A stretch of 47,589 bases of DNA from the IMG/VR virus record IMGVR_UViG_2706794673_000013; one strand, given 5' to 3'. Under the pieces are notes generated by a model. It saw only the letters and a list, made by a program, of their open reading frames with translations, searched no databases and was not told the DNA's origin. The DNA is from a virus (taxonomy: Duplodnaviria > Heunggongvirae > Uroviricota > Caudoviricetes). Both the position numbers and the translations under genes were made by a program. Numbering within the stretch: position 1 is the first letter of the stretch; every line of letters starts with the position of its first letter. Positions 1 to 47,589 of the stretch are shown one piece after another.

Positions 1-1236
1 CTACGATAACCGCGCATTCAACATGGCTACCTGTTCGTCGTTCATGTCATCAATCCACATACCGTAAATTTCATACACCATCTGCGCAGTTTCATGCCCC
101 ATCTGGCTGGCTATAAACGCCGGGTTCGCTCCTGCCGTCAACAGCCAGCAGGCAAAAGTATGCCGCGTATGGTACGGATTACGGCGGCGAATACCAGCAC
201 GTTTTACTGCTGCATTCCATCTCGCACCCAAACTGCTTACCGAGTAATAAGGTTTCTGTTTTCCGTTACACACTCTGGGCATGAAAACAAAATGCAGTTT
301 TTGCTTTTCGGTTCTGCCGTACTCCCGATGATAAAAAGTGATTTCGCTTTTGCGATGATGCCCGGTCAGTTTGTATTGCTCCTTCAGTGCTTCAAGAGCA
401 GGCTGCAGTAGTGTTACCGTCCGGATCCCCGCATTTGTTTTTGGGGGACCGAACATATCCAGTATCGTCAGGTTTCTTCTGACATTCACAACTCCCTTCT
501 CGAAATCCACATCCTCCCACGCCAGAGCAGCCAGTTCCCCGTGACGAAGCCCGGAGTATACGGCAAATTTCCACAAGTTCTGGCTCTGTCCTTTTTCACT
601 TTCCATTAATGCATTGAATTCTGTTTTAGATAACGGGTCAGGCTTTATTCTGTTTCTCTGTAATTTCTTTACTCCTTCAAATGGTTTGGTTGATATAAAT
701 CCCGACTGATACGCAAAACGTAACAACGAACAGAGCAGGGCGATATAGTTATCAACTGTGCGCACGGTTCTTCCTTTTTTGTTGGATCTTGGATTATCCA
801 GGTAAAGCGTTTCTCCATGCAGCAGTTCATTCCGGTAGTTTAAGATATCGCTATAACGAATATGCGATATCGGAGTACTCTCACAAATTATTATCCTGAG
901 TGTTTTTAATTGTGATTTCGTTTTCTTCATTGTGTTTGTTGTTAACTCTGTTTCTTTAATTTTTGTCCAGATATCACAAAGCTCCCCGAACGTTTTTATG
1001 ACCCTCGTTGTCACCATTTTTGCCCCAGTGCTGGACTGGGGAAAACGTCTTAAATACTCAAACTCACCGGAATTGATTTCATGAACTATCAACGCTCTTA
1101 AATTCCCGGCTTTTTTAATGTTACTGTTAGTAACCTCCCAGCCTTTCAATGTTTCCCGACATCGTTTTCCTCGAAACATGAACCAGATGCGAATGTATTT
1201 ACCTCGAATCTCGACACCTGTTGGTAATTTAGACAT
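1..1236 (-). CDS. intR: Phage tyrosine integrase (Rac IntR-like)
   Basis: 411-aa ORF; C-terminal catalytic signature (HTRHTFA ... YEIYG) typical of tyrosine recombinases; stop codon at window positions 1-3; sits next to an excisionase-like gene at the prophage end. Confidence 0.9.
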   Translation of the reverse strand: MSKLPTGVEIRGKYIRIWFMFRGKRCRETLKGWEVTNSNIKKAGNLRALIVHEINSGEFEYLRRFPQSSTGAKMVTTRVIKTFGELCDIWTKIKETELTTNTMKKTKSQLKTLRIIICESTPISHIRYSDILNYRNELLHGETLYLDNPRSNKKGRTVRTVDNYIALLCSLLRFAYQSGFISTKPFEGVKKLQRNRIKPDPLSKTEFNALMESEKGQSQNLWKFAVYSGLRHGELAALAWEDVDFEKGVVNVRRNLTILDMFGPPKTNAGIRTVTLLQPALEALKEQYKLTGHHRKSEITFYHREYGRTEKQKLHFVFMPRVCNGKQKPYYSVSSLGARWNAAVKRAGIRRRNPYHTRHTFACWLLTAGANPAFIASQMGHETAQMVYEIYGMWIDDMNDEQVAMLNARLS

Positions 1237-1237
1237 A

Positions 1238-1453
1238 TCATGAGTCTTTGATAAACTGATTTATCTTTGGATAGTTATACCAGATAATCCCTCGCTTACT
1301 GTCTGGCTTCCCTAAAGGAGATACTCGTTTGAAGTGGAAGCCTTCCACCCAACAGTTCTGGCGGTATGCTTCAATTTGTCTGGCCCCCAGACCAGTGCGA
1401 AGCATCAGGCCGTATTCAACCATCCACTCTTCATTAAAGATTACTTGTGCCAT
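1238..1453 (-). CDS. Excisionase-like small DNA-binding protein (Xis/YdaQ-like)
   Basis: Small ORF immediately upstream of int on the same strand (1-nt spacing); start chosen at internal Met (MAQVIF...) giving about 71 aa; position typical of xis. Confidence 0.65.
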
Positions 1454-1552
1454 CGCATCACCTCTGGCAGGCGCCAATGTTAGACTTAAATTGACGCCCG
1501 ATGTTGATTATTAATAATCAGCTATGAAGTTTTAATTTGAATACAATGCAAT

Positions 1553-1741
1553 TCACGAGGACTGAAGTTTCTCGCAATTAAAATTTATCAGTTTTACTTT
1601 CTGCTCTCTGGAAACGCCTGCTTCTTTTTTACCTGAGAGCATTTTTTCGCATTCTGATTTCGTTAGTTTAGATTTTGAATATCTTGTCCAGTTAGTAGGA
1701 GTGCCACCTTCCTTTTCAATAGTGGCGGTAATTTTATACAT
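1553..1741 (-). CDS. Small hypothetical protein (YdaC-position)
   Basis: 62-aa ORF starting MYKITATIEKEGG; its ATG overlaps the TAA that would end full-length ralR (ATGTATAA arrangement). Confidence 0.5.
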   Translation of the reverse strand: MYKITATIEKEGGTPTNWTRYSKSKLTKSECEKMLSGKKEAGVSREQKVKLINFNCEKLQSS

Positions 1742-1928
1742 GAACACCTCCATTATTATTTCCAGTGGTTCGTTTATTTCATCGTTCGAGTGCTTCTTTT
1801 TCACTTCCACCATAACCGGTTCGGGATTCGCATCCGTTACACTTCGCTCGGTAATATCCTGAAATGGCTTTCACCGTTACTGATGGACAACCACAAAATG
1901 GACATGGTTTAACATTGTCATATCTCAT
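1734..1928 (-). pseudogene. ralR: ralR/lar-like restriction alleviation gene interrupted by an in-frame TGA (codon 50)
   Basis: Minus-strand translation MRYDNVKPCPFCGCPSVTVKAISGYYRAKCNGCESRTGYGGSEKEALER then TGA at 1779-1781, after which the same frame continues NKRTTGNNNGGVHV to TAA at 1734-1736; Cys-rich zinc-ribbon-like N-terminus. Confidence 0.5.
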
Positions 1929-1983
1929 AATTTTTCTCATAAAAATATTTCAAGTTGGCGGTGCATTACACCGCCAGGCTGAA

Positions 1984-2793
1984 TTATTCCTCTGAATTAT
2001 CGATTACACTGTATTCCCCGGTTAATACAGAGGAATCTGCAGGATCGATTGTCAGTGGTTCCTTTTCATCCATTGATACTGCACGCTGGATCTCAATTGA
2101 TACGGGCAGATATTTGAACAGGCGACGAATAGCCGTTTTCTTTGCCATTTCTTCCCAGTGAGTTACCCACGGCCCGTTATTACCAGCTTTACTCTGGCTG
2201 CGCACCAGCTCAATCTGTTTGCGCGTCATAACTTCAAACTGAGTACCTCCGTCTTTCAGTCTTGCGACAGCATAGACGTGGGTAACAGGGGCATCTTCGT
2301 TTTCTCCTGGGCGGTGTATTAACTTTTCATCAAGGCCAAATTCGAAATTAAACTCGTCACCTTCACGGACAACACGGGCTGACAGGCTGGCGATTTGACC
2401 TGAACGGCGAGCCAGATCAATCATGCCGCGATAGCCAATGATTAGCTGAACGTTTTTTTTACCGCTCTTTTCGTTTTTATTACCAAAAGGCAGTAAATAT
2501 GCATGACCGAGGGCGCTACCGGGCTCAAGTCCGAGCTGTGAACACTGTACGATTGCACTGACAAAACTCATAGTGTCACAGTTTCCTAACGCCGGAACTT
2601 TACGAATTTCTGTGGTGGCGATACGGATCATACGTTCAGCCGTCATATGGCGTGGAAGAGCTGCTGCCAGTTGCTCTTTCATTGATGGCTGGTTAATAAA
2701 ACTAATCACGTCGTTATTTTTAATTGCTGCTGGTGCACGGTTTCCCTGAGTTTTTTGCAGATCGGCTTTTGCGATTGGTGGTTGCTTAGTCAT
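1984..2793 (-). CDS. recT: RecT recombinase (single-strand annealing protein)
   Basis: 269-aa product from internal Met ([16 protein letters not shown]...); recognised RecT sequence; start overlaps recE stop. Confidence 0.9.
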
Positions 2794-5386
2794 TTGCATA
2801 TTCCTTAGCCCAGCGGGGCAGTGATAACGTCTTAATAGCTGGCCATTCATCGGTATTGAGGCAGTCAGCCAGGGTTCGCAGATTGCGGTGATATTCCAGC
2901 TGACCTGCCAGTTTTGCTTCTTCGCCCATCATGAAAATTTCAACCGGATAACGTCCGCATTCAATAGTTGTGCTGGCAACCAGAAAAACGAAAGTTGGCT
3001 GCACTCCAAACTGTGCTTCATAACCGTCACTGTAGAATGCATCCTGAACGTGATAGCGGTAGTCGTAATAAGCGGTTTTGAATCGTTGAATATCCGCCGT
3101 AGTTTTCACGTCCATGATCCAGTGAAATTCAGGGATAATTTTGTCCGGACGGCACCGACACAAAATTGCTGTTTCAGGATCTTCCCAGTAAATTGATGAT
3201 TCAGCGTGTCCGGCGCTTTCAACAAGCCATTGCCCCAGCGGCAAAGCCATAACGCTCTGATACATGAGTTCAATTTTCCGGCCTTCTTCGGCAGTGATAA
3301 CCGTTTTTCCTGTGCTTGCGCATTCCCTCAGAAACGCTTTCTCTTCTTCTTTTCCGGAGTTTGTCCGGCGGTTAAATTCAGGTGCTACGATAAAGCGGTT
3401 ACTGAATTCTTCCGGCTCAAGTACCCGGCAGTGGAAAGCGGTTCCTAAATCGAGCGTTTTTGTCTTTGTGGTGTCCACGGGGGCATTTTTACGCCACAAA
3501 TACAGTGCCGGAGTATCAGCAATGTCATCGAGCTGAGACTTACTGACACCGGGACCCGCGTGGTAATTCTCATTCGAAATTCCGTAATAAATACCTGGCT
3601 CTATGTCTTCTACGATTACGGGATCTGCGACTTCGCCAGTTTCATCACTGCAATCGCGATGCGGATCGCTGCCAGCATTCTCATTGTGCGGATGTTCAGC
3701 GCCTTCCATTTCCTCCGGATCATTTTCCTTAGCTTCAACCTGACTCTCTTCATCGAATGTTTCCTGGTATGTTGCGTCGCCCATCACCGCACCACAGTCA
3801 GGGCAGTTATCCCCGCCAGTCTGGCCGCAGGCATTGCAGGCTATTTCCGGTTCCTGTTGCACTACTGGCTCAGGTTGATTCATATCCGGGCTGGTTTTTT
3901 CCGTTTCTGGCTGGTTCTGGTACACACAATCGCGAGTCTGGATCCCCTTTACCCATTTCGGATCGTTCGGGTCGCTAATTCCGTCAACAAATTCACCACG
4001 TGATGCAGCAAGCAATTTATCGGCATCGACAGGATTTTTTGATGGAATGTTTTTCCGGGCTTCATGGAGTTCTGCCCGCAGTTCCTGATATTTCGCATCA
4101 ACAGAATTTACCTGTGACTGAGCATCCAGCGGCTGCGTGTCCTGATGATGTTCAGTTGCGTCCGGTTCCATTGTTTCAGCCTCTCCCTGTTCAACTGCCG
4201 TTGTTCCAGATGGTTGCGGTTTTTCTTCATCATCCTGTTTTCCTTCTTCTGTTACTCGCTGCGGCATCGGGGCAGAGGAGCGACCGCAGGCAATATCCAC
4301 GATTTCCGGATCAGGGTTGGCATGATCGGTTTCAGTCAGTACTTTGTTCAGATATTCAGTGACGTGCGCGGGGATGACCTCGATCCCAATTGGTGCTTCT
4401 TTTACGGACGCAACCACGATGGCGCGGGAATAATCCAGCCCGCCAGGCATGGTGATGAATTTGTCGCGGAAAACAGAAAAGGGCGGTTTATTTTCAGCGA
4501 TAATTTCCTCAATGCGTTTAGCGTGTGCCGGATGAAGGTTATAGATGTCCAGATCCATTGAACGGGCCAGTACGCCAGTGGCTACGTCCCGCGCCAGTGA
4601 CGTCAGATCGTGTACGAAACCTTCGCCGCGATCGGTGAGGTTTCCGCCGCCAGCATTAGCACCGGAAGCCGTGCGAGTGATGTGTGAAACACGATTACCC
4701 TTCATCCACTCTTTTGTCAGCAGTCCTCGATCGGTGTAGTCAGCGTTCAGGTATGCTTCGAAAAAAGCAGTTATCAGTCCCAGGTTTGAATTACCAGGAT
4801 TAGGGAAAACTTTGTCAGTGTCACGAACCAGTTTGTGGAGTTCGCGAATTTCCAGCGGGTCGAGCAGGCTGGTTTTGTGGGAAACAGCCAGGGCAGTAAC
4901 AGCCGGTAGTTCTTCAGCCCGAGCAATGTGTAATGCCTGGAGTCCGTCGCGTGAAACGTGCGTTACCGGTTTTTCGCTGCCGTGTTGAGCAAGCCAACGA
5001 ATGGGCAGTTCCTGGCCAGAAATTGGGAGTAGCATATTCTCCTCAATCTCAGTCATGTCTTCGCCGTTGACGTTGGTATTGCCTTGATAGTGAGCGTTGT
5101 CTGGTGCTGCTCCCGGTTTTAGTTCCCATGTCATGGAGTCTTTGCTGAGTTGATAGCGTTCACTCCAGGTAAAATCGATCTCACCTTCAGCGGGCAGGTC
5201 ATTAACGACAGGAAAATTCGTGGCAACAGCTTTAAAATAGCTGCTCAGTTTTTTACCTGACTTAACGATCAGGTAGTCCAGAGTGGCACAGGTCGATTCA
5301 AAATCGTTGCTTGCCCACAGGACGACGTCAGGTTCACCGGATGATTTTTTCGCTTTCCGTAACAGGAAGAGTGGTTTTGTGCTCAT
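2786..5386 (-). CDS. recE: Exodeoxyribonuclease VIII (RecE)
   Basis: 866-aa ORF immediately upstream of recT on same strand; acidic/low-complexity middle region and C-terminal nuclease domain as in RecE. Confidence 0.9.
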
Positions 5387-5487
5387 TGTTTTTTAACCTC
5401 AACTCAGATTAAAATTCGTTTTGTTCAGTGAATGATCTTGCCGGATACACACTGTTCATAGCCTGCGCCATACGCAGGCTATTTCTT

Positions 5488-5763
5488 TCAGATTTCACCT
5501 TTTAATTTCATTGCAATTAGAGTTGCCAGAAATTCGGCTTTTTTTTCTGCGGGCAGATTCTTTCCGATATGCACCAGGCACATTTTTTTGACACCTTCAT
5601 CAAGTGTTTTTACGTTGCCTGATGGACCATCGATATCAACCACAGTGAATGGGGTTTCTTTATTTTCTGTTTTAATTACGTAGCCAATGCGCTTTCCTTC
5701 CAGATTCACCTCGTGAACAATGTCATCGGTAGTTACAACAGTGGCTTCATAATTGGTAATCAT
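5488..5763 (-). CDS. racC: RacC protein
   Basis: 91-aa product from internal Met (MITNYEATVVTTDDIVHEVNLEGKRIGYVIKTENK...); recognised Rac prophage RacC. Confidence 0.8.
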   Translation of the reverse strand: MITNYEATVVTTDDIVHEVNLEGKRIGYVIKTENKETPFTVVDIDGPSGNVKTLDEGVKKMCLVHIGKNLPAEKKAEFLATLIAMKLKGEI

Positions 5764-5837
5764 GTTTTTCTCCTTAATTAAGGTTGAGCGAATACCTGCC
5801 ATTTCTGGCATAAATTCAGTTTCGAATAGTCAATTAA

Positions 5838-6008
5838 TTAAAGTTCATGTGCCATCTGGTCTTTTTCGGCACAAGCTTCACTGCAATATTTTCTCGGTTC
5901 GTCTTTTGATAAAATCCCGTGCATGAAGTGAAGCATTCTTTCAATAGCTTTGCTTTCTTCAACGTCTTTTTTGCAAAGGTGGTAAGCACATTTTATTTTC
6001 TTAGTCAT
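5838..6008 (-). CDS. ydaE: Small Cys-rich protein YdaE
   Basis: 56-aa ORF below the 60-aa track cut-off, found by manual translation ([56 protein letters not shown]); start ATG overlaps kilR stop (TGATG). Confidence 0.8.
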   Translation of the reverse strand: MTKKIKCAYHLCKKDVEESKAIERMLHFMHGILSKDEPRKYCSEACAEKDQMAHEL

Positions 6009-6229
6009 CACCATGACTCCGCCTTTACAGGTAAACCATCACGACCGAGGAAGACTTTAATCATGCGGTCAGTAATGCATGTTTTTGTGGTCAGGTTACG
6101 AATATATAGTTTTCGCTTTTTAATATTGTTTGCCGAGGCAATATATGTCCGGCCTTCATGAAGAACATAATCGCCAGGAGTCACACACTGACGTGGTATT
6201 TCATCAGTTCCGAAGTGATGTGCAATCAT
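6008..6229 (-). CDS. kilR: KilR cell-division (FtsZ) inhibitor
   Basis: 73-aa product from Met5 of the ORF ([29 protein letters not shown]...); recognised KilR; a start at 6241 is also possible. Confidence 0.85.
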
Positions 6230-6670
6230 AATTATCTCCATTTTTACAAATGAACTTTGTTGATGCGGTGCCTGGTGCCTCCAGGTGACTGCAACCAGTT
6301 AACAATTACAGTCGGCTTTCCCACCCAAACCAATAAGGACTAACATGACTTTTAACTGTGCCACGTGCGCTTAGCCGCATTCACCGCATCACAAAATTCA
6401 CTTTAAAAAGGGCGGACATCAGCCGAACTTCAAGAAAAAAACTGATGCCGCCAGGACTACACACAGCAATGTCGTTATTTACAACCGGAGGCGCACTCCC
6501 ACCATTTAAATTTAACAGACAAGACCGACTCTTTATGGATATCGGAAATGCGCCTTCGTGTTGTGCCCGGTTTTATTTCACCACCTCCGGGCTTCGGTGG
6601 TCTCGGCTATACCCCTACAGCGAGAGCTTGTGTTAACATTTCAATACCCTTACAGTTGAGAGTTATTGAT

Positions 6671-7159
6671 ATGTTGGATGTATTTACTCCATTGTTGAAA
6701 CTTTTTGCTAACGAGCCACTCGAAATACTTATGTATACGATTATCATTTTTGGTCTCACTCTCTGGCTGATACCGAAAGAGTTTACTGTCGCATTCAATG
6801 CTTATACTGAAATACCTTGGCTCTTTCAGATTATCGTTTTTGCCTTTTCTTTCGTGGTCGCCATTTCCTTCTCAAGATTGCGAGCACATATTCAAAAGCA
6901 TTATTCATTACTACCAGAGCAACGAGTATTGCTTCGTTTATCTGAGAAAGAAATCGCTGTATTTAAAGATTTCCTTAAAACAGGAAATCTTATTATCACT
7001 TCTCCTTGCCGTAACCCGGTTATGAAAAAATTAGAACGGAAGGGCATCATTCAACATCAGAGTGATAGCGCAAACTGTTCTTATTATCTCGTCACCGAAA
7101 AATACTCCCATTTTATGAAGTTATTCTGGAACAGCAGGAGTAGACGTTTTAATCGTTAG
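6671..7159 (+). CDS. sieB: Superinfection exclusion protein SieB
   Basis: 162-aa product from internal Met (MLDVFTPLLKLFANEPLEILMYTIIIFGLTLWLIP...), hydrophobic N-terminal segment; recognised SieB. Confidence 0.85.
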   Translation: MLDVFTPLLKLFANEPLEILMYTIIIFGLTLWLIPKEFTVAFNAYTEIPWLFQIIVFAFSFVVAISFSRLRAHIQKHYSLLPEQRVLLRLSEKEIAVFKDFLKTGNLIITSPCRNPVMKKLERKGIIQHQSDSANCSYYLVTEKYSHFMKLFWNSRSRRFNR

Positions 7160-7311
7160 CTTACTGTGTGCTTCTCCAACCATCGGCGCGCACCAGTTTC
7201 GGTTTTAAATGTTTTGCTTTTGGTATACGTCATGGCAGTGAACGTTCCATCCTGGTTGGGGAACACGCCGCACACCAGGGATTCGTTGTTGCCGAGGTCG
7301 ATTTTTTGCAT
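7156..7311 (-). CDS. ydaG: Small protein YdaG
   Basis: 51-aa ORF below track cut-off, found by manual reverse translation (MQKIDLGNNESLVCGVFPNQDGTFTAMTYTKSKTFKTETGARRWLEKHTVS). Confidence 0.75.
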   Translation of the reverse strand: MQKIDLGNNESLVCGVFPNQDGTFTAMTYTKSKTFKTETGARRWLEKHTVS

Positions 7312-7321
7312 TTTGCGAATC

Positions 7322-7456
7322 TCACATCTTGTTGCTGTGTATAGCGACTTCTGCCTGCCAGAGATCCCAGTCGTTGCTGCGTAAAGCCTGCACAGCCTGG
7401 TTGTAAGTGATACCGCAACAATCCATCAAATACTGAACTACTTCGTAATGCACCAT
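7322..7456 (-). CDS. ydaF: Small protein YdaF
   Basis: 44-aa product (MVHYEVVQYLMDCCGITYNQAVQALRSNDWDLWQAEVAIHSNKM) with strong SD AAGGGGAG upstream; first gene of the leftward early operon. Confidence 0.75.
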   Translation of the reverse strand: MVHYEVVQYLMDCCGITYNQAVQALRSNDWDLWQAEVAIHSNKM

Positions 7457-7599
7457 CTTATCTCTCCCCTTAACGCCGGGTGGCGGAACTGAAACCTGCT
7501 GCACTGCAAAATCTGAACCCTGCCGTCATGTTCATACGCCTCGGGCTGGCTACTTAACCCCTGACCACTGCCTGGTAACTCGAAGTATTGCCCTGCGTT

Positions 7600-7690
7600 C
7601 TGTGGGGCGGGGTGGGTTGGTAGGTATATAATGTACTTTGTGTTCATTGATGTAAAGTACTATAAGTACATTTTGTGTGTAAAAAAATGA
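7600..7690 (-). promoter_or_regulatory. Leftward early promoter/operator region (OL-like) with ATGTACT-type repeats
   Basis: Between repressor stop and ydaF start; minus strand shows TTTACA ... ATTATA promoter-like hexamers; motif AATGTACTT and its reverse complement occur (7629-7638, 7664-7675). Confidence 0.4.
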
Positions 7691-7746
7691 GATGGGATAA
7701 AGTGAAGCACAAACCCGGAGGGGGACGCTACCGGATTTATGCTGGT

Positions 7747-8184
7747 TTAAGAGGCTTTTTGTTTTTTCTTTCGTGCTAGCTCTTCGTAAATTGCATTGTA
7801 CTTCTGTTTTTTCTCCTCAAGAGTTTTTAAAAGTTCATCTGTCTCACTGTCAGGGAGCTCGTCCAGAAGGTCAATGATGATTTTTTGTCTTGGATTTAAC
7901 TCCTGATAGAAACGTACCTGTCCACTTTCTTCTGTATCCTCTCCCAAAAGATAGGTTGGTGTTGTTCCAATGAGTGTTGCTAATTCCCTTAATTTCTCTC
8001 GGCGAGGAATTGTTTCGCCATTAAACCATTTGCTAACCGCTTTTGGTGTTAATTTCATTCGACGGGCAATTTCTGCCTGCCTTCCATGTTGTTCATAACC
8101 AGCGTTTTCACAGGCTAGCGCAAGCCTACTGGCGAACTCTTTACGCGCTTTATCTTCATGAACCATAAGTTCAATGATATTCAC
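7747..8184 (-). CDS. XRE-family HTH prophage repressor (RacR-position)
   Basis: 145-aa ORF with an HTH-like segment (...QAEIARRMKLTPKAVSKWFNGETIPRREKL...) and a charged C-terminal tail; divergently transcribed from a Cro-like gene; start could be 8184 or 8163. Confidence 0.7.
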   Translation of the reverse strand: MNIIELMVHEDKARKEFASRLALACENAGYEQHGRQAEIARRMKLTPKAVSKWFNGETIPRREKLRELATLIGTTPTYLLGEDTEESGQVRFYQELNPRQKIIIDLLDELPDSETDELLKTLEEKKQKYNAIYEELARKKKQKAS

Positions 8185-8245
8185 TCTTGAATGTACTGTC
8201 AGTTCTGTTATAGCATGTACTCAAAGTTCACATTGTGAGGGTGAT
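8164..8245. promoter_or_regulatory. Divergent immunity promoter/operator region (OR-like)
   Basis: 82-nt intergenic region between divergent repressor and cro-like genes; TTGAAT (-35-like) and TATAGC (-10-like) on plus strand; ATGTACT motif at about 8191-8197 and 8213-8219. Confidence 0.45.
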
Positions 8246-8500
8246 ATGAACCAGAAAACACTTGAAGATGTAATCAAAACTGTTCGCGTTTCTGTTGTGG
8301 CCGACGTTTGTGGTGTCAGCCAAAGAGCAATCTACAAATGGATGGATAACGGAAAATTGCCTCGCACAGAATATACCGGCGAAACAAATTACGCTGAAAA
8401 AATCGCTCATGCATCAAACGGATTATTTTCTGCTGATGTAATTTTAACTATTGGCAGAAATAAAACTACTACGAAAAAGCTGATGGGAGTTGATTCATGA
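8246..8500 (+). CDS. Cro/YdaS-like small HTH regulator
   Basis: 84-aa product from ATG 8246 preceded by GAGGG; HTH-like segment (VCGVSQRAIYKWMDNGKLP); stop overlaps ydaT start. Confidence 0.6.
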   Translation: MNQKTLEDVIKTVRVSVVADVCGVSQRAIYKWMDNGKLPRTEYTGETNYAEKIAHASNGLFSADVILTIGRNKTTTKKLMGVDS

Positions 8501-8919
8501 AAATCAAGCATGAGCACATCGAGTCAGTGTTGTTAGCCCTGGCAGCCGAAAAAGGGCAGGCATGGGTAGCCAATGCCATTACTGAAGAATATCTGCGCCA
8601 GGGGGGCGGCGAATTGCCCCTGGTACCAGGCAAGGACTGGAATAATCAGCAGAATATCTATCACCGTTGGTTGAAAGGTGAAACGAAAACGCAAAGAGAA
8701 AAAATTCAGAAGCTGATCCCAGCAATTCTGGCAATCCTTCCGCGCGAGCTGCGTCACCGACTCTGCATCTTCGATACCCTGGAACGCCGTGCATTACTGG
8801 CGGCGCAGGAAGCGTTAAGTACGGCAATTGATGCGCATGATGATGCAGTCCAAGCCGTTTACCGGAAAGCGCATTTCAGCGGCGGCGGGTCTTCCGACGA
8901 TTCTGTCATTGTTCATTAA
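8497..8919 (+). CDS. ydaT: YdaT (toxic partner of the racR-ydaS-ydaT module)
   Basis: 140-aa ORF (MKIKHEHIESVLLALAAEKGQAWVANAITEEYLRQGGGELP...); recognised Rac YdaT. Confidence 0.85.
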   Translation: MKIKHEHIESVLLALAAEKGQAWVANAITEEYLRQGGGELPLVPGKDWNNQQNIYHRWLKGETKTQREKIQKLIPAILAILPRELRHRLCIFDTLERRALLAAQEALSTAIDAHDDAVQAVYRKAHFSGGGSSDDSVIVH

Positions 8920-8931
8920 GCAAAAGTTTCC

Positions 8932-9789
8932 ATGCTGTTTGTGCTTATTCTAAGCCACCGGGCAGCATCATACGGGGCAATTATGGCCGCATTACCATAC
9001 ATGCAACTGTACATAGCTGATTACCTGGCTGACACCATGCATTTGTCAGCAGAGGAGCATGGTGCGTATTTGTTGCTGATGTTCAATTACTGGCAAACAG
9101 GAAAGCCAATACCTAAAAACAGGCTGGCAAAAATTGCCCGTCTGACTAACGAGCGATGGGCTGATGTTGAACCATCCTTGCAGGAGTTTTTTTGCGATAA
9201 CGGCGAGGAATGGGTGCATCTTCGGATTGAGGAAGATCTGGCATCAGTCAGGGAAAAATTAACCAAAAAATCAGCCGCAGGAAAAGCATCTGTTCAGGCC
9301 AGAAGAAGCAGAAAGGAAGCAGATGTTCAAACAAAACAAGAGAGAAATTTAACAGGTGTTCAAACAGATGTTGAAGTGGTGTTTGAACATGATGTCAACA
9401 CAAAGGCAACTAATAAAGATACAGATAAAGATCTAAAAACAGATCCCCCCCTAAATCCCCCCCGGGGGAATCGAGGTGTCAAAAAGTTTGACCCTCTGGA
9501 TATTGCTTTGCCGAACTGGATTTCTGTCTCGCTTTGGCGTGAGTGGGTTGAATTTCGCCAGGCATTGCGAAAACCGATTCGAACGGAGCAGGGCGCTAAC
9601 GGGGCGATACGGGAGCTGGAAAAATTCCGCCAGCAGGGTTTTTCACCTGAGCAGGTGATTCGACACAGCATCGCCAATGAATACCAGGGCTTGTTCGCGC
9701 CGAAAGGTGTTCGACCTGAGACGTTACTCCGACAGGTTAACACCGTCTCGTTACCGGATAGTGCGATCCCGCCAGGCTTCAGGGGGTAA
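8932..9789 (+). CDS. ydaU: YdaU (DUF1376, replication-associated)
   Basis: 285-aa ORF (MLFVLILSHRAASYGAIMAALPYMQLYIADYLADTMHLSAEEHGAYLLLMFNYWQ...); recognised Rac YdaU. Confidence 0.85.
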   Translation: MLFVLILSHRAASYGAIMAALPYMQLYIADYLADTMHLSAEEHGAYLLLMFNYWQTGKPIPKNRLAKIARLTNERWADVEPSLQEFFCDNGEEWVHLRIEEDLASVREKLTKKSAAGKASVQARRSRKEADVQTKQERNLTGVQTDVEVVFEHDVNTKATNKDTDKDLKTDPPLNPPRGNRGVKKFDPLDIALPNWISVSLWREWVEFRQALRKPIRTEQGANGAIRELEKFRQQGFSPEQVIRHSIANEYQGLFAPKGVRPETLLRQVNTVSLPDSAIPPGFRG

Positions 9790-9795
9790 CTGACC

Positions 9796-10542
9796 ATGAA
9801 AAATATTGCGACAGGCGACGTTCTTGAACGTATCCGCAGACTGGCCCCGTCACATGTAACCGCGCCATTCAAGACGGTAGCGGAGTGGCGCGAGTGGCAA
9901 CTTTCCGAAGGCCAGAAACGTTGTGAGGAGATCAACCGTCAGAATCGTCAGTTGCGGGTGGAAAAAATTCTGAATCGCTCTGGCATCCAGCCATTGCACC
10001 GCAAATGCTCGTTTTCGAATTACCAGGTGCAGAACGAAGCGCAGCGATACGCGTTGAGTCAGGCGAAATCCATCGCTGATGAACTGATGACCGGGTGTAC
10101 AAATTTTGCGTTCAGCGGAAAACCTGGTACCGGGAAGAACCACTTAGCGGCAGCTATCGGGAATCGCCTGCTGAAAGACGGTCAGACAGTGATTGTGGTT
10201 ACCGTGGCTGATGTTATGAGTGCCCTGCACGCCAGCTATGACGATGGGCAGTCAGGCGAAAAATTTTTGCGGGAACTATGCGAAGTGGATCTGCTGGTTC
10301 TTGATGAAATTGGCATTCAGCGCGAGACGAAAAACGAGCAGGTGGTGCTGCACCAGATTGTTGATCGCCGGACAGCGTCGATGCGCAGCGTGGGGATGCT
10401 GACAAACCTGAACTATGAGGCCATGAAAACATTGCTCGGCGAGCGGATTATGGATCGCATGACCATGAACGGCGGGCGATGGGTGAATTTTAACTGGGAG
10501 AGCTGGCGTCCGAATGTCGTCCAGCCAGGAATTGAGAAGTAA
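9796..10542 (+). CDS. ydaV: DnaC-like replicative helicase loader (YdaV)
   Basis: 248-aa ORF with Walker A ([11 protein letters not shown]) and Walker B (LLVLDEIG) motifs of the IstB/DnaC AAA+ family. Confidence 0.9.
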
Positions 10543-10564
10543 TTTTTACCGGGAGGAAATTTTT

Positions 10565-11326
10565 ATGGAGACTGTTTTTGACGCACTGAAAGCAATGGGA
10601 AAAGCCACATCCATAGAACTTGCTGCGCGACTTGATATCAGTCGTGAAGAAGTGCTGAACGAACTATGGGAACTGAAAAAAGCTGGTTTCGTTGATAAAA
10701 GCGCGTACACCTGGCGTGTGGCTGATAACAACGTTCAGCAGGAACAGCCAATGCAGGCAGAACTGCCGGAAGAAACCACCACGGCAACTGTAGTGAAAAT
10801 CTCAGAGTGCGATTTAACCGCGACGATTGAACAACGCGGACCACAAACGGCGGATGAACTGGCTACGCTGTTCGGTACAACATCCCGCAAAGTTGCTTCA
10901 ACGCTGGCAATGGCAATCAGCAAAGGACGCCTGATTCGCGTAAACCAGAACAGTAAATTTCGTTACTGCATGCCGGGCGATAATTTACCAGCAGAGCCGA
11001 AAGCTGCATCGGTAGCGGAAACTGATGGTAAAGCCTTTCCTCAGCCAGCCGGTGTTGCGTTACCAGTACAGGAAGCGGCAACACAGGAAGATATTAAAAC
11101 AGAAACTGTGGCGGACATTGTGCAGTCGCTGCCATCGTTTACTGAAACGCAAGCGGATGACCTAGTTTTACCATCGCTGCATATGGCAAACCGCGAACTG
11201 CGTCGGGCGAAAAATCATGTCCAGAAGTGGGAGCGAGTCTGCGCCGCGCTGCGGGAGCTGAACAAGCACCGGGATATTGTCCGACAGATTGTCGATTCCT
11301 CCAGTCGTATTGTGTCGGAAAAGTGA
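10565..11326 (+). CDS. YdaW-like protein (full length)
   Basis: 253-aa product from ATG 10565 ([13 protein letters not shown]...) preceded by GGGAGGA; N-terminal winged-helix-like segment. Confidence 0.6.
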
Positions 11327-11341
11327 TTGCCGGAGGCGCTT

Positions 11342-11758
11342 ATGGCAAAAGTTTTTACACAGGAAGAGCGTGAAAAAATTAAGGAGCAGGTTGTTGAGTT
11401 GGTACGCCAGAGTGGGCGCGAGACGTTAAGGCAACTGGAGGCCAAGACAGGTGCGACAAGATATCTGATGAGCATTCTTGCCAGAGAGTTGGTTGCCAGT
11501 GGCGATGTATACAACTCTGGCTATGGGTTATTCCCGTCTGAACAGGCTCGTAAGGATTGGAAAAACGCCCGCAAAAAACTATCCAGGGCAAAGGTGAAAA
11601 AAACGGTTGTGGTTGATCCTGACCTTATCTGGTCATTACCAGACGGAGAAATACGCCGCTATGACAGGCGTCAGAACATAATCTGTCGCGAGTGCCGGAA
11701 GAGTGAAGTTATGAAACGTGTACTGGCATTTTATCAAGGAAATCTTCGGTATTTATAG
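11342..11758 (+). CDS. Hypothetical protein
   Basis: 138-aa ORF from ATG 11342 (MAKVFTQEEREKIKEQ...) with GGAGG SD; basic C-terminal half with a CxxC pair (CRECRK). Confidence 0.5.
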   Translation: MAKVFTQEEREKIKEQVVELVRQSGRETLRQLEAKTGATRYLMSILARELVASGDVYNSGYGLFPSEQARKDWKNARKKLSRAKVKKTVVVDPDLIWSLPDGEIRRYDRRQNIICRECRKSEVMKRVLAFYQGNLRYL

Positions 11759-11957
11759 ACGTTACTAGATCAAAGAGCATTAGTTCATATGTAAATTGAC
11801 ATTTTTCTGGCACAGGGGAGAGCTAGCGTGGTTGTCCGCTTTGTGCCAATAGCGGACATTGCTGGCTCATGGTATGTTAGTTTAAGGAGGCAGGTTATGC
11901 CCTGTATTTCGCTGTGGTATAATAGTTGCGCAATTGATACAAGGGAGCGTTACATCG

Positions 11958-12919
11958 TGAAAATTGTTTTCGAGGTTAATGGAAAGAAAGTTCCACTAAA
12001 ATCTTTAAAATACATAAGCAAAAAAGATCAACTCGAAGTAATGAAAAACTGGTTCTTTGAAAACTTTGAAGATCCGGCAAATGCTTGTCCGTATGAAAGT
12101 AGAGAAGGTGGCTATGCTTACATATATGGCGGGCCGTATGATGCGAGCGAAGAACTACAATCCATCTTCGGTCAATATGTTAAATCTGAGTATATTGAGG
12201 AATTAGTAGATGAATTACAAACACAATGTTTTGACTGGTCTGGAAACTCAAATAATATAGATGATTGGTACGATGATGATATCTACGACGCTGTAACGTC
12301 TTCCGGTAATCCGTATTTAAAATTCATTGATAATATCGATAAAATAAAAAAACTTGCAAAAGATAAAACTGAACAACAGCAAAAAAACCACTTGCTTAGT
12401 TTGCTCTACACGAATGTTATTACAGCTTTGGAAACGCTTTATGTTGAGCTATTCATTAATTCTATAGAGAAAGATGATGTCTACATAGCCAATTGTATAG
12501 AAAAAGGTAAGACTGAATTTAAAGTAAGCAAAGATATTGCTGCGTTGCCTTTCAAGGGTGAACCCATCGAGAAAATTAGGGGAGAGCTAATCAGGTCAAT
12601 CAAGGAACACTTGATCAGTGCAAGCTGGCATAGCACTAAAAAGGTAATCGACCGCTATGAAGCTACATTCGATATAAAAGTACAAAAAGACTGTCCGATA
12701 GAAGCTATTGAATTGGCAACCCTCAATCGAAATCACTTAGTGCATCGTGGTGGAAAGGATAAAGAAGGGAACCTCGTAGTGATTACAGACCAGGATCTTG
12801 AAACGCTGATTGAAAATGCATCGAACCTGGCAATTATGCTCTACAACAGTTTAAATGTAGCAACGAATAAAACCACCATTTTGCAACCAGATGACAAACC
12901 GTTCATTCATGAATTTTAA
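11958..12919 (+). CDS. Hypothetical protein A of AT-rich cassette (candidate defence/abortive-infection protein)
   Basis: About 320 aa from GTG 11958 preceded by AAGGGAG (alternative ATG at about 12041); visibly AT-rich, K/N/I/D-rich codon usage unlike flanking phage genes; R-x4-H motif (RNHLVH) near C-terminus. Confidence 0.55.
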
Positions 12920-12934
12920 TAGCGCAGGTCATAC

Positions 12935-13936
12935 ATGGATATTCGCACACGAAAGACAAAATTTTTAGAGTCGTTAGATTCAACTGAAGTGATACGCAAA
13001 GCAGTAAGTCTCGCTATAGATTGCATTATTGATAATCATAATAGTAATGAAGATACCCCCTTAGTTATTACCAGCTATGATGATCTCTGTAGAATCCAGG
13101 TGCTAAATTATGTACAGGAGTTTTGCGAAGCTGCATTCCCTGATATGGATGAATATTACTTTAGTCCTAACATACTTCGCATCAACGGCAAGACTAGTGA
13201 AGAAGCTTGTATTAACTTAATTAAACTCTTAAGAAGTACAAAAGGCATGCTATTCTGGTCCGATGCCCCATCGTGGTTCGCTAGCCTCCCCGACGGATTA
13301 TTCCATGTTGTTAACATTGATCAAAAAATCGTTACTCGCGGCCTTAATAAGAAAAACTCTAAGCCGACAATAATCAATAAAGATTACAGTGTAGATACAC
13401 TACTATCAGAGCTATTTTTGAATGGCGCACACATGGAGCAACCCAACGTACACAACGTTTCTGAGGGAAACATGAAGTTCTATGATGAATGCCATGCTGG
13501 ATTAATCAGACCAATACCCGCTCCAATAGGCGCGTCATACGATGAAGAGATCACAATTAATTCTCCAGATTGGCAAAAGCTCGCGTGTGTAGCTTTACGC
13601 CGCTATCAGTCGAAGGAATGTCATGACGGAATGCAATGGGATACAACCGATCATGGTTGGACTGATGTAATCGCGTATCCATTCGTCGAAGAAATACAAT
13701 CAATGGATAATAGTGGTTATCGACAATGTTTAGTTGGGCTGGTCACAATAAACAATTCAAATGCAAATTCTCCGTACCTATCTACCGTTTGGATACATCC
13801 ATTTTATCGCAGGAGAGGGTTATTAAGTAAGTTATGGCCAAAATTACAAGAGTTATATGGAAGTAACTTCGAAATTGAGCGACCTAATGAAAATATGAAA
13901 GCATTTCTGAAAAGTGCGAAACACGCAGATTACTAA
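12935..13936 (+). CDS. Hypothetical protein B of AT-rich cassette (possible GNAT-like C-terminal domain)
   Basis: 333-aa ORF 15 nt downstream of protein A, same strand and same AT-rich composition; C-terminal segment CLVGLVTINN...VWIHPFYRRRGLLSKLW resembles the GNAT acetyl-CoA binding motif. Confidence 0.55.
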   Translation: MDIRTRKTKFLESLDSTEVIRKAVSLAIDCIIDNHNSNEDTPLVITSYDDLCRIQVLNYVQEFCEAAFPDMDEYYFSPNILRINGKTSEEACINLIKLLRSTKGMLFWSDAPSWFASLPDGLFHVVNIDQKIVTRGLNKKNSKPTIINKDYSVDTLLSELFLNGAHMEQPNVHNVSEGNMKFYDECHAGLIRPIPAPIGASYDEEITINSPDWQKLACVALRRYQSKECHDGMQWDTTDHGWTDVIAYPFVEEIQSMDNSGYRQCLVGLVTINNSNANSPYLSTVWIHPFYRRRGLLSKLWPKLQELYGSNFEIERPNENMKAFLKSAKHADY

Positions 13937-14113
13937 TTTATGAATCAGTCTGTGGAGTTAGGGTTGGTGTGAACAAGTAGGGTAAGAGCCTCAACGTGAT
14001 GCTATGCCGACCTGCTCCCTGAGAATTCACACAGAAGGCTGCTAGCAATGTCTGCAGATCGCTCAAAGCGGACTAAAATGTTGGCTTGTTTCTGACTTAG
14101 AGCATTTAAGGAA

Positions 14114-14338
14114 GTGCTGGTGGTGACTGGTTGTTGTGTTCCATTTCTACAGAATAAAATCACAGAAACTATACCCAATAGTTGTATTGAATCACTGACG
14201 AGACAGCCTCATATTTATCAGGACTGGTGTGCGTCTAATACAGGGGGTTGTCGTGCTGGTTCTCAAATGTGCGCTGGCTATTGCGGCTGTAATGGCAATT
14301 TATTGTCTTGCTGTTGTTCTTATGGAGCGGCTTTCTGA
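14114..14338 (+). CDS. Small Cys/Gly-rich ORF (possible peptide; may be non-coding)
   Basis: 74-aa GTG-initiated ORF ending ...CRAGSQMCAGYCGCNGNLLSCCCSYGAAF; poor SD spacing; no family recognised. Confidence 0.2.
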   Translation: MLVVTGCCVPFLQNKITETIPNSCIESLTRQPHIYQDWCASNTGGCRAGSQMCAGYCGCNGNLLSCCCSYGAAF

Positions 14339-14556
14339 TTGATTACATACTGGCTAGAAAAAAGGTGTTACCTTGGTTTATCTTTGTCCGGCAAGGTGCG
14401 CTCATTAATCTTAAGTAAATTTATTGCTCAAGTATTCAGATTACTTCTTATGGTTGAAGTCTCCTGTCAATGTAGAACCAATATATTTACAAAAATGAGA
14501 CCCGTCGGGGATAGCCCTGCCGGGTCTGACTGTTAAAGCATTTTTAATATGATCAT

Positions 14557-14895
14557 CTATTTTTTGGTGCTATAGACTTTTTCGCCCGAAAAGTCTGGAG
14601 CGACCCAAAAGTTAATATTAAACTGAGCATCATCGCTTAGTTCAACACGGTGCCAGTATTGTGGTGGGCTTGTTGCAAAAGCGCCAGCATTAATGACTAC
14701 TTTTATCTCCGGTTCAGTAGCATTCTCATCAGTAAAACCATAATATGTTACAGTGCCTTCCATTACGCACAACTGCCCAAAAACACCTGCTGCTGTATTA
14801 TGATGTGTTAATAACGCTGAAGGTACGTTCTCTTTTGTGAAGAACGGAGTTGAGCGTTTGATTACCCAATCTTTAGGAATTCTCTTGTGTGTCAT
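14557..14895 (-). CDS. YeaR-like DUF1971 protein (tellurite-resistance-associated family)
   Basis: 112-aa product from internal Met with GGAGGAGG SD; RSTPFF...GVFGQLCVMEGTVTYYGF...YWHRVELSDDAQFNINFWVAP resembles E. coli YeaR. Confidence 0.65.
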   Translation of the reverse strand: MTHKRIPKDWVIKRSTPFFTKENVPSALLTHHNTAAGVFGQLCVMEGTVTYYGFTDENATEPEIKVVINAGAFATSPPQYWHRVELSDDAQFNINFWVAPDFSGEKVYSTKK

Positions 14896-15720
14896 AACCA
14901 CCTCCTCCAAAACATGCATTAAAAATGCATCTTTTGGAGGGTTATGTCAAGCTGTTATGAAACACATAATTGATATGTTGATTAGAGGAGAAGATAGAAT
15001 AAATATGGTTGTTTTTCGTATAACTATTTGTTTTACTTTTAGTTTATGCATTCTGTGTGTTNNNNNNNNNNNNNNNNNNNNNNNNNNNNNNNNNNNNNNN
15101 NNNNNNNNNNNNNNNNNNNNNNNNNNNNNNNNNNNNNNNNNNNNNNNNNNNNNNNNNNNNNNNNNNNNNNNNNNNNNNNNNNNNNNNNNNNNNNNNNNNN
15201 NNNNNNNNNNNNNNNNNNNNNNNNNNNNNNNNNNNNNNNNNNNNNNNNNNNNNNNNNNNNNNNNNNNNNNNNNNNNNNNNNNNNNNNNNNNNNNNNNNNN
15301 NNNNNNNNNNNNNNNNNGAAATATGATTCCAGCAACTTATCATGTGGCTACTTTATAAAAATAATGCCCATATAAAACAACAAGCGAAAAGGATTACGGA
15401 TAAAAAAGGAGCGAGATGTGCGAACTTGTTATTTTCCATGTTTAACCACCTTAAATAATTGATGATGACGGGATGATNNNNNNNNNNNNNNNNNNNNNNN
15501 NNNNNNNNNNNNNNNNNNNNNNNNNNNNNNNNNNNNNNNNNNNNNNNNNNNNNNNNNNNNNNNNNNNNNNNNNNNNNNNNNNNNNNNNNNNNNNNNNNNN
15601 NNNNNNNNNNNNNNNNNNNNNNNNNNNNNNNNNNNNNNNNNNNNNNNNNNNNNNNNNNNNNNNNNNNNNNNNNNNNNNNNNNNNNNNNNNNNNNNNNNNN
15701 NNNNNNNNNNNNNNNNNNNN

Positions 15721-16320
15721 ATGGCGCATATACAACTGGTCAAACAAACCTCTTCTGGTTTACTTCTCCCGGCGACGCCGGAGAGTTGCGATTTTCTGCA
15801 TCAAATCAAAATAGGTGAGTGGATACACGCAGACTTTAAGCGTGTGCGTAACTACGCATTCCACAAGCGTTTTTTCAAACTCCTGCAACTGGGATTCGAT
15901 TACTGGACTCCGGTCGGTGGGGCGATCACGCCTCGCGAACGAGAACTGCTGTCTGGTTTCGTTGATTACCTGTGCGAATCAGTTGGTCGGGAACACACGC
16001 CAGCCCTGAGTGATGCCGCAGAGCAATACCTTAACACCGTTGCGACTCGTAGAACCCGGGATACGGCGTTGCTAAAGTCGTTTGAGGCTTTCCGCGAGTG
16101 GGTAACCATTCAGGCCGGATTTTACACCGAGCATATTTATCCGGACGGTAGCCGTGGGCGTCGGGCAAAATCCATCGCTTTTGCGAATATGGACGAAGTC
16201 GAGTTTCAGCAGGTTTATAAATCTGTACTGAATGTGCTGTGGAACTGGATTCTGTTCCGTAAATTCTCCTCTCAGGAGGAAGTTGAAAATGTGGCCGCAC
16301 AACTACTGGAGTTTGCGTAA
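15721..16320 (+). CDS. DUF1367-family lambdoid prophage protein
   Basis: 199-aa ORF beginning right at the edge of an N run (true start may lie in masked sequence); family commonly found in nin regions of lambdoid phages. Confidence 0.6.
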   Translation: MAHIQLVKQTSSGLLLPATPESCDFLHQIKIGEWIHADFKRVRNYAFHKRFFKLLQLGFDYWTPVGGAITPRERELLSGFVDYLCESVGREHTPALSDAAEQYLNTVATRRTRDTALLKSFEAFREWVTIQAGFYTEHIYPDGSRGRRAKSIAFANMDEVEFQQVYKSVLNVLWNWILFRKFSSQEEVENVAAQLLEFA

Positions 16321-16610
16321 TGGTGAATTTACGTAAAGCGGCTAAAGGCCAGATGTGCCAGATCAGAATCCCTGGCTACTGCAATCACAATCCCGAAACC
16401 TCTGTGCTGGCGCATTACAGGCTGGCGGGGACGTGCGGAACAGCGACAAAACCACATGATATGCAGGCGGCGATAGCCTGTAGCTCATGCCACGATCTAA
16501 TCGACGGGCGGGTAAAAACCAGCGATTACACCAAAGAAGAATTGCGCCTGATGCATGCTGAAGGGGTTTTTCGCACACAAGAAATCTGGAGAAAGAAAGG
16601 TCATTTATGA
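16320..16610 (+). CDS. DUF1364-like Cys-rich small protein
   Basis: 96-aa ORF with C/H-rich segments (CQIRIPGYCNH ... CSSCHDLIDGR); overlaps neighbours by 1-4 nt. Confidence 0.55.
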   Translation: MVNLRKAAKGQMCQIRIPGYCNHNPETSVLAHYRLAGTCGTATKPHDMQAAIACSSCHDLIDGRVKTSDYTKEELRLMHAEGVFRTQEIWRKKGHL

Positions 16611-17149
16611 TTTACCCAACGAATACAGGAAAAAGCGGAGAACACCTTCGCCTCACCACGCTGGAAAGTGTCTGGATTCAGGGAAAACTACGTATGTGGG
16701 GGCGCTGGTCGTATATTGGCGGTGGCAGGTCAGGGAATATGTTCAATCAGTTGTTGGCATCCAAAAAACTGACGAAAACAGCCATTAATGAAGCCCTGCG
16801 CAGAATGAAAAAAGCGGGAATAGAGAAAGCTGAGCTGGAAGCGTTTTTGCGAGAGATGATCAACGGCAAGCAAAAGAGCTGGCTGGCGCATTGTACTGAT
16901 GCAGAGGCGTTATGTATTGATCGAGTCATAAGTGAGGTGCTGGCAGAGCATCCAGGATTGATTTGCATTCTCCGGCAACGCTATGAAGGGCGGGGGATGA
17001 CTAAGCGCAAAATGGCTGAATTGCTAAATGATGCACACCCAGAGTGGTGTTTTAGCACATGCGAAAAACGGATTGCTAATTGGTTAGCTGTTGCTGAGTA
17101 TGCCCTATATATTCCCATGCGTGAATCATTTGCTGAGAAAATGGCTTGA
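16607..17149 (+). CDS. Putative late-gene antiterminator (Q-like)
   Basis: 180-aa ORF at the position of Q, directly upstream of intrinsic terminators and the late/lysis genes; family assignment by position and general resemblance only. Confidence 0.55.
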   Translation: MIYPTNTGKSGEHLRLTTLESVWIQGKLRMWGRWSYIGGGRSGNMFNQLLASKKLTKTAINEALRRMKKAGIEKAELEAFLREMINGKQKSWLAHCTDAEALCIDRVISEVLAEHPGLICILRQRYEGRGMTKRKMAELLNDAHPEWCFSTCEKRIANWLAVAEYALYIPMRESFAEKMA

Positions 17150-17229
17150 TTTCTTACGTATAAACTGCTTCAATTTTGCTATGCTTCGCAAAGCTGTATC
17201 GCGAGGCGGATTGCAGACATGGACATCGT

Positions 17230-17257
17230 AAAAAAACCGCTTAATGCGGTTTTTTTA
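17230..17257 (+). terminator. Intrinsic terminator downstream of Q-like gene
   Basis: Hairpin AACCGC-TTAAT-GCGGTT followed by T7; preceded by an A-run (could work in both directions). Confidence 0.6.
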
Positions 17258-17577
17258 CGTCAGGAAAGCAGGGGAGAATGCTGCTAGTTGGGCAACTGGT
17301 CTTTCTGCTCCAAATTATAACAGAGACCAGTTATAGTTTCGGTGCTGTGTTTTTTTTACAATATTGTGATAACACATTGCTGGCGGGAGTTTTGATATTT
17401 CTTGGCAGGGGCTGATGATGCGTTATCCTGATGTCGTCAACTCATATAAAATGAGATGAGAGATCATTGCAGGGTGGTTTGTAATTCGCTGTTTAGCGGG
17501 ACAATATGTTGTCTGATACAAGACACCCGACGCCTCAGATTACTATAATAAAGACGAAGCATCCTTTGTATTGACCA

Positions 17578-17603
17578 ACCGCCTGTTTAGGCGGTTCTTT
17601 TTG
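17578..17603 (+). terminator. Intrinsic terminator (tR'-like) about 30 nt downstream of a TATAAT box
   Basis: Stem ACCGCCT / AGGCGGT with GTTT loop followed by CTTTTT; TATAAT at 17544-17549. Confidence 0.5.
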
Positions 17604-18193
17604 GGCTGGTTTATTGTATGCCAAATGATTATTAAAAAGGTTGTGTTAATAACAAGATCCGAAATAATATGCCTGCATATTTTTATCTTGCTTATATTCT
17701 GCATATTGTGCATAGCAGGCTCATCCCTGCAATCAAAACTGTATGATGAGTATTTTTTGTTTTCCTTTTTTCCAGTCATCTGATGATGACCTGCTTCTTT
17801 TTAATCCGGATCGACATCAGTTTTTTAAGATAATTCCTGCGAGTTATATGCATAAATGCCACAAACTCCGCATTTTATGTGGTTGGGAGTTGCCGGGCGC
17901 GCAGTGAGTTTGCTAAGAAAACTCCTGCATGGTGAATCCCCCTGTGCGGTGGGGTGATACCATTAACCTTTTCTGTCGCCGACAGGTATCACGAACATTT
18001 TGTTCACCGGGAGGCACCCGGCACCATGCACTTCAATAGATTCTCTCCACATTATGGATATTCTTTCAGAATATCCCACGCAGACTTTGTGTAAATGTTA
18101 ACAAATGTGCGTTTTATTTGATCTGATTCGCTGTTTGAGCGTCCAAAACAACGGTATATATAATCCTTTACTATATGACATATGTGAGGAAAA

Positions 18194-18622
18194 ATGGGTT
18201 TTCGTAGCGCATCAATTCTTACGTTGATTATTAGTGGGATTATTATCGGGTGCACTGATGCTGTATCGACAAATTATCATGACCGTACATCATATTACTC
18301 CGATAAAGCAATAGAGACACAGTATGTGAGTTCATCTGAACGTACTTCTGATGTTAGTGAGGATATCCGTCTGTATGCCCATCAAATCAAGAGCGCCATC
18401 GAAAAACAGTTCGGGGATGCGAGTAAGTATTCAGGAAAAGAGTGTACACTGAGAATGCATATGGCCCCGAATGGCCTTCTACTGGAGGTTAAAAGAGAAA
18501 GTGGAGACCTCGATTTATGTCGTGAAGCGATGAATGCGATAAAGAATGCTGATATACCTGCCCCCCCTTCGCCGGAAGTATATAAAGTATTTCAAAATGG
18601 GGTGCTGGATTTTAAACCCTGA
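18194..18622 (+). CDS. Lipoprotein with TolA C-terminal domain (domain III)-like region
   Basis: 142-aa ORF with signal peptide and lipobox (IIIGC); C-terminal 80 aa (IKSAIEKQFGDASKYSGKECTLRMHMAPNGLLLEV...PEVYKVFQNGVLDFKP) closely parallels the C-terminus of E. coli TolA as recalled; SD GAGGA upstream. Confidence 0.75.
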   Translation: MGFRSASILTLIISGIIIGCTDAVSTNYHDRTSYYSDKAIETQYVSSSERTSDVSEDIRLYAHQIKSAIEKQFGDASKYSGKECTLRMHMAPNGLLLEVKRESGDLDLCREAMNAIKNADIPAPPSPEVYKVFQNGVLDFKP

Positions 18623-18772
18623 TATTTATTGTTTTGTAATAAACGGTTTCGGCTTAGGTTTGTTCTGACACAGCTACGGCACTGAGCTAAATTTAGCGGA
18701 TAGTCAGCTCTGAGCCAGTGGCGGACGTAACAACTACTATTGCTGAGATTTTAATGGATTGAGGAGCAAGAA

Positions 18773-19168
18773 GTGGGATTAAAGAAAATCGTTATGTTGA
18801 CTTTTTGGGTCGGTTTTGTTGCGGGATGCACACCTTTACACCCTTCAGATTGCCACAAAACTACTGCTACAGGTAGTTGCAGTTCAGGACGCTGGGATGA
18901 TCAGGATGAATGGGGGGCGCAAGCGCGGGGAATCAGAGCTGCAATTAATGCCAAACTTGATGAGCCGCATAACTGGAAAGGGAAAAAATGCAGGTTGCAT
19001 ATGGAATTCTCTCAGGATGGCACGGCGTTAAAAATATCTACCAGTAACGGTGATAAAGCCTATTGCGAAGCGATAAAGTCCGCAGCTCATAAAGCCAAAT
19101 TTCCGGCCTTCAACAATCCGGAAGTCTACAGAGATTTTCAGAAATCTGGCTTTGACATGCGAGGTTAG
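18773..19168 (+). CDS. Lipoprotein, paralogue with TolA-CTD-like fold
   Basis: 131-aa GTG-initiated ORF (SD GAGGAG), lipobox FVAGC; C-terminal region aligns with the upstream lipoprotein (KKCRLHMEFSQDGTALKIS...CEAIKSAAHKAKFPAFNNPEVYRDFQKSGFD). Confidence 0.65.
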   Translation: MGLKKIVMLTFWVGFVAGCTPLHPSDCHKTTATGSCSSGRWDDQDEWGAQARGIRAAINAKLDEPHNWKGKKCRLHMEFSQDGTALKISTSNGDKAYCEAIKSAAHKAKFPAFNNPEVYRDFQKSGFDMRG

Positions 19169-19419
19169 CTCTTCAATTACTATATCTCATTCATAGCAAA
19201 CTGACAGATTTGATGATGTTCTATATACGAAACCTGTGATGTCAAGTCTGAGCTAATACAAATAAACATAATATCAGAGAAATACATTTTATTAGCTCGC
19301 TACGGCGAGCTTTTTATATTGCATCGTCTCCAGCATATATATCAATTAAGGCTCTGATTGATGTGTCTGAAAGCCTACACATAATAACTATGCCATCCGT
19401 TCCGTGCGGAGGTGAGGCT

Positions 19420-19635
19420 ATGAAATCCATGGACAAAATTTCAACAGGCATTGCCTACGGCACCTCCGCAGGCAGTGCTGGCTACTGGTTTTTACAGTTG
19501 CTCGATAGAGTAACTCCGTCACAGTGGGCTGCAATCGGTGTGCTGGGTAGTCTGGTATTTGGCCTGCTGACGTACCTGACAAACCTTTATTTCAAGATTA
19601 AAGAAGATAAGCGCAAGGCTGCGAGAGGTGAATAA
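19420..19635 (+). CDS. Class II pinholin (S21/EssD-like) with dual-start motif
   Basis: 71-aa product [29 protein letters not shown]... with two TMDs; Met1 and Met4 give the antiholin/holin dual start; SD GGAGGTGAGG. Confidence 0.85.
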
Positions 19636-20132
19636 TGCCTCCATCATTACGAAAAGTCGTTGCTGCTGCTATTGGTGGCGGAGCAATTGCTATAGCATCA
19701 GTGTTAATCACTGGCCCAAGTGGTAACGATGGTCTGGAAGGTGTCAGCTACATACCATACAAAGATATTGTTGGTGTATGGACTGTATGTCACGGGCATA
19801 CAGGAAAAGACATCATGCTCGGTAAAACGTATACCAAAGCAGAATGCAAAACACTCTTGAATAAAGACCTTGCCACTGTCGCCAGACAAATTAACCCGTA
19901 CATCAAAGTCGATATACCGGAAACAACGCGCGGCGCTCTTTACTCATTCGTTTACAACGTGGGTGCTGGCAATTTCAGAACATCGACGCTTCTTCGCAAA
20001 ATAAACCAGGGCGATATCAAAGGCGCATGTGATCAGCTACGTCGCTGGACATATGCTGGCGGTAAGCAATGGAAAGGTCTCATGACTCGTCGTGAGATTG
20101 AGCGTGAAATCTGTTTGTGGGGTCAGCAATGA
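19635..20132 (+). CDS. SAR endolysin (lysozyme, R21-like)
   Basis: 165-aa ORF with N-terminal signal-anchor-release segment ([20 protein letters not shown]) and lysozyme-like core; ATG overlaps holin stop (TAATG). Confidence 0.85.
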
Positions 20133-20593
20133 ACAGAGTAACCGCGATTATCTCCGCTCTGGTTATCTGCATCATCGTCTGCCTGTCATGGGCTGTTAAT
20201 CATTACCGTGATAACGCCATTACCTACAAAGCCCAGCGCGACAAAAATGCCAGAGAACTGAAGCTGGCGAACGCGGCAATTACTGACATGCAGATGCGTC
20301 AGCGTGATGTTGCTGCGCTCGATGCAAAATACACGAAGGAGTTAGCTGATGCGAAAGCTGAAAATGATGCTCTGCGTGATGATGTTGCCGCTGGTCGTCG
20401 TCGGTTGCACATCAAAGCAGTCTGTCAGTCAGTGCGTGAAGCCACCACCGCCTCCGGCGTGGATAATGCAGCCTCCCCCCGACTGGCAGACACCGCTGAA
20501 CGGGATTATTTCACCCTCCGGGAACGACTGGTAATGATGCAGGCCCAACTTGAAGGTGCTCAGCAATACATAACCGAGCAGTGTTTAAAGTAA
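20129..20593 (+). CDS. i-spanin (Rz)
   Basis: 154-aa product from ATG overlapping endolysin stop; N-terminal TMD plus coiled-coil periplasmic domain. Confidence 0.8.
20349..20534 (+). CDS. o-spanin (Rz1), embedded in +1 frame of Rz
   Basis: 61-aa ORF wholly inside Rz in another frame; signal peptide, lipobox (VVGC) and Pro-rich mature part ([15 protein letters not shown]). Confidence 0.7.
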
Positions 20594-20730
20594 AATCTTA
20601 ACTACAATATGATTCATTTTGATGATTGTTTCATAAGGAACAGTGAAGTAAGATCTAAGAGGAGTTAAATTTTATACAGTATAATCATAATATTGCAGCA
20701 AGGTGGTTATAATTGAAAGAATATTTAGAT

Positions 20731-22188
20731 ATGAATACATCTCATGTAAGAGTTGTTACTCATATGTGTGGGTTCCTGGTTTGGCTCTATAGTCTTTCAA
20801 TGTTGCCACCAATGGTTGTAGCATTGTTTTATAAAGAAAAAAGCCTGTTCGTTTTCTTTATAACTTTCGTTATATTTTTTTGCATTGGTGGCGGAGCGTG
20901 GTATACAACTAAGAAATCTGGCATTCAATTACGTACCCGTGATGGGTTTATTATAATTGTAATGTTTTGGATTTTGTTTTCTGTTATTAGTGCATTCCCT
21001 TTATGGATTGACTCAGAACTTAATTTAACGTTCATTGATGCTCTGTTTGAAGGGGTTTCTGGAATAACAACAACAGGAGCAACTGTAATTGATGATGTTA
21101 GTTCATTACCTCGGGCATATTTGTACTATCGGTCACAGTTAAATTTTATAGGTGGTTTAGGAGTTATTGTTCTGGCGGTTGCAGTATTGCCATTATTGGG
21201 TATTGGTGGTGCAAAGCTTTATCAGTCAGAAATGCCGGGGCCATTTAAGGATGACAAACTCACTCCCCGCCTGGCCGATACGTCACGGACACTGTGGATA
21301 ACTTATTCTTTATTAGGTATTGCTTGTATTGTCTGTTATAGACTTGCAGGAATGCCTTTGTTTGATGCTATTTGTCACGGGATTTCCACAGTTTCGCTTG
21401 GTGGTTTCTCAACTCATAGCGAGAGTATCGGATATTTTAATAACTATTTGGTTGAGCTGGTGGCTGGTTCTTTTTCCCTGCTATCGGCTTTCAACTTCAC
21501 TCTTTGGTATATTGTTATTAGCAGAAAAACGATAAAACCTTTAATCAGAGATATTGAACTTCGTTTCTTTCTGTTAATAGCCTTAGGGGTGATCATTGTT
21601 ACCTCTTTCCAGGTCTGGCATATAGGTATGTATGACTTGCATGGAAGTTTTATTCATTCGTTTTTTCTTGCCAGCTCCATGCTCACTGATAATGGTTTAG
21701 CTACGCAGGATTATGCAAACTGGCCCACGCACACGATAGTGTTTTTGCTGTTGTCAAGTTTCTTTGGGGGATGTATAGGTTCAACCTGTGGTGGAATTAA
21801 GTCACTTCGATTTCTTATACTTTTCAAACAAAGCAAACACGAGATAAATCAGCTTTCTCATCCCAGAGCGTTGTTGAGTGTAAATGTAGGAGGGAAGATA
21901 GTTACAGATCGTGTAATGAGGTCTGTATGGAGTTTCTTTTTTCTTTATACTCTCTTCACGGTGTTTTTTATACTGGTGTTAAATGGTATGGGATATGATT
22001 TTCTTACATCATTTGCAACAGTGGCTGCATGTATTAATAATATGGGATTAGGTTTTGGGGCTACTGCATCGTCATTCGGAGTGCTTAATGACATTGCAAA
22101 ATATTTAATGTGCATAGCTATGATTCTTGGTCGCCTTGAAATTTATCCTGTTATTATATTGTTTTCAGGTTTTTTTTGGCGCTCCTAA
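20731..22188 (+). CDS. trkG: TrkG potassium uptake protein (Trk system membrane subunit)
   Basis: 485-aa polytopic membrane protein from ATG 20731 (MNTSHVRVVTHMCGFLVWLYSLSML...); recognised Rac TrkG; AT-rich relative to flanks. Confidence 0.9.
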   Translation: MNTSHVRVVTHMCGFLVWLYSLSMLPPMVVALFYKEKSLFVFFITFVIFFCIGGGAWYTTKKSGIQLRTRDGFIIIVMFWILFSVISAFPLWIDSELNLTFIDALFEGVSGITTTGATVIDDVSSLPRAYLYYRSQLNFIGGLGVIVLAVAVLPLLGIGGAKLYQSEMPGPFKDDKLTPRLADTSRTLWITYSLLGIACIVCYRLAGMPLFDAICHGISTVSLGGFSTHSESIGYFNNYLVELVAGSFSLLSAFNFTLWYIVISRKTIKPLIRDIELRFFLLIALGVIIVTSFQVWHIGMYDLHGSFIHSFFLASSMLTDNGLATQDYANWPTHTIVFLLLSSFFGGCIGSTCGGIKSLRFLILFKQSKHEINQLSHPRALLSVNVGGKIVTDRVMRSVWSFFFLYTLFTVFFILVLNGMGYDFLTSFATVAACINNMGLGFGATASSFGVLNDIAKYLMCIAMILGRLEIYPVIILFSGFFWRS

Positions 22189-22325
22189 TATATGGCTGAT
22201 TTATAATTGTGAGTTTAATATTATGTTGACTCACTCATTGATCCAATACCTAACTTTACCAGCAACACCTCCGCCCCCAGTAGCACTGGCTGCTGGGGTG
22301 CGTTTTATTCATAAAGCAAGGCTGT

Positions 22326-23114
22326 ATGAGCGAGAAATTAAAGATAGTCTATCGCCCATTACAAGAATTGTCACCGTATGCGCACAACGCCAGGACGCAC
22401 AGTACTGAGCAGGTGGCACAACTGGTAGAAAGTATTAAGCAATTCGGCTGGACTAATCCGGTGCTGATTGACGAAAAGGGCGAAATTATTGCGGGTCACG
22501 GTCGTGTTATGGCGGCTGAAATGCTCAAAATGGATTCTGTTCCGGTCATTGTTCTGTCTGGCCTGACGGATGAGCAGAAAAAGGCGTACCGCCTGGCAGA
22601 TAATCGCCTGCCGATGAATGCTGGCTGGGATGAAGATCTGTTGCGGATGGAGCTGTCGGACCTAATCAATGCTGATTTTGATGTCTCCCTGACAGGCTTC
22701 ATCCCGGCAGAAATTGATGAACTGTTGACGGATGTTTTGCCCGGTACAGGAAATGAGGAGGAGCCGTATACGACGAAAATTGATACGCCTGTTTATGAGC
22801 CGTCAGGCGGTAAACCGGATATCAGTGAACTGTACGACGATACGAAAACTCAGGAGCTGATCAGCCGGATACGTTCGGCGTCCCTTGATCCTGATATTGA
22901 GAAATTCCTCCTGTGTGCAGCAGAACGTCACACGGTGTTTAATTTCAGCAGAATTGCGGACTATTACGCTCATGCCCCCGCTGAAATTCAGTGCCTTTTC
23001 GAGGAGTCGGCGCTGGTGATCATTGATTATCAGCAGGCTATTGAAAATGGATTTGTCCGAATGACGCAGCGCATGGTGGAGATCATGCATGGCGGGGAGG
23101 AGGAATATGCGTGA
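22326..23114 (+). CDS. ParB-like nuclease domain protein (YnaK-like, full length)
   Basis: 262-aa ORF with ParB/Srx N-terminal signature (KIVYRPLQELSPYAHNARTH...NPVLIDEKGEIIAGHGRVMAA). Confidence 0.7.
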   Translation: MSEKLKIVYRPLQELSPYAHNARTHSTEQVAQLVESIKQFGWTNPVLIDEKGEIIAGHGRVMAAEMLKMDSVPVIVLSGLTDEQKKAYRLADNRLPMNAGWDEDLLRMELSDLINADFDVSLTGFIPAEIDELLTDVLPGTGNEEEPYTTKIDTPVYEPSGGKPDISELYDDTKTQELISRIRSASLDPDIEKFLLCAAERHTVFNFSRIADYYAHAPAEIQCLFEESALVIIDYQQAIENGFVRMTQRMVEIMHGGEEEYA

Positions 23115-24039
23115 TGATTTTTGCGCCTTTATTCTGACTCACGGGCGACCGGACAAAGTTCTGACTTACCGGACGTTGCGTCGTGCTGGCTATACCGGGA
23201 AAATTTTTATCGTTGTTGATGATGAAGATAAGACACGGCATCAGTACATGGCTGAATTTGGTGAACAGGTGCTGGTATTTTCCAAAGCCGATATTGCTAG
23301 TCGTTTTGACGAAGCCGATAATTTTAGTGACCGCCGCTCAATTTTTTACGCCCGTAATGCCTGTTTCGACCAGGCAAAACTGGTCGGGTGTAAATACTTC
23401 ATTCAGCTCGATGATGATTATCACGAGTTCCAGTTTCGGGTGGATCGCAACTATGACCAGGCCTATTTCCCGATAAGGAAACTGGATGAGATCCTTTCTG
23501 AAATGCTTGCGTACTACGAATCAATACCTGCTCTTTCCATCGCTATGTCGCAGGGCGGGGATTTTCTTGGTGACAATGGCGGCCATGCTTCGTGGGTGAA
23601 ACGCAAGGCAATGAACAGCTTTATCTGTTCGGTTGATCGACCGTTCTCATTCATGGGGCGCATTAACGAGGATGTGAATACGTACACGAATCTCGGTCGC
23701 TGTGGTGAATTGTTTATGACGATCGGTGCTGTCCAGTTAGGGCAGAAACAGACGCAGAAAAACAGCGGCGGAATGACCGAGCTGTATCTGGATTCCGGAA
23801 CCTACGTTAAAAGTTTTTACTCCGTCATGTATGCGCCGTCGTGCGTAAAAATCTCACTTATGGGTGCCAGTCATAAACGCATTCACCATCAGGTCACCTG
23901 GAACAACGCTGCAGTAAAAATCCTTCACGAAAAATACAGGAAGAAGACACCCTGCATATCAATGGGGGTGACAAATGATTCCGTATTCGAAAGTCGAGTC
24001 TCTGGCAGCGTGCCGGATGACTGCACAACAAATCGCTGA
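23107..24039 (+). CDS. Hypothetical protein with DxD motifs (possible nucleotide-sugar transferase-like fold)
   Basis: 310-aa product from ATG 23107 (SD GGGGAGGAGG inside end of upstream gene); motifs FIVVDDEDK and FIQLDDDYHEF; family not recognised. Confidence 0.45.
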   Translation: MRDDFCAFILTHGRPDKVLTYRTLRRAGYTGKIFIVVDDEDKTRHQYMAEFGEQVLVFSKADIASRFDEADNFSDRRSIFYARNACFDQAKLVGCKYFIQLDDDYHEFQFRVDRNYDQAYFPIRKLDEILSEMLAYYESIPALSIAMSQGGDFLGDNGGHASWVKRKAMNSFICSVDRPFSFMGRINEDVNTYTNLGRCGELFMTIGAVQLGQKQTQKNSGGMTELYLDSGTYVKSFYSVMYAPSCVKISLMGASHKRIHHQVTWNNAAVKILHEKYRKKTPCISMGVTNDSVFESRVSGSVPDDCTTNR

Positions 24040-24226
24040 CGTTCTGGATGTTGATCTGAACCGACTGAAAGAAAATCGGGAAGCAATGACAGATTTTTAT
24101 GCGGCCATCCGTAAGGGCAGAGCGAAAGGTGAAGCCGAGTTACGAGCGGCATTGTTTAAGCTTGCCAGAAAAGGGGATGCCTTTGCTCTGCGCGAACTAC
24201 TCAGGGTGGATAAAAATCAGGACTAA
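24017..24226 (+). CDS. Small HTH-like protein upstream of terminase
   Basis: About 70 aa from internal ATG (MTAQQIADVLDVDLNRLKEN...); location and size suggest a DNA-binding packaging accessory protein. Confidence 0.4.
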   Translation: MTAQQIADVLDVDLNRLKENREAMTDFYAAIRKGRAKGEAELRAALFKLARKGDAFALRELLRVDKNQD

Positions 24227-24229
24227 CTG

Positions 24230-25324
24230 ATGAGCAGACCGGACTGGGGGGCGTTGCAGCAGGAGTATATTGCTGAATACACCCGCTCCGGTATATCTCC
24301 GGTGGCATGGTGTGAAGCAAGGGGACTGAATTACGCAACAGCCCGTCGTTACATCAAAAAAACTCCGAAAAATGCGCAGACAGAAATGTGCAAAACTGCG
24401 CAAAAAAGTGCGCAGAAAAAATCTGCGCAGACTGCACAAAAGCGGAACGAAAAATCTCAGGAAAAAAAGCCAGTATTCGATGCGGGCCTGAATGAGGGCG
24501 ACGCGGAGGAATTTTCGTTCTGTCCCGATGAATTCGGCATTTCTGACCAGCAGGCTAAGTTTGCGATGCTTGTTGCTCAGGGTAAAAAGCCGACAGAGGC
24601 GTACCGACTAGCCGGTTATGAGGGGCAAGGTGCGACAGCTAACAGCAACGCCAGTCGTATGCTTAGAAATGCCAGGGTTTTTCGCGCTATCAGCTACTTC
24701 CGCAATCAGTACCAGAAACGCTATACCGCAGACCTGGATTTACTAGTGAGTCAGTTGATGGCTATTGTCCTGGCCGACCCCAATCAGCTTGCACAATTTC
24801 GCCGTGTTAACTGCCGTTATTGCTGGGGCGAGAATCATCTCTACCAGTGGCGCGATATAGCAGAATTCGACAAGGCAGCGGCGCAGGCTTCCAGAGATGG
24901 CAAACCCGAACCGGAATATGGAGGCCTCGGCTTTGTTGATAACGCCATACCCAATCCGGACTGCCCGAAGTGCTGCGGTGAGGGAACGGGACAGCTTTAT
25001 ATGGCTGATACCACTCTGCTTGATGGGGATGCGCGGCAATTATATGCAGGGGCAAAATTCGGAAAATTCGGCGTTGAGATCCTGCTGGAGGATAAGGCTG
25101 CCGCCCGGCGTGAATTGTTGCGTTTGTTTTCTGCTGGCGGGGCTTTATGTGCAGATAAGCGGCTACGGGAACTGGAAATTGAACGGCGCAGAATGGAAAA
25201 CCAGAAGCTGCGCAAAGAGATCGAAACGGTGGAAGATAATGAACATCCCCAGCCTGTGGCGATCAATATTAATGTGGTTGATGCCAGAGTAAGGAGTGAT
25301 GAAGATGATCTCTCCGACGCTTAA
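24230..25324 (+). CDS. Putative terminase small subunit / DNA-packaging protein
   Basis: 364-aa ORF immediately upstream of terminase large subunit; N-terminal HTH-like segment, Lys/Ala/Gln-rich repeat region, and Cys pairs (CRYC ... CPKCC). Confidence 0.5.
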   Translation: MSRPDWGALQQEYIAEYTRSGISPVAWCEARGLNYATARRYIKKTPKNAQTEMCKTAQKSAQKKSAQTAQKRNEKSQEKKPVFDAGLNEGDAEEFSFCPDEFGISDQQAKFAMLVAQGKKPTEAYRLAGYEGQGATANSNASRMLRNARVFRAISYFRNQYQKRYTADLDLLVSQLMAIVLADPNQLAQFRRVNCRYCWGENHLYQWRDIAEFDKAAAQASRDGKPEPEYGGLGFVDNAIPNPDCPKCCGEGTGQLYMADTTLLDGDARQLYAGAKFGKFGVEILLEDKAAARRELLRLFSAGGALCADKRLRELEIERRRMENQKLRKEIETVEDNEHPQPVAININVVDARVRSDEDDLSDA

Positions 25325-26606
25325 TGTGCCTCAGGCGCGATTTCTTTCAATGCCCCATAAATTTAAAGCCTATATTGCTGGTTTTGGCTCGGGCAAAACA
25401 TGGGTTGGGTGTGGCGGCATATGCAAGGGGATTTGGGAGCATCCAGGTATAAATCAGGGATATTTTGCGCCAACGTATCCCCAAATTCGCGATATTTTTT
25501 ACCCTACAGTGGAAGAAGTTGCTGCTGACTGGGGATTGAACGTAAAAATTAATGAGGGAAATAAAGAGGTTCACTTTTATTACGGACGCCAGTATCGGGG
25601 AACCACTATCTGCAGATCGATGGAGAAGCCACAAACGATCGTCGGTTTCAAAATTGGTAATGCGTTGGTGGATGAACTGGACATTTTGCCGAAGGAAAAA
25701 GCCAGAACGGCGTGGCGCAAGATAATTGCACGTATGCGTTATAAGATTGATGGACTTCGCAACGGTATTGACGTTACAACCACGCCGGAAGGATTCAAAT
25801 TTGTCTACGAGCAGTTTGTTAAAGCCGTGCGTGAAAAAACAGAGCTGGCCTCACTGTATGGTCTGGTGCAGGCATCTACTTTCGATAATGAAAAGAACCT
25901 GCCAGCAGATTACATTCCTTCGCTTCTTGAATCATACCCTCCAGAGCTGATTAAAGCCTATCTTCGAGGACAGTTTACTAACCTGACAAGTGGTACTGTT
26001 TACCATCAGTTTGACCGGAAACTGAATAATTGCGAAGAAGTGGAGCAGCCAGGGGAGCCGATTTATATTGGGATGGATTTTAACGTTGGAAAGATGGCGG
26101 GAATCGTCCATGTGCTGCGTTTGGGGCTTCCATGTGCGGTAACTGAAATCATCAATGCCTACGATACGCCGGATATGATCCGCATCATTAAAGAACGCTT
26201 CTGGCTGTATGATGGGAATGATTACCGGAAAGTGAGGGAAATTTATATTTATCCAGATGCTTCCGGGGATTCCAGAAAATCAAGTAACGCAAGTACGACG
26301 GATATAGCCCAGCTTAAGCAGGCTGGTTTTAACGTTGTGGTGAACAGCTCGAACCCGCCAGTAAAAGATCGCGTTAACTCAATGAATGCAATGTTCTGCA
26401 ATGCCAATGGTGAGCGTCGCTATAAAGTTAATGTGAAGCGTTGCCCGTTATATGCCGAATCTCTGGAGCAACAGGTCTGGGATGAGAAGGGGGAGCCTGA
26501 TAAAAAATCTGGCAATGATCACCCGAATGATGCCGGAGGTTATTTCATCGTTAAGCAATTCCCTATTGTCAAACCGACCGGAAGAGTCACATCACTTCGG
26601 ATTTAA
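25296..26606 (+). CDS. Terminase large subunit
   Basis: 436-aa ORF with Walker A-like motif (AGFGSGKT) near N-terminus and C-terminal nuclease-like region; followed by portal gene. Confidence 0.85.
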   Translation: MMKMISPTLNVPQARFLSMPHKFKAYIAGFGSGKTWVGCGGICKGIWEHPGINQGYFAPTYPQIRDIFYPTVEEVAADWGLNVKINEGNKEVHFYYGRQYRGTTICRSMEKPQTIVGFKIGNALVDELDILPKEKARTAWRKIIARMRYKIDGLRNGIDVTTTPEGFKFVYEQFVKAVREKTELASLYGLVQASTFDNEKNLPADYIPSLLESYPPELIKAYLRGQFTNLTSGTVYHQFDRKLNNCEEVEQPGEPIYIGMDFNVGKMAGIVHVLRLGLPCAVTEIINAYDTPDMIRIIKERFWLYDGNDYRKVREIYIYPDASGDSRKSSNASTTDIAQLKQAGFNVVVNSSNPPVKDRVNSMNAMFCNANGERRYKVNVKRCPLYAESLEQQVWDEKGEPDKKSGNDHPNDAGGYFIVKQFPIVKPTGRVTSLRI

Positions 26607-26608
26607 TT

Positions 26609-28015
26609 ATGGCTGATATATCAACACCCAACCTCGACTATAACGATATGCTGGAGGCGTGGGATATTAACGACGCACTGATGGGCGGTACGCTTGAAAT
26701 GCGCAGGCAGGGGGAAAATTATCTCCCAAAATGGCCTAACGAAGATGAAGACGCTTATAAAAAACGCCTGTCTGTGGCTACGCTACTTCCTGTGTATGAA
26801 GAAAGCATCAAGCAAAATATTGGGCGCATATTTGCAGAGCCGACAGTATTGAGTGAGGAAACGCCGGCAAAAATCAGGGAATATGCAGAAAATATCGACA
26901 TGGAGGGGAGCCGACTGGATGTGTGGGCGCAGCAATTTTTCAGCCTCGCATTTCAGTATGGTGTGGCACATGCGCTGGTGGACTATCCACGAACGGATAT
27001 GAAAGAGATTCGGACAAAAGCCGATGAAAACGCGACCGGTGGTCGTCCGTACGTTACGATGCTGAATCCACGCCAGGTTATTGGATGGAAATCGAAAGTT
27101 GAAAAAGGGAAAGTTGTTCTCACTGATTTGCGTATAAAAGAGGTCATCATTATTGATGGTGATGATTTCGGGCAGAAGAAGGTGGAGCAGATCCGCCATA
27201 TTATGCCCCGTCGAGTTGAAATTTATCGACGTAGCGAAGGCACTAATGGCGAATCTGTCTGGACGCTTCATGAGTCATGGAATACCAGCCGTGATGATAT
27301 TCCTCTGGTAACACTGTACACGAAGAAAACAGGATTTATGCGTGGTACACCGCCATTGCTTAATCTTGGCTTGCTGAATATCAAGCACTGGCAAAGCCAG
27401 AGCGAGCAGGACAATATTCTTCATGTTGCCCGCGTTCCATTGCTGGTGGCCTACGGGCTGGACAGGAATGAAGAACTGACGGTTGGTGCATCCACCGCTA
27501 CGATTTTTGAGGACAGAACAAAAAATGGCCTCGAATATGTTGAACATAGTGGCGCAGCGATAGAATCTGGCGAAACATCACTTGAGAAGCTGGAAAATCA
27601 GATGCGTCATGCCGGCGCTAAACTTCTGCGTGCTGAAAATACATCCACCAAATCTGTTGATCAGACTAATGAAGAGCGAATGCAGGAAAACTCGCCGCTT
27701 TATACAATGGCGAACTCCCTCGAAGATGCCCTCGATAATATTCTCCAGATAATGGCGGAATGGATCGGAGAGAGTTGCGGTGGCAATGTGGATGTGCGCA
27801 CTGAACTGGATGTATCTGCCCAGGTGTTTGACTCATCCTCCGCGCTGGCTGTTCAGTCATTGCGTCAGGGCGGTGATATACGTCAGATTGATGCGGTTCG
27901 GGTGTTGCAGGCGTTGAAATTTATCGATCAGGATTCCCGTCCAGAGGAAGTGATCGATGAATTAAAAAATCAGAGTGTAATGCTGATGGAAATCAATGAT
28001 GCAAACCGTGAATGA
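26609..28015 (+). CDS. Portal protein
   Basis: 468-aa ORF between terminase and head morphogenesis genes; size and position typical of portal. Confidence 0.75.
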   Translation: MADISTPNLDYNDMLEAWDINDALMGGTLEMRRQGENYLPKWPNEDEDAYKKRLSVATLLPVYEESIKQNIGRIFAEPTVLSEETPAKIREYAENIDMEGSRLDVWAQQFFSLAFQYGVAHALVDYPRTDMKEIRTKADENATGGRPYVTMLNPRQVIGWKSKVEKGKVVLTDLRIKEVIIIDGDDFGQKKVEQIRHIMPRRVEIYRRSEGTNGESVWTLHESWNTSRDDIPLVTLYTKKTGFMRGTPPLLNLGLLNIKHWQSQSEQDNILHVARVPLLVAYGLDRNEELTVGASTATIFEDRTKNGLEYVEHSGAAIESGETSLEKLENQMRHAGAKLLRAENTSTKSVDQTNEERMQENSPLYTMANSLEDALDNILQIMAEWIGESCGGNVDVRTELDVSAQVFDSSSALAVQSLRQGGDIRQIDAVRVLQALKFIDQDSRPEEVIDELKNQSVMLMEINDANRE

Positions 28016-29111
28016 ACGGCTGCGTGATGAATCAATTGCTCATGCAGTCTGGATATCCCGCTATAGCACTGGCGTGGCTGCCAGAATGGTGAAAATACTG
28101 AATGACAGCGATGCGGAACTTACTGCTCGCCTGCTGATAGCACTGGACAGCCTCGATCCAGGTAGTTTTACCGTTAAGCGCCTGGAGTCACTTCTGGCGA
28201 GCGTCAGAGAGGTTAACCGCACTGCTATTAACAGCATGTTTACCAGTCTCTCCGGAGAGCTGAACGAGCTGGCAATTTATGAGGCTGGTTATCAGTTAAG
28301 TCTGTTTGATTCTATGCTACCTGATTTTGTTGCTGATGTTCACCCTCTGGTTGGTATCTCTCCTGATGCACTTTATGCCGCTGCAATGGCGCGACCATTC
28401 CAGGGACGACTGCTCAGTGAGTGGGCCTCAGATCTTGAGGCGGATCGGCTCAGACGCATAACAAATACAGTGCGTCAGGGTTTTTTGCTGGGGGATACCA
28501 ATGAGCAGATCGCAAGAAAAATTCGGGGACATGTCAGTAAGGGATTTCAGGATGGTGCATTGCAGATGAGCCGGGCTAATGCGGCCAGCATTGCAAAAAC
28601 AGCGGTTGGACATCTTGCTGCTACTGCCCGTGAGAGTTTTGCCAGCGCGAATAATGATTTGATTAAGGGTAAGCAATGGTTATCAACGCTTGATAATCGT
28701 ACTACGCCACAATGTCGAATCAGGGATCGCCTCAAATATACGCTGAATAATAAACCTGTAGGTCACAGCGTGCCTTATTTGCAGGGGCCGGGAAAAATTC
28801 ATTTCTGCTGCCGCTCAACGGAAACGTTCATTCTGAAATCAGCGAAGGAACTGGGTATTGATGTTCGCGATATTTCCCCGGCTGAGCGGGCCAGCATGGA
28901 TGGCGTGGTGGCCGGAGATACAACCTACAGGGAATGGTTTTTGCGTCAGCCTTACACCAGACAAAAACAGATTGTGGGGGAAAGCCGAGCAAAGCTGATT
29001 CGGGATGGTGGTATGTCGCCAGATGAATTTTACACCGATAAAGGCGAATGGCTGACGCTGAAGCAGCTCCGTGAGCGTGATGCACAGGTATTCAGAAAAG
29101 CAGGGATTTAA
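27996..29111 (+). CDS. Head morphogenesis protein (Mu F / SPP1 gp7-like)
   Basis: 371-aa ORF following portal; overlaps portal end by 20 nt. Confidence 0.7.
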   Translation: MMQTVNERLRDESIAHAVWISRYSTGVAARMVKILNDSDAELTARLLIALDSLDPGSFTVKRLESLLASVREVNRTAINSMFTSLSGELNELAIYEAGYQLSLFDSMLPDFVADVHPLVGISPDALYAAAMARPFQGRLLSEWASDLEADRLRRITNTVRQGFLLGDTNEQIARKIRGHVSKGFQDGALQMSRANAASIAKTAVGHLAATARESFASANNDLIKGKQWLSTLDNRTTPQCRIRDRLKYTLNNKPVGHSVPYLQGPGKIHFCCRSTETFILKSAKELGIDVRDISPAERASMDGVVAGDTTYREWFLRQPYTRQKQIVGESRAKLIRDGGMSPDEFYTDKGEWLTLKQLRERDAQVFRKAGI

Positions 29112-29130
29112 ATAAATCATTTATTACAAC

Positions 29131-29156
29131 AGGCTACCTTCGGGTGGCCTTTTTTA
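29131..29156 (+). terminator. Intrinsic terminator with UUCG tetraloop
   Basis: Stem AGGCTACC / GGTGGCCT (one G-U pair), loop TTCG, followed by TTTTT. Confidence 0.6.
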
Positions 29157-29215
29157 TTGCTGCGATCCGGATGGTGAGCAGCGTAACTGTCGGAAGACTT
29201 AAACCAGGTACTAAT

Positions 29216-29977
29216 ATGAAACTGAAAACGGTCGAGATTAACGGAAAACAATACGCAGAAATTGATACTGCTGGCCTGCCAGTTTATGTGCACGACGATG
29301 GTAAAGAAATTGGCTTCGATGCACCGCTGGCGACAAAAAAAATTACAGAGCTTAATGGCGAGGCAAAAAATCATCGCCTGGCTAAAGAAGCTGCAGAGGA
29401 NNNNNNNNNNNNNNNNNNNNNNNNNNNNNNNNNNNNNNNNNNNNNNNNNNNNNNNNNNNNNNNNNNNNNNNNNNNNNNNNNNNNNNNNNNNNNNNNNNNN
29501 NNNNNNNNNNNNNNNNNNNNNNNNNNNNNNNNNNNNNNNNNNNNNNNNNNNNNNNNNNNNNNNNNNNNNNNNNNNNNNNNNNNNNNNNNNNNNNNNNNNN
29601 NNNNNNNNNNNNNNNNNNNNNNNNNNNNNNNNNNNNNNNNNNNNNNNNNNATCCCGGCAGATTTATTACAAGCCCGCTTCGGGCAGGCATTCAAAGTGGA
29701 AGAAGGGAGGATCGTTGCTTATGACGCTTCCGGCAACAAAATTTATTCCCGCGCGAAGCCTGGCGAACTGGCGCAGTTTGATGAGGCGCTGGAGTTCCTT
29801 GTCGAAAATTACCCTCAGAAAGACTACATCCTGAAAGCCAGTGGCAACAATGGCGGCGGCTCCCGTCCGACACAGCATGATATTGGTCAGAAAACGATGA
29901 AACGCTCTGCTTTTGATGCACTGGATGTTGCAGGTAAGCAAAACGCATTGAAAGACGGTATCACAATCGTTGATTAA
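29216..29977 (+). CDS. Putative head scaffolding protein (interrupted by N run 29401-29650)
   Basis: ORF from ATG 29216 (MKLKTVEINGKQYAEID...) located between head morphogenesis and capsid genes; middle part masked so frame continuity is unverified. Confidence 0.45.
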   Translation: MKLKTVEINGKQYAEIDTAGLPVYVHDDGKEIGFDAPLATKKITELNGEAKNHRLAKEAAEXXXXXXXXXXXXXXXXXXXXXXXXXXXXXXXXXXXXXXXXXXXXXXXXXXXXXXXXXXXXXXXXXXXXXXXXXXXXXXXXXXXXIPADLLQARFGQAFKVEEGRIVAYDASGNKIYSRAKPGELAQFDEALEFLVENYPQKDYILKASGNNGGGSRPTQHDIGQKTMKRSAFDALDVAGKQNALKDGITIVD

Positions 29978-30075
29978 CACATTTGTCAGCTTCCGGATGG
30001 GAGCTGGTGTCAGGGCTGGATAGCTCATTACTCCATCTATTCACAATTACGCAAATTTTTAAGGAATATTTAATT

Positions 30076-31215
30076 ATGGCTGGAAATACCCTGACCGGGT
30101 TGATCCCGACTATTTATACCGCCCTGGATGTTGTATCCCGTGAGCAGGTAGGTTTTATCCCTGCGGTAGCAAAAAACGCAAAAGCTGACGCCGCAGCAAA
30201 AGATCAGACGGTAACCGCGCCAGTTGCGCCTGAGGCGAAAACCGAAGATATCGTACCGGGGCCGTCAGCTCCGAATACCGGTGATCAAAATATTGGCACT
30301 GTTGATGTAAAAATTACTAAATCCAAAATGGCACCGGTTAAATGGAATGGTGAAGAACAACTGGCTCTTGGCCCTTCAGGGACTTACAACACCATTCTGG
30401 CTGATCAGTTCAAGCAGGCTTTTCGCGCCCTTGCAAACGAGGTTGAGGCTGATCTTGGTGCGTTGTATTTCGGTGCTTCCCGCGCCGTGGGAACCGCAGG
30501 GACAACGCCGTTTGGTGTTAAAGATGATCTTTCTGATGCTGCTCTGGCTCGTCAGGTTCTGGAGGATAACGGCGCACCGACAACCGATCTGCAGATGGTG
30601 CTTGGCTCCACTGCCATTGCTAATTTGCGCGGAAAACAGTCTGTATTGTTTAAAGTGAATGAATCCGGCACTGAACAGCTACTGCGTGAGGGCGTGTTGG
30701 GGCGTCTGGAGGGATTCAATATTCACAGTTCGGCAGGTGTGAAACGAGCGCCAAAGGTTGCTGCAACTGGTTATCTCGTGAATGGAGAGAAAAAAGAAGG
30801 CGATGTTCTTATTTCCATTGATACTGGTTCGGGGAGTATTTCTGCAGGTCAGATTGTTACGTTCGCTGGTGATCCGAATCAGTATGTTGTGGCAGCAGCG
30901 ACCAGCAATCTGATTACTCTTGCAGCGCCCGGACTGCGTCAGGATCTGGCCGATGATACTGCCATCACAGTTGTTGGGGCCTTTACTGCAAATATGGCGT
31001 TTGATCGCAACGCGTTTCTGCTGGCATCCCGTACTCCGGCAATGCCGGAAGGTGGCGATAATGCTGATGATGTAATGAATGTTACGGACCCGATTTCAGG
31101 GATTACGTTCCAGATTGCACTGTATCGTCAGTATCGCCAGGTGCGCTATGAAGTTGGACTGGCATGGGGTGTTTCATCAGTGAAGCCGGCACATGGTTGT
31201 CTGATTCTTGGTTAA
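30076..31215 (+). CDS. Major capsid protein
   Basis: 379-aa product from ATG 30076 with SD TAAGGAA; Ala/Gly/Thr-rich composition, followed by a strong terminator. Confidence 0.75.
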   Translation: MAGNTLTGLIPTIYTALDVVSREQVGFIPAVAKNAKADAAAKDQTVTAPVAPEAKTEDIVPGPSAPNTGDQNIGTVDVKITKSKMAPVKWNGEEQLALGPSGTYNTILADQFKQAFRALANEVEADLGALYFGASRAVGTAGTTPFGVKDDLSDAALARQVLEDNGAPTTDLQMVLGSTAIANLRGKQSVLFKVNESGTEQLLREGVLGRLEGFNIHSSAGVKRAPKVAATGYLVNGEKKEGDVLISIDTGSGSISAGQIVTFAGDPNQYVVAAATSNLITLAAPGLRQDLADDTAITVVGAFTANMAFDRNAFLLASRTPAMPEGGDNADDVMNVTDPISGITFQIALYRQYRQVRYEVGLAWGVSSVKPAHGCLILG

Positions 31216-31225
31216 ACATTCAAAC

Positions 31226-31246
31226 GGGGCTTCGGCCCCATTTTTA
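31226..31246 (+). terminator. Intrinsic terminator after major capsid gene (UUCG tetraloop)
   Basis: GGGGC-TTCG-GCCCC hairpin followed by ATTTTT. Confidence 0.6.
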
Positions 31247-31257
31247 ATGGGGGGCAT

Positions 31258-31434
31258 ATGGCCGGATTAACTAAAGAGCAAAGAGCACAGCGTGAAGCCG
31301 CACAAAAAACGCAAATTGAGTTAGTGGTTATGGTGACCGATTATCAGATGTTTCCCGGCGCACCAACTATCGCTAATGTTCATCCTGATGAAGTTGACAA
31401 CTGGAAGGCTATGGGCTGGAAAACTCAGGAGTAA
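31258..31434 (+). CDS. Small hypothetical protein (58 aa) between capsid and connector genes
   Basis: Manually found ORF MAGLTKEQRAQREAAQKTQIELVVMVTDYQMFPGAPTIANVHPDEVDNWKAMGWKTQE, below the track cut-off; stop is 3 nt before next gene. Confidence 0.35.
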   Translation: MAGLTKEQRAQREAAQKTQIELVVMVTDYQMFPGAPTIANVHPDEVDNWKAMGWKTQE

Positions 31435-31437
31435 CAC

Positions 31438-31833
31438 ATGATCACTTACGTGACCTGTGATGACGTTGATAATGCGTTTGGGAACGCCTGGACGAGTGAG
31501 AACGCTAAAAATAAAGCTGTTTTAATGGCTAATGCCTGGCTTAATGGCTTCAACCTGAAAATTAACCCATCCCGTATTCCGGAAGAGGTAAAACTTGCGG
31601 GAGCATATGCAGCCAGAATTGCCTCATTCGGTAAGTTGTTTCAGCAGAAAAATGATTCTGGCGTTGTTATCAGTAAAGCCGTGTCGGCTGACGGGGTCAG
31701 TGTATCGAAATCATTTTCTGAGTTGCCAGCAAACAGCACTGCATTGCTTGAACCCGATTTACAGCTTGCGATAGCACTGCTGAAACCGTACGGACTTAGT
31801 CGCTCACAAGTCAGGGTTGTGAGGGGGGGATAA
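31438..31833 (+). CDS. Putative head-tail connector protein
   Basis: 131-aa ORF in the first head-tail joining position after the capsid gene; call by position only. Confidence 0.45.
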   Translation: MITYVTCDDVDNAFGNAWTSENAKNKAVLMANAWLNGFNLKINPSRIPEEVKLAGAYAARIASFGKLFQQKNDSGVVISKAVSADGVSVSKSFSELPANSTALLEPDLQLAIALLKPYGLSRSQVRVVRGG

Positions 31834-32216
31834 TGGGGCTTCGTGAAGAGATTCAGTCAGAGGTTGCCGCTGCTTTTGATGAGGATTTAGCGGACGCCGT
31901 GAGTGATTTTTCTGGTTCTTACGTTACGCACCGGCACTGGGATCCTGTGACGGAAACTGGCGGCGAATCAACCGCAATCTATACCGGGCGAGGCGTGTTG
32001 ACACGTTATAAGCTGGGCAGAATTGATGGGATTAATATTTTGCATGGTGACCTTAAATTAACCGCTCTGGTATGCGAGGTTACGGATAAACCAGCTGTCG
32101 ACCATATTATTGAGATTTATGATCCTGTATCAAGGCAGTTACAACGATACGAGGTAATTACAGCAAGTGTAGATCCTTCCGCATCAGTTTACTCTATCCA
32201 GTTAAGGAGAGCGTAA
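31833..32216 (+). CDS. Putative head-tail joining/head closure protein
   Basis: 127-aa ORF with ATG overlapping upstream stop. Confidence 0.45.
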   Translation: MGLREEIQSEVAAAFDEDLADAVSDFSGSYVTHRHWDPVTETGGESTAIYTGRGVLTRYKLGRIDGINILHGDLKLTALVCEVTDKPAVDHIIEIYDPVSRQLQRYEVITASVDPSASVYSIQLRRA

Positions 32217-32597
32217 ATGGCAAAGGCATGGGATATAGAACCGTCAATATTTGCCGGGATGATTGAGGAAGATGTAGGGCTGAAGATTCGCTACATCGCT
32301 ATGCAGATTCTTACTGCTATTGATATTGCTGCTCCGGTTGATACCGGACGTTTCAGAAATAACAACCTGGTGTCGTTACAGCATCCCGATTTTGGTATAT
32401 CTGATAACGTGGATCCGAACGGTACGATTGCTGTTCAGCGTGGGATCGGGGTTATTTCGAAAGCTGCAAATTACGGGGTTATTTATATCCAGAATAACCT
32501 TCCTTATGCAGAGGCTCTTGAAAACGGTCATTCACAACAAGCGCCAACTGGCGTGTATGCCAACGCTTTTCATGGTGTTTTACAGGCTTACAAATGA
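32217..32597 (+). CDS. Putative neck/tail completion protein (HK97 gp10-like position)
   Basis: 126-aa ORF in the neck gene block. Confidence 0.45.
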   Translation: MAKAWDIEPSIFAGMIEEDVGLKIRYIAMQILTAIDIAAPVDTGRFRNNNLVSLQHPDFGISDNVDPNGTIAVQRGIGVISKAANYGVIYIQNNLPYAEALENGHSQQAPTGVYANAFHGVLQAYK

Positions 32598-33088
32598 AGT
32601 TTACTGAAATCAGAAATACGGTTATTTCCAGAATGACGGCACAGACGATTATTGATGGAAAAGACGTATTGTATCCGAACGGGCCAACGTTCGATCCTTC
32701 CGGTAAGTTAATCTGGGCGCGGTTAAGTANNNNNNNNNNNNNNNNNNNNNNNNNNNNNNNNNNNNNNNNNNNNNNNNNNNNNNNNNNNNNNNNNNNNNNN
32801 NNNNNNNNNNNNNNNNNNNNNNNNNNNNNNNNNNNNNNNNNNNNNNNNNNNNNNNNNNNNNNNNNNNNNNNNNNNNNNNNNNNNNNNNNNNNNNNNNNNN
32901 NNNNNNNNNNNNNNNNNNNNNNNNNNNNNNNNNNNNNNNNNNNNNNNNNNNNNNNNNNNNNNNNNNNNNNNNNNNNNNNNNNNNNNNNNNNNNNNNNNNN
33001 NNNNNNNNNNNNNNNNNNNNNNNNNNNNNNNNNNNNNNNNNNNNNNNNNNNNNNNNNATCGCGCGCTCTAGCGCAATTAATGACATAG
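32594..33088 (+). CDS. Putative tail terminator/tail component (interrupted by N run 32730-33057)
   Basis: ORF beginning MKFTEIRNTVISRMTAQTIIDGKDVLYPNGPTFDPSGKLIWARLS then masked; boundaries uncertain. Confidence 0.3.
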   Translation: MKFTEIRNTVISRMTAQTIIDGKDVLYPNGPTFDPSGKLIWARLSXXXXXXXXXXXXXXXXXXXXXXXXXXXXXXXXXXXXXXXXXXXXXXXXXXXXXXXXXXXXXXXXXXXXXXXXXXXXXXXXXXXXXXXXXXXXXXXXXXXXXXXXXXXXXXSRALAQLMT

Positions 33089-33097
33089 GAGGCTCCT

Positions 33098-33526
33098 GTG
33101 AGTTCAGGTGCAAAGGTTATCTCGGCATTTATCCGGGAGACGGTTGCAGGCACTACGCCAGCAAGTGGTGACTGGAGTTTATTAAAACGCACAAGCTGGG
33201 GAGTAAAACCCNNNNNNNNNNNNNNNNNNNNNNNNNNNNNNNNNNNNNNNNNNNNNNNNNNNNNNNNNNNNNNNNNNNNNNNNNNNNNNNNNNNNNNNNN
33301 NNNNNNNNNNNNNNNNNNNNNNNNNNNNNNNNNNNNNNNNNNNNNNNNNNNNNNNNNNNNNNNNNNNNNNNNNNNNNNNNNNNNNNNNNNNNNNNNNNNN
33401 NNNNNNNNNNNNNNNNNNNNNNNNNNNNNNNNNNNNNNNNNNNNNNNNNNNNNNNNNNNNNNNNNNNNNNNNNNNNNNNNNNNNNNNNGGAGCGCAGGTT
33501 GGCTCATGGAAAATGCAGATCCCTAA
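33098..33526 (+). CDS. Putative tail structural protein (interrupted by N run 33212-33488)
   Basis: ORF beginning MSSGAKVISAFIRETVAGTTPASGDWSLLKRTSWGVKP then masked; boundaries uncertain. Confidence 0.3.
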   Translation: MSSGAKVISAFIRETVAGTTPASGDWSLLKRTSWGVKPXXXXXXXXXXXXXXXXXXXXXXXXXXXXXXXXXXXXXXXXXXXXXXXXXXXXXXXXXXXXXXXXXXXXXXXXXXXXXXXXXXXXXXXXXXXXXSAGWLMENADP

Positions 33527-34094
33527 CGACGGCGATATTACAGCGACCGTAACCTTTGCCGGACTGGACTGGGAATCAAAGGCCGATGATACGAATTTTA
33601 TCAAAGGCGAACCTGTGGATAGTGCAGGAAAGCTACGTTATTCGTTTAAGGAGGTTTCAGCAGTAAGCCTGAATGGTGTTGCCGGAGGTAACGGTTTTTG
33701 TATCGACAGTTTTGATATTCAGTTCGATAACAAACTCCAGACACAGCGTTGTATCGGGACTGGCTCGCCTTATGCAGGAGCAAATATTCCGACTACTTTT
33801 ACACCGTCCGGTACGGTGACGCTTTCATGGTCTAAAGCCGCGTGGGAAATCTGGAGTAAAACACTGACTGGAGAAACAGTTCCGTTCAGCTTCACGCTTT
33901 CGAATGGAGAGGGGGCATACACTTTCAGTTTCCCGAAGGTTCAGGTGTCAGGTGAATGGCCTGATGGGGGTAATAGCGACATTATCCAGGTTCAATTGAG
34001 CATTACCGCAGCAGATGAAGCACCTACGATAACCAGAAAAAAAAATTCCCCGGCTGCCGTGATCGCAAAAGCCAGTGCTGAGGCGATTAGTTGA
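33513..34094 (+). CDS. Putative major tail (tube) protein
   Basis: 193-aa ORF immediately upstream of the tail assembly chaperone pair; start may lie in masked sequence. Confidence 0.5.
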   Translation: MQIPNDGDITATVTFAGLDWESKADDTNFIKGEPVDSAGKLRYSFKEVSAVSLNGVAGGNGFCIDSFDIQFDNKLQTQRCIGTGSPYAGANIPTTFTPSGTVTLSWSKAAWEIWSKTLTGETVPFSFTLSNGEGAYTFSFPKVQVSGEWPDGGNSDIIQVQLSITAADEAPTITRKKNSPAAVIAKASAEAIS

Positions 34095-34142
34095 TTTTCC
34101 GTTATTCCTCCTGTGGTACTGCCCTACAGGGGGACGCATTGA

Positions 34143-34604
34143 ATGAGGTTATGGATGTTTATTCTTAATCAGAAAATTATCATTGGTGGAGAACGCTGGT
34201 TTACGCCAATGAAGGACTTAAAACCTGTAGACGGGTTAAAACTGTTGGTGGCAAGCAGCGATAACGATCAGTATCGCTCCCGTAATGCATTAATCCGTCG
34301 CCACATTGAGAAAATGGATGCCAGTTTGCACGTCGGAACGAAGGAGTTTGATATTTCAAAGGTTTCCGAGGTGGATTCTGTTGATGATTTACTCATTGAT
34401 AATGCCGCTCGTTATCTGCTGAAAGACTGGAAAGGGGTTGGTGAACTGGTTAATGGTGTTGAGGTTGCACTGGAATATACGGCAGAACGAGGGATCGCGC
34501 TGCTTAAGCAGAATCCAGAGTTGTACTGGCAGATCCTTGCAGAAGCAGCCAGCATCGCCCAGGGTAAAGAGCAGCAGAAGCAGGATACGATAAAAAAGCC
34601 ATAG
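34143..34604 (+). CDS. Tail assembly chaperone (lambda G-like)
   Basis: 153-aa ORF just upstream of tape measure gene; ends ...DTIKKP with slippery heptamer A_AAA_AAG two codons before its stop; alternative start at 34155. Confidence 0.65.
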   Translation: MRLWMFILNQKIIIGGERWFTPMKDLKPVDGLKLLVASSDNDQYRSRNALIRRHIEKMDASLHVGTKEFDISKVSEVDSVDDLLIDNAARYLLKDWKGVGELVNGVEVALEYTAERGIALLKQNPELYWQILAEAASIAQGKEQQKQDTIKKP

Positions 34605-34912
34605 CTGCCCAGCGGTGGTTATCGGAGTTCGGGGGAGAAAGGGGGGAAAAGGCAAGATGGAAGCGAGAAAAACTCAGGTTGCCACCGATACCGGAACCAG
34701 AAATAGACCCGGTGCTTAAGGAGTTGTTGTACGCCTATTCGGTAATATCCCGTGCCCGACGTTATGCTGGAATGGCTGGGGTGCCTTTGCCTTTATCTCT
34801 GACAGAGATAAATGAATATTTAGCCACTCATCCGGTATTGATTGAGCGCGATGAATTTGAAGCAGTGATCTTTGCACTGGATGACCAGTATTTTCAGGAG
34901 CAGTGTGTGTAG
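34143..34912 (+). CDS. Tail assembly chaperone frameshift product (GT-like) via -1 shift at A_AAA_AAG
   Basis: The -1 frame is open from the slippery site through to the stop at 34910-34912 (manual translation ...DTIKK|KAIAAQRWLSEFGGERGEKARWKREKLRLPPIPEPE...QCV). Confidence 0.5.
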
Positions 34913-35033
34913 TTGTTAATTACGTACACTCTGTTACAGAGATGTGATGGTGTCTTTAATTAAATCGATGATGCTCCTGGAGAAAAGCATTGCGTGGCCT
35001 CGTAATCGCTATATCTACTATTATGTCGCCTGA

Positions 35034-35057
35034 AACCCACTTCGCGGTGGGTTTTTT
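35034..35057 (+). terminator. Hairpin plus T-run upstream of tape measure gene (possible attenuator)
   Basis: Stem AACCCAC / GTGGGTT with TTCGCG loop followed by TTTT. Confidence 0.45.
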
Positions 35058-35077
35058 GTTGTCAGGAGTTTTAATAA

Positions 35078-38000
35078 ATGGCAGAGCAAACCTCGCGTCT
35101 CGCAATAATTATTGATAGCACTGGAGCGAAAAATAATGCTGACAATCTGACCTCCTCATTAGTCAAAATGACGCAGGCTGGGGAAACTGCTGCAAATAGC
35201 GCAGGGAAAGTGACTAAGGCAACAGAAGATGAGAAGAACGCGCTCGCAAAATTAAAAGCAGCTATTGATCCAGTTGGTGCCGCAATTGATACTGTCGGTC
35301 GACGCTATTCTGAATTAAAGAAATTTTTCGATAAAGGGCTTATTGATAAAGAAGAATATGAATTTCTTGTCCGTAAACTTAATGAAACCACAGAGGAATT
35401 GAGCGGGGTTGCGCAAGCGCAGAGAGAAGCCGAGAAGGCCGGAAAACTTGCTGCCGCCCAGCAGGAAGCGCAGGCTCAGGCCTTTCAAAGAATGCTGGAC
35501 AAGATCGACCCTCTGGCTGCGGCGCTAAGAAATCTTGAACAACAGCATGATGAACTTAATGCTGCGTTTGCATCCGGGAAAATAAATGGTTCTCAGTTTG
35601 AGAATTATAGCCGAAAAATACAGGAAACACGGCGAGAGCTTACCGGAGAGGCTCAGGCAGAGCGAGAAGCAGCAAAAGCGCATGATGAACAGGTTGTTGC
35701 TTTGCAACGTCTGATTGCTCAACTTGATCCTGTCGGAACTGCTTTTAATCGTCTGGTAGAACAACAGAAACAGCTCAATGAAGCAAAAGCTAAGGGGATG
35801 CTTTCTCCTGAAATGTATGAGGAGCTTTCTGGAAAACTTCGTGCTATGCGGAGTGAGCTTGAGGTTACTCAATCACAATTAAGCAAAACCGGAATGTCGG
35901 CAAAACAAACGGCTTTTGCTATGCGCATGTTGCCTGTACAAATGACGGATATTGTTGTTGGGTTGTCCACTGGTCAGTCGCCATTTATGGTGTTAATGCA
36001 GCAGGGCGGCCAGCTAAAAGATATGTTCGGTGGGATTGGCCCGGCGATCAAAGGTGTAGGTTCTTATGTGCTGGGATTAATTAATCCTTTTACCCTGGCC
36101 GCAGCAGCCGTTGGGGTCTTAGGACTGGCTTACTATAAAGGCTCTCAGGAGCAGGACGAATTTAATAAATCTCTTATTCTTACCGGAAATCAGTTGGGGA
36201 CAACCAGCGGGCAATTGGGCGATATAGCTCAACGTGCCGGGAATGCGGCTGATTCGACAACTGGTGCTGCGGCGGCAGTATTAAATCAGCTTGTGCGTTC
36301 GGGAAAGGTAGCGAGCAGTTCGCTGGAGCAAGTGACGACAGCGATAGTAAAAACGAGCGAAGTAACAGGAATATCAACCGAACAACTGGTTAATGACTTC
36401 AATGAAATTGCAAAGGATCCTGTCAGTGCCATATCAAAACTTAATGATCAGTACCATTTTCTGACACTTGCGACTTATAACCAGATTAAGGCGCTACAGG
36501 ATGAAGGGAACCAGCAGGAGGCCGCCCGCATTGCGACAGAAGAATACTCATCCTCAATGATCCAGCGCACCAACCAGATTAAAGAAAATCTTGGTTATCT
36601 TGAGACTGCATGGAAAGCTGTCGCAGACTCCGCAAAATGGGCATGGGATTCCATGCTGGATATTGGCCGTGAGGCCTCCCTTGATCAAAAAATCTNNNNN
36701 NNNNNNNNNNNNNNNNNNNNNNNNNNNNNNNNNNNNNNNNNNNNNNNNNNNNNNNNNNNNNNNNNNNNNNNNNNNNNNNNNNNNNNNNNNNNNNNNNNNN
36801 NNNNNNNNNNNNNNNNNNNNNNNNNNNNNNNNNNNNNNNNNNNNNNNNNNNNNNNNNNNNNNNNNNNNNNNNNNNNNNNNNNNNNNNNNNNNNNNNNNNN
36901 NNNNNNNNNNNNNNNNNNNNNNNNNNNNNNNNNNNNNNNNNNNNNCCGGGAGCAGCAGAGAGCTAGTGAACTTGCAAAACTGGAAAAGCTAAAGAATCAG
37001 TATTCAAAGGAAGAATATAATAATCTTATCGCTCAAATAAATGAGCGTTATAAAGATCCAAAGCAACCAAAGGCGAAAGGTTATTCTGATGATGCAGCCC
37101 AACGAATGATTGATCATCTGAATCAACAGAATGCGTTACTAAGTTCACAAGCTGAGTTGACCGTTAAATTAAGTTCCTCTGAACAGGAACTGGTTAAGTG
37201 GCGTCAGCGGATTGCCGACCTAGAGTCACGACCATCATCGAAATTAACCCAGGATCAGAAATCGCTTCTCTTACACCGGGAAGAAATAACCACGTTGATG
37301 GAGAAAAATGTTGCGATTGAAAAAAATAACAGGCTAATCAAGGAATCCGCCGAAATAACAGCATGGCGTGATTCATTGCAGGCTTCGATTGATAATCGTC
37401 AGCAGGGGTATGATATTCAGATTGCTGGTTATGGGGTTGGCGATAAAAATCAGCAACGCCAGCAGGAATTACTGCGGATTGAACATGGATATAACAATCA
37501 GCGTCTGCAACTTGAACGTGACTATGCAGATAAATCCCGTGGAATGTCAGATCATGTTTTTCAAGAGAAAATGCAGGCTCTGAATGATGCTCTGGAACGG
37601 GAAAAAGAAATTGTCAGACAGAAAAACGAGCAGCTCGATATTCAGGCAGGAGACTGGGTTAGTGGTGCCTCCCAGGGATTCAATAACTGGCTGGATGACA
37701 CTAAGGATATCAGTGAGCAGATAAAATCAACCACGACTCAGATGTTTGATGGGATGACCGATGCGCTGGGTGATTTTGTCACGACAGGCAAGGCAAATTT
37801 TCGTTCTTTCGCTACTTCCGTGATTTCGGATCTTAGTCGAATAGCATTAAAGGCTTCAATTACTGGGATTTTCGACAGCATTAGTAACAGTTCTTCTGGG
37901 GGGATTTTAGGAACTATCGGGAGTGCTATTAGTAAATTTATTCCGAATGCAAAGGGCGGTGTTTATGAGTCTCCGTCATTGAGCACGTATTCGAACGGTA

Positions 38001-38311
38001 TTTATGATTCCCCGCAATTTTTTGCTTTTGCAAAAGGGGCTGGTGTTTTTGGTGAGGCTGGACCGGAAGCCATTATGCCATTAACACGAACTTCCGATGG
38101 TTCTCTTGGTGTCAGAGCTATTAATAGTAAAAGTGGTAATGGAGGCGGAGATATTACCTATGCCCCTGTATACCAAATCACTATTCAAAATGACGGCCAG
38201 AATGGAGAGATTGGCCCTCAGGCAATAAAAGCACTTATGGGGATGGTTGATCAGCGGGTGCAGGGCAATCTGTTAAATATGCGACGTGATGGGGGAATGT
38301 TAAGTGGCTAA
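35078..38311 (+). CDS. Tail tape measure protein (interrupted by N run 36696-36945)
   Basis: 1077-aa ORF (by track) with long coiled-coil-rich N-terminal half; SD AGGAG; C-terminus ...[40 protein letters not shown]. Confidence 0.85.
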
Positions 38312-38642
38312 TACGGAAGAATTTCACTGGTTACCAGAGGATGGAATGAAAACAGAAAATAAACCATCGATAAAAACTGTAAGATTTGGTGATGGTTATG
38401 AGCAACGAAGTCCAAATGGACTTAATCATTCTCTGCGCGTTTTCACCTGTGATTTCAAAGTTGAGGCGAATGAACGTGATTCATTTGAAAAATTTTTAGC
38501 CCGGCATGAAGGCTATAAATCTTTTTTTTGGCGCCCGCCGGGTATTAACAGAAAAATCAGAGTGGTGTGTCGAACGTGGTCAGCGACAGAACATATCACC
38601 TATACCGATTTTTCGTGTCAGTTTGACGAAGTGGTGATCTGA
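38304..38642 (+). CDS. Minor tail protein M-like (divergent copy)
   Basis: 112-aa ORF with M-family signature (VRFGDGYEQRSPNGLN ... FWRPP ... DFSCQFDEVV) but low identity to the second M copy at 39721. Confidence 0.6.
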   Translation: MANTEEFHWLPEDGMKTENKPSIKTVRFGDGYEQRSPNGLNHSLRVFTCDFKVEANERDSFEKFLARHEGYKSFFWRPPGINRKIRVVCRTWSATEHITYTDFSCQFDEVVI

Positions 38643-39227
38643 TGCAGGACATACAACAGGAAACGCTGAATGAATGCATTCGTGCGGAGCAGTCGGCCAG
38701 CGTGGTGCTCTGGGAAATCGACCTGACCGAGGTAGGCGGGGATCGCTACTTTTTCTGCAATGAGCAGAACGAGAAAGGAGAGTCTGTCACCTGGCAGAGT
38801 CGGCAGTATCAGGCCTATCCCATTCAGGGGAGTGGATTTGAGATGAACGGCAAAGGTGCCAGTGCAAGGCCAACGCTGAAAGTCTCTAATCTGCACGGCA
38901 TGGTCACCGGGATGGCGGAAGACCTGCAGAGTCTGGTCGGCGGAACGGTGGTCAGGCGTAAGGTTTACGCCCGTTTTCTGGATGCGGTGAACTTCGTCAA
39001 CGGAAACAGTGACGCCGATCCGGAGCAGGAGGTGATCAGCCGCTGGCGTATTGAGCAGTGCAGCGAACTGAGCGCGGTCAGTGCCTCCTTTGTACTGTCC
39101 ACGCCGACGGAAACGGACGGCGCTGTTTTTCCGGGGCGCATCATGCTTGCTAATACCTGCACCTGGACCTATCGCGGTGATGAGTGCGGTTATCACGGTC
39201 CGGCTGTCGCGGATGAATATGACCAGC
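38642..39227 (+). CDS. Minor tail protein L-like (first copy; C-terminus lost in N run 39228-39495)
   Basis: Visible 195 aa are about 95% identical to the L gene at 40050-40748; DNA near-identical over 38940-39227 vs 40340-40627. Confidence 0.6.
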
Positions 39228-39495
39228 NNNNNNNNNNNNNNNNNNNNNNNNNNNNNNNNNNNNNNNNNNNNNNNNNNNNNNNNNNNNNNNNNNNNNNNNN
39301 NNNNNNNNNNNNNNNNNNNNNNNNNNNNNNNNNNNNNNNNNNNNNNNNNNNNNNNNNNNNNNNNNNNNNNNNNNNNNNNNNNNNNNNNNNNNNNNNNNNN
39401 NNNNNNNNNNNNNNNNNNNNNNNNNNNNNNNNNNNNNNNNNNNNNNNNNNNNNNNNNNNNNNNNNNNNNNNNNNNNNNNNNNNNNNNNNNNNNNN

Positions 39496-39724
39496 TGCGG
39501 AAGGTGGTTATGTGGGCGGTGCCGGAAGTCCGGCGCAGATGCGGCGGGCTGAAGGCATTAATTTTAATCAGAACAATCACGTGGTGATTCAGAACGACGG
39601 TACGAATGGTCTGCCAGGTCCACAGATGATGAAGGCCGTGTATGACATGGCCCGCAAGGGTGCCCGTGATGAAATTCAGACACAGATGCGTGATGGTGGC
39701 CTGTTCTCCGGAGGTGGACGATGA
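39496..39724 (+). other. Fragment encoding a tape-measure (H-like) C-terminal end
   Basis: Post-gap translation AEGGYVGGAGSPAQMRRAEGINFNQNNHVVIQNDGTNGLPGPQMMKAVYDMARKGARDEIQTQMRDGGLFSGGGR parallels the C-terminus of the tape measure ORF at 35078-38311. Confidence 0.4.
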
Positions 39725-40050
39725 AAACCTTCCGCTGGAAAGTGAAACCCGGTATGGATGTGGCTTCGGCCCCTTCTGTAAGAAAGGTGCGCTTTGGTGA
39801 TGGCTATTCCCAGCGAGCGCCTGCCGGGCTGAATGCCAACCTGAAAACGTACAGCGTGACGCTTTCTGTCCCCCGTGAGGAGGCCATGGTACTGGAGTCG
39901 TTTCTGGAAGAGCACGGGGGCTGGAAAGCCTTTCTGTGGACGCCGCCTTATGAGTGGCGGCAGATAAAGGTGACCTGCGCAAAATGGTCGTCGCGGGTCA
40001 GTATGCTGCGTGTTGAGTTCAGCGCAGAGTTTGAACAGGTGGTGAACTGA
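39721..40050 (+). CDS. M: Minor tail protein M (lambda-like)
   Basis: 109-aa ORF MKTFRWKVKPGMDVASAPSVRKVRFGDGYSQRAPAGLNANLKTYSVTLSVPREEA..., near-identical to lambda gpM as recalled. Confidence 0.9.
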   Translation: MKTFRWKVKPGMDVASAPSVRKVRFGDGYSQRAPAGLNANLKTYSVTLSVPREEAMVLESFLEEHGGWKAFLWTPPYEWRQIKVTCAKWSSRVSMLRVEFSAEFEQVVN

Positions 40051-40748
40051 TGCAGGATATCCGGCAGGAAACACTGAATGAATGCACCCGTGCGGAGCAG
40101 TCGGCCAGCGTGGTGCTCTGGGAAATCGATCTGACAGAGGTCGGTGGAGAACGTTATTTTTTCTGTAATGAGCAGAACGAAAAAGGTGAGCCGGTCACCT
40201 GGCAGGGGCGACAGTATCAGCCGTATCCCATTCAGGGGAGTGGTTTTGAACTGAATGGCAAAGGCACCAGTACGCGCCCCACGCTGATGGTTTCTAACCT
40301 GTACGGTATGGTCACCGGGATGGCGGAAGATCTACAGAGTCTGGTCGGCGGAACGGTGGTCCGGCGTAAGGTTTACGCCCGTTTTCTGGATGCGGTGAAC
40401 TTCGTCAACGGAAACAGTGACGCCGATCCGGAGCAGGAGGTGATCAGCCGCTGGCGCATTGAGCAGTGCAGCGAACTGAGCGCGGTGAGTGCCTCTTTTG
40501 TACTGTCCACGCCGACGGAAACAGATGGCGCTGTTTTTCCGGGACGTATCATGCTGGCCAACACCTGCACCTGGACCTATCGCGGCGATGAGTGCGGTTA
40601 TCACGGTCCGGCGGTCGCGGATGAATATGACCAGCCAACGTCCGACATCACGAAGGATAAATGCAGCAAATGCCTGAGTGGCTGTAAGTTTCGCAATAAC
40701 GTCGGCAACTTTGGCGGCTTCCTTTCCATTAACAAACTTTCGCAGTAA
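40050..40748 (+). CDS. L: Minor tail protein L (lambda-like)
   Basis: 232-aa ORF MQDIRQETLNECTRAEQSASVVLWEIDLTEVGGERYFFCNEQNEKGEPVTWQGRQYQPYPIQGSGFELNGKG..., near-identical to lambda gpL; C-terminal Cys cluster. Confidence 0.9.
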   Translation: MQDIRQETLNECTRAEQSASVVLWEIDLTEVGGERYFFCNEQNEKGEPVTWQGRQYQPYPIQGSGFELNGKGTSTRPTLMVSNLYGMVTGMAEDLQSLVGGTVVRRKVYARFLDAVNFVNGNSDADPEQEVISRWRIEQCSELSAVSASFVLSTPTETDGAVFPGRIMLANTCTWTYRGDECGYHGPAVADEYDQPTSDITKDKCSKCLSGCKFRNNVGNFGGFLSINKLSQ

Positions 40749-40753
40749 ATCCC

Positions 40754-41790
40754 ATGACACAGACAGAATCAGCGATTCTGGCGCACGCCCGGCGATGTGC
40801 GCCAGCGGAGTCGTGCGGCTTCGTGGTGAGAACACCGGAGGGGGAAAGATATTTTCCCTGCGTGAATATTTCCGGTGAGCCGGAGGAGTATTTCCGGATG
40901 GCTCCGGAGGACTGGCTGCAGGCAGAGATGCAGGGTGAGATTGTGGCGCTGGTCCACAGCCACCCCGGTGGTCTGCCCTGGCTGAGTGAGGCCGACCGGC
41001 GGCTGCAGGTGCAGAGTGATTTGCCGTGGTGGCTGGTCTGCCGGGGGGCGATTCACAAGTTCCGCTGTGTGCCACATCTTACCGGGCGGCGCTTTGAGCA
41101 CGGGGTGACGGACTGTTACACGCTGTTCCGGGATGCTTACCATCTGGCGGGGATTGAGATGCCGGATTTTCATCGTGAGGATGACTGGTGGCGTCACGGT
41201 CANNNNNNNNNNNNNNNNNNNNNNNNNNNNNNNNNNNNNNNNNNNNNNNNNNNNNNNNNNNNNNNNNNNNNNNNNNNNNNNNNNNNNNNNNNNNNNNNNN
41301 NNNNNNNNNNNNNNNNNNNNNNNNNNNNNNNNNNNNNNNNNNNNNNNNNNNNNNNNNNNNNNNNNNNNNNNNNNNNNNNNNNNNNNNNNNNNNNNNNNNN
41401 NNNNNNNNNNNNNNNNNNNNNNNNNNNNNNNNNNNNNNNNNNNNNNNNNNNNTGCCAGATTTTCATCGTGAGGACGACTGGTGGCGTAATGGTCAGAATC
41501 TCTATCTGGATAATCTGGAGGCTACAGGGCTGTATCAGGTGCCGTTGTCAACGGCGCAGCCGGGCGATGTGCTGCTGTGCTGTTTTGGTTCATCGGTGCC
41601 GAATCATGCCGCCATTTACTGTGGTGACGGCGAGCTGCTGCACCATATTCCTGAACAACTGAGCAAACGAGAGAGGTATACCGACAAATGGCAGCGACGC
41701 ACACACTCCCTCTGGCGTCACCGGGCATGGCACGCATCTGCCTTTACGGGGATTTGCAGCGATTTGGCCGCCGCATCGACCTTCGTGTGA
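40754..41790 (+). CDS. K: Tail assembly protein K (lambda-like; interrupted by N run 41203-41452 with flanking duplicate sequence)
   Basis: MTQTESAILAHARRCAPAESCGFVV... matches lambda gpK; the peptide PDFHREDDWWR(H/N)G is encoded on both sides of the N run, indicating a duplicated or unresolved join. Confidence 0.75.
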
Positions 41791-42335
41791 AAACGGGGGC
41801 CGAAGCCATCCGGGCACTGGCCACACAGCTCCCGGCATTTCGTCAGAAACTGAGCGACGGCTGGTATCAGGTGCGCATTGCCGGGCGTGATGCAGGCGAA
41901 AATGAATTATCTGCCCGTCTTAATGAACCGCTGGCAAATGGTGCCGTGATCCACATCGTTCCGCGTCTGGCGGGTGCCAAAAGTGGCGGTGTGTTTCAGG
42001 CGGTGCTGGGTGCGGCGCTGATTGCGGTGGCATGGTGGAACCCTGTGGGCTGGCTGGGGGCCGCGGCTGTATCGGGTATGTATGCAGCAGGGGCCAGTAT
42101 GATCCTGGGTGGTGTGGCGCAGATGCTGGCACCGAAAGCCAGGACGCCCACGGCAGCCAGTACAGATAACGGCAAACAGAACACGTATTTCTCGTCACTG
42201 GATAACATGGTTGCCCAGGGTAATGTTCTGCCTGTTCTGTACGGGGAAATGCGCGTGGGGTCACGTGTGGTTTCTCAGGAGATCAGCACGGCAGACGAAG
42301 GGGATGGTGGTCAGGTTGTGGTGATTGGTCGCTGA
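41688..42335 (+). CDS. I: Tail assembly protein I (lambda-like)
   Basis: 215-aa ORF MAATHTLPLASPGMARICLYGDLQRFGRRIDLRVKTGAEAIRALATQLPAF..., overlapping end of K as in lambda. Confidence 0.85.
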   Translation: MAATHTLPLASPGMARICLYGDLQRFGRRIDLRVKTGAEAIRALATQLPAFRQKLSDGWYQVRIAGRDAGENELSARLNEPLANGAVIHIVPRLAGAKSGGVFQAVLGAALIAVAWWNPVGWLGAAAVSGMYAAGASMILGGVAQMLAPKARTPTAASTDNGKQNTYFSSLDNMVAQGNVLPVLYGEMRVGSRVVSQEISTADEGDGGQVVVIGR

Positions 42336-42395
42336 TGCAAAATGTTTTATGAGAAACCGCCTGCGGGCGGTTTTGTCGTTTATGGAGCGTGAGGA

Positions 42396-45300
42396 ATGGG
42401 TAAAGGCAGCAGTAAGGGGCATACCCCGCGCGNNNNNNNNNNNNNNNNNNNNNNNNNNNNNNNNNNNNNNNNNNNNNNNNNNNNNNNNNNNNNNNNNNNN
42501 NNNNNNNNNNNNNNNNNNNNNNNNNNNNNNNNNNNNNNNNNNNNNNNNNNNNNNNNNNNNNNNNNNNNNNNNNNNNNNNNNNNNNNNNNNNNNNNNNNNN
42601 NNNNNNNNNNNNNNNNNNNNNNNNNNNNNNNNNNNNNNNNNNNNNNNNNNNNNNNNNNNNNNNNNNNNNNNNNNNNNNNNNNNNNNNNNGGAAAAAGACA
42701 TCACCATTAAGGGCAAAACCACCTCGCAGTATCTGGTCTCGGTGGTGGTGGATAACCTGCCTCCGCGCCCGTTCAGTATCCGGATGCGCAGGATGACACC
42801 GGACAGCACCACAGACCAGCTGCAGAACAAAACGCTCTGGTCGTCATACACCGAAATCATCGATGTGAAACAGTGCTACCCGAACACTGCACTGGTCGGC
42901 GTACAGGTGGACTCGGAGCAGTTCGGCAGCCAGCAGGTGAGTCGTAATTATCATCTTCGCGGGCGCATTCTGCAGGTGCCGTCGAACTATAACCCGCAGA
43001 CGCGACAATACAGCGGTATCTGGGACGGAACGTTAAAACCAGCATACAGCAACAACATGGCCTGGTGTCTGTGGGATATGCTGACCCACCCGCGCTACGG
43101 CATGGGGAAACGTCTTGGTGCGGCGGATGTGGACAAATGGGCGCTGTATGTCATCGGCCAGTACTGCGACCNNNNNNNNNNNNNNNNNNNNNNNNNNNNN
43201 NNNNNNNNNNNNNNNNNNNNNNNNNNNNNNNNNNNNNNNNNNNNNNNNNNNNNNNNNNNNNNNNNNNNNNNNNNNNNNNNNNNNNNNNNNNNNNNNNNNN
43301 NNNNNNNNNNNNNNNNNNNNNNNNNNNNNNNNNNNNNNNNNNNNNNNNNNNNNNNNNNNNNNNNNNNNNNNNNNNNNNNNNNNNNNNNNNNNNNNNNNNN
43401 NNNNNNNNNNNNNNNNNNNNNGCCGTTGAGGTGAACTGGATTGACCCGGATAACGGCTGGGAGACGGCGACAGAGCTTGTGGAGGATACGCAGGCCATTG
43501 CCCGTTACGGTCGTAACGTCACGAAGATGGATGCTTTTGGCTGTACCAGCCGGGGGCAGGCACACCGCGCCGGGCTGTNNNNNNNNNNNNNNNNNNNNNN
43601 NNNNNNNNNNNNNNNNNNNNNNNNNNNNNNNNNNNNNNNNNNNNNNNNNNNNNNNNNNNNNNNNNNNNNNNNNNNNNNNNNNNNNNNNNNNNNNNNNNNN
43701 NNNNNNNNNNNNNNNNNNNNNNNNNNNNNNNNNNNNNNNNNNNNNNNNNNNNNNNNNNNNNNNNNNNNNNNNNNNNNNNNNNNNNNNNNNNNNNNNNNNN
43801 NNNNNNNNNNNNNNNNNNNNNNNNNNNNGAGCCGTGTTCCTGACGGCGTTGCTGAATACAGCGTGTGGGGGCTGAAGCTGCCGACGTTGCGCCAGCGCCT
43901 GTTCCGCTGTGNNNNNNNNNNNNNNNNNNNNNNNNNNNNNNNNNNNNNNNNNNNNNNNNNNNNNNNNNNNNNNNNNNNNNNNNNNNNNNNNNNNNNNNNN
44001 NNNNNNNNNNNNNNNNNNNNNNNNNNNNNNNNNNNNNNNNNNNNNNNNNNNNNNNNNNNNNNNNNNNNNNNNNNNNNNNNNNNNNNNNNNNNNNNNNNNN
44101 NNNNNNNNNNNNNNNNNNNNNNNNNNNNNNNNNNNNNNNNNNNNNNNNNNNNNNNNNNNNNNNNNNNNNNNNNNNNNNNNNNNNNNNNNNNNNNNNNNNN
44201 NNNNNNNNNNNNNNNNNNNNNNNNNNNNNNNNNNNNNNNNNNNNNNNNNNNNNNNNNNNNNNNNNNNNNTTGACCCGGATAACGGCTGGGAGACGGCGAC
44301 AGAGCTTGTGGAGGATACGCAGGCCATTGTCCGTTACGGTCGTAACGTCACGAAGATGGATGCCTTTGGCTGTACCAGCCGGGGGCAGGCACACCGCGCC
44401 GGGCTGTGGCTGATTAAAACGGAACTGCTGGAGACGNNNNNNNNNNNNNNNNNNNNNNNNNNNNNNNNNNNNNNNNNNNNNNNNNNNNNNNNNNNNNNNN
44501 NNNNNNNNNNNNNNNNNNNNNNNNNNNNNNNNNNNNNNNNNNNNNNNNNNNNNNNNNNNNNNNNNNNNNNNNNNNNNNNNNNNNNNNNNNNNNNNNNNNN
44601 NNNNNNNNNNNNNNNNNNNNNNNNNNNNNNNNNNNNNNNNNNNNNNNNNNNNNNNNNNNNNNNNNNNNNNNNNNNNNNNNNNNNNNGTAAAAGTGAGCCG
44701 TGTTCCTGACGGTGTTGCTGAATACAGCGTGTGGGGGCTGAAGCTGCCGACGCTGCACCAGCGATTGTTCCGCTGCGTGAGTATCCGTGAGAACGACGAC
44801 GGCACGTATGCCATCACCGCCGTGCAGCATGTGCCGGAAAAAGAAGCCATCGTGGATAACGGGGCGCACTTTGACGGCGACCAGAGCGGCACGGTGAATG
44901 GTGTCACGCCGCCAGCGGTGCAGCACCTGACTGCCGAAGTCACCGCAGACAGCGGGGAATATCAGGTGCTGGCGCGCTGGGACACGCCGAAGGTGGTGAA
45001 GGGGGTGAGCTTTATGCTTCGCCTGACCGTGGCAGCGGATGACGGCAGTGAGCGGCTGGTCAGCACGGCCCGGACGACGGAAACCACATACCGCTTCACG
45101 CAACTGGCGCTGGGACGGTACACGCTGACAGTCCGGGCGGTAAATGCCTGGGGACAGCAGGGCGATCCGGCGTCGGTATCGTTCAGGATTGCCGCACCGG
45201 TAGCACCGTCGCGGATTGAGCTGACGCCGGGCTATTTTCAGATAACTGCCACGCCGCATCTTGCGGTTTATGATCCGACGGTACAGTTTGAGTTCTGGTT

Positions 45301-46471
45301 CTCGGAAACGCGGATTACCGATATCAGGCAGGTTGAAACCACAGCCCGCTACCTTGGCGCGGGGCTGTACTGGATAGCCGCCAGTATCAATATCAAACCG
45401 GGCCATGATTATTACTTTTATATCCGCAGTGTGAACACCGTTGGCAAATCGGCATTCGTGGAGGCCGTCGGTCGGGCGAGCGATGATGCGGAAGGTTACC
45501 TGGATTTTTTCAAAGGCAAGATAACCGAATCCCATCTCGGTAAAGAGCTGCTGGAAAAAGTTGATCTGACGGAGGATAACGCCAGCAGACTGGATGAGTT
45601 TTCGAAAGAGTGGAAGGACGCTAACGATAAATGGAATGCGATGTGGGGCGTCAAAATTGAGCAGACCAAAGACGGCAAACATTATGTCGCGGGTATTGGC
45701 CTCAGCATGGAGGACACGGAGGAAGGCAAGCTGAGCCAGTTTCTGGTTGCCGCCAATCGTATCGCGTTTATTGACCCGGCAAACGGGAATGAAACGCCGA
45801 TGTTTGTGGCGCAGGGCAACCAGATATTCATGAACGACGTGTTCCTGAAGCGCCTGACAGCCCCCGCCATTACCAGCGGTGGCAGTCCTCCGGTATTTTC
45901 CCTGACATCAGACGGAAAGCTGACCGCTAAAAATGCGGATATCAGTGGTAGTGTGAATGCGAACTCAGGAACGCTCAACAATGTCACGATTAACCAGAAC
46001 TGTACGATTAAGGGCATGCTGGAGGCGACCCAGGTCAGAGGGGATTTCGTTAAAGCTGTATCAAAAGCCTTCCCGAAAAAAGTCGGTACGTGGGGTAACA
46101 CGGAAACACCAGACGGTACGGTTACAGTCACCATCAGCGATGATCATAACTTTGACCGCCAGATTATTATTCCGCCCATTATTTTTAACGGTATAGCGTA
46201 TGACGATCCGGGGAGCGGAAATAACCCGGGAGGCACGCGATACACGGGTTATGGTTTTGAAGTTCGCAAAAACGGCGTATTAATCGCATCCAGAGAAACT
46301 AAAGGTGCCATTCCCGGTAGTTACAGTGCAGTTATTGATATGCCTAGTGGTGGTGGTAGCGTCACTCTGGAGTTTAAGATTTTCCAGAAAGGCAATCAGG
46401 GGGCAGGCAATATCACCGACTGTACGGTGATTGTGACCAAAAAAGCGGCTTCCGGCATCAGTATTCGTTGA
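42396..46471 (+). CDS. J: Tail tip/host specificity protein J (lambda-like N-terminal and central parts; divergent C-terminus; interrupted by six N runs and internal repeats)
   Basis: Starts [12 protein letters not shown] as lambda gpJ; central segments ([14 protein letters not shown]..., ...[26 protein letters not shown]..., ...[21 protein letters not shown]...) match lambda J; last about 170 aa differ from lambda J as recalled. Confidence 0.75.
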
Positions 46472-46493
46472 AATATTTATAACCCCAATAAAT

Positions 46494-46517
46494 GGCGTCA
46501 GGAATGACGCCTTTTTT
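46494..46517 (+). terminator. Intrinsic terminator after J
   Basis: GGCGTCA-GGAA-TGACGCC hairpin followed by TTTTTT. Confidence 0.65.
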
Positions 46518-46541
46518 ATTGCAGAAAAGCGAGAGGTAATT

Positions 46542-47141
46542 ATGCGTAAAGTTTGTGCAGCCATTTTGTCCGCAGCCATTTGCCTGGCCGTATCCGGTGC
46601 GCCTGCATGGGCGTCTGAACATCAGTCCACGCTGAGCGCGGGGTATCTTCATGCCCGGACCAACGTTCCCGGCAGTGATGATCTGAACGGGATTAACGTG
46701 AAATACCGTTATGAGTTTACGGATACGCTGGGGCTGGTGACGTCATTCAGCTATGCAGGAGACAAGAATCGCCAGCTGACCCGTTACAGCGATACCCGCT
46801 GGCATGAAGATTCCGTGCGTAACCGCTGGTTCAGCGTGATGGCGGGGCCGTCTGTGCGCGTGAATGAATGGTTCAGCGCGTATGCGATGGCGGGTGTGGC
46901 TTACAGCCGTGTGTCGACTTTCTCCGGGGATTATCTCCGCGTAACTGACAACAAGGGGAAAACGCACGACGTGCTGACCGGAAGTGATGACGGTCGCCAC
47001 AGCAACACGTCTCTGGCGTGGGGAGCTGGCGTGCAGTTTAACCCGACCGAATCCGTGGCCATTGATATTGCTTATGAAGGCTCCGGCAGTGGCGACTGGC
47101 GCACTGACGGTTTCATCGTGGGTGTCGGTTATAAGTTCTGA
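46542..47141 (+). CDS. lom: Outer membrane protein Lom (Ail/Lom family)
   Basis: 199-aa ORF with signal peptide (MRKVCAAILSAAICLAVSGAPAWA) and beta-barrel pattern ending ...GFIVGVGYKF; matches lambda Lom. Confidence 0.9.
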   Translation: MRKVCAAILSAAICLAVSGAPAWASEHQSTLSAGYLHARTNVPGSDDLNGINVKYRYEFTDTLGLVTSFSYAGDKNRQLTRYSDTRWHEDSVRNRWFSVMAGPSVRVNEWFSAYAMAGVAYSRVSTFSGDYLRVTDNKGKTHDVLTGSDDGRHSNTSLAWGAGVQFNPTESVAIDIAYEGSGSGDWRTDGFIVGVGYKF

Positions 47142-47177
47142 TTAGCCAGGTAACACAGTGTTATGACAGCCCGCCGG

Positions 47178-47205
47178 TTCAGGCGGGCTTTTTTGTGGGG
47201 TGAAT
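47178..47205 (+). terminator. Intrinsic terminator after lom
   Basis: AGCCCGCC-GGTTCA-GGCGGGCT hairpin followed by TTTTTT. Confidence 0.65.
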
Positions 47206-47215
47206 ATGGCAGTAA

Positions 47216-47589
47216 AGATTTCAGGTGTACTGAAAGACGGCACAGGAAAACCGGTACAGAACTGCACAATCCAGCTGAAAGCAAAACGTAACAGCACCAC
47301 GGTGGTGGTGAACACGCTGGCCTCAGAAAATCCGGATGAAGCCGGGCGTTACAGCATGGACGTTGAGTACGGTCAGTACAGCGTTATTCTGTTGGTGGAA
47401 GGATTCCCGCCGTCACATGCCGGGACCATCACCGTGTATGAAGATTCCCGACCCGGTACGCTGAATGATTTTCTCGGTGCCATGACGGAGGATGATGCCC
47501 GTCCGGAGGCTCTGCGCCGTTTTGAACTGATGGTGGAAGAGGTGGCGCGTAACGCGTCCGCGGTGGCACAGAACACGGCAGCCGCGAAG
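47216..47589 (+). CDS. stf: Side tail fibre protein Stf, N-terminal part (truncated by window end)
   Basis: MAVKISGVLKDGTGKPVQNCTIQLKAKRNSTTVVVNTLASENPDEAGRYSMDVEYGQYSVILLVEGFPPSHAGTITVYEDS... matches the N-terminus of lambda Stf; no stop before the window ends. Confidence 0.8.

Follow-up and report, generated by a model that had tools for sequence, protein, structure and literature searches.

A Prophage Very Probably of the Escherichia coli K-12 Rac Lineage at Full Length, with a Non-Lambda Head and a Lambda-Like Tail Tip

Early Genes, Immunity Region, and Cargo

The window (the whole 47,589-nt stretch of IMG/VR record IMGVR_UViG_2706794673_000013) begins at the stop codon of intR (1..1236, minus strand), whose tyrosine integrase product has 98.8% amino acid identity to K-12 IntR and which is annotated as intR by PGAP in a near-identical prophage of E. 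coli NCTC10444 (the NCTC10444 twin). On the same strand lie genes for the XisR excisionase, an RcbA-like DUF1187 protein and the RalR toxin (1241..1928; 98-100% amino acid identity to K-12), with the antisense sRNA RalA on the plus strand (1557-1735; Rfam RF02694, 225 bits), followed by the recombination genes recT and full-length recE, the latter encoding 866 residues (1984..5386, minus strand; 98.5 and 99.2%). The interval 5488..7456 contains racC, ydaE and kilR (minus), sieB (plus, 6671-7159), and ydaF and ydaG (minus), at 97.7-100%. The sequence-only reading had recognized the Rac gene set in the early region, and indeed all the named K-12 proteins (IntR, XisR, RcbA, RalR, RecT, RecE, RacC, YdaE, KilR, SieB, YdaF, YdaG, YdaT, YdaU, YdaV, and TrkG) are encoded at 95-100% amino acid identity. 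Counterparts of K-12 RacR and YdaS were not found in the window by protein comparison.

The immunity region (7623..8490) has no K-12 match and lies within a segment, 1-8917, that is 99.2% identical at the nucleotide level to prophage Sp10 of E. coli O157:H7 Sakai. It encodes an HTH repressor (7747-8166, minus strand), in which Pfam identified the HTH domain only and no Peptidase_S24 or other self-cleavage domain, and a Cro-like HTH protein (8246-8500, plus strand; Pfam). By these matches the immunity is of the Sp10 type rather than the Rac type, and stands in for racR/ydaS. Next are ydaT (CII-like), ydaU, ydaV (a DnaC-type loader), a full-length DUF1627 gene and a DUF977 ren-like gene (8497..11758, plus strand).

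A variable cargo slot follows (11957..14895), which includes a low-GC gene pair (GC 0.365-0.397) and is filled by other genes in vB_EcoS-683R6 and Sp10. Its first gene (11957-12919) encodes an RNHLVH motif and has a weak HEPN/RES-NTD1 match, its second (12935-13936) has a weak GNAT match (both by Pfam, PHROGs, and PADLOC), and a DUF1971 gene (14557-14895) is on the minus strand. The plus-strand genes for DUF1367, DUF1364 (YbcO-like), and DUF1133 proteins, the last a Q-like late antiterminator, occupy 15721..17149 (phrog_753, 2e-79). Between Q and the holin are an STnc100 RNA match (17897-18083, plus strand; Rfam, 86.6 bits) and two tandem plus-strand ORFs with TolA C-terminal domains (18194-18622 and 18794-19168; PF06519, 2e-23 and 1e-14).

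Lysis, Packaging, and Structural Genes

All remaining genes are on the plus strand. The lysis cassette, as annotated in the twin, comprises the holin gene essD, the lysozyme gene rrrD and an Rz-like spanin gene (19420..20593) that is 94% identical to lambda Rz at the nucleotide level and has rzoR embedded within it (20349-20534; RzoR 100% identical). The potassium transporter gene trkG (20731..22188; 99.6% amino acid identity to K-12 TrkG) is cargo that separates lysis from packaging genes. A tightly linked pair of overlapping ORFs precedes the terminase genes, encoding a 262-residue ParB_N-domain protein (22326-23114; PF02195) and a 310-residue TAGT-family glycosyltransferase (23107-24039; PF20691, 3.7e-34), with PHROGs matches to phrog_620 and phrog_842. 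Their pairing is conserved, and we consider them the best side lead from this analysis.

The head module runs from a 69-residue ORF starting at 24017 to a 58-residue ORF ending at 31434. Between these are genes for a small terminase, TerS (24230-25324, 364 residues), a large terminase, TerL (25305-26606; PF03237/PF17289), a DUF4055 portal (26609-28015), a Mu-F-like protein (27999-29111), a DUF6651 scaffold (29216-29977, with an N-run at 29401-29650), and a P22-coat-family capsid protein (30076-31215); all six were assigned by Pfam/PHROGs and by PGAP in the twin. The large small-terminase-like protein and Mu F-like head protein of the sequence-only reading were thus found as TerS and the Mu-F-like protein. 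Headful packaging is suggested solely by the family of TerL.

Three connectors (head-tail adaptor, head closure, and tail completion) begin at 31438 and precede a tail terminator (32594-33071, N-run 32730-33057) and tail tube (33098-34094, N-run 33212-33488), the whole interval 31438..34094 being assigned by PHROGs 493, 161, 169, 179, and 290 and the twin annotation. The tail assembly chaperone G and its T-like extension (34143..34912; phrog_313, phrog_1189) are joined by a -1 shift at the slippery site A AAA AAG (34590-34596), the extension ending at 34912. A 1,077-residue tape measure starts at 35078 (N-run 36696-36945), and is followed by tail protein M (38304-38642).

The right end is less orderly. 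A first copy of L (38642-39227), 100% identical to NCTC10444, is cut by an N-run (39228-39495), and beyond it lie the 3' terminus of another tape-measure gene (39496-39724), a further M (39721-40050) and a further L (40050-40748). K (40754-41790) has an N-run (41203-41452) whose flanks share a 43-bp allelic overlap, and, after the gene for tail assembly protein I (41787-42335), the host-specificity gene J (42396-46471) contains five N-runs and two allelic duplicate pieces (43441-43578 with 44270-44407, and 43829-43909 with 44695-44775). The lom gene (46542-47141) is uninterrupted, and the window closes 384 bp into the side tail fiber gene stf (47206-47589).

A Near-Identical Prophage in NCTC10444

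Over window positions 1-39227, identity to a prophage in the complete NCTC10444 genome (NZ_LR134092.1, about 2711392-2763901) is 99.95-100%, with 13 base differences, none in a structural gene frame. This is essentially the same element, 52.5 kb between attL and attR. In its tail-tip region it diverges from the window by 1-7% per piece (93.6-99.2% identity) and it does not have the window's duplicates; sitABCD sits between its tfaR and attR. The attachment sites that the sequence-only reading had proposed to seek beyond the integrase end were located in the twin, where attL and attR flank the prophage in ttcA and share a 26-bp core with one mismatch. With respect to the window, tfa, attL, and attR are all outside it, attL being ~76-100 bp beyond its edge (att core at L001 7900-7925). 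The integration site is the 5' end of ttcA, that is, the Rac attachment site, the same chromosomal site as in K-12 Rac.

The proposal that the terminase, portal, capsid, and tail genes are complete is borne out by Pfam and PHROGs, which assign every structural gene, and by the PGAP annotation of the twin, in which each is an open ORF. The window itself is interrupted by 13 N-runs totaling 3,487 N. These fall in seven structural genes (scaffold, tail terminator, tube, tape measure, L, K, and J) and do not have the reference lengths (328 versus 243 and 277 versus 243), which breaks the frame, so the ORFs are not readable as intact from the window. "Intact" is therefore used here of predicted reading frames in the twin, and carries no claim of particle production. 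Two of the twin's genes, a tolA fragment and ynaK, are marked as pseudogenes by PGAP; we reject the latter call, as ynaK is a full 262-residue ORF matching phrog_620 end to end.

Derivation of K-12 Rac

Alignment of the window with K-12 Rac (NC_000913.3, 1411899-1434958), which has the same ttcA site and gene order, produced six colinear blocks at 98.3-99.9% nucleotide identity, covering intR to ydaG, ydaT to ydaW, rzoR, trkG, ynaK, ydaY, ynaA, lomR, and stfR. Together with the ttcA site, these support the earlier proposal of a full-length relative of Rac. K-12 Rac is the window element minus three deletions; in addition, its lom carries an IS5 and its repressor/cro pair is another one (racR/ydaS in place of the Sp10-type genes). 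It lacks window positions 11015-20148 (cargo, nin-type genes, Q, holin, and lysozyme), 22580-34252 (the ParB C-terminus, TAGT, and the entire head, neck, and tube), and 36013-46743 (most of the tape measure and M-L-K-I-J), segments of ~9.1, 11.7, and 10.7 kb by window numbering, the third being inflated by the extra right-end material. Each deletion joint has a 2-bp microhomology (TA, AA, and CA), and the IS5 is at a site matching window 46952-46957.

Four K-12 ORFs are fusion products of the deletion junctions: ydaW is a truncated fusion of the full-length DUF1627 gene, ynaK is the first 86 codons of the ParB_N-domain gene, ydaY retains the last 116 codons of chaperone G (YdaY 100% identical), and ynaA is the first 312 codons of the tape measure fused to lom.

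A Mosaic of Non-Lambda Head and Lambda-Like Tail Tip

In comparison with lambda (J02459), L, K, I, J, Stf, and Tfa matched at 94, 96, 80, 88, 85, and 94% amino acid identity, and L-K-I-J at 92.4% nucleotide identity over 5.07 kb, as expected of the lambda-like tail tip that had been proposed; H, M, and Lom were weaker (27, 42, and 44%). Lambda Nu1, A, W, B, C, D, E, FI, FII, Z, U, V, G, and T had no match at E<1e-3, which upholds the view that the head is not lambda-like, and at the sequence level the tail shaft and chaperones likewise are not. The two phages share general lambdoid gene order and a similar Stf N-terminus, but the window element relies on RecET where lambda has Red, its loader is of the DnaC type, its Q belongs to another family, its large terminase domain is of the T4/P22 type, and it integrates at another site.

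Two alternatives concern the assembly of the window. That the head/tail mosaic is a chimera of two different prophages might be suspected from the right 8 kb, which mixes alleles best matching different prophages; we regard this as extremely improbable and already refuted by complete genomes. NCTC10444 carries the same non-lambda head and lambda-type L-K-I-J-Lom-Stf-Tfa uninterrupted between attL and attR, many other complete genomes have the same combination, and the K-12 remnants ydaY, ynaA, lomR, and stfR are in the same order. Because both halves are contiguous in one complete-genome prophage, the mosaic that the sequence-only reading described is genuine rather than a product of assembly. 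The serial allelic copies of tail-tip pieces across N-runs in 39228-44686 are another matter; this interval is colinear with no reference. If the partial L with the second tape-measure end, M, and L after it, the extra sequence in K and the duplicated J pieces were true rearrangements in the source strain, that copy would be tail-defective. The given sequence does contain these pieces, and L063, a draft IMG/VR contig free of Ns, has a comparable allelic tandem duplication of 479 bp in K. However, N-runs conceal each duplicate junction and have wrong lengths even between flanks 100% identical to the reference, and the copies are allelic (90-98.6% identical) rather than identical. The arrangement of 38642..41790 was found in none of 5,426 complete genomes (best place 75% coverage, 7.2 kb versus 9.6 kb in the window), and the match to L063 extends over 1,122 bp, not 1,601 bp, in the best-matching complete genomes (12 listed), where the K duplication is absent. 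True rearrangement is hence unlikely, and, since no complete genome shows the arrangement, it probably arose as an artifact of assembly or masking.

Full-Size Relatives

The best explanation, which we hold with high confidence, is that the window covers the left ~47 kb of a temperate lambdoid siphovirus prophage of ~52 kb in ttcA, a full-length member of the lineage of which K-12 Rac is a remnant. Its genome is modular, with a left arm and immunity as in Sp10, a remainder matching the K-12 Rac remnants, and a near-lambda tail tip. Novelty is low, because full-size Rac relatives have been published. Sp10 and EDL933 CP-933R are "rac-like" prophages in ttcA of full size with all morphogenesis functions (PMC4632033, PMC2669165), and the concept of a full-sized Rac-like prophage was set out for the LT-II prophages (Jobling letter, PMC5917428). 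Wild E. coli commonly carry such relatives, and the finding is correct but ordinary.

Beyond the shared left end, immunity region included, the replication and nin/Q regions of Sp10 are about 90-91% identical to the window, whereas its late region differs, with an HNH DNase, a 187-residue TerS, a 553-residue TerL, a prohead-protease-type head and tRNA genes, and without trkG. The vB_EcoS records and Salmonella phage SPF_0923 (GenBank "phage" records) have the head module at 99.3-99.6% nucleotide identity. Four of the vB_EcoS records, 666R9, 673R7, 613R10, and 683R6, which are computational prophage predictions (bioRxiv 10.1101/2022.06.29.498070), also match the early region over 64-69% of its length at 96.7-97.8%; 683R6 differs in its RacR/YdaS immunity, other cargo (an AAA protein and S8 peptidase), and tRNAs downstream of Q. 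LT-II-encoding Rac-SA53 (KU052037) shares intR, recET, ydaU, and other early genes, matching 37% of window 1-22300 at 92%, but its head-region match is only 6%, within terS, and it has toxin cargo where the window has trkG. A Yersinia relative of the head module (L159) has LT-II-like genes in the trkG slot.

Proposed Life Cycle

From its gene content, the element would integrate and excise by IntR and XisR, with lysogeny held by the HTH repressor and opposed by the Cro-like protein and CII-like YdaT. Replication may proceed by YdaU and DnaC-like YdaV and recombination by RecE/RecT, and KilR, SieB, and several cargo genes may target the host or competing phages. The Q-like antiterminator could then drive one late operon, running from holin, lysozyme, and spanins through trkG, the ParB-like/TAGT pair, and a headful-type terminase to the portal/MuF/scaffold/P22-coat-family head, non-lambda neck and tube, G/GT frameshift chaperone, tape measure, and lambda-type tail tip with side fibers. 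As the repressor has an HTH domain only, mitomycin C induction would probably be uninformative for this element.

The same repressor is compatible with a gene set that is complete but functionally cryptic, as in many "intact-looking" lambdoid prophages, so that the element may excise and yet give few or no infectious particles. Sp10, which shares the left 8.9 kb and immunity, is not mitomycin C-inducible and yields no visible particles (PMC2669165), and there are the two PGAP pseudogene flags. We consider this possible but the less probable outcome: the morphogenesis, lysis, replication, and integration ORFs are all open in the twin, the ynaK flag does not hold, and Sp10 does transfer to K-12, if at low frequency (PMC2669165). 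Among complete E. coli genomes, at least 80% of window 1-24000 is found in one place in 83, and of 24001-47589 in 631. Near-identical copies, which also speak against a cryptic element, come from calf, chicken, swine, human, and wastewater strains, a range of sources that fits recent horizontal spread.

Identity and Integration Site of the Prophage

Megablast against 5,426 complete E. coli genomes placed the 47,589-base window at the Rac locus. The top match to window 1-24000, at 100% identity, was the chromosome of E. coli NCTC10444 (NZ_LR134092.1), whose prophage (about 2711392-2763901) we refer to as the twin, and a base-by-base comparison found 13 base differences over window 1-39227. In NCTC10444, ttcA lies directly to the left of, and beside, intR; base 1 of the window is the final base of the intR stop codon and its right end falls 384 bp inside the side-tail-fibre gene. 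The attachment sites lie outside the window; in the twin, a 26-bp att core was found at both ends with one mismatch. IntR is 98.8% identical at the amino acid level to that of K-12. The twin is annotated in the order intR, xisR, ralR, recT, recE, racC, ydaE, kilR, sieB, ydaF and onward to trkG, followed by terminase, portal, capsid, tail, gpJ, lom, tail fibre and tfaR. This annotation, taken with the family assignments, shows that the lambdoid order (int-xis, recombination, immunity, replication, nin-Q, lysis, head, tail, side fibres) is kept. There are no tRNA genes in the window. At least 80% of window 1-24000 is found in one place in 83 complete genomes, and at least 80% of window 24001-47589 in one place in 631.

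The sitABCD iron/manganese transporter operon (33595-37429 of L002, a stretch of NCTC10444 outside the window) is located between tfaR and the attR core, a position occupied in K-12 by pinR-ynaE-ynaM. As the attR core lies beyond sitABCD, the operon is within the prophage borders in NCTC10444.

Masked Sequence and the Right End of the Window

The window contains 13 N-runs (3,487 N in total) which interrupt seven structural genes, and its right end is disordered, so that these features need to be kept in mind by anyone using the record. If the N-runs masked bases one for one, their lengths should equal those of the corresponding DNA in NCTC10444, the flanks being ~100% identical. The paired lengths (window/NCTC10444) are 256/245, 243/242, 250/253, 328/243, 277/243, and 250/250, and we rejected one-for-one masking on the basis of the discrepancies of +85, +34, +11, +1, and -3. 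The runs of 328 and 277 break the reading frames of the tail terminator and tube genes. In the twin, the DNA beneath the first two masks (23063-23709 of L001, another stretch of NCTC10444) is AT-rich and intergenic, with no convincing ORF and no Rfam family.

From position 39228 on, segments separated by N-runs overlap one another or recur when placed on the reference. The first copy of gene L, which is 100% identical to NCTC10444, ends at the N-run 39228-39495. Beyond that run lie the 3' part of another tape-measure gene and further copies of M and L; window 38620-39227 is 90% identical to 40028-40635. Gene K has a 43-bp allelic overlap across the N-run 41203-41452, and J has two allelic repeats (43441-43578 with 44270-44407, 98.6%; 43829-43909 with 44695-44775). 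That such duplications might be real has a parallel in a draft IMG/VR contig (L063), in which 479 bp of K are similarly duplicated in tandem as an allelic copy; this K duplication is absent from the best-matching complete genomes. Window 38000-47589 is present in this order in none of the complete genomes, the top place covering 75% of it in 7.2 kb versus 9.6 kb. An exact 114-base pattern (window 39496-39609) had 0 matches among genome contigs and occurred at 71 IMG/VR loci, none of which has the right-end arrangement; the best of these, L063 and L077 of one 57.9-kb contig, show 99.1-99.9% identity and differ in sequence. We therefore judge it unlikely that the M-L, K and J duplications are real. 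Window 39496-41202 matches the tail genes of other lambdoid prophages as one piece at 98.7%. Because the duplicates are allelic and their junctions (region 38620-44775) each lie under an N-run (39228-39495, 41203-41452, 43579-43828, and 43912-44269), we read them as an artefact: the right end is probably a product of assembly, scaffolding or masking that mixed the tail-tip alleles of co-resident prophages.

K-12 Rac as a Deletion Derivative

The element had been described from its sequence as a near-complete Rac-like prophage with the gene set of the cryptic K-12 Rac in its early region; both descriptions were borne out, the element being a full-length relative of Rac. Alignment of K-12 Rac (NC_000913.3, 1411899-1434958) to the window produced six colinear blocks with 98.3-99.9% identity: window 1-7622 (98.7% at the nucleotide level, comprising the early left arm in Rac order), 8491-11014 (98.3%), 20149-22579 (99.3%), 34253-36012 (99.9%), 46744-46957 (98.6%), and 46952-47589 (99.2%). 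The left arm genes recE-recT-ralR/RalA-racC-ydaE-kilR-sieB-ydaF-ydaG are present in Rac order, their proteins being 97.7-100% identical to those of K-12, and the RalA antitoxin RNA was detected by Rfam. The products of the replication/regulation genes ydaT-ydaU-ydaV and of the cargo gene trkG have 99.2-99.6% amino acid identity to their K-12 counterparts. Overall, all K-12 Rac proteins but RacR and YdaS are found in the window, at 95-100% amino acid identity.

Three segments of the window (11015-20148, 22580-34252, and 36013-46743) are absent from K-12 Rac. The corresponding K-12 junctions, 11014/20149, 22579/34253, and 36012/46744, each have 2 bp of microhomology (TA, AA, and CA, respectively), and the three gaps are simple deletions in K-12. 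The K-12 late remnants ynaK, ydaY, ynaA, lomR, and stfR are colinear parts of intact genes of the window, and IS5 is inserted in the K-12 lom. Four K-12 ORFs are junction chimeras made by the three deletions: ydaW joins 151 codons of a DUF1627 gene to 37 codons in the Rz region, ynaK consists of the first 86 codons of a 262-residue ParB-like gene, ydaY of the final 116 codons of the gene for tail chaperone G, and ynaA of 312 codons of the tape-measure gene with 31 codons of lom. The colinear blocks, the shared proteins, the deletion junctions, and the chimeric ORFs therefore uphold the Rac interpretation, with K-12 Rac representing a deletion derivative of an element of this kind. The element is a reference for reading K-12 Rac, exposing the ~30 kb that K-12 lost in three deletions.

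Rac-like prophages in ttcA have been described, namely Sp10 and CP-933R (PMC4632033, PMC2669165), as have "full-sized Rac-like prophages" carrying LT-II toxins (Jobling letter, PMC5917428), and GenBank contains near-identical predicted prophage records (vB_EcoS-666R9, 673R7, 613R10, and 683R6), plus Salmonella phage SPF_0923. The LT-II-encoding Rac-SA53 (KU052037) matches 37% of the early region, at 92% identity, and, of the head genes, only terS. Based on the published relatives and the GenBank records, the identification of a full-size Rac relative is therefore correct but already known; with such prophages published and near-identical copies annotated in complete genomes, nothing here changes a known principle.

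Head, Tail and Lysis Genes

The expectation of complete terminase, portal, capsid, and tail genes was confirmed by Pfam and PHROGs assignments and by the PGAP annotation of the twin, in which the morphogenesis, lysis, and Q-like genes are all open ORFs. In place of lambda's packaging and head families, the element has a small terminase of 364 residues (PF03592, phrog_51), a large terminase (PF03237 and PF17289), a DUF4055 portal (PF13264, phrog_145), a Mu-F-like head morphogenesis protein (PF04233), a DUF6651 scaffold (PF20356, phrog_206), and a major capsid protein of the P22-coat family (PF11651, phrog_283). Pfam and PHROGs also identified the neck proteins (head-tail adaptor, head closure, and tail completion), the tail terminator, the tube protein, a tail assembly chaperone, a tape measure protein of 1077 residues, and M; L, K (a C40 peptidase), I, J, Lom, Stf, and TfaR were taken from the PGAP annotation of the twin. 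The lysis cassette comprises holin, lysozyme, and Rz/Rz1 (twin annotation, Pfam/PHROGs), and the Q-like antiterminator is a DUF1133 protein (phrog_753). A slippery heptamer, A AAA AAG, is located at 34590-34596 at the end of the chaperone gene and the -1 frame from it enters a T-like ORF ending at 34912, from which we conclude that the element retains the programmed frameshift characteristic of long-tailed phages.

PGAP lists two pseudogenes in the twin, a tolA-like fragment and "ynaK." The latter call we rejected, as the gene is a complete ORF of 262 codons whose product matches phrog_620 end to end. As to whether the element is intact, in the twin the gene set is complete and open and both att sites are present; in the window itself seven structural genes are cut by N-runs and the right end is out of order.

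Mosaicism Relative to Lambda

The proposal that a non-lambda head is joined to a lambda-like tail tip held up when the whole NCTC10444 prophage, from attL to attR (52.5 kb), was aligned with lambda. Nucleotide matches were confined to L-K-I-J (92.4% over 5,072 bp), stf/tfa (80-87%), and Rz (94%). The lambda-type tail tip proteins M, L, K, I, and J are present in the element, and amino acid identities to lambda are 27% for H, 42% for M, 94% for L, 96% for K, 80% for I, 88% for J, 44% for Lom, 85% for the Stf N-terminus, and 94% for Tfa. Conversely, no tblastn match at E<1e-3 was found in the NCTC10444 prophage for lambda Nu1, A, W, B, C, D, E, FI, FII, Z, U, V, G, or T (Nu3 is the C-terminal part of C and was not a separate query). 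Thus the head, neck, tube, and chaperones are unrelated to those of lambda at the sequence level, and the tail tip is near-lambda. The mosaic sits in one uninterrupted prophage of a complete genome.

Immunity Region and Relation to Sp10

The left arm, including immunity, represents a second layer of the mosaic, of Sp10 type. Tblastn found no match to RacR or YdaS in the window, and window 7623-8490, which has no K-12 match, carries an Sp10-type repressor/cro pair instead of racR/ydaS. Window 1-8917, the repressor/cro pair included, is 99.2% identical to Sp10, the rac-like prophage of O157:H7 Sakai; Sp10 shares the left arm but its late genes are quite different from those of the window. Immunity swaps are common among lambdoid relatives, and the missing RacR and YdaS therefore mark the element as heteroimmune to K-12 Rac rather than unrelated to it.

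By Pfam, the repressor (139/145 aa) has HTH domains only and no Peptidase_S24 domain, unlike an SOS-inducible (RecA-cleavable) repressor. Sp10, which has the same repressor type, was not induced by mitomycin C; it excises spontaneously and has been transferred to K-12, where it integrated at the Rac attR, and no Sp10 particles were seen (PMC2669165). Mitomycin C induction, which the sequence-only reading had recommended, is therefore a weak test of this element.

Proposed Working of the Element

From its gene families and the biology of lambda, Rac, and Sp10, we infer the following scheme. IntR and XisR would integrate and excise the element at the 26-bp core in ttcA, and lysogeny would be set by the HTH repressor, opposed by the Cro-like protein and the CII-equivalent YdaT (PMC5917428). 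YdaU and the DnaC-type YdaV would replicate the genome, with RecE/RecT acting in recombination, KilR would block FtsZ, and SieB together with cargo genes may exclude other phages. The Q-like protein would permit read-through into a single late operon, packaging is more likely headful than cos, judging by the T4/P22-type domains of the terminase, and the lambda-type J with Stf/Tfa would set host range.

The ParB-Like/TAGT Gene Pair

Opening the packaging block of the late operon, just upstream of terS, are two tightly linked genes that may merit experiment. The first encodes an intact ParB_N protein of 262 residues (22326-23114) and the second, with an 8-base overlap, a TAGT-family glycosyltransferase of 310 residues (23107-24039; PF20691, 3.7e-34, 118.9 bits against a cut-off of 27.5). 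The ParB-like protein has a ParB-NTPase fold and a conserved C-terminal domain, and the TAGT protein is a GT-A glycosyltransferase in which the conserved acidic (DxD-type) motif of the PF20691 domain is present; DDDY, QGGD, RKAMN, and NEDV are invariant in seven distant homologs. NCBIfam and PDB sequence searches with the TAGT protein gave nothing useful. The family is very large (at least 8,000 matches), and amino acid identities of 40-47% extend to phages of Nocardia, Vibrio, and Lactobacillus and to the haloarchaeal virus HHTV-2.

A homologous ParB-like gene is directly upstream of the TAGT gene in every context inspected, and in 35 of 36 diverse IMG/VR loci the ParB-like ORF ends no more than 60 bp from where TAGT starts. 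Tailed viruses that infect Enterobacterales, Vibrio, Lactobacillus, Nocardia, and one haloarchaeon share the pair at 33-72% amino acid identity, usually just upstream of the terminase genes, and a recognisable large terminase lies 0.4-1.9 kb downstream in at least 16 of 33 IMG/VR loci. In tailed viruses infecting bacteria or an archaeon, the pairing of the two genes is close to obligate.

Neither the twin CDS annotation nor Pfam/PHROGs scans revealed a partner enzyme making a hydroxymethyl- or glucosyl-pyrimidine acceptor (TET/5mYOX with a methyltransferase, dCMP/dUMP hydroxymethylase, or alpha/beta-GT), and they likewise revealed no TET, thymidylate-synthase-like, or methylase gene in the prophage. 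As the prophage is without an enzyme making 5hmC or 5hmU, the pair is not to be filed as a known 5hmC-glucosylation pathway. It could conceivably form a glycosylation system not yet characterised, whose target would be the phage DNA or else a protein of packaging or of the host, modified ahead of or in the course of packaging, a suggestion we offer with considerable reserve. Solitary TAGT homologs with unknown function are on record (PMC13216743), ParB-like and terminase neighbors of viral DNA glycosyltransferases have been noted (bioRxiv 10.1101/2023.12.21.572611), and GREB1, an animal TAGT homolog, is reported to glycosylate a protein (PMC7968844).

Variable Cargo Slots

Three slots differ among relatives, and their map is of practical value. 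The first, after the ren-like DUF977 gene, contains a low-GC gene pair and a DUF1971 gene in the window, an AAA protein and S8 peptidase in vB_EcoS-683R6, and a methylase and other genes in Sp10. The low-GC pair (11957-13936) has a GC content of 0.37-0.40. Its first protein has a weak HEPN/RES-NTD1 match that falls below the Pfam cut-off; it also contains RNHLVH, a motif of the HEPN Rx4H type. The second protein matches GNAT weakly. Each is assigned to a PHROG of unknown function, and PADLOC, NCBIfam, and PDB sequence searches gave nothing useful for either. We regard the pair as candidate exclusion or abortive-infection cargo. The DUF1971 protein (14557-14895, minus strand) resembles the N-terminal domain of TehB; its gene lies within the rightward early region on the opposite strand and is likely independently transcribed cargo.

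Between Q and the holin gene, where other lambdoid prophages carry tRNAs or toxins, the window has two tandem ORFs with a TolA C-terminal domain (PF06519; 18194-18622 and 18794-19168), the first of which is a tolA pseudogene according to PGAP; 683R6 and Sp10 have tRNA genes in this slot. One might speculate that the TolA-like ORFs serve as decoys for TolA-dependent colicins or filamentous phages. PADLOC returned no match for these ORFs, the DUF1971 protein, or the TAGT protein. A match to the STnc100 sRNA (17897-18083; 86.6 bits against an Rfam gathering score of 47) lies downstream of the Q-like gene, at the position of a late-promoter leader.

The third slot, between lysis and packaging, is occupied by trkG in both the window and K-12. 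In a Yersinia prophage (L159, 2180-3332; JBLWET010000969.1), it contains genes for LT-II-like enterotoxin A and B; the ParB-like/TAGT pair and head module of this prophage are the same as in the window.

Follow-up and report, generated by a model that had tools for sequence, protein, structure and literature searches.

The ralR (lar) gene in the stretch of prophage DNA analysed here (47,589 nt, hereafter the window) is interrupted by an in-frame TGA, which raises the question of whether this codon is a sequencing error, an inactivating nonsense mutation or the end of a shorter, functional protein. A preliminary description made from the sequence had reported that the minus-strand ralR frame meets a TGA after EALER and then stays open for 14 further codons, up to a TAA overlapping the ATG of the next gene. 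Translation confirmed this arrangement, and the coordinates matched to the base: window:1734-1940 on the minus strand translates to MRKIMRYDNVKPCPFCGCPSVTVKAISGYYRAKCNGCESRTGYGGSEKEALER, a stop, NKRTTGNNNGGVHV and a second stop, with the TGA at 1781-1779 (Table 1). The K-12-type start (MRYDNV) is the ATG at 1928-1926, the altered base in codon 50 is the A at 1779, and the truncated product keeps the four-cysteine zinc ribbon (CPFC...CNGC). The version of the protein that begins at the optional upstream ATG is annotated in Escherichia phage vB_EcoS-673R7 (URC10275.1). The original TAA of ralR (1736-1734) lies within the start of rcbA, which encodes a DUF1187 protein. The rcbA ATG is located at 1741-1739, and its overlap with the full-length ralR frame is 8 nt (ATGTATAA), as in K-12. 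The orphaned 3' end of ralR contains the rcbA Shine-Dalgarno sequence GGAGGTG (1751-1745), 3 nt before the rcbA ATG.

Table 1. Features at and around the interrupted ralR frame, in window coordinates.
Feature	Position	Strand	Evidence or remark
rcbA (ydaC), DUF1187 protein, 62 aa	1553..1741	-	Pfam PF06688, 132 bits; WP_001302840.1 in identical genomes
ralA antitoxin sRNA, full length, antisense to rcbA	1557..1735	+	Rfam RF02694; ralA at the homologous K-12 position
Orphaned ralR 3' end, 14 open codons (NKRTTGNNNGGVHV) and original TAA	1734..1778	-	Translation
Truncated ralR frame, 49 codons (MRYDNV...EALER) and premature TGA	1779..1928	-	Translation, ORF list
Premature TGA stop, ralR codon 50	1779..1781	-	TGG (Trp) in K-12 and all other alleles examined; alignments, allele counts
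Synonymous Arg49 difference, CGA here, AGA in K-12	1784..1784	-	CGA also occurs with TGG elsewhere
RalA-pairing site in ralR mRNA, 16 nt, AAGTGAAAAAGAAGCA, CDS nt 123-138	1791..1806	-	Unchanged, identical to K-12
Optional in-frame upstream ATG (MRKI-), giving a 53-aa product	1929..1940	-	ORF list; chosen by some annotators

Read from position 1, the window encodes intR, xisR, rcbA, ralR, recT and recE. As a whole (1-47589) it is a near full-length Rac-type prophage that extends from the integrase through the tail fibres and carries head, tail and lysis genes, kilR, sieB and ydaT, with trkG as cargo. Its first 25 kb matched the calf strain NCTC10444 best (100.0% identity over 98% of the query). 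Pseudogene fragments (ynaK, tolA-like) are annotated in the best-matching genome of the window, and Rfam gave a hit to the sRNA family STnc100 (RF02076) at 17897-18083 (+), with 86.6 bits against a gathering score of 47. In Escherichia coli K-12 MG1655, the block around ralR forms the left end of the cryptic prophage Rac and comprises ralR (b1348, 195 nt, 64 aa), rcbA (b1347) and the antisense sRNA ralA (b4714). Locus and synteny are the same (recE-recT-ralR-rcbA-xisR-intR at ttcA), although K-12 Rac is a 23-kb remnant, in contrast to the near full-length prophage here with its head and tail genes. The window has the orthologous order recT-ralR-rcbA-xisR-intR, and in genomes 100.0% identical to it the block lies next to ttcA. 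The 701 nt around the site had matches in 1,928 of 5,426 complete E. coli genomes. Identity over these 701 nt was 100% in at least 40 of them, where recT, ralR and a DUF1187 protein are annotated. Strain E2865 has the gene order recE-recT-ralR-DUF1187-xisR-intR-ttcA, and RefSeq lists its ralR as a 150-nt CDS (49 aa, WP_001443846.1) without a pseudogene flag.

An alignment over 500 nt revealed four differences between the window and K-12 in total: one T fewer in a T-run upstream of ralR, the synonymous change of codon 49 from AGA to CGA (1784), the change of codon 50 from TGG to TGA (1779), and an rcbA that ends in TGA where K-12 has AGA (1555). K-12 thus reads GAA AGA TGG AAT (R49 W50) where the window reads GAA CGA TGA AAT. 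Apart from positions 1784 and 1779, the ralR coding sequence is that of K-12, the orphaned 3' stretch included. The preliminary description had expected a Trp codon (TGG) at the position of the stop, as in a 64-aa K-12 RalR, and the alignment with K-12 ralR bore this out, since the reference codon is TGG and not TGA. Residues 1-49 of K-12 RalR are 100% identical to the window product, which lacks residues 50-64. The T-run (1941-1945, minus strand) counts 5 T here against the 6 T of K-12; it is situated just upstream of the start region of ralR and adjoins the alternative ATG (MRKI-). As for rcbA, the window shares its TGA stop (1553-1555, minus strand) and a product of 62 aa with all the non-K-12 alleles examined, whereas K-12 has AGA and continues to 69 aa, which makes K-12 the outlier for this gene. 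The variable base at 1555 is 2 nt upstream of the annotated 5' end of RalA (1557).

Haplotypes were counted as exact 80-nt allele-specific megablast matches in the 5,426 complete E. coli genomes, a non-random collection whose counts are not population frequencies. The window haplotype (CGA TGA) was found in 310 of these genomes and the K-12 haplotype (AGA TGG) in 1,109. Neither of the two intermediates, AGA TGA and CGA TGG, had an exact 80-nt match in any of the 5,426 genomes, while a GGC ... CGA TGG haplotype was exact in 121. By these exact-match counts from a non-random collection, the TGA allele is present in roughly one sixth of ralR-carrying E. coli genomes. Several of the genomes with the TGA allele (O26, O103 and other STEC) had a second ralR-like place elsewhere in the chromosome. 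The window haplotype was also exact in three phage records, which are 100% identical to the window across 701 nt, and in one metagenome contig; the 49-aa protein WP_001443846.1 occurred on at least 1,000 contigs in the protein collection. A sequencing or assembly error that hides a true TGG, one of the options of the preliminary description, has nothing in its favour beyond the prior that single-base errors happen. Codon 50 lies outside any homopolymer, and the haplotype recurs in hundreds of complete assemblies that were made independently, by different laboratories and from different hosts and serotypes, as well as in phage and metagenome records. An error is therefore excluded for practical purposes, its residual probability being negligible. 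The TGA allele is a common natural allele that has already been catalogued.

The direction of the change could be read from the divergent alleles. In the alignment, the divergent E. coli alleles (O157:H7 and strains 146, LWY24, SCU-172, AF3 and ERL03-1416) all had AGA TGG, and the RalR homologues of Salmonella and Citrobacter kept the Trp at position 50. Because every divergent allele retains TGG or Trp, TGG is ancestral and TGA derived. A degenerate-pattern scan of metagenome contigs returned 48 contigs with AGA-TGG, eight with CGA-TGG and one with CGA-TGA. Of the eight CGA-TGG contigs, one (L023) shares its 80-nt background with the window. The remaining ones carry ralR alleles of other lambdoid prophages, whose haplotype is the one that was exact in 121 complete genomes; this background has one further synonymous difference, GGC for GGT. 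A single double-mutation event (AGA to CGA and TGG to TGA, 5 nt apart) was first suspected, as both single-change haplotypes were absent from the counts, and was dropped on account of the CGA-TGG combination in the eight metagenome contigs and 121 complete genomes. These same occurrences indicate that CGA is an older synonymous polymorphism outside the lesion, and since CGA pre-existed, the lesion amounts to one G-to-A transition. We propose that this transition, which turned codon 50 from TGG into TGA, took place in an allele already bearing the synonymous CGA at codon 49, and that the TGA allele would then have spread among ralR-carrying E. coli. Intact CGA-TGG alleles of other lambdoid prophages (E. 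coli O145 RM9872; metagenome loci L023 and L024) share the CGA at codon 49 and are near-identical to the window around the site, but keep TGG and encode the full 64 aa. They likely represent the immediate ancestor of the window allele.

The truncated product is still recognized as a member of the Lar family (Pfam PF14354, TIGR03655, PHROG 599), with which it shares a CPFC...CxxC zinc ribbon and the helix after it; its scores exceed the family cut-offs. Against Pfam PF14354 (Lar_restr_allev; cut-off 28.6), the 49-aa product reached 39 bits and the 64-aa form 53.5. The profile was matched over positions 2-58 by the 64-aa protein and over 2-52 by the 49-aa product, so that the last 6 positions are lost. 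The 49-aa product was barely above the cut-off of TIGR03655 (40.3 against 39.6; 64-aa form: 55.3) and passed that of the NCBIfam RalR equivalog NF007260 with 126.9 bits (cut-off 113). An exhaustive HMMER search found 909 relatives of RalR, and conservation was assessed in an alignment of 60 single-domain Lar representatives, one per 50%-identity cluster. C9, P10, C12, C30 and C33 were invariant in 60/60 relatives and are all present in the window product. W50, N51 and R53 were likewise invariant in 60/60 distant Lar-family proteins. All 60 thus have the C-terminal W-N-x-R motif at the end of the helix, in contrast to the window product, in which the motif falls after the TGA. None of the 60 aligned distant single-domain members ends ahead of the W; the sole products ending there were those of the window allele and close variants in one 90%-identity cluster. 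Many distant relatives consist of 2-6 tandem Lar domains per polypeptide (P0052, P0057, P0060 and P0073), for example a protein of 322 aa with 4 matched stretches and one of 364 aa with 6. Most matched stretches in these tandem proteins reach W-N-x-R (query positions 52-55).

The position of the stop in the protein was examined in an AlphaFold2 model of a 92%-identical 64-aa homologue, rather than of the window sequence itself, which had moderate confidence (mean pLDDT 77.8). The model comprises strands at 17-22 and 25-30, a single helix at 43-53 and a tail that is disordered. By this model, the stop falls inside the only helix and would remove its last turn, with 7 of the 11 helix residues kept. 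A sequence search of the PDB found no solved structure of the family, the matches being chance-level ones to an unrelated chitin-binding protein alone, and a Foldseek search against the PDB gave nothing below E = 0.1, with generic zinc ribbons (ELOF1, eIF2-beta, C11) as the only matches. In published mutagenesis, changes at RalR residues 14, 37, 39, 49, 51 and 52 lowered toxicity, and purified RalR K52Q had no DNA cleavage or DNase activity (Guo et al. 2014, PMC4041452). N51 and K52 lie beyond the stop codon of the window allele. Translation would stop after residue 49, which would remove W-N-x-R together with the disordered tail. We therefore consider it probable, with good confidence, that the TGA allele is a genuine, heritable loss-of-function nonsense allele of ralR, a reading to which the family-wide conservation, the structure model and the published mutants of neighbouring residues all point. 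The 49-aa product most likely lacks the toxin/DNase activity of RalR, and any Lar-type activity is probably lost as well.

Two of the options in the preliminary description, an inactivating nonsense mutation and a truncated 49-aa variant, turned out to be one and the same thing, that is, a real nonsense allele whose product is annotated in RefSeq as a 49-aa RalR. Inactivation is favoured by the conservation and the published mutagenesis, and it is loss of activity as predicted from these that the reading claims. The label of an anti-restriction gene held up only in part, since RalR is now described above all as the toxic half of a type I toxin-antitoxin pair, RalR/RalA, and not in terms of anti-restriction alone. 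The original description of lar as a restriction-alleviation gene is reportedly that of King and Murray in 1995. In the older literature, Ral of phage lambda is a functional analogue of Lar, though not a member of the Lar family; it alleviates EcoKI restriction and enhances modification, and has 24% identity (PMC4041452). A 2025 review of restriction-modification biology mentions neither Lar nor RalR.

With respect to the toxin-antitoxin pair, the genomic position, RalA and the pairing site are all present in the window, and the complete toxin frame is not. The RalA match to Rfam RF02694 reached 225.1 bits (gathering score 170) and covered the whole model (positions 1-179 of 179). Guo et al. 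(2014, PMC4041452) defined the 16-nt pairing site in the ralR mRNA; a script found an 11-nt perfect complement to it in RalA, and both the sRNA and the site are those of K-12. A disturbance of RalA pairing by the lesion was considered and rejected, as the nearest change lies 7 nt beyond the downstream end of the 16-nt site. RalA most likely remains as an orphan antitoxin in the TGA allele, judging from the intact sRNA sequence. The truncation also removes the stop/start overlap between ralR and rcbA. Since rcbA has its own strong Shine-Dalgarno sequence (GGAGGTG), the loss of this overlap should have little effect on rcbA.

Further features were observed in the region between recT and rcbA. 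A perfect 7-bp GC-rich hairpin (GGCGGTG-TAATG-CACCGCC; 1957-1975, minus strand) lies between recT and ralR, after the recT stop, and a T-run follows it after about 12 nt. Even divergent alleles with a differing loop have kept the stem, and the hairpin was not called in the terminator scan. Lying ahead of ralR, it may serve for attenuation or for RNA stability. Some rare alleles in E. coli code for fusions of RalR with RcbA (P0012 and P0015). The fusion joint of P0012 is located at a GSEKEA/GKKEA repeat, and the 11-nt repeat AAAAAGAAGCA at window 1801-1791 has a second copy inside rcbA, which suggests that this fusion is a deletion between two direct copies of the RalA-pairing repeat. In a further variant (P0005, strain F2_81), the C-terminus of RalR is scrambled after T54. 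The fusions and the scrambled variant indicate that ralR has been disrupted independently in several ways.

The retained part of the protein leaves room for residual or altered activity, as it includes the zinc ribbon together with 7 of the 11 residues of the helix, and the product scores above the Pfam and NCBIfam RalR cut-offs. The 49-aa protein might accordingly be a functional short isoform that has lost toxicity and acts, for example, in ribbon-mediated restriction alleviation or in partner binding. The four-cysteine ribbon with most of the helix, the scores above the family cut-offs, and the abundance of the allele, which occurs in near-complete prophages and deposited phage genomes, would all fit such an isoform. 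However, W-N-x-R is as invariant as the zinc ligands throughout the family, multi-domain members included, no distant single-domain member among the 60 ends before the W, and point mutations at 49, 51 and 52 already cost the protein its toxicity (Guo et al. 2014, PMC4041452). These observations make a functional short isoform unlikely.

Alternatively, the allele could be attenuated rather than null. UGA is the leakiest stop codon in E. coli and is misread by tRNA-Trp, and a UGA followed by A is a relatively leaky context. Here the UGA replaces a Trp codon and is followed by A, so that low-level near-cognate decoding by tRNA-Trp would yield exactly the 64-aa wild-type protein. All 310 exact matches preserve the 14 codons beyond the TGA as well as the original stop, and the RalA antitoxin is kept. 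However, the intact codons are uninformative, because there is very little diversity in general (the K-12 haplotype is shared unchanged by 1,109 genomes) and the same codons also hold the ribosome-binding site and start of rcbA. The retention of RalA can be explained without a toxin, since the sRNA lies antisense to rcbA. No stimulatory structure follows the TGA, and for a gene that is poorly expressed in the first place, basal readthrough of about 0.1-1% would probably have little effect. We regard leaky reading of the UGA as very unlikely, although it is the only non-trivial reading left. If it were true, the prophage would retain, besides an intact RalA, a toxin made in strongly reduced amounts, and the leakiness of the stop codon would set the toxin dose, which would vary across strains with different RF2 alleles. 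Programmed recoding by selenocysteine insertion or frameshifting can appeal to nothing but the in-frame TGA and the open codons beyond it. No SECIS-like hairpin was found downstream of the UGA, where the 81-nt fold (-6.2 kcal/mol, z-score +0.96) was weaker than that of shuffled sequence, and CGA UGA A contains no slippery sequence. The position is moreover an invariant Trp, rather than Cys or Sec, in all relatives, and the ancestral allele has TGG. Recoding was rejected on the lack of a hairpin and a slippery site, and its probability is vanishingly small.

The ralR TGA is most likely an ordinary, widespread and already catalogued polymorphism of a prophage accessory gene, with a predicted loss of function, and matters little beyond annotation. 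RefSeq names the 49-aa product 'endodeoxyribonuclease toxin RalR', with no pseudogene flag; PGAP assigns this name, rather than calling a pseudogene, because the product passes the equivalog cut-off of NF007260. Surveys that score RalR/RalA as an intact system in strains with the TGA allele, among them many O26, O111 and O103 STEC, probably overcount it. Since the allele occurs in near-complete prophages and deposited phage genomes, full-length RalR/Lar appears to be dispensable for Rac-type prophages. The TGA allele would also be a ready-made natural control for re-testing the disputed biochemical function of RalR.

What the first reader, a model, noticed from the sequence alone, without database searches (positions are those of the whole stretch)
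7600..8500. Immunity switch with repeated ATGTACT-type operator motifs flanking the repressor gene
An XRE-type HTH repressor gene (minus strand) is flanked on both sides by promoter-like regions carrying the core ATGTACT: AATGTACTT and its reverse complement in the leftward (ydaF/ydaG/kilR) promoter region, and GAATGTACTG / GCATGTACTC in the 82-nt divergent region upstream of the Cro-like gene and ydaT. This is the expected OL/OR arrangement. In Rac the repressor is known to be needed to silence the toxic ydaS-ydaT pair, so this locus behaves like a prophage-embedded addiction/immunity module.
Basis: partly seen in the sequence, partly recalled or inferred. Interest (0 to 1): 0.5.

Follow-up and report, generated by a model that had tools for sequence, protein, structure and literature searches.

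The report
HK022-type immunity switch in Rac prophage
The repeated ATGTACT motifs are real repressor-binding sites of an ordinary prophage on/off switch, but the switch is a phage HK022-type cassette swapped into a Rac prophage, not the RacR/YdaS module of E. coli K-12.

Summary
ATGTACT occurs five times in the window, and four copies lie in 7631-8221. There are five such sites. Two lie left of the repressor gene (OL1 7632-7646, OL2 7656-7670). Three lie in or next to the 79-nt divergent region (OR3 8159-8173 on the repressor ATG, OR2 8192-8206, OR1 8216-8230). Start-to-start spacings are 24, 33 and 24 bp.

GenBank annotates the same sequences, spacing and promoter overlaps as potential repressor sites oL and oR in phage HK022. 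The repressor's DNA-binding domain is 47.5% identical to HK022 CI, with the putative recognition-helix segment matching except V/I and T/S. The Cro-like protein is 62% identical to HK022 Cro.

The OR triplet recurs at exactly 24/33-bp spacing in 22 of 27 loci from other species.

The repressor is not RacR and the Cro-like gene is not ydaS. Only ydaT (99%) and the Rac backbone are shared. An 868-bp cassette (7623-8490) replaces the K-12 module.

The repressor lacks HK022 CI's self-cleavage domain and carries a DicA-like helical tail instead. How the prophage is induced is therefore open.

This is an ordinary immunity switch and a new member of a known kind. The cassette sits in 1047 of 5426 complete E. 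coli genomes.

The parts
7623..8490 (.). Immunity cassette (868 bp) that replaces the racR-ydaS segment of K-12 Rac. It runs from the PL -10/OL1 edge to the left arm of the YdaT-box.
   Evidence: Similarity to K-12 Rac (98.8% and 99.3%) stops at 7622 and resumes at 8491. The cassette is found at >=80% coverage in 1047 of 5426 complete E. coli genomes.
7632..7646 (.). OL1 operator, TGTACTTTGTGTTCA
   Evidence: Exact match to TGWAC-N5-GTWCA. It corresponds to the HK022 oL site at 2201-2215, TGTACTTAAAGTTCA. Common polymorphisms fall in the 5-bp spacer; the half-sites vary only in single haplotypes.
7656..7670 (.). OL2 operator, AGTACTATAAGTACA, 24 bp from OL1
   Evidence: One mismatch to the pattern. 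It corresponds to the HK022 oL site at 2225-2239, AGTACCAATAGTACA.
7628..7656 (-). Candidate leftward promoter (PL analogue): -35 TTTACA at 7656-7651 and -10 CATTAT at 7633-7628. OL1 and OL2 overlap it.
   Evidence: The promoter scan scores it 9 of 12. It occupies the same position as the pL -35 and -10 annotated for HK022. Inferred, not shown.
7747..8166 (-). Repressor gene, 139 aa. Residues 1-74 form an HK022 CI-type helix-turn-helix domain, and residues about 88-139 form a DicA-like helical tail. There is no S24 peptidase domain.
   Evidence: Pfam HTH_3. 47.5% identity to the N-terminal part of HK022 CI. The putative recognition-helix segment TPKA[VI]SKWFNGE[TS] matches HK022 CI except at those two positions. 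DicA: BLASTP E 5e-15 over residues 30-137 and NCBIfam PRK09706 E 2e-15. AlphaFold2 model with mean pLDDT 82.6.
8159..8173 (.). OR3 operator, TGAACCATAAGTTCA, lying on the repressor start codon (ATG at 8166-8164, minus strand)
   Evidence: Exact pattern match. Identical in sequence to HK022 oR sites 3000-3014 and 3057-3071, and 3000-3014 likewise overlaps the cI start. A site on the ATG is present in most of the other-species loci.
8174..8202 (-). Candidate repressor maintenance promoter (PRM analogue): -35 CTGACA at 8202-8197, inside OR2, and -10 TATCAT at 8179-8174. The -10 ends 7 nt before the ATG, which implies a leaderless mRNA.
   Evidence: The promoter scan scores it 10 of 12. TATnaT at this fixed position, and CTGAnA inside OR2, are conserved across 22 distinct OR regions. 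Inferred; the transcription start is not mapped.
8192..8206 (.). OR2 operator, TGTACTGTCAGTTCT, 33 bp from OR3
   Evidence: One mismatch to the pattern. It corresponds to HK022 oR 3033-3047, TGTACTATCAGTTCC. It does not vary in any of 55 E. coli haplotypes.
8187..8214 (+). Candidate rightward promoter (PR analogue): -35 TTGAAT at 8187-8192 and -10 TATAGC at 8209-8214, preceded by TGT
   Evidence: Same positions relative to OR2 as the pR -35 and -10 annotated for HK022. Both hexamers fall in conserved blocks. Inferred.
8216..8230 (.). OR1 operator, TGTACTCAAAGTTCA, 24 bp from OR2
   Evidence: Exact pattern match. It corresponds to HK022 oR 3057-3071.
8246..8500 (+). Cro-like gene, 84 aa
   Evidence: 62% identity to HK022 Cro, E 2e-34. 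56-61% identity to the Cro-position proteins of the Salmonella and Klebsiella relatives. It is not YdaS.
8490..8507 (.). YdaT-box, TTGATT-CATGAA-AATCAA, with the ydaT ATG in its spacer
   Evidence: Read directly from the sequence. It matches the footprinted boxes ATGATT-n6-AATCAA of K-12 Rac and TTGATT-N6-AATCAA of CP-933P (PMC11879457, PMC9986795).
8497..8919 (+). ydaT, the CII-like regulator, 140 aa
   Evidence: 139 of 140 residues identical to K-12 YdaT. Pfam YdaT_toxin. phrog_163, CII-like activator.
7156..7504 (-). First genes downstream of OL/PL on the minus strand: a ydaG-like ORF at 7322-7504 and ydaF at 7156-7311. kilR (6008-6241) and ydaE lie further downstream.
   Evidence: ORF list, Pfam DUF1391 and RefSeq annotation of near-identical genomes.

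Best explanation
This is the immunity (lysis/lysogeny) switch of a full-length Rac-type prophage integrated at ttcA. The prophage carries an HK022-family immunity cassette at 7623-8490.

**Proposed mechanism**
- Dimers of the 139-aa repressor bind 15-bp dyads of the form TGWAC-N5-GTWCA.
- OL1 and OL2 are 24 bp apart and cover the -10 and -35 of the leftward promoter. That promoter faces ydaG, ydaF, kilR and ydaE, with recE and recT annotated further on in a near-identical genome.
- OR1 and OR2 are also 24 bp apart and cover the rightward promoter that drives the Cro-like gene, ydaT and the replication genes.
- OR3 lies on the repressor's own start codon and probably limits repressor synthesis.
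- The repressor mRNA is probably leaderless.
- The Cro-like protein is expected to bind the same sites in the lytic state.
- YdaT bound at its box (8490-8507) is expected to drive establishment transcription back toward the repressor gene.

**What is shown and what is inferred**
- Shown here: the sites, their spacing and conservation, and the homology of both proteins and all five sites to HK022.
- Inferred: actual binding, cooperativity between sites, the promoter assignments and the leaderless start.

**Induction is open.** The repressor has a DicA-like helical tail in place of the S24 self-cleavage domain. Induction probably does not occur by RecA-stimulated cleavage and may need an antirepressor or another signal.
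For: **The sites**
- Five sites fit the dyad with zero or one mismatch, against 4.4 expected in the whole window.
- The 24-bp site pairs never appeared in 1000 simulations.

**Match to HK022**
- GenBank X16093 annotates potential repressor sites at oL 2201-2215 and 2225-2239, and at oR 3000-3014 (on the cI ATG), 3033-3047 and 3057-3071. The spacings are the same 24 and 33+24 bp, and pL and pR overlap them.
- The sequences are nearly the same as in the window. BLASTN gives 82% identity over the 61-bp OL region.
- The repressor's N-terminal domain is 47.5% identical to HK022 CI. The putative recognition-helix segment differs only V/I and T/S.
- The Cro-like protein is 62% identical to HK022 Cro.

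**Conservation in other species**
- Of 27 loci from other species, 22 have the OR triplet at exactly 24/33 bp from a fixed position relative to the repressor start. These include Enterobacter, Klebsiella, Kluyvera, Brenneria, Pantoea, Providencia, Pseudomonas and Haemophilus. Two more loci have 24/32 or 24/34.
- An ungapped alignment of 22 distinct OR regions conserves the half-sites and the promoter hexamers, but not the spacers.

**Conservation within E. coli**
- Among 55 E. coli haplotypes, 5 of 45 non-coding half-site positions vary, against 68 of 171 other non-coding positions (Fisher p = 1.3e-4). OR2 does not vary at all.

**Operators travel with the repressor type**
- The left operator region changes together with the repressor. 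K-12 Rac has RacR-type dyads on both sides of racR and no HK022-type dyads; the window has the reverse.

**Published support**
- HK022 CI binds adjacent operators cooperatively and loops OL to OR (PMC8053113, citing Carlson & Little 1993).
- The YdaT-box matches the footprinted K-12 and CP-933P boxes.
Against: - No binding or expression data exist for this cassette. I found no paper on these proteins in the held library.
- The repressor lacks the C-terminal domain through which HK022 CI oligomerises. Cooperative binding here rests only on the retained site spacing.
- OR2 covers the candidate PRM -35 hexamer, so the sign of autoregulation cannot be read from the sequence.
- The PR -10 (TATAGC) is a poor consensus match, and the promoter scan did not call it.
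- The E. coli haplotypes are related to one another, so the Fisher test is only indicative.
Confidence: 0.9

Rival explanations
1. One reading: the locus is a RacR-type toxin-repressor ('addiction') module. Its main role would be to silence a toxic ydaS-ydaT pair, so that losing the repressor kills the cell through those two proteins.
For: - The ydaT gene is 99% identical to K-12 ydaT.
- Silencing or deleting racR in K-12 is lethal, and YdaS/YdaT overexpression is toxic (PMC5700373, PMC5700377).
- kilR also lies downstream of OL on the minus strand.
Against: - The repressor is not RacR, and the gene in the ydaS position is an HK022 Cro homologue.
- YdaT is described as a CII-like DNA-binding regulator (PMC11879457, PMC9986795, PMC8630535; phrog_163).
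- The near-identical genome region annotates integrase, excisionase, replication, lysis and terminase genes. Derepression would therefore start a lytic programme in any case.
- Jobling's critique applies here (PMC5917428).
Confidence: 0.1
2. The sites are relics. The prophage is cryptic and the switch no longer works, so the motifs are inherited sequence without present function.
For: - Rac in K-12 is defective.
- One near-identical genome has an IS421 element inserted between ydaG and the repressor gene.
Against: - All three regulatory ORFs are intact.
- The cassette is kept in 1047 genomes, at 95-100% identity in all but about 19.
- Variation avoids the half-sites.
- The same cassette occurs in deposited phage genomes: Tritos with a 100% identical repressor, and the vB_EcoS-6xx records at 99.3%.
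Confidence: 0.05
3. The dyads are bound mainly by another protein, such as the Cro-like protein alone, YdaT or a host factor, and not by the 139-aa repressor.
For: Cro proteins of lambdoid phages share operators with their repressors, so the Cro-like protein is expected to bind the same sites.
Against: - YdaT recognises a different dyad, TTGATT-N6-AATCAA.
- The dyads occur wherever a repressor with the PKA[VI]SKWF segment was found, in loci from other species retrieved by that protein pattern.
- In the HK022 GenBank record they are annotated as potential repressor binding sites.
Confidence: 0.03
4. The motif cluster is a chance occurrence.
For: The window-wide count of the 7-mer is unremarkable: 5 observed against 3.7 expected, and 31 of 100 shuffles had at least 5.
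Against: - No simulation out of 1000 had four copies within 600 bp, and none had a 24-bp pair of 15-mers.
- The sites are conserved in position across genera.
Confidence: 0.01

Closest known systems
Immunity region of coliphage HK022 (cI, cro, OL, OR; GenBank X16093; Oberto et al. 1989 and Carlson & Little 1993, the latter as cited in PMC8053113)
   Same: - Same operator dyad, TGWAC-N5-GTWCA.
- Two OL sites 24 bp apart over pL.
- Three OR sites at 33 + 24 bp, with OR3 on the repressor ATG.
- Homologous repressor DNA-binding domain (47.5% identity; the putative recognition-helix segment differs only V/I and T/S) and homologous Cro (62%).
   Different: - HK022 CI is annotated at 208 aa (the CDS spans 236 codons) and carries a C-terminal domain homologous to the S24 peptidase domains of its relatives. 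The window's repressor is 139 aa with a DicA-like helical tail.
- No equivalent of the extra HK022 site beyond cro was found. L003 3324-3338 fits the pattern, but the window has no hit between 8231 and 17992.
- The flanking genes are Rac-type (ydaG/ydaF/kilR on one side, ydaT/ydaU/ydaV on the other) rather than nun and cII.
RacR-YdaS-YdaT module of E. coli K-12 Rac (PMC9638921, PMC11879457, PMC5700373)
   Same: - Same prophage backbone and chromosomal site (ttcA, intR, recET, kilR, sieB, ydaF, ydaU, ydaV).
- ydaT is 99% identical.
- A YdaT-box lies on the ydaT ATG.
- Three operators in the divergent region, with one on the repressor ATG.
   Different: - The repressor and the Cro-position gene are unrelated beyond the helix-turn-helix.
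- The operator is (T/A)TAGGC-n3-GCCTA(T/A) in K-12, and that motif is absent from the window.
- Experimental results on RacR binding, essentiality and YdaS toxicity cannot be carried over directly.
DicA, repressor of the Qin prophage, and the Gifsy small repressors GfoR/GtgR (PMC3121763)
   Same: - Size of 135-139 aa.
- N-terminal helix-turn-helix followed by a C-terminal helical tail with the xLLxLFxxLPxSE motif, and no self-cleavage domain.
- DicA: 29% identity over residues 30-137, E 5e-15.
- GtgR: E 3e-10.
   Different: - Different DNA-binding specificity.
- The score against the NCBIfam DicA model is 56.8 bits, below its cut-off of 101.
- Gifsy prophages carry a LexA-controlled dinI-antirepressor unit. 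None is detectable in this window.
PaaR2-YdaS-YdaT switch of cryptic prophage CP-933P (PMC8630535)
   Same: - Small repressor without a peptidase motif.
- Leaderless repressor mRNA, shown for PaaR2 and inferred here.
- OR and OL operator sets.
- YdaT acting as a CII analogue at a TTGATT-N6-AATCAA box.
- Weak similarity in the tail (E 2e-5).
   Different: - Different operators (GTTTAGTAA-type repeats).
- A paaA2-parE2 toxin-antitoxin pair lies downstream of paaR2. The window has no such pair, although the Salmonella relatives carry higB/higA at that position.
Phage lambda CI/Cro/CII switch
   Same: - Divergent PRM and PR promoters with a three-part OR, plus OL over PL.
- 24-bp centre spacing of the OR1-OR2 type (from my own knowledge of lambda).
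- Leaderless cI mRNA (PMC8630535).
- A CII-type establishment activator.
   Different: - Different operator sequence.
- Two OL sites rather than three.
- No S24 domain in the repressor.
- YdaT is not a sequence homologue of CII in the usual sense.

Membership tests
HK022-type lambdoid immunity region | Divergent repressor and cro genes separated by a short region that holds three operators | tested here: met
   The repressor ATG is at 8166 (-) and the cro-like ATG at 8246 (+). The region between them is 79 nt and holds OR2 and OR1, with OR3 straddling the repressor ATG.
HK022-type lambdoid immunity region | Operator dyad TGWAC-N5-GTWCA with HK022 spacing (OL 24 bp; OR 33 + 24 bp) | tested here: met
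   Window sites start at 7632, 7656, 8159, 8192 and 8216. HK022 sites start at 2201, 2225, 3000, 3033 and 3057.
HK022-type lambdoid immunity region | Repressor DNA-binding domain homologous to HK022 CI, with the same putative recognition helix | tested here: met
   47.5% identity over residues 4-102. The segment TPKA[VI]SKWFNGE[TS] matches except at those two positions.
HK022-type lambdoid immunity region | Cro homologous to HK022 Cro | tested here: met
   62% identity, E 2e-34.
HK022-type lambdoid immunity region | Repressor carries a C-terminal S24 (LexA-like) self-cleavage and oligomerisation domain | tested here: not met
   The protein is 139 aa and Pfam finds only helix-turn-helix families. 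The alignment ends in a short helical tail where HK022 CI and its long relatives continue. Those relatives carry precomputed PF00717 hits.
HK022-type lambdoid immunity region | Repressor binds the operators and confers immunity | not testable with these tools
   This needs gel-shift or footprinting assays and superinfection tests.
RacR/YdaS/YdaT module of K-12 Rac | Repressor is an orthologue of RacR | tested here: not met
   The only similarity is 36% identity over 33 residues.
RacR/YdaS/YdaT module of K-12 Rac | The divergent gene is ydaS | tested here: not met
   BLASTP E 0.028 over 18 residues. The gene is an HK022 Cro homologue.
RacR/YdaS/YdaT module of K-12 Rac | RacR operators (T/A)TAGGC-n3-GCCTA(T/A) are present | tested here: not met
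   The window has no hit with up to one mismatch. K-12 has five with up to two mismatches.
RacR/YdaS/YdaT module of K-12 Rac | ydaT and the YdaT-box are present, on a Rac backbone at ttcA | tested here: met
   YdaT is 139/140 identical. The box lies at 8490-8507. The flanks are 98.8-99.3% identical to K-12 Rac. A near-identical genome shows the ttcA-intR context.
Small DicA/Gifsy-type prophage repressors | Protein of about 135-140 aa with an N-terminal helix-turn-helix, a helical C-terminal tail and no cleavage motif | tested here: met
   The AlphaFold2 model shows a five-helix domain at 1-74, a disordered stretch at 77-87, and helices at 92-103 and 106-138. About 40 cluster representatives with different N-terminal domains share the tail.
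Small DicA/Gifsy-type prophage repressors | Sequence membership in the DicA family | tested here: inconclusive
   BLASTP E 5e-15 over residues 30-137. The NCBIfam PRK09706 score is 56.8 bits, below its cut-off of 101.
Small DicA/Gifsy-type prophage repressors | A LexA-controlled antirepressor is encoded in the same prophage (Gifsy model) | tested here: not met
   There is no CTGT-N8-ACAG in the window. The best CTG-N10-CAG site has 8 mismatches to the LexA consensus. tblastn finds no GftA hit up to E 10 and no DinI hit better than E 1.4. A different or trans-acting antirepressor is not excluded.
Type II toxin-antitoxin / addiction module | A toxin neutralised by a cognate antitoxin protein, giving post-segregational killing | not testable with these tools
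   No sequence evidence supports it. YdaT matches a CII-like activator family, and the literature disputes the toxin label (PMC5917428, PMC8630535).

The most novel reading that the evidence does not exclude
The repressor is a natural chimera. It joins an HK022-specificity DNA-binding domain to the helical tail of the DicA/Gifsy class of small repressors, yet the locus keeps the exact HK022 operator geometry (24/33/24 bp).

If this reading is right, three things follow:
- The operator layout is set by the DNA-binding domain and the promoters, not by the oligomerisation domain.
- This common Rac variant, present in 19% of complete E. coli genomes, cannot respond to the SOS signal on its own. 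It would be induced only by an antirepressor supplied in trans by another prophage, or by some other signal.
- Its lysogens should show cross-immunity, or other regulatory cross-talk, with phages of HK022 immunity.
Probability: 0.35. Interest if true: 0.5.

Novelty: new member of a known kind. Interest (0 to 1): 0.3.

Why it matters
**It corrects an easy mis-annotation.**
- About a fifth of complete E. coli genomes carry this cassette, labelled only 'helix-turn-helix' proteins.
- A Rac prophage with ydaT is readily assumed to be RacR-controlled. In fact it is heteroimmune to K-12 Rac and uses the HK022 operator code.
- Apparent 'loss' of racR and ydaS in surveys of Rac (PMC5700373) may partly be replacement by this cassette.

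**It offers a natural experiment on switch design.** The same DNA-binding domain and the same operator layout occur with either a self-cleaving S24 domain or a DicA-like tail.

**It gives testable predictions.**
- Cross-immunity with HK022-type phages.
- Induction that does not depend on RecA-stimulated cleavage of the repressor.

None of this changes how prophage switches are understood.

Tried and rejected
- **LexA boxes.** There is no CTGT-N8-ACAG in the window. The best CTG-N10-CAG site has 8 mismatches, against 3 for the Gifsy-2 box.
- **Gifsy-type antirepressor.** tblastn of Gifsy-2 GftA and DinI against the window found no GftA hit up to E 10 and no DinI hit better than E 1.4.
- **Solved structure for the C-terminal tail.** The sequence search gave only designed helical proteins at E >= 0.095. 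Foldseek on the AlphaFold2 model matched only XRE helix-turn-helix domains, with no hit at E <= 0.001. The full protein's only PDB sequence hit was P22 C2.
- **Pfam on the tail.** There was only a weak MgtE_N hit, which I took as chance.
- **Equivalent of the extra HK022 site beyond cro, or a third OL site.** I found neither. The two-mismatch hits at 7514 and 8395 were set aside as probable chance; I ran no conservation check on them specifically.
- **Alternative gene starts.** The GTG at 8184 for the repressor (145 aa) and the ATG at 8174 for the Cro-like gene (108 aa) were rejected in favour of 8166 and 8246. Those two agree with RefSeq and with the conserved geometry. The 69-aa ORF 7438-7647, which starts inside OL1, has no family match.
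- **Literature.** Searches for the RefSeq protein accessions, for phage Tritos, and for HK022 together with the Rac prophage gave nothing relevant. Jobling 2016 (PMC4957749) is not held in the library.
- **Rfam.** No RNA family matched inside the cassette.
Full report
**1. The observation**

ATGTACT occurs at 7631 (+), 7665 (-), 8191 (+) and 8215 (+), with one more copy at 23243. The total of five against 3.7 expected is unremarkable. The clustering is not: no simulated sequence out of 1000 had four copies within 600 bp.

The minus-strand gene 7747-8166 encodes a 139-aa protein that matches Pfam HTH_3. The divergent region between its ATG (8166) and the ATG of the rightward gene (8246) is 79 nt, not 82.

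**2. What the motif is**

The repeat search extended the motif to about 15 nt. Each copy is one arm of a dyad, TGWAC-N5-GTWCA. There are five such sites:

| Site | Coordinates | Sequence |
|---|---|---|
| OL1 | 7632-7646 | TGTACTTTGTGTTCA |
| OL2 | 7656-7670 | AGTACTATAAGTACA |
| OR3 | 8159-8173 | TGAACCATAAGTTCA |
| OR2 | 8192-8206 | TGTACTGTCAGTTCT |
| OR1 | 8216-8230 | TGTACTCAAAGTTCA |

- With up to one mismatch the pattern hits 13 times in the window against 4.4 expected, and no shuffle out of 100 reached 13.
- All three exact hits lie in this region.
- Start-to-start spacings are 24 bp (OL1-OL2), 33 bp (OR3-OR2) and 24 bp (OR2-OR1). No simulation out of 1000 produced a 24-bp pair.
- OR3 lies on the repressor start codon.

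**3. Identity of the cassette**

The prophage is Rac. A near-identical genome shows ttcA, intR, xisR, ralR, recT, recE, racC, ydaE, kilR, sieB and ydaF on one side. On the other side it shows ydaT, ydaU and ydaV, followed by lysis and terminase genes.

The regulators differ from those of K-12:
- The repressor matches RacR only over 33 residues of the helix-turn-helix.
- The rightward gene is not ydaS.
- ydaT is 139/140 identical to K-12 ydaT.
- Similarity to K-12 Rac stops at 7622 and resumes at 8491. An 868-bp block has therefore been exchanged.

The block is of the HK022 type:
- The repressor's N-terminal domain is 47.5% identical to HK022 CI. The putative recognition-helix segment TPKA[VI]SKWFNGE[TS] matches except at those two positions.
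- The Cro-like protein is 62% identical to HK022 Cro.
- GenBank X16093 annotates potential repressor binding sites in HK022 at oL 2201-2215 and 2225-2239. It annotates oR sites at 3000-3014 (on the cI ATG), 3033-3047 and 3057-3071, with pL and pR overlapping them.
- The spacings and nearly the same sequences recur in the window. HK022 OR3 and OR1 are identical to the window's OR3.
- HK022 CI is reported to bind adjacent operators cooperatively and to loop OL to OR (PMC8053113, citing Carlson & Little 1993).

**4. Conservation**

*Across species.* Loci encoding relatives of the repressor were fetched by protein pattern, not by the DNA motif.
- Of 27 loci, 22 have three dyads at exactly 24/33 bp from a fixed offset relative to the gene start.
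- Two more have 24/32 or 24/34, and three differ.
- The hosts include Enterobacter, Klebsiella, Kluyvera, Brenneria, Pantoea, Providencia, Pseudomonas and Haemophilus.

*Ungapped alignment of 22 distinct OR regions.* The conserved columns are:
- the half-sites;
- the two PR hexamers;
- a TATnaT hexamer ending 7 nt before the repressor ATG;
- CTGAnA inside OR2.

The 5-bp spacers and linkers vary.

*Within E. coli.* In 55 haplotypes, 5 of 45 non-coding half-site positions vary, against 68 of 171 other non-coding positions (Fisher p = 1.3e-4). OR2 does not vary. The haplotypes are related, so this test is only indicative.

*Co-variation with repressor type.* The left operator pair changes together with the repressor. 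K-12 Rac has RacR-type dyads both in the racR-ydaS region and left of racR. The window has none of these, and the K-12 locus has no HK022-type dyads.

**5. Promoters (inferred)**

- **PL analogue, minus strand.** -35 TTTACA at 7656-7651 and -10 CATTAT at 7633-7628. The scan found it and it sits at the position of the annotated HK022 pL.
- **PR analogue, plus strand.** -35 TTGAAT at 8187-8192 and -10 TATAGC at 8209-8214, preceded by TGT. It sits at the position of the annotated HK022 pR. The scan did not call it.
- **PRM analogue, minus strand.** -35 CTGACA at 8202-8197 and -10 TATCAT at 8179-8174, scoring 10 of 12.
  - Seven nucleotides separate the -10 from the ATG, and I see no Shine-Dalgarno-like sequence in the bases just upstream. 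The repressor mRNA is therefore probably leaderless.
  - Leaderless repressor mRNAs are known for lambda cI and were shown for paaR2 (PMC8630535).
  - OR3 would then block this promoter at high repressor levels.
  - OR2 overlaps the candidate -35, so I cannot tell from the sequence whether occupied OR2 activates or represses.

**6. YdaT**

TTGATT-CATGAA-AATCAA at 8490-8507 carries the ydaT ATG in its spacer. It matches the footprinted YdaT-boxes of K-12 Rac (ATGATT-n6-AATCAA) and CP-933P (PMC9986795). In K-12, YdaT bound at the box stimulates a reverse promoter toward racR, as lambda CII does at PRE (PMC11879457). The right junction of the cassette lies in the left arm of this box.

**7. The repressor's tail**

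*Length of relatives.* In one search every species-level relative was 200-252 aa, apart from a Shigella flexneri copy identical to the window's protein. Long relatives carry precomputed S24 peptidase hits. The short form (136-139 aa) appeared only in Escherichia/Shigella and Salmonella sequences.

*Model.* The AlphaFold2 model (mean pLDDT 82.6) shows a five-helix domain at 1-74, a disordered stretch at 77-87, and helices at 92-103 and 106-138.

*Distribution of the tail.* Searched alone, the tail found 40 cluster representatives. The 19 inspected carry varied N-terminal regions, several with different helix-turn-helix sequences.

*Similarity to known small repressors*

| Protein | Evidence |
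|---|---|
| DicA of Qin | 29% identity over residues 30-137, E 5e-15 |
| NCBIfam DicA model | E 2e-15, but 56.8 bits, below the cut-off of 101 |
| Gifsy-2 GtgR | E 3e-10 |
| PaaR2 | E 2e-5 |

*Implications for induction.*
- Gifsy repressors are not cleaved. LexA-controlled antirepressors inactivate them, and that paper lists DicA and RacR in the same group (PMC3121763).
- PaaR2 lacks the peptidase motif and does not respond to mitomycin C (PMC8630535).
- The window has no LexA box, no dinI and no Gifsy-type antirepressor.
- The induction route is therefore unknown.

**8. Verdict on the interpretation**

The OL/OR reading is right and can now be stated precisely. The appeal to RacR biology is not justified for the repressor or the Cro-like gene. 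The 'addiction' label adds nothing beyond the general fact that a prophage repressor is essential in its own lysogen (PMC5917428).

**9. Novelty**

The switch is a member of a kind described for HK022. I found no paper on this cassette or its proteins in the held library. The cassette is common, at >=80% coverage in 1047 of 5426 complete E. coli genomes, and is annotated only in generic terms. It also occurs in deposited phage genomes.

The modest new point is the natural domain exchange in the repressor, with the operator geometry left unchanged.

Noticed in passing
window 6410-6465 (-) and 6222-6408 (-): Rfam matches below the gathering scores: DicF-like sRNA (39.1 bits against 48, E 3.4e-6) and STnc100-like sRNA (35.5 against 47). 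Both lie on the minus strand between kilR and sieB. Phage Tritos, which carries the same cassette, has an annotated DicF and dicB on that side.
   Followed up: no
L001 (K-12 Rac) 1980-1994 and 2005-2019: Two RacR-type dyads (ATAGGTAATGCCTAA and ATAGGCTATGCCTAA), 25 bp apart, lie about 100 bp beyond the racR stop, between racR and ydaG. They look like an OL for RacR. The RacR passages I read describe only the three operators in the racR-ydaS region.
   Followed up: partly
L006 4553-5220; L007 and L008 4588-5255: In the Salmonella relatives of the short repressor (62-65% identity), a higB/higA-like toxin-antitoxin pair sits directly downstream of the repressor gene. The position mirrors paaR2-paaA2-parE2 in CP-933P (PMC8630535). 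No OL dyads occur within 700 bp of the stop in L006 or L007.
   Followed up: partly
L011 20528-21640 (E. coli SW071611): An IS421 transposase gene lies between the ydaG-like gene and the repressor gene, in a genome otherwise 99.9% identical over 7150-8950. The insertion may separate the OL/PL region from the genes to its left.
   Followed up: no
window 8490/8491 and 7622/7623: Both cassette junctions fall on regulatory elements: the right one in the left arm of the YdaT-box, and the left one just outside the PL -10 and OL1. These conserved elements may serve as recombination points for exchanging immunity cassettes.
   Followed up: partly
L022 (1026-bp contig labelled Streptomyces sp. NPDC002677): This contig holds a near-HK022-type cI start and an OR triplet typical of enterobacterial phages. 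It is probably contamination in that assembly.
   Followed up: no
L004 3245-3670 (phage Tritos): In Tritos the gene after the Cro-like gene is annotated 'Rha family transcriptional regulator'. My reading of the DNA is that it begins MKIKHEHI, like YdaT, and then diverges. The YdaT-box sequence is kept at the junction.
   Followed up: no

What the first reader, a model, noticed from the sequence alone, without database searches (positions are those of the whole stretch)
11760..13940. AT-rich two-gene cassette between replication genes and the nin/Q region: candidate undescribed defence or abortive-infection system
Two co-directional ORFs (about 320 aa and 333 aa, 15-nt spacing) sit in a stretch that is clearly more AT-rich than the flanking prophage genes, which points to separate acquisition. 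Neither resembles any standard lambdoid gene I recognise. Protein A has an R-x4-H motif (RNHLVH) near its C-terminus, the spacing used by HEPN RNase active sites; protein B ends with VWIHPFYRRRGLLSKLW, which resembles the GNAT acetyl-CoA binding loop. A HEPN-like plus GNAT-like pairing in a prophage accessory slot is typical of phage-defence or toxin-type cargo, and I do not recognise this pairing as a named system.
Basis: partly seen in the sequence, partly recalled or inferred. Interest (0 to 1): 0.78.

Follow-up and report, generated by a model that had tools for sequence, protein, structure and literature searches.

The report
Mobile HEPN RNase plus acetyltransferase cassette
A Rac-like E. 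coli prophage carries a 2.2-kb inverted-repeat-bounded cassette encoding a predicted HEPN RNase and a GNAT-fold acetyltransferase, in a slot where related prophages keep known or candidate anti-phage genes; the two genes look like untested defence cargo but are not an obligate pair.

Summary
Two co-directional genes lie 15 nt apart (A 11957-12919, 320 aa; B 12935-13936, 333 aa) in DNA of 34-41% GC, against about 50-53% upstream.

The claim that the two form one system is not supported. A relatives at 72% identity or less, and most B relatives, occur alone in defence islands. Three loci have lost A by internal deletion and kept B.

No known defence model matches either protein, and I found no experimental work on them. 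My best reading is two self-sufficient defence-type genes travelling together, with A acting as an abortive-infection RNase like HepS or Tha.

New here: the pair is a discrete 2240-bp unit (11834-14073) bounded by about 33-bp inverted repeats. The same unit sits in at least nine unrelated contexts, including an IncF plasmid. Other Rac-like prophages hold different repeat-bounded cargo (PDC-S15, DUF5677) in the same slot. What moves these units is unknown.

The parts
11834..11867 (+). Left terminal inverted repeat (L arm) of the cassette, GTCCGCTTTGTGCCAATAGCGGACATTGCTGGCT. It is itself a 7-bp-stem hairpin (GTCCGCT/AGCGGAC).
   Evidence: Homology to at least nine unrelated contexts starts at 11833/11834. 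Ends are aligned. PWM score is 49.7 bits, against no hit of 18 bits or more in 531 kb of shuffled sequence. The pattern gives 6 matches (3 sites on both strands), against 0.2 expected by chance.
11915..11923 (+). Putative extended -10 promoter element TGgTATAAT inside the cassette, 34 nt upstream of the GTG start of A. This is inferred only.
   Evidence: Read from the sequence. A matching TGGTACAAT is retained upstream of B in the A-deleted derivatives L009 and L123. The consensus scan did not call it because it has no -35 element.
11957..12919 (+). Gene A, 320 aa: HEPN/RES-NTD1 (about aa 20-95), a helical linker, and a RiboL-PSP-type HEPN domain (about aa 140-305).
   Evidence: dN/dS is 0.12-0.21 against six diverged copies.
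12728..12745 (+). Codons for R258-N-H-L-V-H263, the Rx4H HEPN catalytic motif.
   Evidence: R258, H263 and R264 are invariant in 43 sequences.
12935..13936 (+). Gene B, 333 aa: a family-specific alpha/beta N-domain (about aa 1-160) plus a GNAT-fold acyltransferase domain (about aa 175-333).
   Evidence: dN/dS is 0.28-0.43.
13787..13819 (+). Codons for VWIHPFYRRRG, the beta4/alpha3 region of the GNAT domain where acetyl-CoA pyrophosphate normally binds.
   Evidence: W286, H288, P289 and R292 are invariant in 33 sequences. The region lies inside the Pfam Acetyltransf_1 match.
14040..14073 (-). Right terminal inverted repeat (R arm). Its reverse complement is GTCCGCTTTGAGCGATCTGCAGACATTGCTAGCA.
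   Evidence: Homology to other contexts ends at 14073/14074. Also (45.3 bits).

Best explanation
The region is a 2240-bp mobile accessory cassette (11834-14073) lodged in the cargo slot just downstream of the DUF977 gene of a Rac-like prophage. It carries two defence-island genes that can each stand alone.

Gene A is a HEPN ribonuclease with an N-terminal HEPN/RES-NTD1 domain. By analogy with the solo prophage HEPN proteins HepS and Tha, it most likely sits as an inactive oligomer in the lysogen. A cue from an infecting phage would switch it on, and it would then cut cellular RNA (tRNA or mRNA) through the composite R258/H263 site, stopping translation and aborting the infection.

Gene B is an acetyl-CoA-dependent acyltransferase. 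Its GNAT domain looks most like protein-lysine acetyltransferases. It probably modifies a protein target on its own, either as a second defence or counter-defence activity or as an optional modulator of A.

Shown: the folds, the conserved catalytic motif, purifying selection, the mobility of the unit, the defence-type slot and neighbourhoods, and the fact that each gene occurs without the other. Inferred: RNase activity, the trigger, abortive infection, acetyl transfer and its substrate, and the promoter.
For: A is HEPN:
- 41 of 43 family members hit PF18870 and 19 of 43 hit PF18735. Four distant members pass the PF18735 gathering score.
- R258-x4-H263 is invariant.

B is GNAT:
- The model has pLDDT 89.5 and pTM 0.81.
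- The best Foldseek hits are HAT1, MYST-family enzymes and ESCO1.
- 11 of 33 members hit PF00583.

Both genes are under purifying selection.

The slot is a defence hotspot:
- QueH with a Dcm/NgoMIV restriction-modification pair, DUF5677, and an alpha/beta hydrolase.
- The FRG-domain candidate PDC-S15, PADLOC E = 1e-98.

Solo relatives sit beside known defence genes:
- A next to a Septu PtuA and PDC-M68B.
- B next to SIR2-HerA, a ThsA-like SIR2 protein, PD-T4-5, PD-T4-3 and Mrr.

The two genes are independent.

Against: - There are no experimental data for either protein. No PADLOC model matches and no paper mentions them.
- The window's own A does not reach any Pfam threshold for the HEPN domain. 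Its assignment rests on homologues and on the predicted fold.
- Defence-island association is circumstantial.
- Within the paired clade, the 15-nt gap and the co-divergence of A and B (A 84-100% identical, B 78-100%) are also what a functionally coupled pair would show.
- B's GNAT domain ends right after helix alpha4, and its Q/RxxGxG/A loop is poorly conserved, so catalytic competence is not certain.
Confidence: 0.5

Rival explanations
1. A and B form one coupled system. B acetylates A, or A's RNA or protein target, to keep the HEPN nuclease silent until infection. This would parallel HEPN-MNT modules, where the partner enzyme AMPylates the HEPN toxin.
For: - Every A copy at 84% identity or more is followed by B at a conserved distance. 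This holds in about 40 loci from several genera and replicon types.
- The two genes co-diverge, and no terminator lies between them.
Against: - A relatives at 50-72% and at about 35% identity have no B and no conserved partner.
- B relatives at 39-62% identity have no A.
- B survives after A is deleted, at two different deletion junctions.
- No A-only derivative of the cassette was seen. That is the reverse of what is expected if B were simply the antidote that cells must keep.
Confidence: 0.2
2. B is not a defence gene. It is a prophage counter-defence or host-modifying enzyme, for example one that acetylates and inactivates a host or rival immune protein as the anti-CRISPR AcrVA5 does. A would then be an unrelated neighbour.
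For: - B's fold is closest to protein-lysine acetyltransferases.
- B is retained alone under the same leader after A is lost.
- That GNAT anti-CRISPRs exist is my own knowledge and was not checked here.
Against: Most B relatives lie in chromosomal islands next to defence genes, not in phages. None of the 21 representatives in 1.84 billion proteins shows a phage-specific architecture.
Confidence: 0.12
3. The cassette is selfish cargo with no benefit to the host. It would be an addiction or stabilisation module for whatever element carries it, or simply passenger genes of a non-autonomous transposable unit.
For: - The unit has terminal inverted repeats and moves between prophage, plasmid and islands.
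- On the IncF plasmid it sits among relB and pemIK toxin-antitoxin genes.
- IS elements are inserted in or next to its leader in two strains.
Against: - Both genes show purifying selection.
- Solo A relatives are widespread, so A does not need a cognate antidote.
- The other cargos in the same slot are defence-type, not addiction modules.
Confidence: 0.1

Closest known systems
HepS (Gifsy-1 prophage, Salmonella; PMC13043305)
   Different: HepS is under 250 aa with its motif at R100-H105 and has no HEPN/RES-NTD1 domain. There is no sequence-level similarity. A's trigger and RNA target are unknown.
Tha (tail-activated HEPN system of S. aureus prophages; PMC11087260, abstract seen)
   Same: A prophage-borne HEPN defence protein activated by a structural protein of the incoming phage.
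   Different: Different host phylum. No relationship was tested here beyond the shared superfamily.
RiboL-PSP-HEPN / HEPN/RES-NTD1 architectures of Anantharaman et al. 2013 (PMC3710099)
   Same: The same two Pfam domains. The paper lists HEPN/RES-NTD1 fused to HEPN, with the example KPK_1764 of Klebsiella. It describes the L-PSP-fused HEPN family as distantly related to AbiD/AbiF.
   Different: That description is purely computational. The paper assigns the NTD1 fusions to the MAE_28990/MAE_18760 HEPN group, whereas A's relatives hit the RiboL-PSP model. No L-PSP domain and no ParB neighbour is present here.
HEPN-MNT toxin-antitoxin modules
   Same: A HEPN RNase next to a small-molecule-transferring enzyme. 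These are the closest solved structures (8xdj, 5yep, 7ae2).
   Different: The partner here is a GNAT, not a nucleotidyltransferase. The pairing is not conserved across the family.
GNAT toxins (TacT/AtaT-type) and the GNAT anti-CRISPR AcrVA5
   Same: GNAT fold carried on mobile elements. This resemblance is from my own knowledge.
   Different: B is twice the size, has a unique N-domain, and has no RHH/DUF1778 antitoxin neighbour. Membership was not tested by sequence.
Defence hotspots of P2/P4 and other temperate phages (PMC9122126), and mobile insertion cassettes or integron cassettes
   Same: A fixed slot in a phage backbone holding interchangeable defence cargo, and cargo units delimited by short repeats.
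   Different: - The units here carry inverted arms of about 33 bp at both ends.
- No RYYYAAC/GTTRRRY boxes were seen by eye in the arms or junctions.
- Homology between contexts stops at the outer edge of each arm.
- No target-site duplication was seen.
- No recombinase or transposase was found inside any unit.

Membership tests
HEPN superfamily | Rx4-6H motif with a polar residue after R | tested here: met
   R258-N-H-L-V-H263. R258 and H263 are invariant in 43 sequences.
HEPN superfamily | All-alpha HEPN fold | tested here: met
HEPN superfamily | Metal-independent RNase activity from a dimeric composite site | not testable with these tools
   Needs biochemistry or a multimer prediction.
Pfam PF18735 HEPN_RiboL-PSP | Score at or above the gathering threshold (28.4 bits) | tested here: inconclusive
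   The window protein gives no hit at E<=1. 19 of 43 aligned relatives hit at E<0.01. P0101, P0103, P0099 and P0060 score 28.5-39.1 bits.
Pfam PF18870 HEPN_RES_NTD1 | Score at or above the gathering threshold (27.4 bits) | tested here: inconclusive
   The window protein scores 22.2 bits, E = 1.9e-4. 41 of 43 relatives hit at E<0.01. P0116 scores 28.7 bits.
HepS family | Stand-alone HEPN under 250 aa, detectable by sequence | tested here: not met
HEPN-MNT toxin-antitoxin | Adjacent minimal nucleotidyltransferase partner | tested here: not met
   The neighbour is a GNAT-fold protein. No nucleotidyltransferase lies in the cassette.
GNAT superfamily | GNAT alpha/beta fold | tested here: met
GNAT superfamily | Pfam PF00583 at or above the gathering threshold (20.7 bits) | tested here: inconclusive
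   The window protein scores 19.9 bits. P0164 scores 27.0 and P0166 26.2. 11 of 33 relatives hit at E<0.01.
GNAT superfamily | Motif A Q/R-x-x-G-x-G/A acetyl-CoA loop | tested here: inconclusive
   The window has R-R-R-G-L-L. R292 is invariant, but the glycine and the last position vary in the family.
GNAT-type toxin-antitoxin (TacT/AtaT-like) | Small GNAT with an adjacent RHH/DUF1778 antitoxin | tested here: not met
   B is 333 aa. No such neighbour is present.
Any system in PADLOC-DB 2.0 | Significant match to a system protein model | tested here: not met
   Best E-value is 0.011 for A, and B has no hit.
Integron gene cassette | attC with R''/R' boxes and the crossover inside the site | tested here: not met
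   The arms lack RYYYAAC/GTTRRRY by inspection of the arm sequences. Homology between contexts ends at the outer edge of the arms and does not run into the next site.
IS-derived non-autonomous element (MITE or mobile insertion cassette) | Terminal inverted repeats | tested here: met
   25 of 33 positions are identical between the two arms. The arms are conserved across 12 units.
IS-derived non-autonomous element (MITE or mobile insertion cassette) | Target-site duplication and a cognate transposase with the same ends | tested here: not met
   No duplication was seen in 10 insertion contexts. No unit examined carries a transposase.

The most novel reading that the evidence does not exclude
The inverted-repeat arms define an undescribed cassette vehicle. 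The arm is about 33 bp, GTCCGCTTTG-GC-A...GCGGACATTGCT. These low-copy, arm-bounded units carry defence genes: HEPN+GNAT, PDC-S15 and DUF5677. In one array a PD-T4-3 homologue lies inside the same arm-bounded segment as B.

The units are exchanged at one fixed slot of Rac-like prophages. Elsewhere, on plasmids and in islands, they stack into arrays with an 18-nt spacing. They would be moved in trans by a recombinase that has not been identified. This would be an integron-like shuffling system for immunity genes, but with a different site architecture.
Probability: 0.3. Interest if true: 0.8.

Novelty: new variant of a known kind. Interest (0 to 1): 0.6.

Why it matters
If A protects against phage, it adds a second, structurally distinct solo-HEPN abortive-infection protein to enterobacterial prophages. 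It would also give the widespread HEPN/RES-NTD1 domain its first tested role, plausibly as the sensor.

B is a very small family: 21 representatives among 1.84 billion proteins. It has a unique N-domain and recurs in defence islands, so it could reveal an acetylation-based immune or counter-immune mechanism.

The repeat-bounded vehicle may matter most. It would explain how small defence genes hop between prophages, conjugative plasmids and chromosomal islands across Enterobacterales. The cassette is in about 4% of complete E. coli genomes and on a Klebsiella IncF plasmid.

Tried and rejected
- PADLOC, NCBIfam and PHROGs gave no functional name. The PHROGs hits are phrog_17908 and phrog_16994, both of unknown function.
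- Profile searches of PDB sequences found nothing for A or B.
- The phage GenBank collection holds only the first 160 nt of the query, not the cassette.
- Rfam found no RNA family in or around the cassette.
- The promoter/terminator scan was no better than shuffled sequence.
- I looked for a conserved partner of solo A. A 208-aa upstream ORF recurs in L003-L005 and a 182-aa downstream ORF occurs in L002. Neither is shared across clades.
- I looked for a conserved partner of solo B. The 273-aa ORFs after B in L016 and L133 are unrelated to each other.
- The B N-domain was searched alone against 1.84 billion representatives. It occurs only in B-family proteins, apart from one marginal repetitive hit, P0202.
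- The afdb50 fold library was unavailable. Foldseek against PDB returned only GNAT matches, so the N-domain fold remains unassigned.
- Literature searches for the arm sequence and for repeat-bounded defence cassettes found nothing relevant.
- An integron attC reading of the arms was considered and rejected.
- A high-copy REP/REPIN reading was rejected because the median is one copy per E. coli genome.
- The ATG at 11897 was rejected as the start of A. Homologues are 310-320 aa, and the putative promoter lies downstream of that ATG.

Full report
**What is there.** The window is a Rac-like prophage. An identical cassette sits in E. coli FORC_081 between intR/xisR/recET/kilR/sieB/ydaSTU and the nin/Q-lysis genes, at the ttcA locus.

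- ORF listing gives A as an open frame 11828-12919 and B as 12935-13936, both on the + strand and 15 nt apart.
- RefSeq starts A at the GTG at 11957, giving 320 aa (WP_014639476.1). Homologues are 310-320 aa and align from that point.
- The ATG at 11897 has a better Shine-Dalgarno sequence. It lies upstream of a TGgTATAAT element at 11915-11923 that could be the cassette's own promoter (inference).
- GC falls to 0.34-0.41 inside the genes, against 0.50-0.55 in the replication genes upstream.

**Protein A.**

- The window protein gives only a sub-threshold Pfam hit to HEPN/RES N-terminal domain 1 (22.2 bits). Even so, 41 of 43 aligned relatives hit that model and 19 of 43 hit RiboL-PSP-HEPN. 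Four distant relatives pass the RiboL-PSP gathering score.
- In the 43-sequence alignment, which reaches down to 26% identity, R258, H263 and R264 of RNHLVHR are invariant. So are a block of N-domain residues (W32, F33, P40, P45, E50, G52, G58-G59-P60) and E159 and W224-H225.
- The AlphaFold model is confident (pLDDT 87.4).
- There is no sequence-level relative in the PDB.
- Anantharaman et al. 2013 described both domains computationally, including NTD1-HEPN fusions, and noted that the L-PSP-associated HEPN family is distantly related to AbiD/AbiF.

**Protein B.**

- Pfam Acetyltransf_1 scores 19.9 bits for the window protein, just under the 20.7 cut-off. Relatives P0164 and P0166 pass it, and 11 of 33 relatives hit at E<0.01.
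- The model is confident and compact (pLDDT 89.5, pTM 0.81).
- Foldseek ranks the protein-lysine acetyltransferases HAT1, MYST-family enzymes and ESCO1 first.
- The GNAT part is roughly residues 175-333 and stops right after helix alpha4.
- Residues 1-160 form an alpha/beta domain with its own invariant motifs: IDCxIxN, YWAD, LFHVV and RGLN.
- Searched alone against 1.84 billion representatives, that N-domain occurs only in B-family proteins, 21 hits in all.
- Several cysteines (C30, C218, C229, C265) and H288 are conserved. Their role is unknown.

**Are A and B one system?** No, not as an obligate pair.

- Every A copy at 84% identity or more, from any collection, has B immediately downstream at a constant distance. 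B diverges in step with A, at 78-100% identity.
- A relatives at 50-72% identity (about 20 loci) and at about 35% identity (about 40 loci) have no B and no shared neighbour. They lie next to P4-type integrases and other defence genes.
- B relatives at 39-62% identity have no A. Four sit directly downstream of polA in marine Gammaproteobacteria. Others are followed by a SIR2-domain protein or an Mrr-type nuclease.
- Three loci with B at 86% identity (L009 Rahnella, L123, L124) lack A. All three keep the cassette's left arm, part or all of the leader, and the last 40-65 nt of A. There are two different deletion junctions, so A was deleted at least twice while B was kept.
- Both genes are under purifying selection: omega 0.12-0.21 for A and 0.28-0.43 for B.

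This pattern fits two self-sufficient modules that travel together. It argues against a classical toxin-antidote pair. It does not exclude optional cross-talk within the paired clade.

**Is it defence?** The evidence is by association only. PADLOC has no model for either protein.

The slot is clearly a cargo hotspot:

- The upstream DUF977 gene is in 3900 of 5426 complete E. coli genomes. The cassette is in 205.
- Other prophages carry, at the same position, QueH; QueH plus a Dcm/NgoMIV restriction-modification pair; a DUF5677 protein; an alpha/beta hydrolase; or an FRG-domain protein. The FRG protein matches the PADLOC candidate PDC-S15 at E = 1e-98.

Neighbours of the solo relatives include known or candidate defence genes:

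- Next to A: Septu PtuA and PDC-M68B.
- Next to B: SIR2-HerA, a ThsA-like SIR2 protein, PD-T4-5, PD-T4-3 and an McrB-like ATPase.

HepS of Gifsy-1 is a direct precedent. [quoted passage not shown] It is inactive at rest, is triggered by a siphovirus tail-tip protein and cleaves tRNA anticodon loops. Tha of S. aureus prophages is similar.

I therefore propose that A works in the same general way, with NTD1 as a candidate sensor. B's role is left open between an independent acetylation-based function and a modulator.

**The vehicle.** This is new relative to the finding.

- Homology between the window and unrelated contexts starts at 11833/11834 and ends at 14073/14074.
- Those positions are the outer edges of two inverted arms of about 33 bp. 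The left arm is GTCCGCTTTGTGCCAATAGCGGACATTGCTGGC. The reverse complement of the right arm is GTCCGCTTTGAGCGATCTGCAGACATTGCTAGC. Each arm is itself a hairpin.
- The 2240-bp unit (2238-2288 bp in some diverged copies) lies in at least nine different flanks. These are the Rac-like prophage; islands in Serratia grimesii; six metagenomic contexts; and an IncFIA/FIC conjugative plasmid of Klebsiella variicola that encodes identical proteins.
- I saw no target-site duplication.
- A position weight matrix built from the arms gives 45-50 bits at the two window sites. It gives no hit of 18 bits or more in 531 kb of shuffled DNA.
- In phage Tritos and in L102 the same prophage flanks enclose different cargo (PDC-S15, DUF5677) between the same arms. 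E. coli A20 holds a 272-bp cargo-less unit.
- In islands and plasmids the units are stacked. The right arm of one unit is followed by the left arm of the next after 18 nt in five of seven junctions. Two arrays begin just after umuC-like genes.
- Arm-like sequences occur in 929 E. coli genomes, usually once each. They also occur on 804 plasmids, mostly from Klebsiella and Pantoea.
- Most solo A and B relatives are not flanked by arms. The arms therefore belong to the vehicle, not to the genes.
- The arms are not integron attC sites and not high-copy REP elements. No unit examined encodes a recombinase, and I found no description in the searchable literature. The mechanism is unexplained.

**Verdict.** The idea of a HEPN+GNAT system should be replaced by two independent defence-island genes sharing a mobile cassette.

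- A is a new, untested member of the solo-HEPN kind.
- B is an uncharacterised, very small GNAT family.
- The repeat-bounded vehicle is the least expected feature and is worth following up.

Noticed in passing
window 11834-11867 and 14040-14073; L099 5134-6958; L102 5001-6294; L162 526-797; L165 6001-8240; L167 9001-12357: Inverted arms of about 33 bp bound interchangeable cargo units. These occupy one prophage slot, and elsewhere form arrays with an 18-nt spacing between units. No target-site duplication and no recombinase was found.
   Followed up: partly
window 18703-18736: A third, weaker arm-like hairpin, GTCAGCTCTGAGCCAGTGGCGGAC (16.5 bits), lies elsewhere in the prophage, near the late-gene region. 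No partner arm was found.
   Followed up: no
L009 5817-7350, L123 4817-, L124 4876-6183: Derivatives of the cassette in which gene A is deleted internally, at two different junctions. The left arm, part or all of the leader, the last 40-65 nt of A, and an intact B are all kept.
   Followed up: yes
window 14114-14338 (+): An unannotated 74-aa ORF with 11 cysteines (…CRAGSQMCAGYCGCNGNLLSCCCSYG…) lies just outside the right arm. DNA matching the 257-nt right flank that contains it was found at about 90-96% identity in E. coli genomes in a search whose two flanks together matched 4235 of 5426 genomes, and no feature is annotated on it. It has no Pfam hit.
   Followed up: partly
L013, L130, L131, L133 (B relatives); L002 (A relative): In marine Gammaproteobacteria the B homologue sits directly downstream of polA in four separate loci. 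One distant A homologue lies in an integrase-bearing insert next to polA. This suggests an insertion hotspot there.
   Followed up: no
L163 (E. coli O78 strain 3) and L164 (strain MB56): In strain 3, IS2 is inserted just outside the left arm. In strain MB56, ISSen4 is inserted in the leader upstream of A, and a second copy lies between A and B. These could be events that alter expression.
   Followed up: partly
window 15060-15330 and 15475-15720: Runs of N (masked sequence). The corresponding stretch of FORC_081 (L001 15361-16021) is AT-rich intergenic DNA with no annotated gene.
   Followed up: partly
P0202 (1253 aa): Residues 97-164 of B, the YWAD…LFHVV…RGLN stretch, match five separate stretches of one large protein at marginal significance (E = 5.5e-4). 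This could be a repeat-like structural motif.
   Followed up: no
window 8932-11326 versus L001 10509-11627: The replication genes (ydaU-like, DnaC-like, DUF1627) are intact in this window. In FORC_081, which carries the identical cassette, they are frameshifted or truncated.
   Followed up: no

Follow-up and report, generated by a model that had tools for sequence, protein, structure and literature searches.

Positions 13,940-15,720 of the window, by which we mean the whole 47,589-nt stretch of tailed-phage DNA analysed (IMGVR_UViG_2706794673_000013), raise the question of which apparent genes in an AT-rich prophage interval are real and how they came to lie together. An initial annotation, made from the sequence alone, had described accessory cargo there: a Cys/Gly-rich small ORF, a YeaR-like DUF1971 gene and two masked blocks. 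Its literal sequence observations were all confirmed on re-reading. The AT-rich island was borne out, with a GC content of 0.34-0.41 over 12001-15000 against ~0.5 in the flanks, and the placement of accessory cargo in a prophage slot was likewise supported. Taken as a whole, the best explanation is that the interval is probably the variable 'moron' slot of a Rac/lambda-like E. coli prophage. Replication genes (DUF1627, DUF977) flank the slot on one side and nin/Q-like genes (DUF1367, DUF1364, DUF1133) on the other. Overall, this is an ordinary moron slot that yields modest new detail, and its DUF1971 gene is common and already annotated.

The interval is a mosaic of three pieces

The interval is a mosaic of three pieces: 14050-14357, 14358 to ~15319, and ~15319-15720 (features in Table 1). 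Synteny across 240 loci gives the canonical order p29(+), hok(+), p28(-), DUF1367(+), where p29 and p28 are small ORFs of 29 and 28 codons. Loci that carry the DUF1971 gene instead read p29, a lost or truncated hok, DUF1971(-), p28 and DUF1367. In relatives, a hok promoter (TTGGCG-17-TAGAAT) follows a conserved block, here termed the pre-hok block. In the window, the homology of this block to hok-type loci ends inside that promoter, between the -35 and the -10, so that only the -35 side remains, and homology restarts at ~15319.

Table 1. Features of the interval in window coordinates
Feature	Position	Strand	Remarks
Pre-hok block, left piece (5' part)	14050..14357	+	Conserved, unannotated; full block ~300 nt
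Cys/Gly-rich ORF of the initial annotation	14114..14338	+	GTG start, 74 aa, ends ...CAGYCGCNGNLLSCCCSYGAAF
p29, 29-codon hydrophobic small ORF	14253..14342	+	GTG start; MLVLKCALAIAAVMAIYCLAVVLMERLSD
3' flank of the DUF1971 module	14358..14556	-	Contains intrinsic terminator
DUF1971 gene	14557..14895	-	Convergent; 112 aa, STM1808 / small 'TehB' type
Predicted NsrR operator	14911..14933		11-1-11 palindrome AACATGCATTA-A-AAATGCATCTT; weight matrix
Putative sigma-70 promoter of the DUF1971 gene	14922..14950	-	Inferred from sequence
Mask 1	15062..15317		In relatives 245 nt, GC 0.265 (0.27), upstream of the DUF1971 promoter
p28, 28-codon hydrophobic small ORF	15353..15439	-	Unannotated; MENNKFAHLAPFLSVILFACCFIWALFL
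Mask 2	15478..15720	+	In relatives 242 nt, GC 0.339, conserved leader upstream of DUF1367
DUF1367 gene	15721..16320	+	PF07105, E = 6.4e-98, aligned 1-198 of 198

The first piece is the front of the pre-hok block, which as a rule is followed by the toxin locus hokD/sok. The second is a self-contained DUF1971 moron, transcribed leftward, in place of hokD/sok, and the third is conserved backbone that carries p28 on the minus strand together with the putative DUF1367 promoter and leader. The DUF1971 module has displaced hokD/sok, with the break inside the hok promoter. No tblastn match to hok was found in the window, nor any match to Sok (RF01794) at the gathering threshold; at this threshold, Rfam returned only RalA and STnc100 for the window, both outside the interval. 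The Qin and DLP12 prophages of K-12 contain neither the pre-hok block nor the p28 block. Scans of the neighbouring two-gene cassette and the small peptides with Pfam, PHROG, NCBIfam and PADLOC gave nothing useful.

The comparison of island content across related prophages, proposed earlier as a check, upheld the cargo slot and not the view that a DUF1971 function is unusual for it: the gene was found in 457 of 5,426 complete E. coli genomes, in each case at this one position. The initial annotation had passed over the hokD/sok displacement, the predicted NsrR operator and the second small ORF in the 160-nt gap between the masks.

The DUF1971 gene and its predicted control region

The gene belongs to the DUF1971 / YeaR-STM1808 family. 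Its convergent orientation and strong Shine-Dalgarno sequence (SD) were both confirmed: the ATG at 14895 (a PGAP-type start) is preceded by GGAGGAGGTGG (14898-14908), and the product matches PF09313 over profile positions 1-80 of 80 (E = 2.6e-26; 91.9 bits vs a cut-off of 23.1). The protein further matches phrog_34268 (E = 1.5e-78) and three solved structures with a cupin-like fold, namely PDB 3DL3 (E = 3.5e-59, alignment from residue 1), 3BB6, which is YeaR (E = 1.6e-24), and the N-terminal domain of 3M70 (E = 5.4e-11). The label "YeaR-like" is right about the family and misleading about the subgroup, since identity to K-12 YeaR is 41% vs 79% to the Salmonella STM1808-type group and 79-80% across the Salmonella, Klebsiella and Aliivibrio orthologues. 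The Salmonella orthologue at the nhaB-dsbB locus, 79% identical, is the one we take to be STM1808. His32 and His82, reportedly the zinc and NO-resistance residues of STM1808, do not vary when the prophage protein is aligned with those of Salmonella, Klebsiella, Aliivibrio and Vibrio and with K-12 YeaR. The product may be a small cupin-like zinc protein of the STM1808 type that would aid the lysogen under nitrosative stress.

A near-consensus NsrR-type operator is present and conserved at the putative DUF1971 promoter. With a weight matrix derived from 17 published CFT073 sites (PMC5320621, Table 4), a palindrome ending 15 nt upstream of the DUF1971 ATG scores 26.5 bits (training sites, 16-30.9), compared with 14.1 bits for the next best site in the window and a maximum of 20.4 over 50 shuffles. 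All 31 prophage copies keep this predicted operator at a fixed distance, with scores of 17-27 bits, and the orthologues at the nhaB-dsbB locus of Salmonella and Klebsiella have equivalent sites upstream, scoring 27.7 and 30.3 bits. Family membership had suggested a link to nitrosative stress, which the predicted operator and the context of the orthologues strengthen. The site is not listed in the CFT073 NsrR ChIP-seq tables, and no description of NsrR control of a prophage DUF1971 gene was found in the literature searched.

The putative sigma-70 promoter combines a -35 of TTGACA (14950..14945), a 17-nt spacer and a -10 of CATTTT (14927..14922), the last lying inside the predicted operator, weak and uncalled by a consensus scan. 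In the Klebsiella orthologue the elements are arranged alike (TTGACG-17-CATATT), and the -10 occupies operator positions 7-12. Because CATTTT is weak and an alternative -10 (TTTAAT/TATAAT) sits at the operator centre, 21 nt from TTGACA, the transcription start of DUF1971 is uncertain. On the 3' side, the minus strand has an intrinsic terminator (hairpin 14498-14527, U-tract 14490-14497) that folds as a GC-rich stem followed by CAUUUUUG; this flank is common only to loci with the same junction type, such as locus L139. NsrR, the host's NO-sensing repressor, would bind the predicted operator and keep DUF1971 silent until nitric oxide inactivates it, and the terminator would halt the DUF1971 transcript before p29. 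The AT-rich DNA upstream of the gene could also be H-NS-silenced.

Small reading frames, masked stretches and competing explanations

The 74-codon Cys/Gly-rich ORF is, as first described, present and open in the window; its length alone is not beyond chance, as the 7 kb around it contain 79 ORFs that reach 30 aa or more. In related copies, its start is kept in only ~34/126 and an in-frame stop interrupts it in 17/126. The 5' part holds frameshifting indels of 14+1 nt in the copy of mEp460; in that of KFu024 it has one indel of 6 nt and another, frameshifting, of 1 nt. Synonymous and nonsynonymous changes number 9/33 (omega ~1, 126 related copies). Neither start, length and frame nor purifying selection mark it as a conserved gene. 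The suggested profile search for a Cys-rich peptide returned no Pfam, PHROG or NCBIfam match, and the 74-aa sequence is absent among 15 billion predicted proteins. By this comparison the frame is not a gene but a reading one base out of register with p29, across which it runs.

The pre-hok block opens with the hairpin GTCTGCAGATCGCTCAAAGCGGAC (14050-14073). At 81-93% identity, it recurs in phages Tritos, Evi and mEp460 and in about one in three complete E. coli genomes. It carries no annotation in any locus and always lies between variable cargo and hokD. The real coding content of 14050-14357 is probably p29, a putative single-helix membrane peptide. It keeps its exact length of 29 aa in 124/126 copies, which comprise 24 nucleotide alleles, and its synonymous/nonsynonymous count of 18/24 (omega ~0.47) is the best among three frames. 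The start codon alternates between GTG and ATG, and the SD at 14243-14247 reads GGGGG in the window and AGGAGG in most copies. The copy on the Shigella virulence plasmid pINV, upstream of icsP, is 79% identical and has an ATG start and a kept SD. Some GenBank records label p29 a 'putative membrane protein', and a 42-aa GenBank form had relatives only in Escherichia/Shigella in a protein search. Among species-representative genomes, a degenerate DNA scan located only 4 loci, one from Shigella and three on short contigs from gut or oral MAGs. The peptide string was not found in the literature searched, the Sakai Ribo-seq supplements contain no p29 or p28 peptides, and the hokW-sokW paper does not mention the upstream ORF (PMC8621323). 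A preprint on the Pas sRNA, followed as a lead, was set aside: it concerns lysis-region sRNAs in a different slot.

The sequence between the masks holds p28, a candidate second hydrophobic small ORF, which in hok-type prophages is found between hokD and DUF1367. It is preceded by the SD AAGGTGG (15446-15452, plus-strand numbering) and retains its full 28 aa in 121/121 copies, whose alleles form two groups ~75% identical. Variable columns fall 6/7/12 by codon position, and the synonymous/nonsynonymous count of 12/17 is the best of six frames. No family match was found for p28, which is absent from the collection of 15 billion predicted proteins. Read from sequence, p29 and p28 each have a hydrophobic core of ~19-20 residues and one predicted membrane helix, and the C-terminus of p29 is acidic. 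The codon-position signal of both is modest because the family is narrow, being confined to Escherichia/Shigella at identities of at least 75-79%, with ~40 and 25 variable columns. No convincingly conserved promoter was found for either ORF, nor any antisense RNA or covariation with RNAalifold on both small-ORF blocks.

The two N-runs (256 and 243 nt, 160 nt apart) lie exactly where they had been placed, among 13 N-runs of ~250-358 nt in the window. Recovery of the hidden sequence, also proposed at the outset, was carried out through 100%-identical relatives and pointed to non-coding spacer; taken across both masks, all these relatives are 12 nt short of the combined length of the N-runs. The N-run lengths were matched exactly by none of the closest 40 genomes. 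Mask 1 (L001 5163-5407 in the relatives) appears to be the distal end of the DUF1971 module, its right end coinciding with the backbone junction at ~15319. Apart from read-throughs from the flanks, the only ORF of at least 30 aa that reaches into it is one of 35 codons with a TTG start, and other alleles differ by a 57-nt indel. Mask 2 (L001 5568-5809) includes an invariant promoter-like TTTACA-16-TATACT (L001 5724-5751, score 10/12) ~59-86 nt before the DUF1367 ATG, or ~15635-15662 in the window, and its 3' ~110 nt hardly differ between loci otherwise ~78% diverged. The DUF1367 start is complete, with an ATG at 15721 that is also the start in the RefSeq annotation of relatives; this gene opens the nin-like backbone, ahead of YbcO/DUF1364 and DUF1133. 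Rfam at a relaxed E-value gave, for the recovered sequence, only a chance match to mir-616 (22 bits, E = 0.13) outside both masks. Judged from the relatives, the masks would therefore cover only AT-rich non-coding DNA, mask 2 including the conserved DUF1367 promoter and leader, and the regulator, ncRNA or DUF1367 start that had been suspected beneath them is not found in identical genomes.

The original proposal of a Cys/Gly-rich secreted or modified peptide, with a regulator or ncRNA under the masks, is accordingly very improbable: the frame, open though it is here, is unconserved, the surplus of 12 nt is too short for a gene, and the genomes with 100% identical flanks carry AT-rich DNA with no credible ORF or Rfam match. 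More serious is a reading, doubtful in our judgement yet possible, in which the pre-hok and p28 blocks are conserved as cis-acting RNA or DNA and both small ORFs are incidental and untranslated. The blocks could then act in hok/sok regulation, as a terminator/antiterminator site of the early-right operon, or as promoter/operator DNA. The leader upstream of p29 is indeed as conserved as the ORF (0.87-0.99 per 10-nt bin), pairing is possible between the p29 SD and the ORF's 3' end, and the sequences have diverged too little for dN/dS statistics to be strong; RefSeq leaves both ORFs unannotated in every locus examined, which, like the missing Sakai peptides, fits such a role. However, third-position bias and the best synonymous/nonsynonymous ratios fall in exactly the p29 and p28 frames, both ORF lengths are kept almost without exception, and the ATG/GTG alternation comes with a retained SD in the diverged pINV copy. 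Neither the loss of hok in the window nor a truncated leader in L139 has disrupted p29, and no RNA covariation was found.

Coding small ORFs could also be toxins of new type I toxin-antitoxin modules, which would form a membrane-toxin gene cluster with Hok for prophage maintenance or lysis timing. We consider this unlikely. Single-helix hydrophobic peptides of 28-29 aa with strong SDs flanking hok are suggestive, as are a predicted long-range sequestration of the p29 SD and weak promoter-like hexamers opposite the p29 3' end in hok-type loci (TTAACT-18-TAAAAT) and opposite p28 (TTATCA-17-AATAAT). Yet similarity to toxin families (Hok, Ldr, Ibs, TisB, ShoB, ZorO and DinQ were considered) was absent in Pfam, NCBIfam and PHROG at E up to 10, and no terminator-bounded antisense RNA, Rfam match or covariation was found. 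The putative antisense promoter of p29 is replaced in the window, and p29 is intact in all such copies, which is hard to reconcile with an unguarded toxin. Type I toxins typically have basic tails, unlike the acidic C-terminus of p29.

In a bolder reading, p29 and p28, two candidate membrane-peptide genes on either side of the hok slot in lambdoid prophages, could be toxins like Hok, modulators of Hok, or peptides for exclusion or lysis timing. That they form a new class of prophage membrane effectors, and that the STM1808-type gene is an NO-inducible fitness gene under host NsrR control, is a speculative proposal that we put forward tentatively. If it is true, the prophage gives E. coli a function encoded chromosomally in Salmonella and Klebsiella. 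If NsrR controls DUF1971, the nitric-oxide stress regulon has a prophage-borne extension in ~8% of sequenced E. coli, which would be a clear case of a phage moron that answers to a stress sensor of its host. Both peptides are absent from K-12, the strain of most E. coli small-protein discovery, and from RefSeq in the loci examined, and they make inexpensive and well-defined targets for work on small proteins or toxins. The false lead of the Cys-rich peptide is removed, and the masks, judged from relatives, probably hide nothing remarkable.

Comparison with known systems

STM1808 is reportedly the DUF1971 gene of the NsrR regulon adjoining dsbB, and we take it to be a zinc protein that contributes to Salmonella virulence. 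The window protein is 79% identical to it in amino acids over the full length, with His32 and His82 common to both, and both genes have a strong 11-1-11 NsrR-type palindrome a short way ahead of the start codon, whose positions 7-12 hold the putative -10. In Salmonella and Klebsiella the gene is on the chromosome, between dsbB and ycgN, whereas the window copy lies on a lambdoid prophage where it replaces hokD/sok. Nucleotide similarity to these orthologues is limited to the CDS, at 73-75%, and the search for a donor of the module found similarity to Salmonella, Klebsiella and Vibrio to stop at the CDS ends. A list of the Salmonella NsrR regulon includes STM1808 (PMC7082413), and tehB homologues occur in predicted NsrR regulons (PMC1274295).

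K-12 YeaR (yeaR-yoaG operon; 3BB6) shares the Pfam family and fold. Its operator, AAATGGTATTTAAAATGCAAATT, lies ~63-85 nt from the ATG, compared with 15 nt in the window, and the yoaG partner present with yeaR in K-12 is absent in the window. Expression of yeaR is said also to require NarL; no convincing NarL site was seen at the prophage DUF1971 gene. yeaR is an NsrR target, repressed by NsrR and induced 160-fold under nitrate (PMC5320621).

Compared with prophage hok/sok loci (hokD, and hokW-sokW of Sp5; PMC8621323), the window has the same slot with p29 upstream and p28 downstream, but hok and Sok are absent, and p29 and p28 have no detectable similarity to Hok.

The Aliivibrio fischeri 'tellurite resistance protein B' (3DL3) and its Vibrio orthologues are ~80% identical to the window protein. 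In Vibrio/Aliivibrio, the gene lies directly downstream of norV-norW (NO reductase genes) and has no NsrR site, and a hemerythrin/YtfE-like gene is found nearby at the V. parahaemolyticus locus. The link to NO in Vibrionaceae comes from the norV-norW operon context and not from an NsrR operator.

Lambdoid 'morons' are autonomous promoter-gene-terminator cassettes expressed from the prophage. The DUF1971 unit resembles them in having its own putative promoter and terminator, an orientation opposite to the phage operon, a lower GC content and a variable presence at a fixed slot. NsrR, a specific stress repressor of the host, is predicted to control the unit, a form of control not found described for this gene in the literature searched.

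Small open reading frames in a variable prophage slot

The window belongs to a Rac/lambda-like E. coli prophage, its Rac-like character resting on Rfam matches at gathering level to RalA, the RalR antitoxin sRNA (1557-1735, +; 225 bits), and STnc100 (17897-18083, +; 86.6 bits), the latter just 3' of the DUF1133 gene. GC content is 0.34-0.41 over 12-15 kb versus ~0.5 outside. The two-gene cassette of this slot encodes proteins of 363 aa (phrog_17908), weakly matching HEPN_RES_NTD1, and of 333 aa (phrog_16994), weakly matching GNAT at its C-terminus; a PADLOC scan of the cassette gave no match. The same pair is found in other prophages (SF-088, pMS20655A), followed there by the small hydrophobic ORF p29 and the toxin gene hokD.

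Features of the slot and its flanks
Feature	Position (strand)	Description	Basis
DUF1627 and DUF977 replication-region genes	end at 11758
Two-gene cassette	11828-13936
p29	14253-14342 (+)	29 codons, MLVLKCALAIAAVMAIYCLAVVLMERLSD; one base downstream of the 74-codon frame
DUF1971 terminator	14498-14527	GC-rich hairpin, then U-tract	fold
Predicted NsrR operator	14911-14933	AACATGCATTA-A-AAATGCATCTT; 15 nt upstream of the DUF1971 ATG
Putative DUF1971 promoter		TTGACA, 17 nt, CATTTT; CATTTT is operator positions 7-12
DNA under mask 1	15062-15317	245 nt, GC 0.265	100%-identical relatives
p28	15439-15353 (-)	between the masks; MENNKFAHLAPFLSVILFACCFIWALFL, 28 aa; AAGGTGG 6 nt upstream
DNA under mask 2	15478-15720	242 nt, GC 0.339	100%-identical relatives
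Promoter TTTACA-16-TATACT	under mask 2	59-86 nt 5' of the DUF1367 ATG	relatives' sequence
DUF1367, YbcO/DUF1364 and DUF1133 genes	from 15721 onward

Downstream of the cassette, a ~300-nt block (14050-14357) recurs, everywhere unannotated, in roughly one third of the 5,426 complete E. coli genomes as well as in phages Tritos, Evi and mEp460, with 81-93% identity. It always lies between hokD and variable cargo, namely a restriction endonuclease, an FRG protein, DUF5677, QueH or the same two-gene cassette, a variety that suggests a defence or cargo hotspot.

The 74-codon GTG-start ORF at 14114-14338 (+) exists as initially annotated, but does not hold up as a cargo gene. Across 126 copies taken from IMG/VR and genomes, its start is kept in only ~34, 17 carry an in-frame stop, and the alignment places 14+1-nt and 6+1-nt indels in the 5' part of the frame. 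Its synonymous/nonsynonymous counts are 9/33 (omega ~1), and its protein was not found among a 15-billion-sequence collection. The Cys/Gly peptide was therefore rejected as an artefact of wrong-frame reading, its composition reflecting GCN, CTN, GTN and TGY codons read out of frame.

In 124 of the same 126 copies, p29 is intact with a length of exactly 29 aa; its counts are 18/24 (omega ~0.47), and it has a conserved AGGAGG Shine-Dalgarno (SD) sequence that is GGGGG in the window. It has no profile match, is absent from K-12, and belongs to a family confined to Escherichia and Shigella that some GenBank submitters named 'putative membrane protein'. Shigella pINV carries a 79% identical copy that starts with ATG, keeps the same SD and is found in 124 Shigella plasmids; it adjoins a truncated hok leader and lies ~300 nt upstream of icsP. 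In S. flexneri pWR100 (L014 3001-3087), the intact homologue is accompanied by the hok promoter and by ~100 nt from the start of the hok leader; this remnant is a prophage relic in the long icsP upstream region.

The second small ORF, p28, is exactly 28 codons long in 121 of 121 copies, which form two allele groups ~75% identical. Its variable columns distribute 6/7/12 over codon positions, and its synonymous/nonsynonymous ratio of 12/17 is the best of six frames; an overlapping plus-strand 9-codon ORF varies between 9 and 12 codons and is less consistent. No family match was obtained, and p28, probably too short for the length limits of gene callers, was not found in the protein collection. 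These patterns are only suggestive of coding, and a non-coding explanation for the conservation of the small ORFs is a serious rival. As read, both p29 and p28 look like single-pass inner-membrane peptides. New type I toxins would be another interpretation, but neither has homology to known toxins, and no Rfam RNA, terminator-bounded antisense unit or covariation was detected; moreover, the window DNA that would hold a p29 antisense promoter has been replaced, yet p29 is intact. For these reasons, small membrane peptides of unknown role are rated above toxins.

Displacement of hokD/sok and the masked stretches

A synteny census of 240 loci gave the canonical order p29(+) - hok(+) - p28(-) - DUF1367(+). 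Loci with DUF1971 instead read p29 - [hok absent or 3'-truncated] - DUF1971(-) - p28 - DUF1367. In relatives, the hok promoter TTGGCG-17-TAGAAT lies directly 3' of the p29 stop; homology of the window breaks between its -35 and -10 (~14357) and restarts with hok-type loci at ~15319, the right edge of mask 1. Neither hok nor Sok was found in the window, where hokD/sok is displaced. A different junction is seen in E. coli strain 2900 (L138 2789-2914), where the DUF1971 stop directly adjoins a Hok/Gef ORF truncated at its 3' end (41 aa), a sign that hok and the DUF1971 module have rearranged with each other repeatedly.

Both N-runs, with 160 nt between them, were confirmed in the sequence, and the initial annotation supposed that they hide more cargo, such as a regulator or ncRNA, or the DUF1367 start. 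The hidden DNA was recovered from complete E. coli chromosomes 100% identical over the unmasked parts (e.g. NZ_CP084096). In these relatives the DUF1971-DUF1367 spacer is 813 nt long with a GC of 0.31, and no annotated gene lies under either mask. Most ORFs entering the masked stretches are short (≤38 aa). The longer ones are read in from neighbouring sequence: a GTG ORF of 88 aa lies antisense to the start of DUF1971, and a TTG ORF of 67 aa continues, out of frame, into DUF1367. An Rfam search of the recovered DNA at E up to 1 gave nothing credible, and the masked stretches thus appear to be AT-rich spacer rather than cargo. Nor is the DUF1367 start hidden, as it is annotated at ATG 15721, with the Pfam model aligned from position 1. 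The right end of mask 2 directly abuts this ATG, and that of mask 1 is the module junction. Across both masks the 100%-identical genomes all measure 12 nt less (1,489 versus 1,501 nt), so either the N-runs are not length-true or this genome carries a small indel; the window has 13 N-runs overall, whose length may differ from the hidden length.

A 7-bp inverted repeat, GCCAGTT...AACTGGC, brackets the promoter under mask 2, and the leader that follows is near-invariant even between loci ~78% diverged elsewhere. Together, promoter and leader (L001, a 100%-identical relative, 5724-5809; ~window 15635-15720) may form an RNA element or operator for control of the Q-like genes DUF1367-DUF1364-DUF1133. 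Under mask 1, ACGATAAATA (L001 ~5293-5302; surrounding GC 0.27) resembles the high-affinity H-NS nucleation motif TCGATAAATT, and the region upstream of DUF1971 may be H-NS-bound.

The DUF1971 gene and its predicted link to nitric oxide

The convergent DUF1971 gene with its strong SD (GGAGGAGGTGG) is present as first described. The PGAP start, ATG 14895, yields 112 aa; both the SD and the alignment with PDB 3DL3, which begins at residue 1, support it. The family assignment of the 'YeaR-like' label stands, while closeness to YeaR does not: the protein is 41% identical to K-12 YeaR versus 79-80% to Salmonella, Klebsiella and Aliivibrio orthologues. Further orthologues occur in Vibrio, Photobacterium and Shewanella, and His32 and His82 are invariant in the alignment. 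A comparison aimed at the donor of the module showed nucleotide similarity to the orthologues only as far as the CDS ends. Far from being unusual for a prophage slot, the gene is common, at ≥90% identity in 457 of 5,426 complete E. coli genomes, and already annotated, as phrog_34268 in PHROGs and as 'DUF1971' or 'TehB family' in RefSeq.

The predicted NsrR operator matches the ytfE site AAGATGCATTTAAAATGCATCTT at all but two positions. With a weight matrix derived from 17 CFT073 sites that appear in Table 4 of PMC5320621, it scores 26.5 bits, below only ytfE among the training sites (16-30.9); the next-best site in the window scores 14.1 bits and the best of 50 shuffles 20.4. A 17-27-bit site is kept at fixed distance in 31 of 31 DUF1971 copies despite allelic differences. 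The -35 TTGACA is perfect, the -10 CATTTT is weak and an alternative central TTTAAT/TATAAT is present, leaving the exact transcription start uncertain. Because the -10 lies within the operator, bound NsrR would occlude both it and the transcription start.

The Salmonella and Klebsiella orthologues lie in the order nhaB-dsbB-[gene], preceded by AAGGTGTATATTAAATACACCTT (27.7 bits) and AAGTTGCATATTAAATGCAACTT (30.3 bits) on the NsrR matrix, respectively. The Salmonella gene at this locus is presumably STM1808, reportedly an NsrR-repressed zinc protein that requires H32 and H82 and is said to be needed for growth under nitrosative stress and for systemic infection. STM1808 is among NsrR-regulon genes (PMC7082413), tehB homologues occur in predicted NsrR regulons (PMC1274295), and yeaR is an NsrR target induced 160-fold (PMC5320621). 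That the prophage moron is an STM1808-type, NsrR-controlled gene is a well-supported prediction. Overall, the finding is real but largely ordinary, a standard moron slot of a prophage whose gene is common and already annotated, with four modest additions: this prediction, the hok/sok displacement, the conserved DUF1367 promoter and two unannotated hydrophobic ORFs.

The Klebsiella promoter has the same -35/17/-10 geometry as the prophage gene. No NsrR site was found on scoring the Aliivibrio and Vibrio loci, where the orthologue directly follows norV-norW (A. fischeri, L244; V. parahaemolyticus, L247), the flavorubredoxin NO reductase. Only 40 nt separate the orthologue from norV-norW in V. 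parahaemolyticus, where a hemerythrin/YtfE-like gene is also close by. The predicted operators (prophage, Salmonella, Klebsiella) and the norVW operon context (Vibrionaceae) would tie regulation of the gene to NO in at least two distinct ways. Within the stress link first proposed for DUF1971, the nitrosative part is strengthened by the predicted operator and the orthologues' gene context, and the norV-norW association supports an NO-stress role for this uncharacterised family.

What the first reader, a model, noticed from the sequence alone, without database searches (positions are those of the whole stretch)
17150..18193. About 1 kb non-coding region downstream of the Q-like gene with multiple hairpin terminators and a TATAAT box
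This region has a bidirectional-looking terminator (17230-17257), a long inverted repeat (AACTGGTCT ... AGACCAGTT at about 17294-17332) followed by a T8 run, and a TATAAT box (17544-17549) about 30 nt upstream of another hairpin terminator (17578-17603). The arrangement resembles a late promoter with a short terminated leader (pR'/tR' and qut logic), but the region is long enough to encode additional small RNAs.
Basis: seen in the sequence. Interest (0 to 1): 0.35.

Follow-up and report, generated by a model that had tools for sequence, protein, structure and literature searches.

The report
Prophage late-gene leader with Q21-type promoter
This 1 kb stretch is the ordinary untranslated leader of a Rac-like prophage's late genes: a phage-21-type late promoter with a pause site and terminator sits directly after the antiterminator gene, followed by further terminators and a known prophage small RNA (STnc100).

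Summary
The general idea is right: a late promoter with a short terminated leader, plus room for small RNAs. The promoter assignment is wrong.

The Q-linked cassette starts at the stop codon of the upstream gene. That gene is a DUF1133 protein, shown here to be a phage 21 Q homologue. The cassette reads: -35 TTGATT (17146-51), 17 bp, TTCAAT (17169-74), 5 bp, TGcTATGCT (17177-85), a conserved initial transcribed stretch to 17208, then the strong terminator 17227-59. TATGCT matches the pause element annotated for phage 21 (TAAGCT). The three-part motif occurs exactly once in the window (0 expected) and once in 28 of the 32 full-length DUF1133 loci from other Enterobacteriaceae.

The TATAAT at 17544 with hairpin 17577-17603 belongs to a mosaic leader backbone shared with prophages that carry other Q genes. 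Its -10 is not conserved.

A third terminator unit lies at 17772-17802. Positions 17897-18083 are a clear member of Rfam STnc100 (86.6 bits), related to PasD.

The 17294-17332 repeat with its T8 run is not supported as a terminator.

Verdict: an ordinary late leader and a new member of a known kind.

The parts
16607..17149 (+). Q-like antiterminator gene (DUF1133 / AntQ type, 180 aa), a distant homologue of phage 21 Q
   Evidence: Pfam PF06576 at E 2.5e-107, and PF06530 (Phage_antitermQ) at 26.1 bits against a cut-off of 26. hhalign of the DUF1133 profile against phage 21 Q gives 93.6% probability, E 2.2e-7, over 135 columns covering Q21 residues 6-153. A survey of Stx phages lists DUF1133 as 'Q antiterminator HHPred' (PMC8136144). 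AF2/Foldseek was inconclusive.
17146..17151 (+). -35 element TTGATT of the late promoter, overlapping the TGA stop codon of the Q-like gene
   Evidence: A TTGnnn hexamer lies 17 bp upstream of the TTnAAT hexamer in 28 loci. This holds whether the unit lies inside the Q coding end, just after it, or 0.6-0.9 kb downstream.
17152..17168 (+). 17-bp spacer, the position of the Q-binding element (QBE) in phage 21. The 3' half, AAACTGC, resembles the conserved RRAAAsTGC of related loci.
   Evidence: The phage 21 record places QBEu ATTGAGCA and QBEd AATGAGCA in this spacer. Eleven related DUF1133 loci carry AnTGAGCm directly after the -35. The window does not, so its QBE is not identified.
17169..17174 (+). 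Weak -10 hexamer TTCAAT. Predicted start site about 17179-17181.
   Evidence: TT[ACG]A[AC]T is conserved at a fixed 5-nt distance from the next hexamer in 28 loci. It lacks the usual A at position 2, so the register is uncertain.
17177..17185 (+). TGcTATGCT: -10-like sigma-dependent pause element (SDPE) at about +1 to +6 of the late transcript
   Evidence: TAnGCT is nearly invariant (TAn[G/C]CT in every matching locus) across loci whose Q proteins are 52-99% identical. The phage 21 record OL657228 annotates its SDPE as TAAGCTG at +2 to +8. The full three-part pattern matches once in the window, with 0.00 expected from 100 shuffles.
17186..17208 (+). Conserved initial transcribed region (TCGCAAAGCTGTATCGCGAGGCG). 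The predicted 5' hairpin pairs 17183-17189 with 17201-17207.
   Evidence: The same sequence is found in L003, L006, L008, L010, L012, L015, L021, L026 and L033. In hundreds of other E. coli genomes, homology to the window ends at 17208 (query 1-59). Fold.
17227..17259 (.). tR'-like intrinsic terminator, symmetric and so bidirectional. It would end a leader RNA of about 76 nt.
   Evidence: -19.7 kcal/mol, z = -8.3. The script found an intrinsic terminator 64-113 nt after the pause hexamer in 25 of the 27 related loci where it located the motif (one further value was a mis-anchored match). A weak full-length but sub-threshold isrK model hit covers 17183-17256 (21.6 bits, E 0.077).
17294..17357 (+). 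9-nt inverted repeat (17294-17302 / 17324-17332) and T8 run (17350-17357). Not supported as a terminator.
   Evidence: z = -1.15. The 5' arm is absent from homologues and the T run is 17 nt from the stem. In related phages tRNA genes sit just upstream of this point.
17376..17440 (+). Conserved leader block (GCTGGCGGGAGTTTTGATATTTCTTGGCAGGGGCTGATGATG...). Function unknown.
   Evidence: 72-84% identical in L003, L037, L038, L039, L040 and viral contigs, always downstream of tRNA arrays. The mini-ORF that starts here (MRYPDVVN...) varies from 11 to 55 codons.
17520..17602 (+). Unit 2: promoter-like AAGACA-18-TATAAT (17520-17549), conserved CATCCTTTGTATTGACC, and a terminator hairpin 17577-17596 with T5 at 17598-17602
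   Evidence: The terminator and the preceding 17 nt are conserved in L037, L003 and L038. The -10 is not conserved in L037 or L003.
17702..17802 (+). Unit 3: -10-like CATATT (17702-07), 5' hairpin GCAGG/CCTGC (17715-30), an A/U-rich stretch, and a terminator hairpin 17775-17790 with a T-rich tail to 17802
   Evidence: Conserved in L038, L040 and L039. Those relatives have TTGTTA-17/18-TATnTT and a 9-bp stem. L039 keeps the hairpin with different arms (GCCAGCCA/TGGCTGGC). The window copy has a shorter, 6-bp stem. There is no Rfam hit and no conserved ORF.
17897..18083 (+). STnc100-family RNA (RF02076). Closing helix 17927-34/18022-29; hairpins 17938-54 and 18007-21.
   Evidence: 86.6 bits against a gathering score of 47, E 2.7e-17. 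The closing helix shows compensatory changes in 4 of 8 pairs across 13 copies. It is related to the EPEC sRNA PasD.
18078..18127 (+). Weak hairpin followed by UUUUAUUU, a possible 3' end of the STnc100-like RNA
   Evidence: Fold (z = -1.9 for the 96-nt stretch). The GC-rich terminator of the Rfam model is replaced here by an AT-rich hairpin at 18056-18076 with no U tail.
18135..18164 (+). Sigma70-like promoter TTGAGC-18-TATAAT for the TolA-C lipoprotein genes (a moron promoter). It ends the non-coding region.
   Evidence: 10 of 12 consensus matches. It lies in a module (18003-18193) that is 100% identical in many prophages and in phage mEp460. The genes have the TolA C-terminal domain.

Best explanation
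The region is the untranslated leader of the late operon of a Rac-family lambdoid prophage.

Its first 110 nt are the regulatory cassette of the upstream Q21-like antiterminator. The cassette is a constitutive sigma70 promoter (-35 TTGATT, 17 bp, TTCAAT). It is followed at about +1 by a strong -10-like element (TGcTATGCT). That element should recapture sigma70 and pause RNA polymerase. A conserved initial transcribed stretch comes next, and then the strong terminator at 17227-17259.

In the lysogen, transcripts should stop there and give an RNA of about 76 nt. After induction, the Q-like protein should load on the paused polymerase. The modified polymerase should then read through this terminator and the next ones (17577-17602, 17775-17802, 19294-19317). 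It would go on to transcribe the TolA-like genes, holin, endolysin and spanins.

The remaining 900 nt are a mosaic leader backbone shared with other lambdoid prophages. In those relatives, tRNA genes, toxin genes and other cargo are inserted into it. In the window it carries two small promoter-like/terminator units and one STnc100-family RNA.

Shown: the homology of the protein to Q21, the conserved three-part DNA motif and its terminator, the mosaic boundaries, and STnc100 membership. Inferred: the start site, the pausing, the Q loading, the read-through, and any trans-acting role of the short RNAs.
For: - Protein. The DUF1133 profile aligns with phage 21 Q over nearly its whole length (93.6%, E 2.2e-7). 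PF06530 scores at its threshold.
- Motif. TTGnnn-17-TTnAmT-5-TAnsCT occurs once in the window with 0.00 expected. It occurs once in each of 28 of 32 full-length DUF1133 loci whose proteins are 52-99% identical. Three more loci carry variants with a 4-nt gap or an altered hexamer.
- Portability. The unit keeps its internal spacing in four settings: inside the coding end of Q, 30-50 nt after it, and 0.6-0.9 kb downstream behind inserted hok/sok (L010) or isrK/C4 (L008) modules.
- Match to phage 21. The annotated phage 21 genome gives -35, QBE in the spacer, -10, start site, SDPE TAAGCTG at +2 and a terminator. This is the same order, with the same pause hexamer family. Eleven loci also carry a QBEu-like AnTGAGCm after the -35.
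- Terminator. An intrinsic terminator follows within 64-113 nt in 25 of the 27 loci where the script located the motif. In the window it folds at -19.7 kcal/mol, z = -8.3.
- Modularity. Homology to hundreds of other E. coli prophages ends at 17208, so the cassette segregates with Q while the rest is exchangeable.
- Late genes. Lysis genes follow on the same strand.
- Small RNA. STnc100 scores 86.6 bits with a covarying closing helix.
- Canonical layout. The cassette layout is taken from bioRxiv 10.1101/651190. Constitutive pR' with a terminated short RNA in lysogens is described in PMC7547250.
Against: - There are no expression data for this sequence.
- The proposed -10 (TTCAAT) lacks the near-universal A at position 2. 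In related loci that position varies with the TAA/TGA stop codon. So TGcTATGCT could itself be an extended -10 promoter rather than a pause element.
- The window's spacer has no recognisable Q21-type direct repeat, so the Q-binding site is not identified.
- The structure model of the protein was poor (pLDDT 62). Foldseek put Q21 first, but at E = 1.4.
- Nearly all E. coli copies of the full region are over 99% identical. Conservation inside E. coli therefore says little about function for units 2 and 3.
Confidence: 0.8

Rival explanations
1. One reading: TATAAT 17544-17549 is the Q-dependent late promoter, and the hairpin 17577-17603 is its tR', giving a leader of about 47 nt.
For: It is a good consensus match: AAGACA-18-TATAAT, 10 of 12. 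A real terminator follows about 28 nt later (-13 kcal/mol). The terminator and the 17 nt before it are conserved in L037, L003 and L038.
Against: The unit lies 0.4 kb from the Q-like gene. In other prophages it sits 0.8 kb downstream of the Q-linked cassette, beyond tRNA arrays. The -10 is not kept in L037 or L003. There is no -10-like repeat in its first 25 transcribed nt. The unit that does co-vary with the DUF1133 gene is 17146-17208.
Confidence: 0.06
2. TGcTATGCT is the true promoter, of the extended -10 type, with a start near 17192. TTGATT...TTCAAT would then be something else, for example the binding site of the Q-like protein. The cassette would still be the late promoter but with a different geometry.
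For: TAnGCT keeps T1, A2 and T6, the key -10 positions. TG sits at the extended -10 position in the window and in most class B loci. The upstream hexamer lacks A at position 2.
Against: Under this reading no TAnnnT pause element follows in the transcribed region of any class. All studied Q cassettes have one. Phage 21 uses TAAGCT as its pause element at +2, not as its -10. A TTGnnn hexamer at exactly 17 bp from TTnAAT is kept even where the unit has moved out of the coding region.
Confidence: 0.18
3. Units 2 and 3 and STnc100 are autonomous small-RNA genes expressed in the lysogen, not passive terminators and leader backbone. This can be true alongside the main explanation.
For: STnc100 relatives are expressed, Hfq-associated RNAs: EcOnc27/sRNA103 (PMC12711010) and PasD, confirmed by Northern blot (PMC8550237). 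Unit 3 has sRNA architecture, and its relatives have a good promoter (TTGTTA-17/18-TATnTT) and a terminator with compensatory arm changes. Unit 2 has a consensus -10 in the window and in L038.
Against: No consensus promoter precedes the window's STnc100 copy, and its model terminator is replaced by an AT-rich hairpin. The window's unit 3 has a weakened -35, -10 and stem. The unit 2 -10 is not conserved. Neither unit matches any Rfam family or the Pas sRNA loci of E2348/69.
Confidence: 0.3
4. The region hides unannotated small protein-coding genes, for example the hydrophobic 52-aa ORF at 17625-17783 or the mini-ORF at 17418.
For: The 52-aa ORF has a membrane-like segment. The first 8 codons of the mini-ORF show mostly third-position differences among 5 variants.
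Against: There is no Pfam hit. Frames are broken by stops and 1-2-nt indels in homologues 76-83% identical. Mini-ORF length varies from 11 to 55 codons. No gene is annotated under the match in any of the about 70 listed full-length copies. The 'hypothetical protein' elsewhere is a minus-strand pseudogene call lying over STnc100.
Confidence: 0.03

Closest known systems
Phage 21 late regulatory cassette (Q21, pR'21, QBE, SDPE, tR')
   Same: The Q protein is homologous. The cassette starts within a few nt of the Q stop codon. The order is the same: -35, 17-bp spacer, -10, start site, TAnGCT pause hexamer at about +1/+2, intrinsic terminator, then lysis genes. Related loci even share QBEu-like ATTGAGCA/AATGAGCA.
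   Different: The protein is only about 24% identical and has an insertion of about 29 residues. The window's spacer has no Q21-type direct repeat. The gap between -10 and pause hexamer is 5 nt, not 7. The leader is about 76 nt against about 50 nt. About 2 kb of leader and moron genes precede the holin, instead of two tRNAs and 0.3 kb.
Lambda pR'-qut-tR' with 6S RNA, and the Stx-phage short pR' transcript StxS
   Same: A constitutive late promoter is terminated immediately downstream in the lysogen, giving a short RNA. A -10-like element sits at the start of the transcript. Antitermination by Q turns on the late genes (lambda details from textbook knowledge).
   Different: The Q family is different and there is no sequence similarity. 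No evidence exists that the window's short RNA binds Hfq or acts in trans as StxS does.
Gifsy-1 antQ-isrK locus of Salmonella (PMC4825925)
   Same: In L008, a protein 84% identical to the window's lies directly upstream of an isrK match. That is the position the paper gives for AntQ, which it reports as an antiterminator whose toxicity is rescued by Rho.
   Different: IsrK is not the counterpart of the window's leader. In L008 and L004 it belongs to a P1 immI-like isrK/C4 module placed after the Q gene, and in L008 the Q21-type promoter unit lies 0.85 kb further on. The window scores only 21.6 bits against isrK, whose cut-off is 50.
STnc100 (Rfam RF02076) / EcOnc27 / PasD prophage sRNAs
   Same: 17897-18083 matches the full model at 86.6 bits, with the invariant GGUGAAUCCCCC...GGGG and CACCGGGAGGCACCCGGCACCA core. 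It occupies the usual position between the Q gene and the lysis genes.
   Different: It is a single copy, whereas some prophages have arrays of four. It lacks the GC-rich terminator of the model and has no clear promoter of its own. Its function is unknown even for the family.

Membership tests
Q-dependent late regulatory cassette, Q21 type | Upstream gene encodes a Q21-family antiterminator | tested here: met
   hhalign gives 93.6% probability, E 2.2e-7, over Q21 residues 6-153. PF06530 scores 26.1 bits against a cut-off of 26. Foldseek was inconclusive.
Q-dependent late regulatory cassette, Q21 type | Sigma70 promoter directly downstream of the Q gene | tested here: inconclusive
   TTGATT-17-TTCAAT at 17146-17174 is conserved in position and spacing in 28 loci. 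The -10 lacks A at position 2, and there is no transcript mapping.
Q-dependent late regulatory cassette, Q21 type | Sigma-dependent pause element (-10-like hexamer) in the first transcribed bases | tested here: met
   TATGCT at 17180-85. The annotated phage 21 SDPE is TAAGCTG. The hexamer is TAn[G/C]CT in every matching locus, TAnGCT in nearly all. Pausing itself was not tested.
Q-dependent late regulatory cassette, Q21 type | Q-binding element: two direct 8-bp subsites in the -35/-10 spacer | tested here: inconclusive
   The window's spacer, TCTTACGTATAAACTGC, has no such repeat. Eleven related loci carry AnTGAGCm. The 3' half, AAAsTGC, is shared.
Q-dependent late regulatory cassette, Q21 type | Intrinsic terminator shortly after the pause site, with late (lysis) genes beyond it on the same strand | tested here: met
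   Terminator 17227-59. Holin, endolysin and spanin genes lie at 19420-20593.
Q-dependent late regulatory cassette, Q21 type | Q-dependent read-through of the terminator | not testable with these tools
   Needs reporter assays or in vitro transcription.
STnc100 (RF02076) | Covariance-model score above the curated gathering score over the full model | tested here: met
   86.6 bits against 47, model positions 1-206.
STnc100 (RF02076) | Closing helix and two invariant hairpins of the core | tested here: met
   All are present. The closing helix shows changes on both sides in 4 of 8 pairs across 13 copies.
STnc100 (RF02076) | GC-rich terminator hairpin with U tail at the 3' end | tested here: not met
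   It is replaced by the AT-rich hairpin 18056-76 with no U tail. A weak hairpin plus UUUUAUUU follows at 18078-18127.
IsrK (RF01394) | Covariance-model score above the gathering score | tested here: not met
   17183-17256 scores 21.6 bits against 50, E 0.077.
Pas sRNAs of EPEC (PasA, PasB, PasC) | Sequence similarity to the E2348/69 loci | tested here: not met
   blastn (word size 7) of 17100-19450 against the PasA, PasB and PasC loci gives no match, apart from STnc100-like pieces.

The most novel reading that the evidence does not exclude
DUF1133 (AntQ-type) antiterminators form a distinct sub-branch of the Q21 family, with recognition determinants of their own. On this reading, the conserved initial transcribed sequence (TCGCAAAGCTGTATCGCGAGGCG here; other classes elsewhere) starts inside the pause hexamer and can form a hairpin. 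It would be part of the loading signal, or it would make the 76-nt terminated RNA a trans-acting regulator in lysogens, as StxS is. Units 2 and 3 and STnc100 would then make the leader a chain of small-RNA cassettes expressed from the silent prophage.
Probability: 0.2. Interest if true: 0.5.

Novelty: new member of a known kind. Interest (0 to 1): 0.25.

Why it matters
The work places the late promoter, pause site and terminator for a widespread but poorly annotated antiterminator family. RefSeq calls the gene 'DUF1133 family protein'; about 450 of the 5,426 complete E. coli genomes carry this exact leader, and relatives occur across Enterobacteriaceae.

It ties that family to the structurally solved Q21 system. 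That gives a concrete, testable map for induction of Rac-like prophages.

It also suggests that, at least in the Gifsy-like Salmonella locus L008, the IsrK promoter is not the Q-linked late promoter.

Otherwise the region is what a specialist would expect between Q and the lysis genes.

Tried and rejected
- AlphaFold2 on an 18-sequence alignment gave a poor model (pLDDT 61.7). Foldseek against the PDB ranked Q21 (6jnx_P) first, but at E = 1.4 and TM 0.16-0.20, which is unusable. phmmer against PDB sequences gave only a 27-residue N-terminal match to Q21 at E 0.27.
- I first took IsrK to be the leader of 'class D' loci. I rejected this when the isrK/C4/a1b1 hits showed a P1 immI-like insert and the Q21-type unit turned up downstream in L008.
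- Megablast and distant blastn of the middle part against 50,697 phage genomes found nothing.
- An exact-pattern scan of viral contigs for the 17376-17440 block returned 66 loci but only 10 distinct cores, including two chance matches. That is too little diversity for covariation analysis.
- A sigma54 reading of TGGCAGGGGCTGATG was rejected by eye: the GG-GC spacing is off by one.
- The 52-aa and 78-aa ORFs and the MRYPDVVN mini-ORF were rejected as genes.
- Comparison with the PasA, PasB and PasC loci of E2348/69 was negative.
- A hairpin in the initial transcribed region is possible in most classes but is not kept in L033 and shows no clean covariation (by eye). I did not pursue it.
Full report
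CONTEXT. The window is a Rac-family lambdoid prophage of E. coli. Rfam finds the RalA antitoxin RNA at 1557-1735. trkG follows the lysis genes. The finding lies between a 180-aa gene (16607-17149) and a TolA-C-terminal-domain lipoprotein gene (18194-18622). Holin, endolysin and spanin genes follow at 19420-20593 on the same strand. The same 1,044 nt are present at 99% identity or more in 446 of 5,426 complete E. coli genomes. Nothing is annotated under the match in any of the about 70 full-length copies listed.

OBSERVATION CHECK.
- Terminator 17227-17259 is a perfect 14-nt inverted repeat. It folds at -19.7 kcal/mol on the + strand and -19.5 on the - strand, z = -8.3 and -6.7.
- Hairpin 17577-17596 followed by a run of five T is a standard terminator, and TATAAT 17544-49 has AAGACA 18 nt upstream.
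- The AACTGGTCT/AGACCAGTT repeat folds no better than shuffled sequence (z = -1.15). Its T8 run starts 17 nt after the stem. Its 5' arm is missing in homologous leaders. I do not count it as a terminator.
- Promoter-like sites as a class are not clearly enriched: 11 against 6.9 +/- 2.4.

THE UPSTREAM GENE IS A Q21 HOMOLOGUE. Pfam gives DUF1133 (E 2.5e-107) and, exactly at threshold, Phage_antitermQ PF06530 (26.1 bits). A profile of 18 DUF1133 proteins aligns with phage 21 Q over Q21 residues 6-153 at 93.6% probability, E 2.2e-7. The DUF1133 side carries an insertion of about 29 residues. A survey of Stx phages lists the family as 'Q antiterminator (HHPred)' (PMC8136144). In the Salmonella locus L008, the gene directly upstream of an isrK match encodes a protein 84% identical to the window's. 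That position corresponds to AntQ of Gifsy-1, which was reported to interfere with termination. Structure prediction was too poor to add anything.

THE Q-LINKED LATE CASSETTE IS 17146-17259. I fetched 35 loci encoding DUF1133 homologues from one genome per species: Escherichia, Shigella, Salmonella, Citrobacter, Klebsiella, Enterobacter, Pantoea and others, 52-99% identical. Thirty-two of them hold a full-length gene.
- In 28 of these 32 there is exactly one match to TTGnnn-N17-TTnAmT-N5-TAnsCT. Three more loci carry variants with a 4-nt gap or an altered hexamer.
- The pattern matches once in the 47.6-kb window, at 17146-17185, with 0.00 expected from shuffles.
- The unit keeps its internal spacing in four settings. 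In most loci the -35 and the first hexamer lie inside the coding end of Q. In the window type they lie 0-30 nt after the stop codon. In L021 and L026 they lie about 50 nt after it. In L010 and L008 they lie 0.6-0.9 kb downstream, behind inserted hok/sok or isrK/C4 modules.
- The script found an intrinsic terminator 64-113 nt after the second hexamer in 25 of the 27 loci where it located the motif; one further value was a mis-anchored match.

The annotated genome of phage 21 (OL657228) settles what these elements are. After the Q21 stop codon it lists -35 TTGACA, QBEu ATTGAGCA and QBEd AATGAGCA in the 17-bp spacer, the -10, the start site, the sigma-dependent pause element TAAGCTG at +2 to +8, a terminator, two tRNAs and the holin. 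The second hexamer of the DUF1133 loci (TAAGCT, TAGGCT, TATGCT) is therefore the counterpart of the Q21 pause element. Eleven loci even carry AnTGAGCm directly after the -35.

In the window the parts are:
- -35 TTGATT at 17146-51, overlapping the TGA stop codon;
- the spacer at 17152-68;
- TTCAAT at 17169-74;
- TGcTATGCT at 17177-85;
- the conserved stretch TCGCAAAGCTGTATCGCGAGGCG, running to 17208;
- the terminator at 17227-59.

Homology to hundreds of other E. coli prophages stops at 17208 (query 1-59), and so does L003. The cassette therefore segregates with Q while everything after it is exchangeable. The predicted lysogen product is an RNA of about 76 nt with a 5' hairpin (17183-89 paired with 17201-07) and the terminator. 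It draws a full-length but insignificant isrK model hit (21.6 bits, E 0.077).

UNCERTAINTIES IN THE CASSETTE. The first hexamer lacks A at position 2. In class B loci that position flips with the TAA/TGA stop codon. So TGcTATGCT could itself be an extended -10 promoter. I give that variant about 0.18, for two reasons. No TAnnnT element would then follow in the transcript. And a TTGnnn hexamer is kept at exactly 17 bp from the first hexamer even outside coding sequence. Separately, the window's spacer has no Q21-type direct repeat, so the binding site of the protein is not identified.

THE REST OF THE LEADER IS A SHARED MOSAIC BACKBONE. Distant blastn finds collinear homologues, 70-94% identical, in other prophage late leaders. 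One follows a different, annotated Q gene (L039). One follows a DNA methyltransferase gene (L040). Two follow DUF1133 genes (L037, L003). In L038 no Q gene lies in the fetched stretch. In all of them except L038 the homologous stretch lies downstream of tRNA arrays that the window lacks. Within it:
(i) A block at 17376-17440 is conserved. Its mini-ORF varies from 11 to 55 codons.
(iii) A third unit spans 17702-17802, with a 5' hairpin, an A/U-rich stretch and a terminator. Relatives have a good promoter (TTGTTA-17/18-TATnTT) and a 9-bp stem. L039 keeps the hairpin with different arms. The window copy has a 6-bp stem and weaker hexamers.
No reading frame is conserved across 17600-17810, the stretch that holds unit 3 and the two longest local ORFs. 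Nothing in units 2 or 3 matches Rfam at E <= 1 or the PasA, PasB or PasC loci of E2348/69.

STnc100. Positions 17897-18083 match Rfam RF02076 over the whole model: 86.6 bits against a gathering score of 47. Across 13 copies the closing helix (17927-34 with 18022-29) shows compensatory changes in 4 of 8 pairs. The two core hairpins are invariant. Some prophages carry arrays of four copies. The EPEC sRNA PasD2 scores 41 bits, which fits the relationship reported in bioRxiv 10.64898/2026.05.13.724894. Relatives are expressed, Hfq-associated RNAs (PMC12711010, PMC8550237). The function of the family is not known. The window copy lacks the GC-rich terminator of the model and has no consensus promoter of its own. 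Here it may simply be part of the read-through late transcript. The 'hypothetical protein' annotated over this spot in other genomes is a minus-strand pseudogene call.

END OF THE REGION. TTGAGC-18-TATAAT at 18135-64 precedes the TolA-like gene. It lies in a module that is 100% identical in many prophages and in phage mEp460. With the terminator at 19294-19317, it frames a two-gene moron between the leader and the holin.

VERDICT. The region is an ordinary late-operon leader. The useful new piece is the placement of a Q21-type promoter, pause and terminator cassette behind DUF1133 genes. That makes it a new member of a known kind, and all mechanistic steps beyond sequence anatomy remain inferred.

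Noticed in passing
window 15062-15317, 15478-15720 and 11 further runs between 29401 and 44686: There are thirteen runs of N, each 243-358 nt. The first coincides with the Hok/Gef gene of the near-identical locus L001. These look like deliberate masking, not sequence gaps.
   Followed up: partly
window 18135-19317: Two tandem lipoprotein genes with a TolA C-terminal domain (18194-18622, 18773-19168; PF06519) have their own sigma70-like promoter and a terminator at 19294-19317. This is a moron between the late leader and the holin. It may act in exclusion of Tol-dependent phages or colicins.
   Followed up: partly
L040 2810-3925; L038 817-1030 and 2936-4293: STnc100 occurs four times in each of these two prophage loci. 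In L040 the four copies are consecutive. In L038 three are spread around a tolA-like gene and one lies upstream. Copies are about 200 nt long, and several have their own GC-rich terminator. The core has a four-arm layout: an 8-bp closing helix, a 4-bp hairpin whose loop contains GG, a variable arm, and a 5-bp hairpin that abuts the 3' strand. By eye this resembles a cloverleaf. ARAGORN finds no tRNA or tmRNA in the window, and no tRNA-model match at E <= 1 covers 17100-19450.
   Followed up: partly
L008 4588-4768 and 5390-5429; L004 4575-4776: In the Salmonella and E. coli loci where isrK follows the DUF1133 (AntQ-type) gene, isrK overlaps Rfam c4-a1b1 and is followed by C4 antisense RNA. That is a P1 immI-like module. 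In L008 the Q21-type late promoter unit lies 0.85 kb further downstream. So the IsrK promoter is probably not the Q-linked late promoter.
   Followed up: partly
L003, L006, L026, L029, L033, L037, L039, L040, L109, L110 (downstream of the Q gene or its terminator): tRNA arrays of one to four genes sit between tR' and the shared leader backbone in many relatives, and in phage 21 itself. The window has none. The homology break is near 17260-17310.
   Followed up: partly
window 11828-13936: Two plus-strand ORFs of 363 and 333 aa with no obvious function lie between the DUF977 gene and the masked hok region. The near-identical locus L001 instead carries a second 'antiterminator Q family' gene and two minus-strand genes in the stretch upstream of its hok gene. 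This looks like a cargo hot spot.
   Followed up: no
window 1557-1735: A full-length RalA antitoxin RNA (RF02694, 225 bits) marks the prophage as Rac-like.
   Followed up: no
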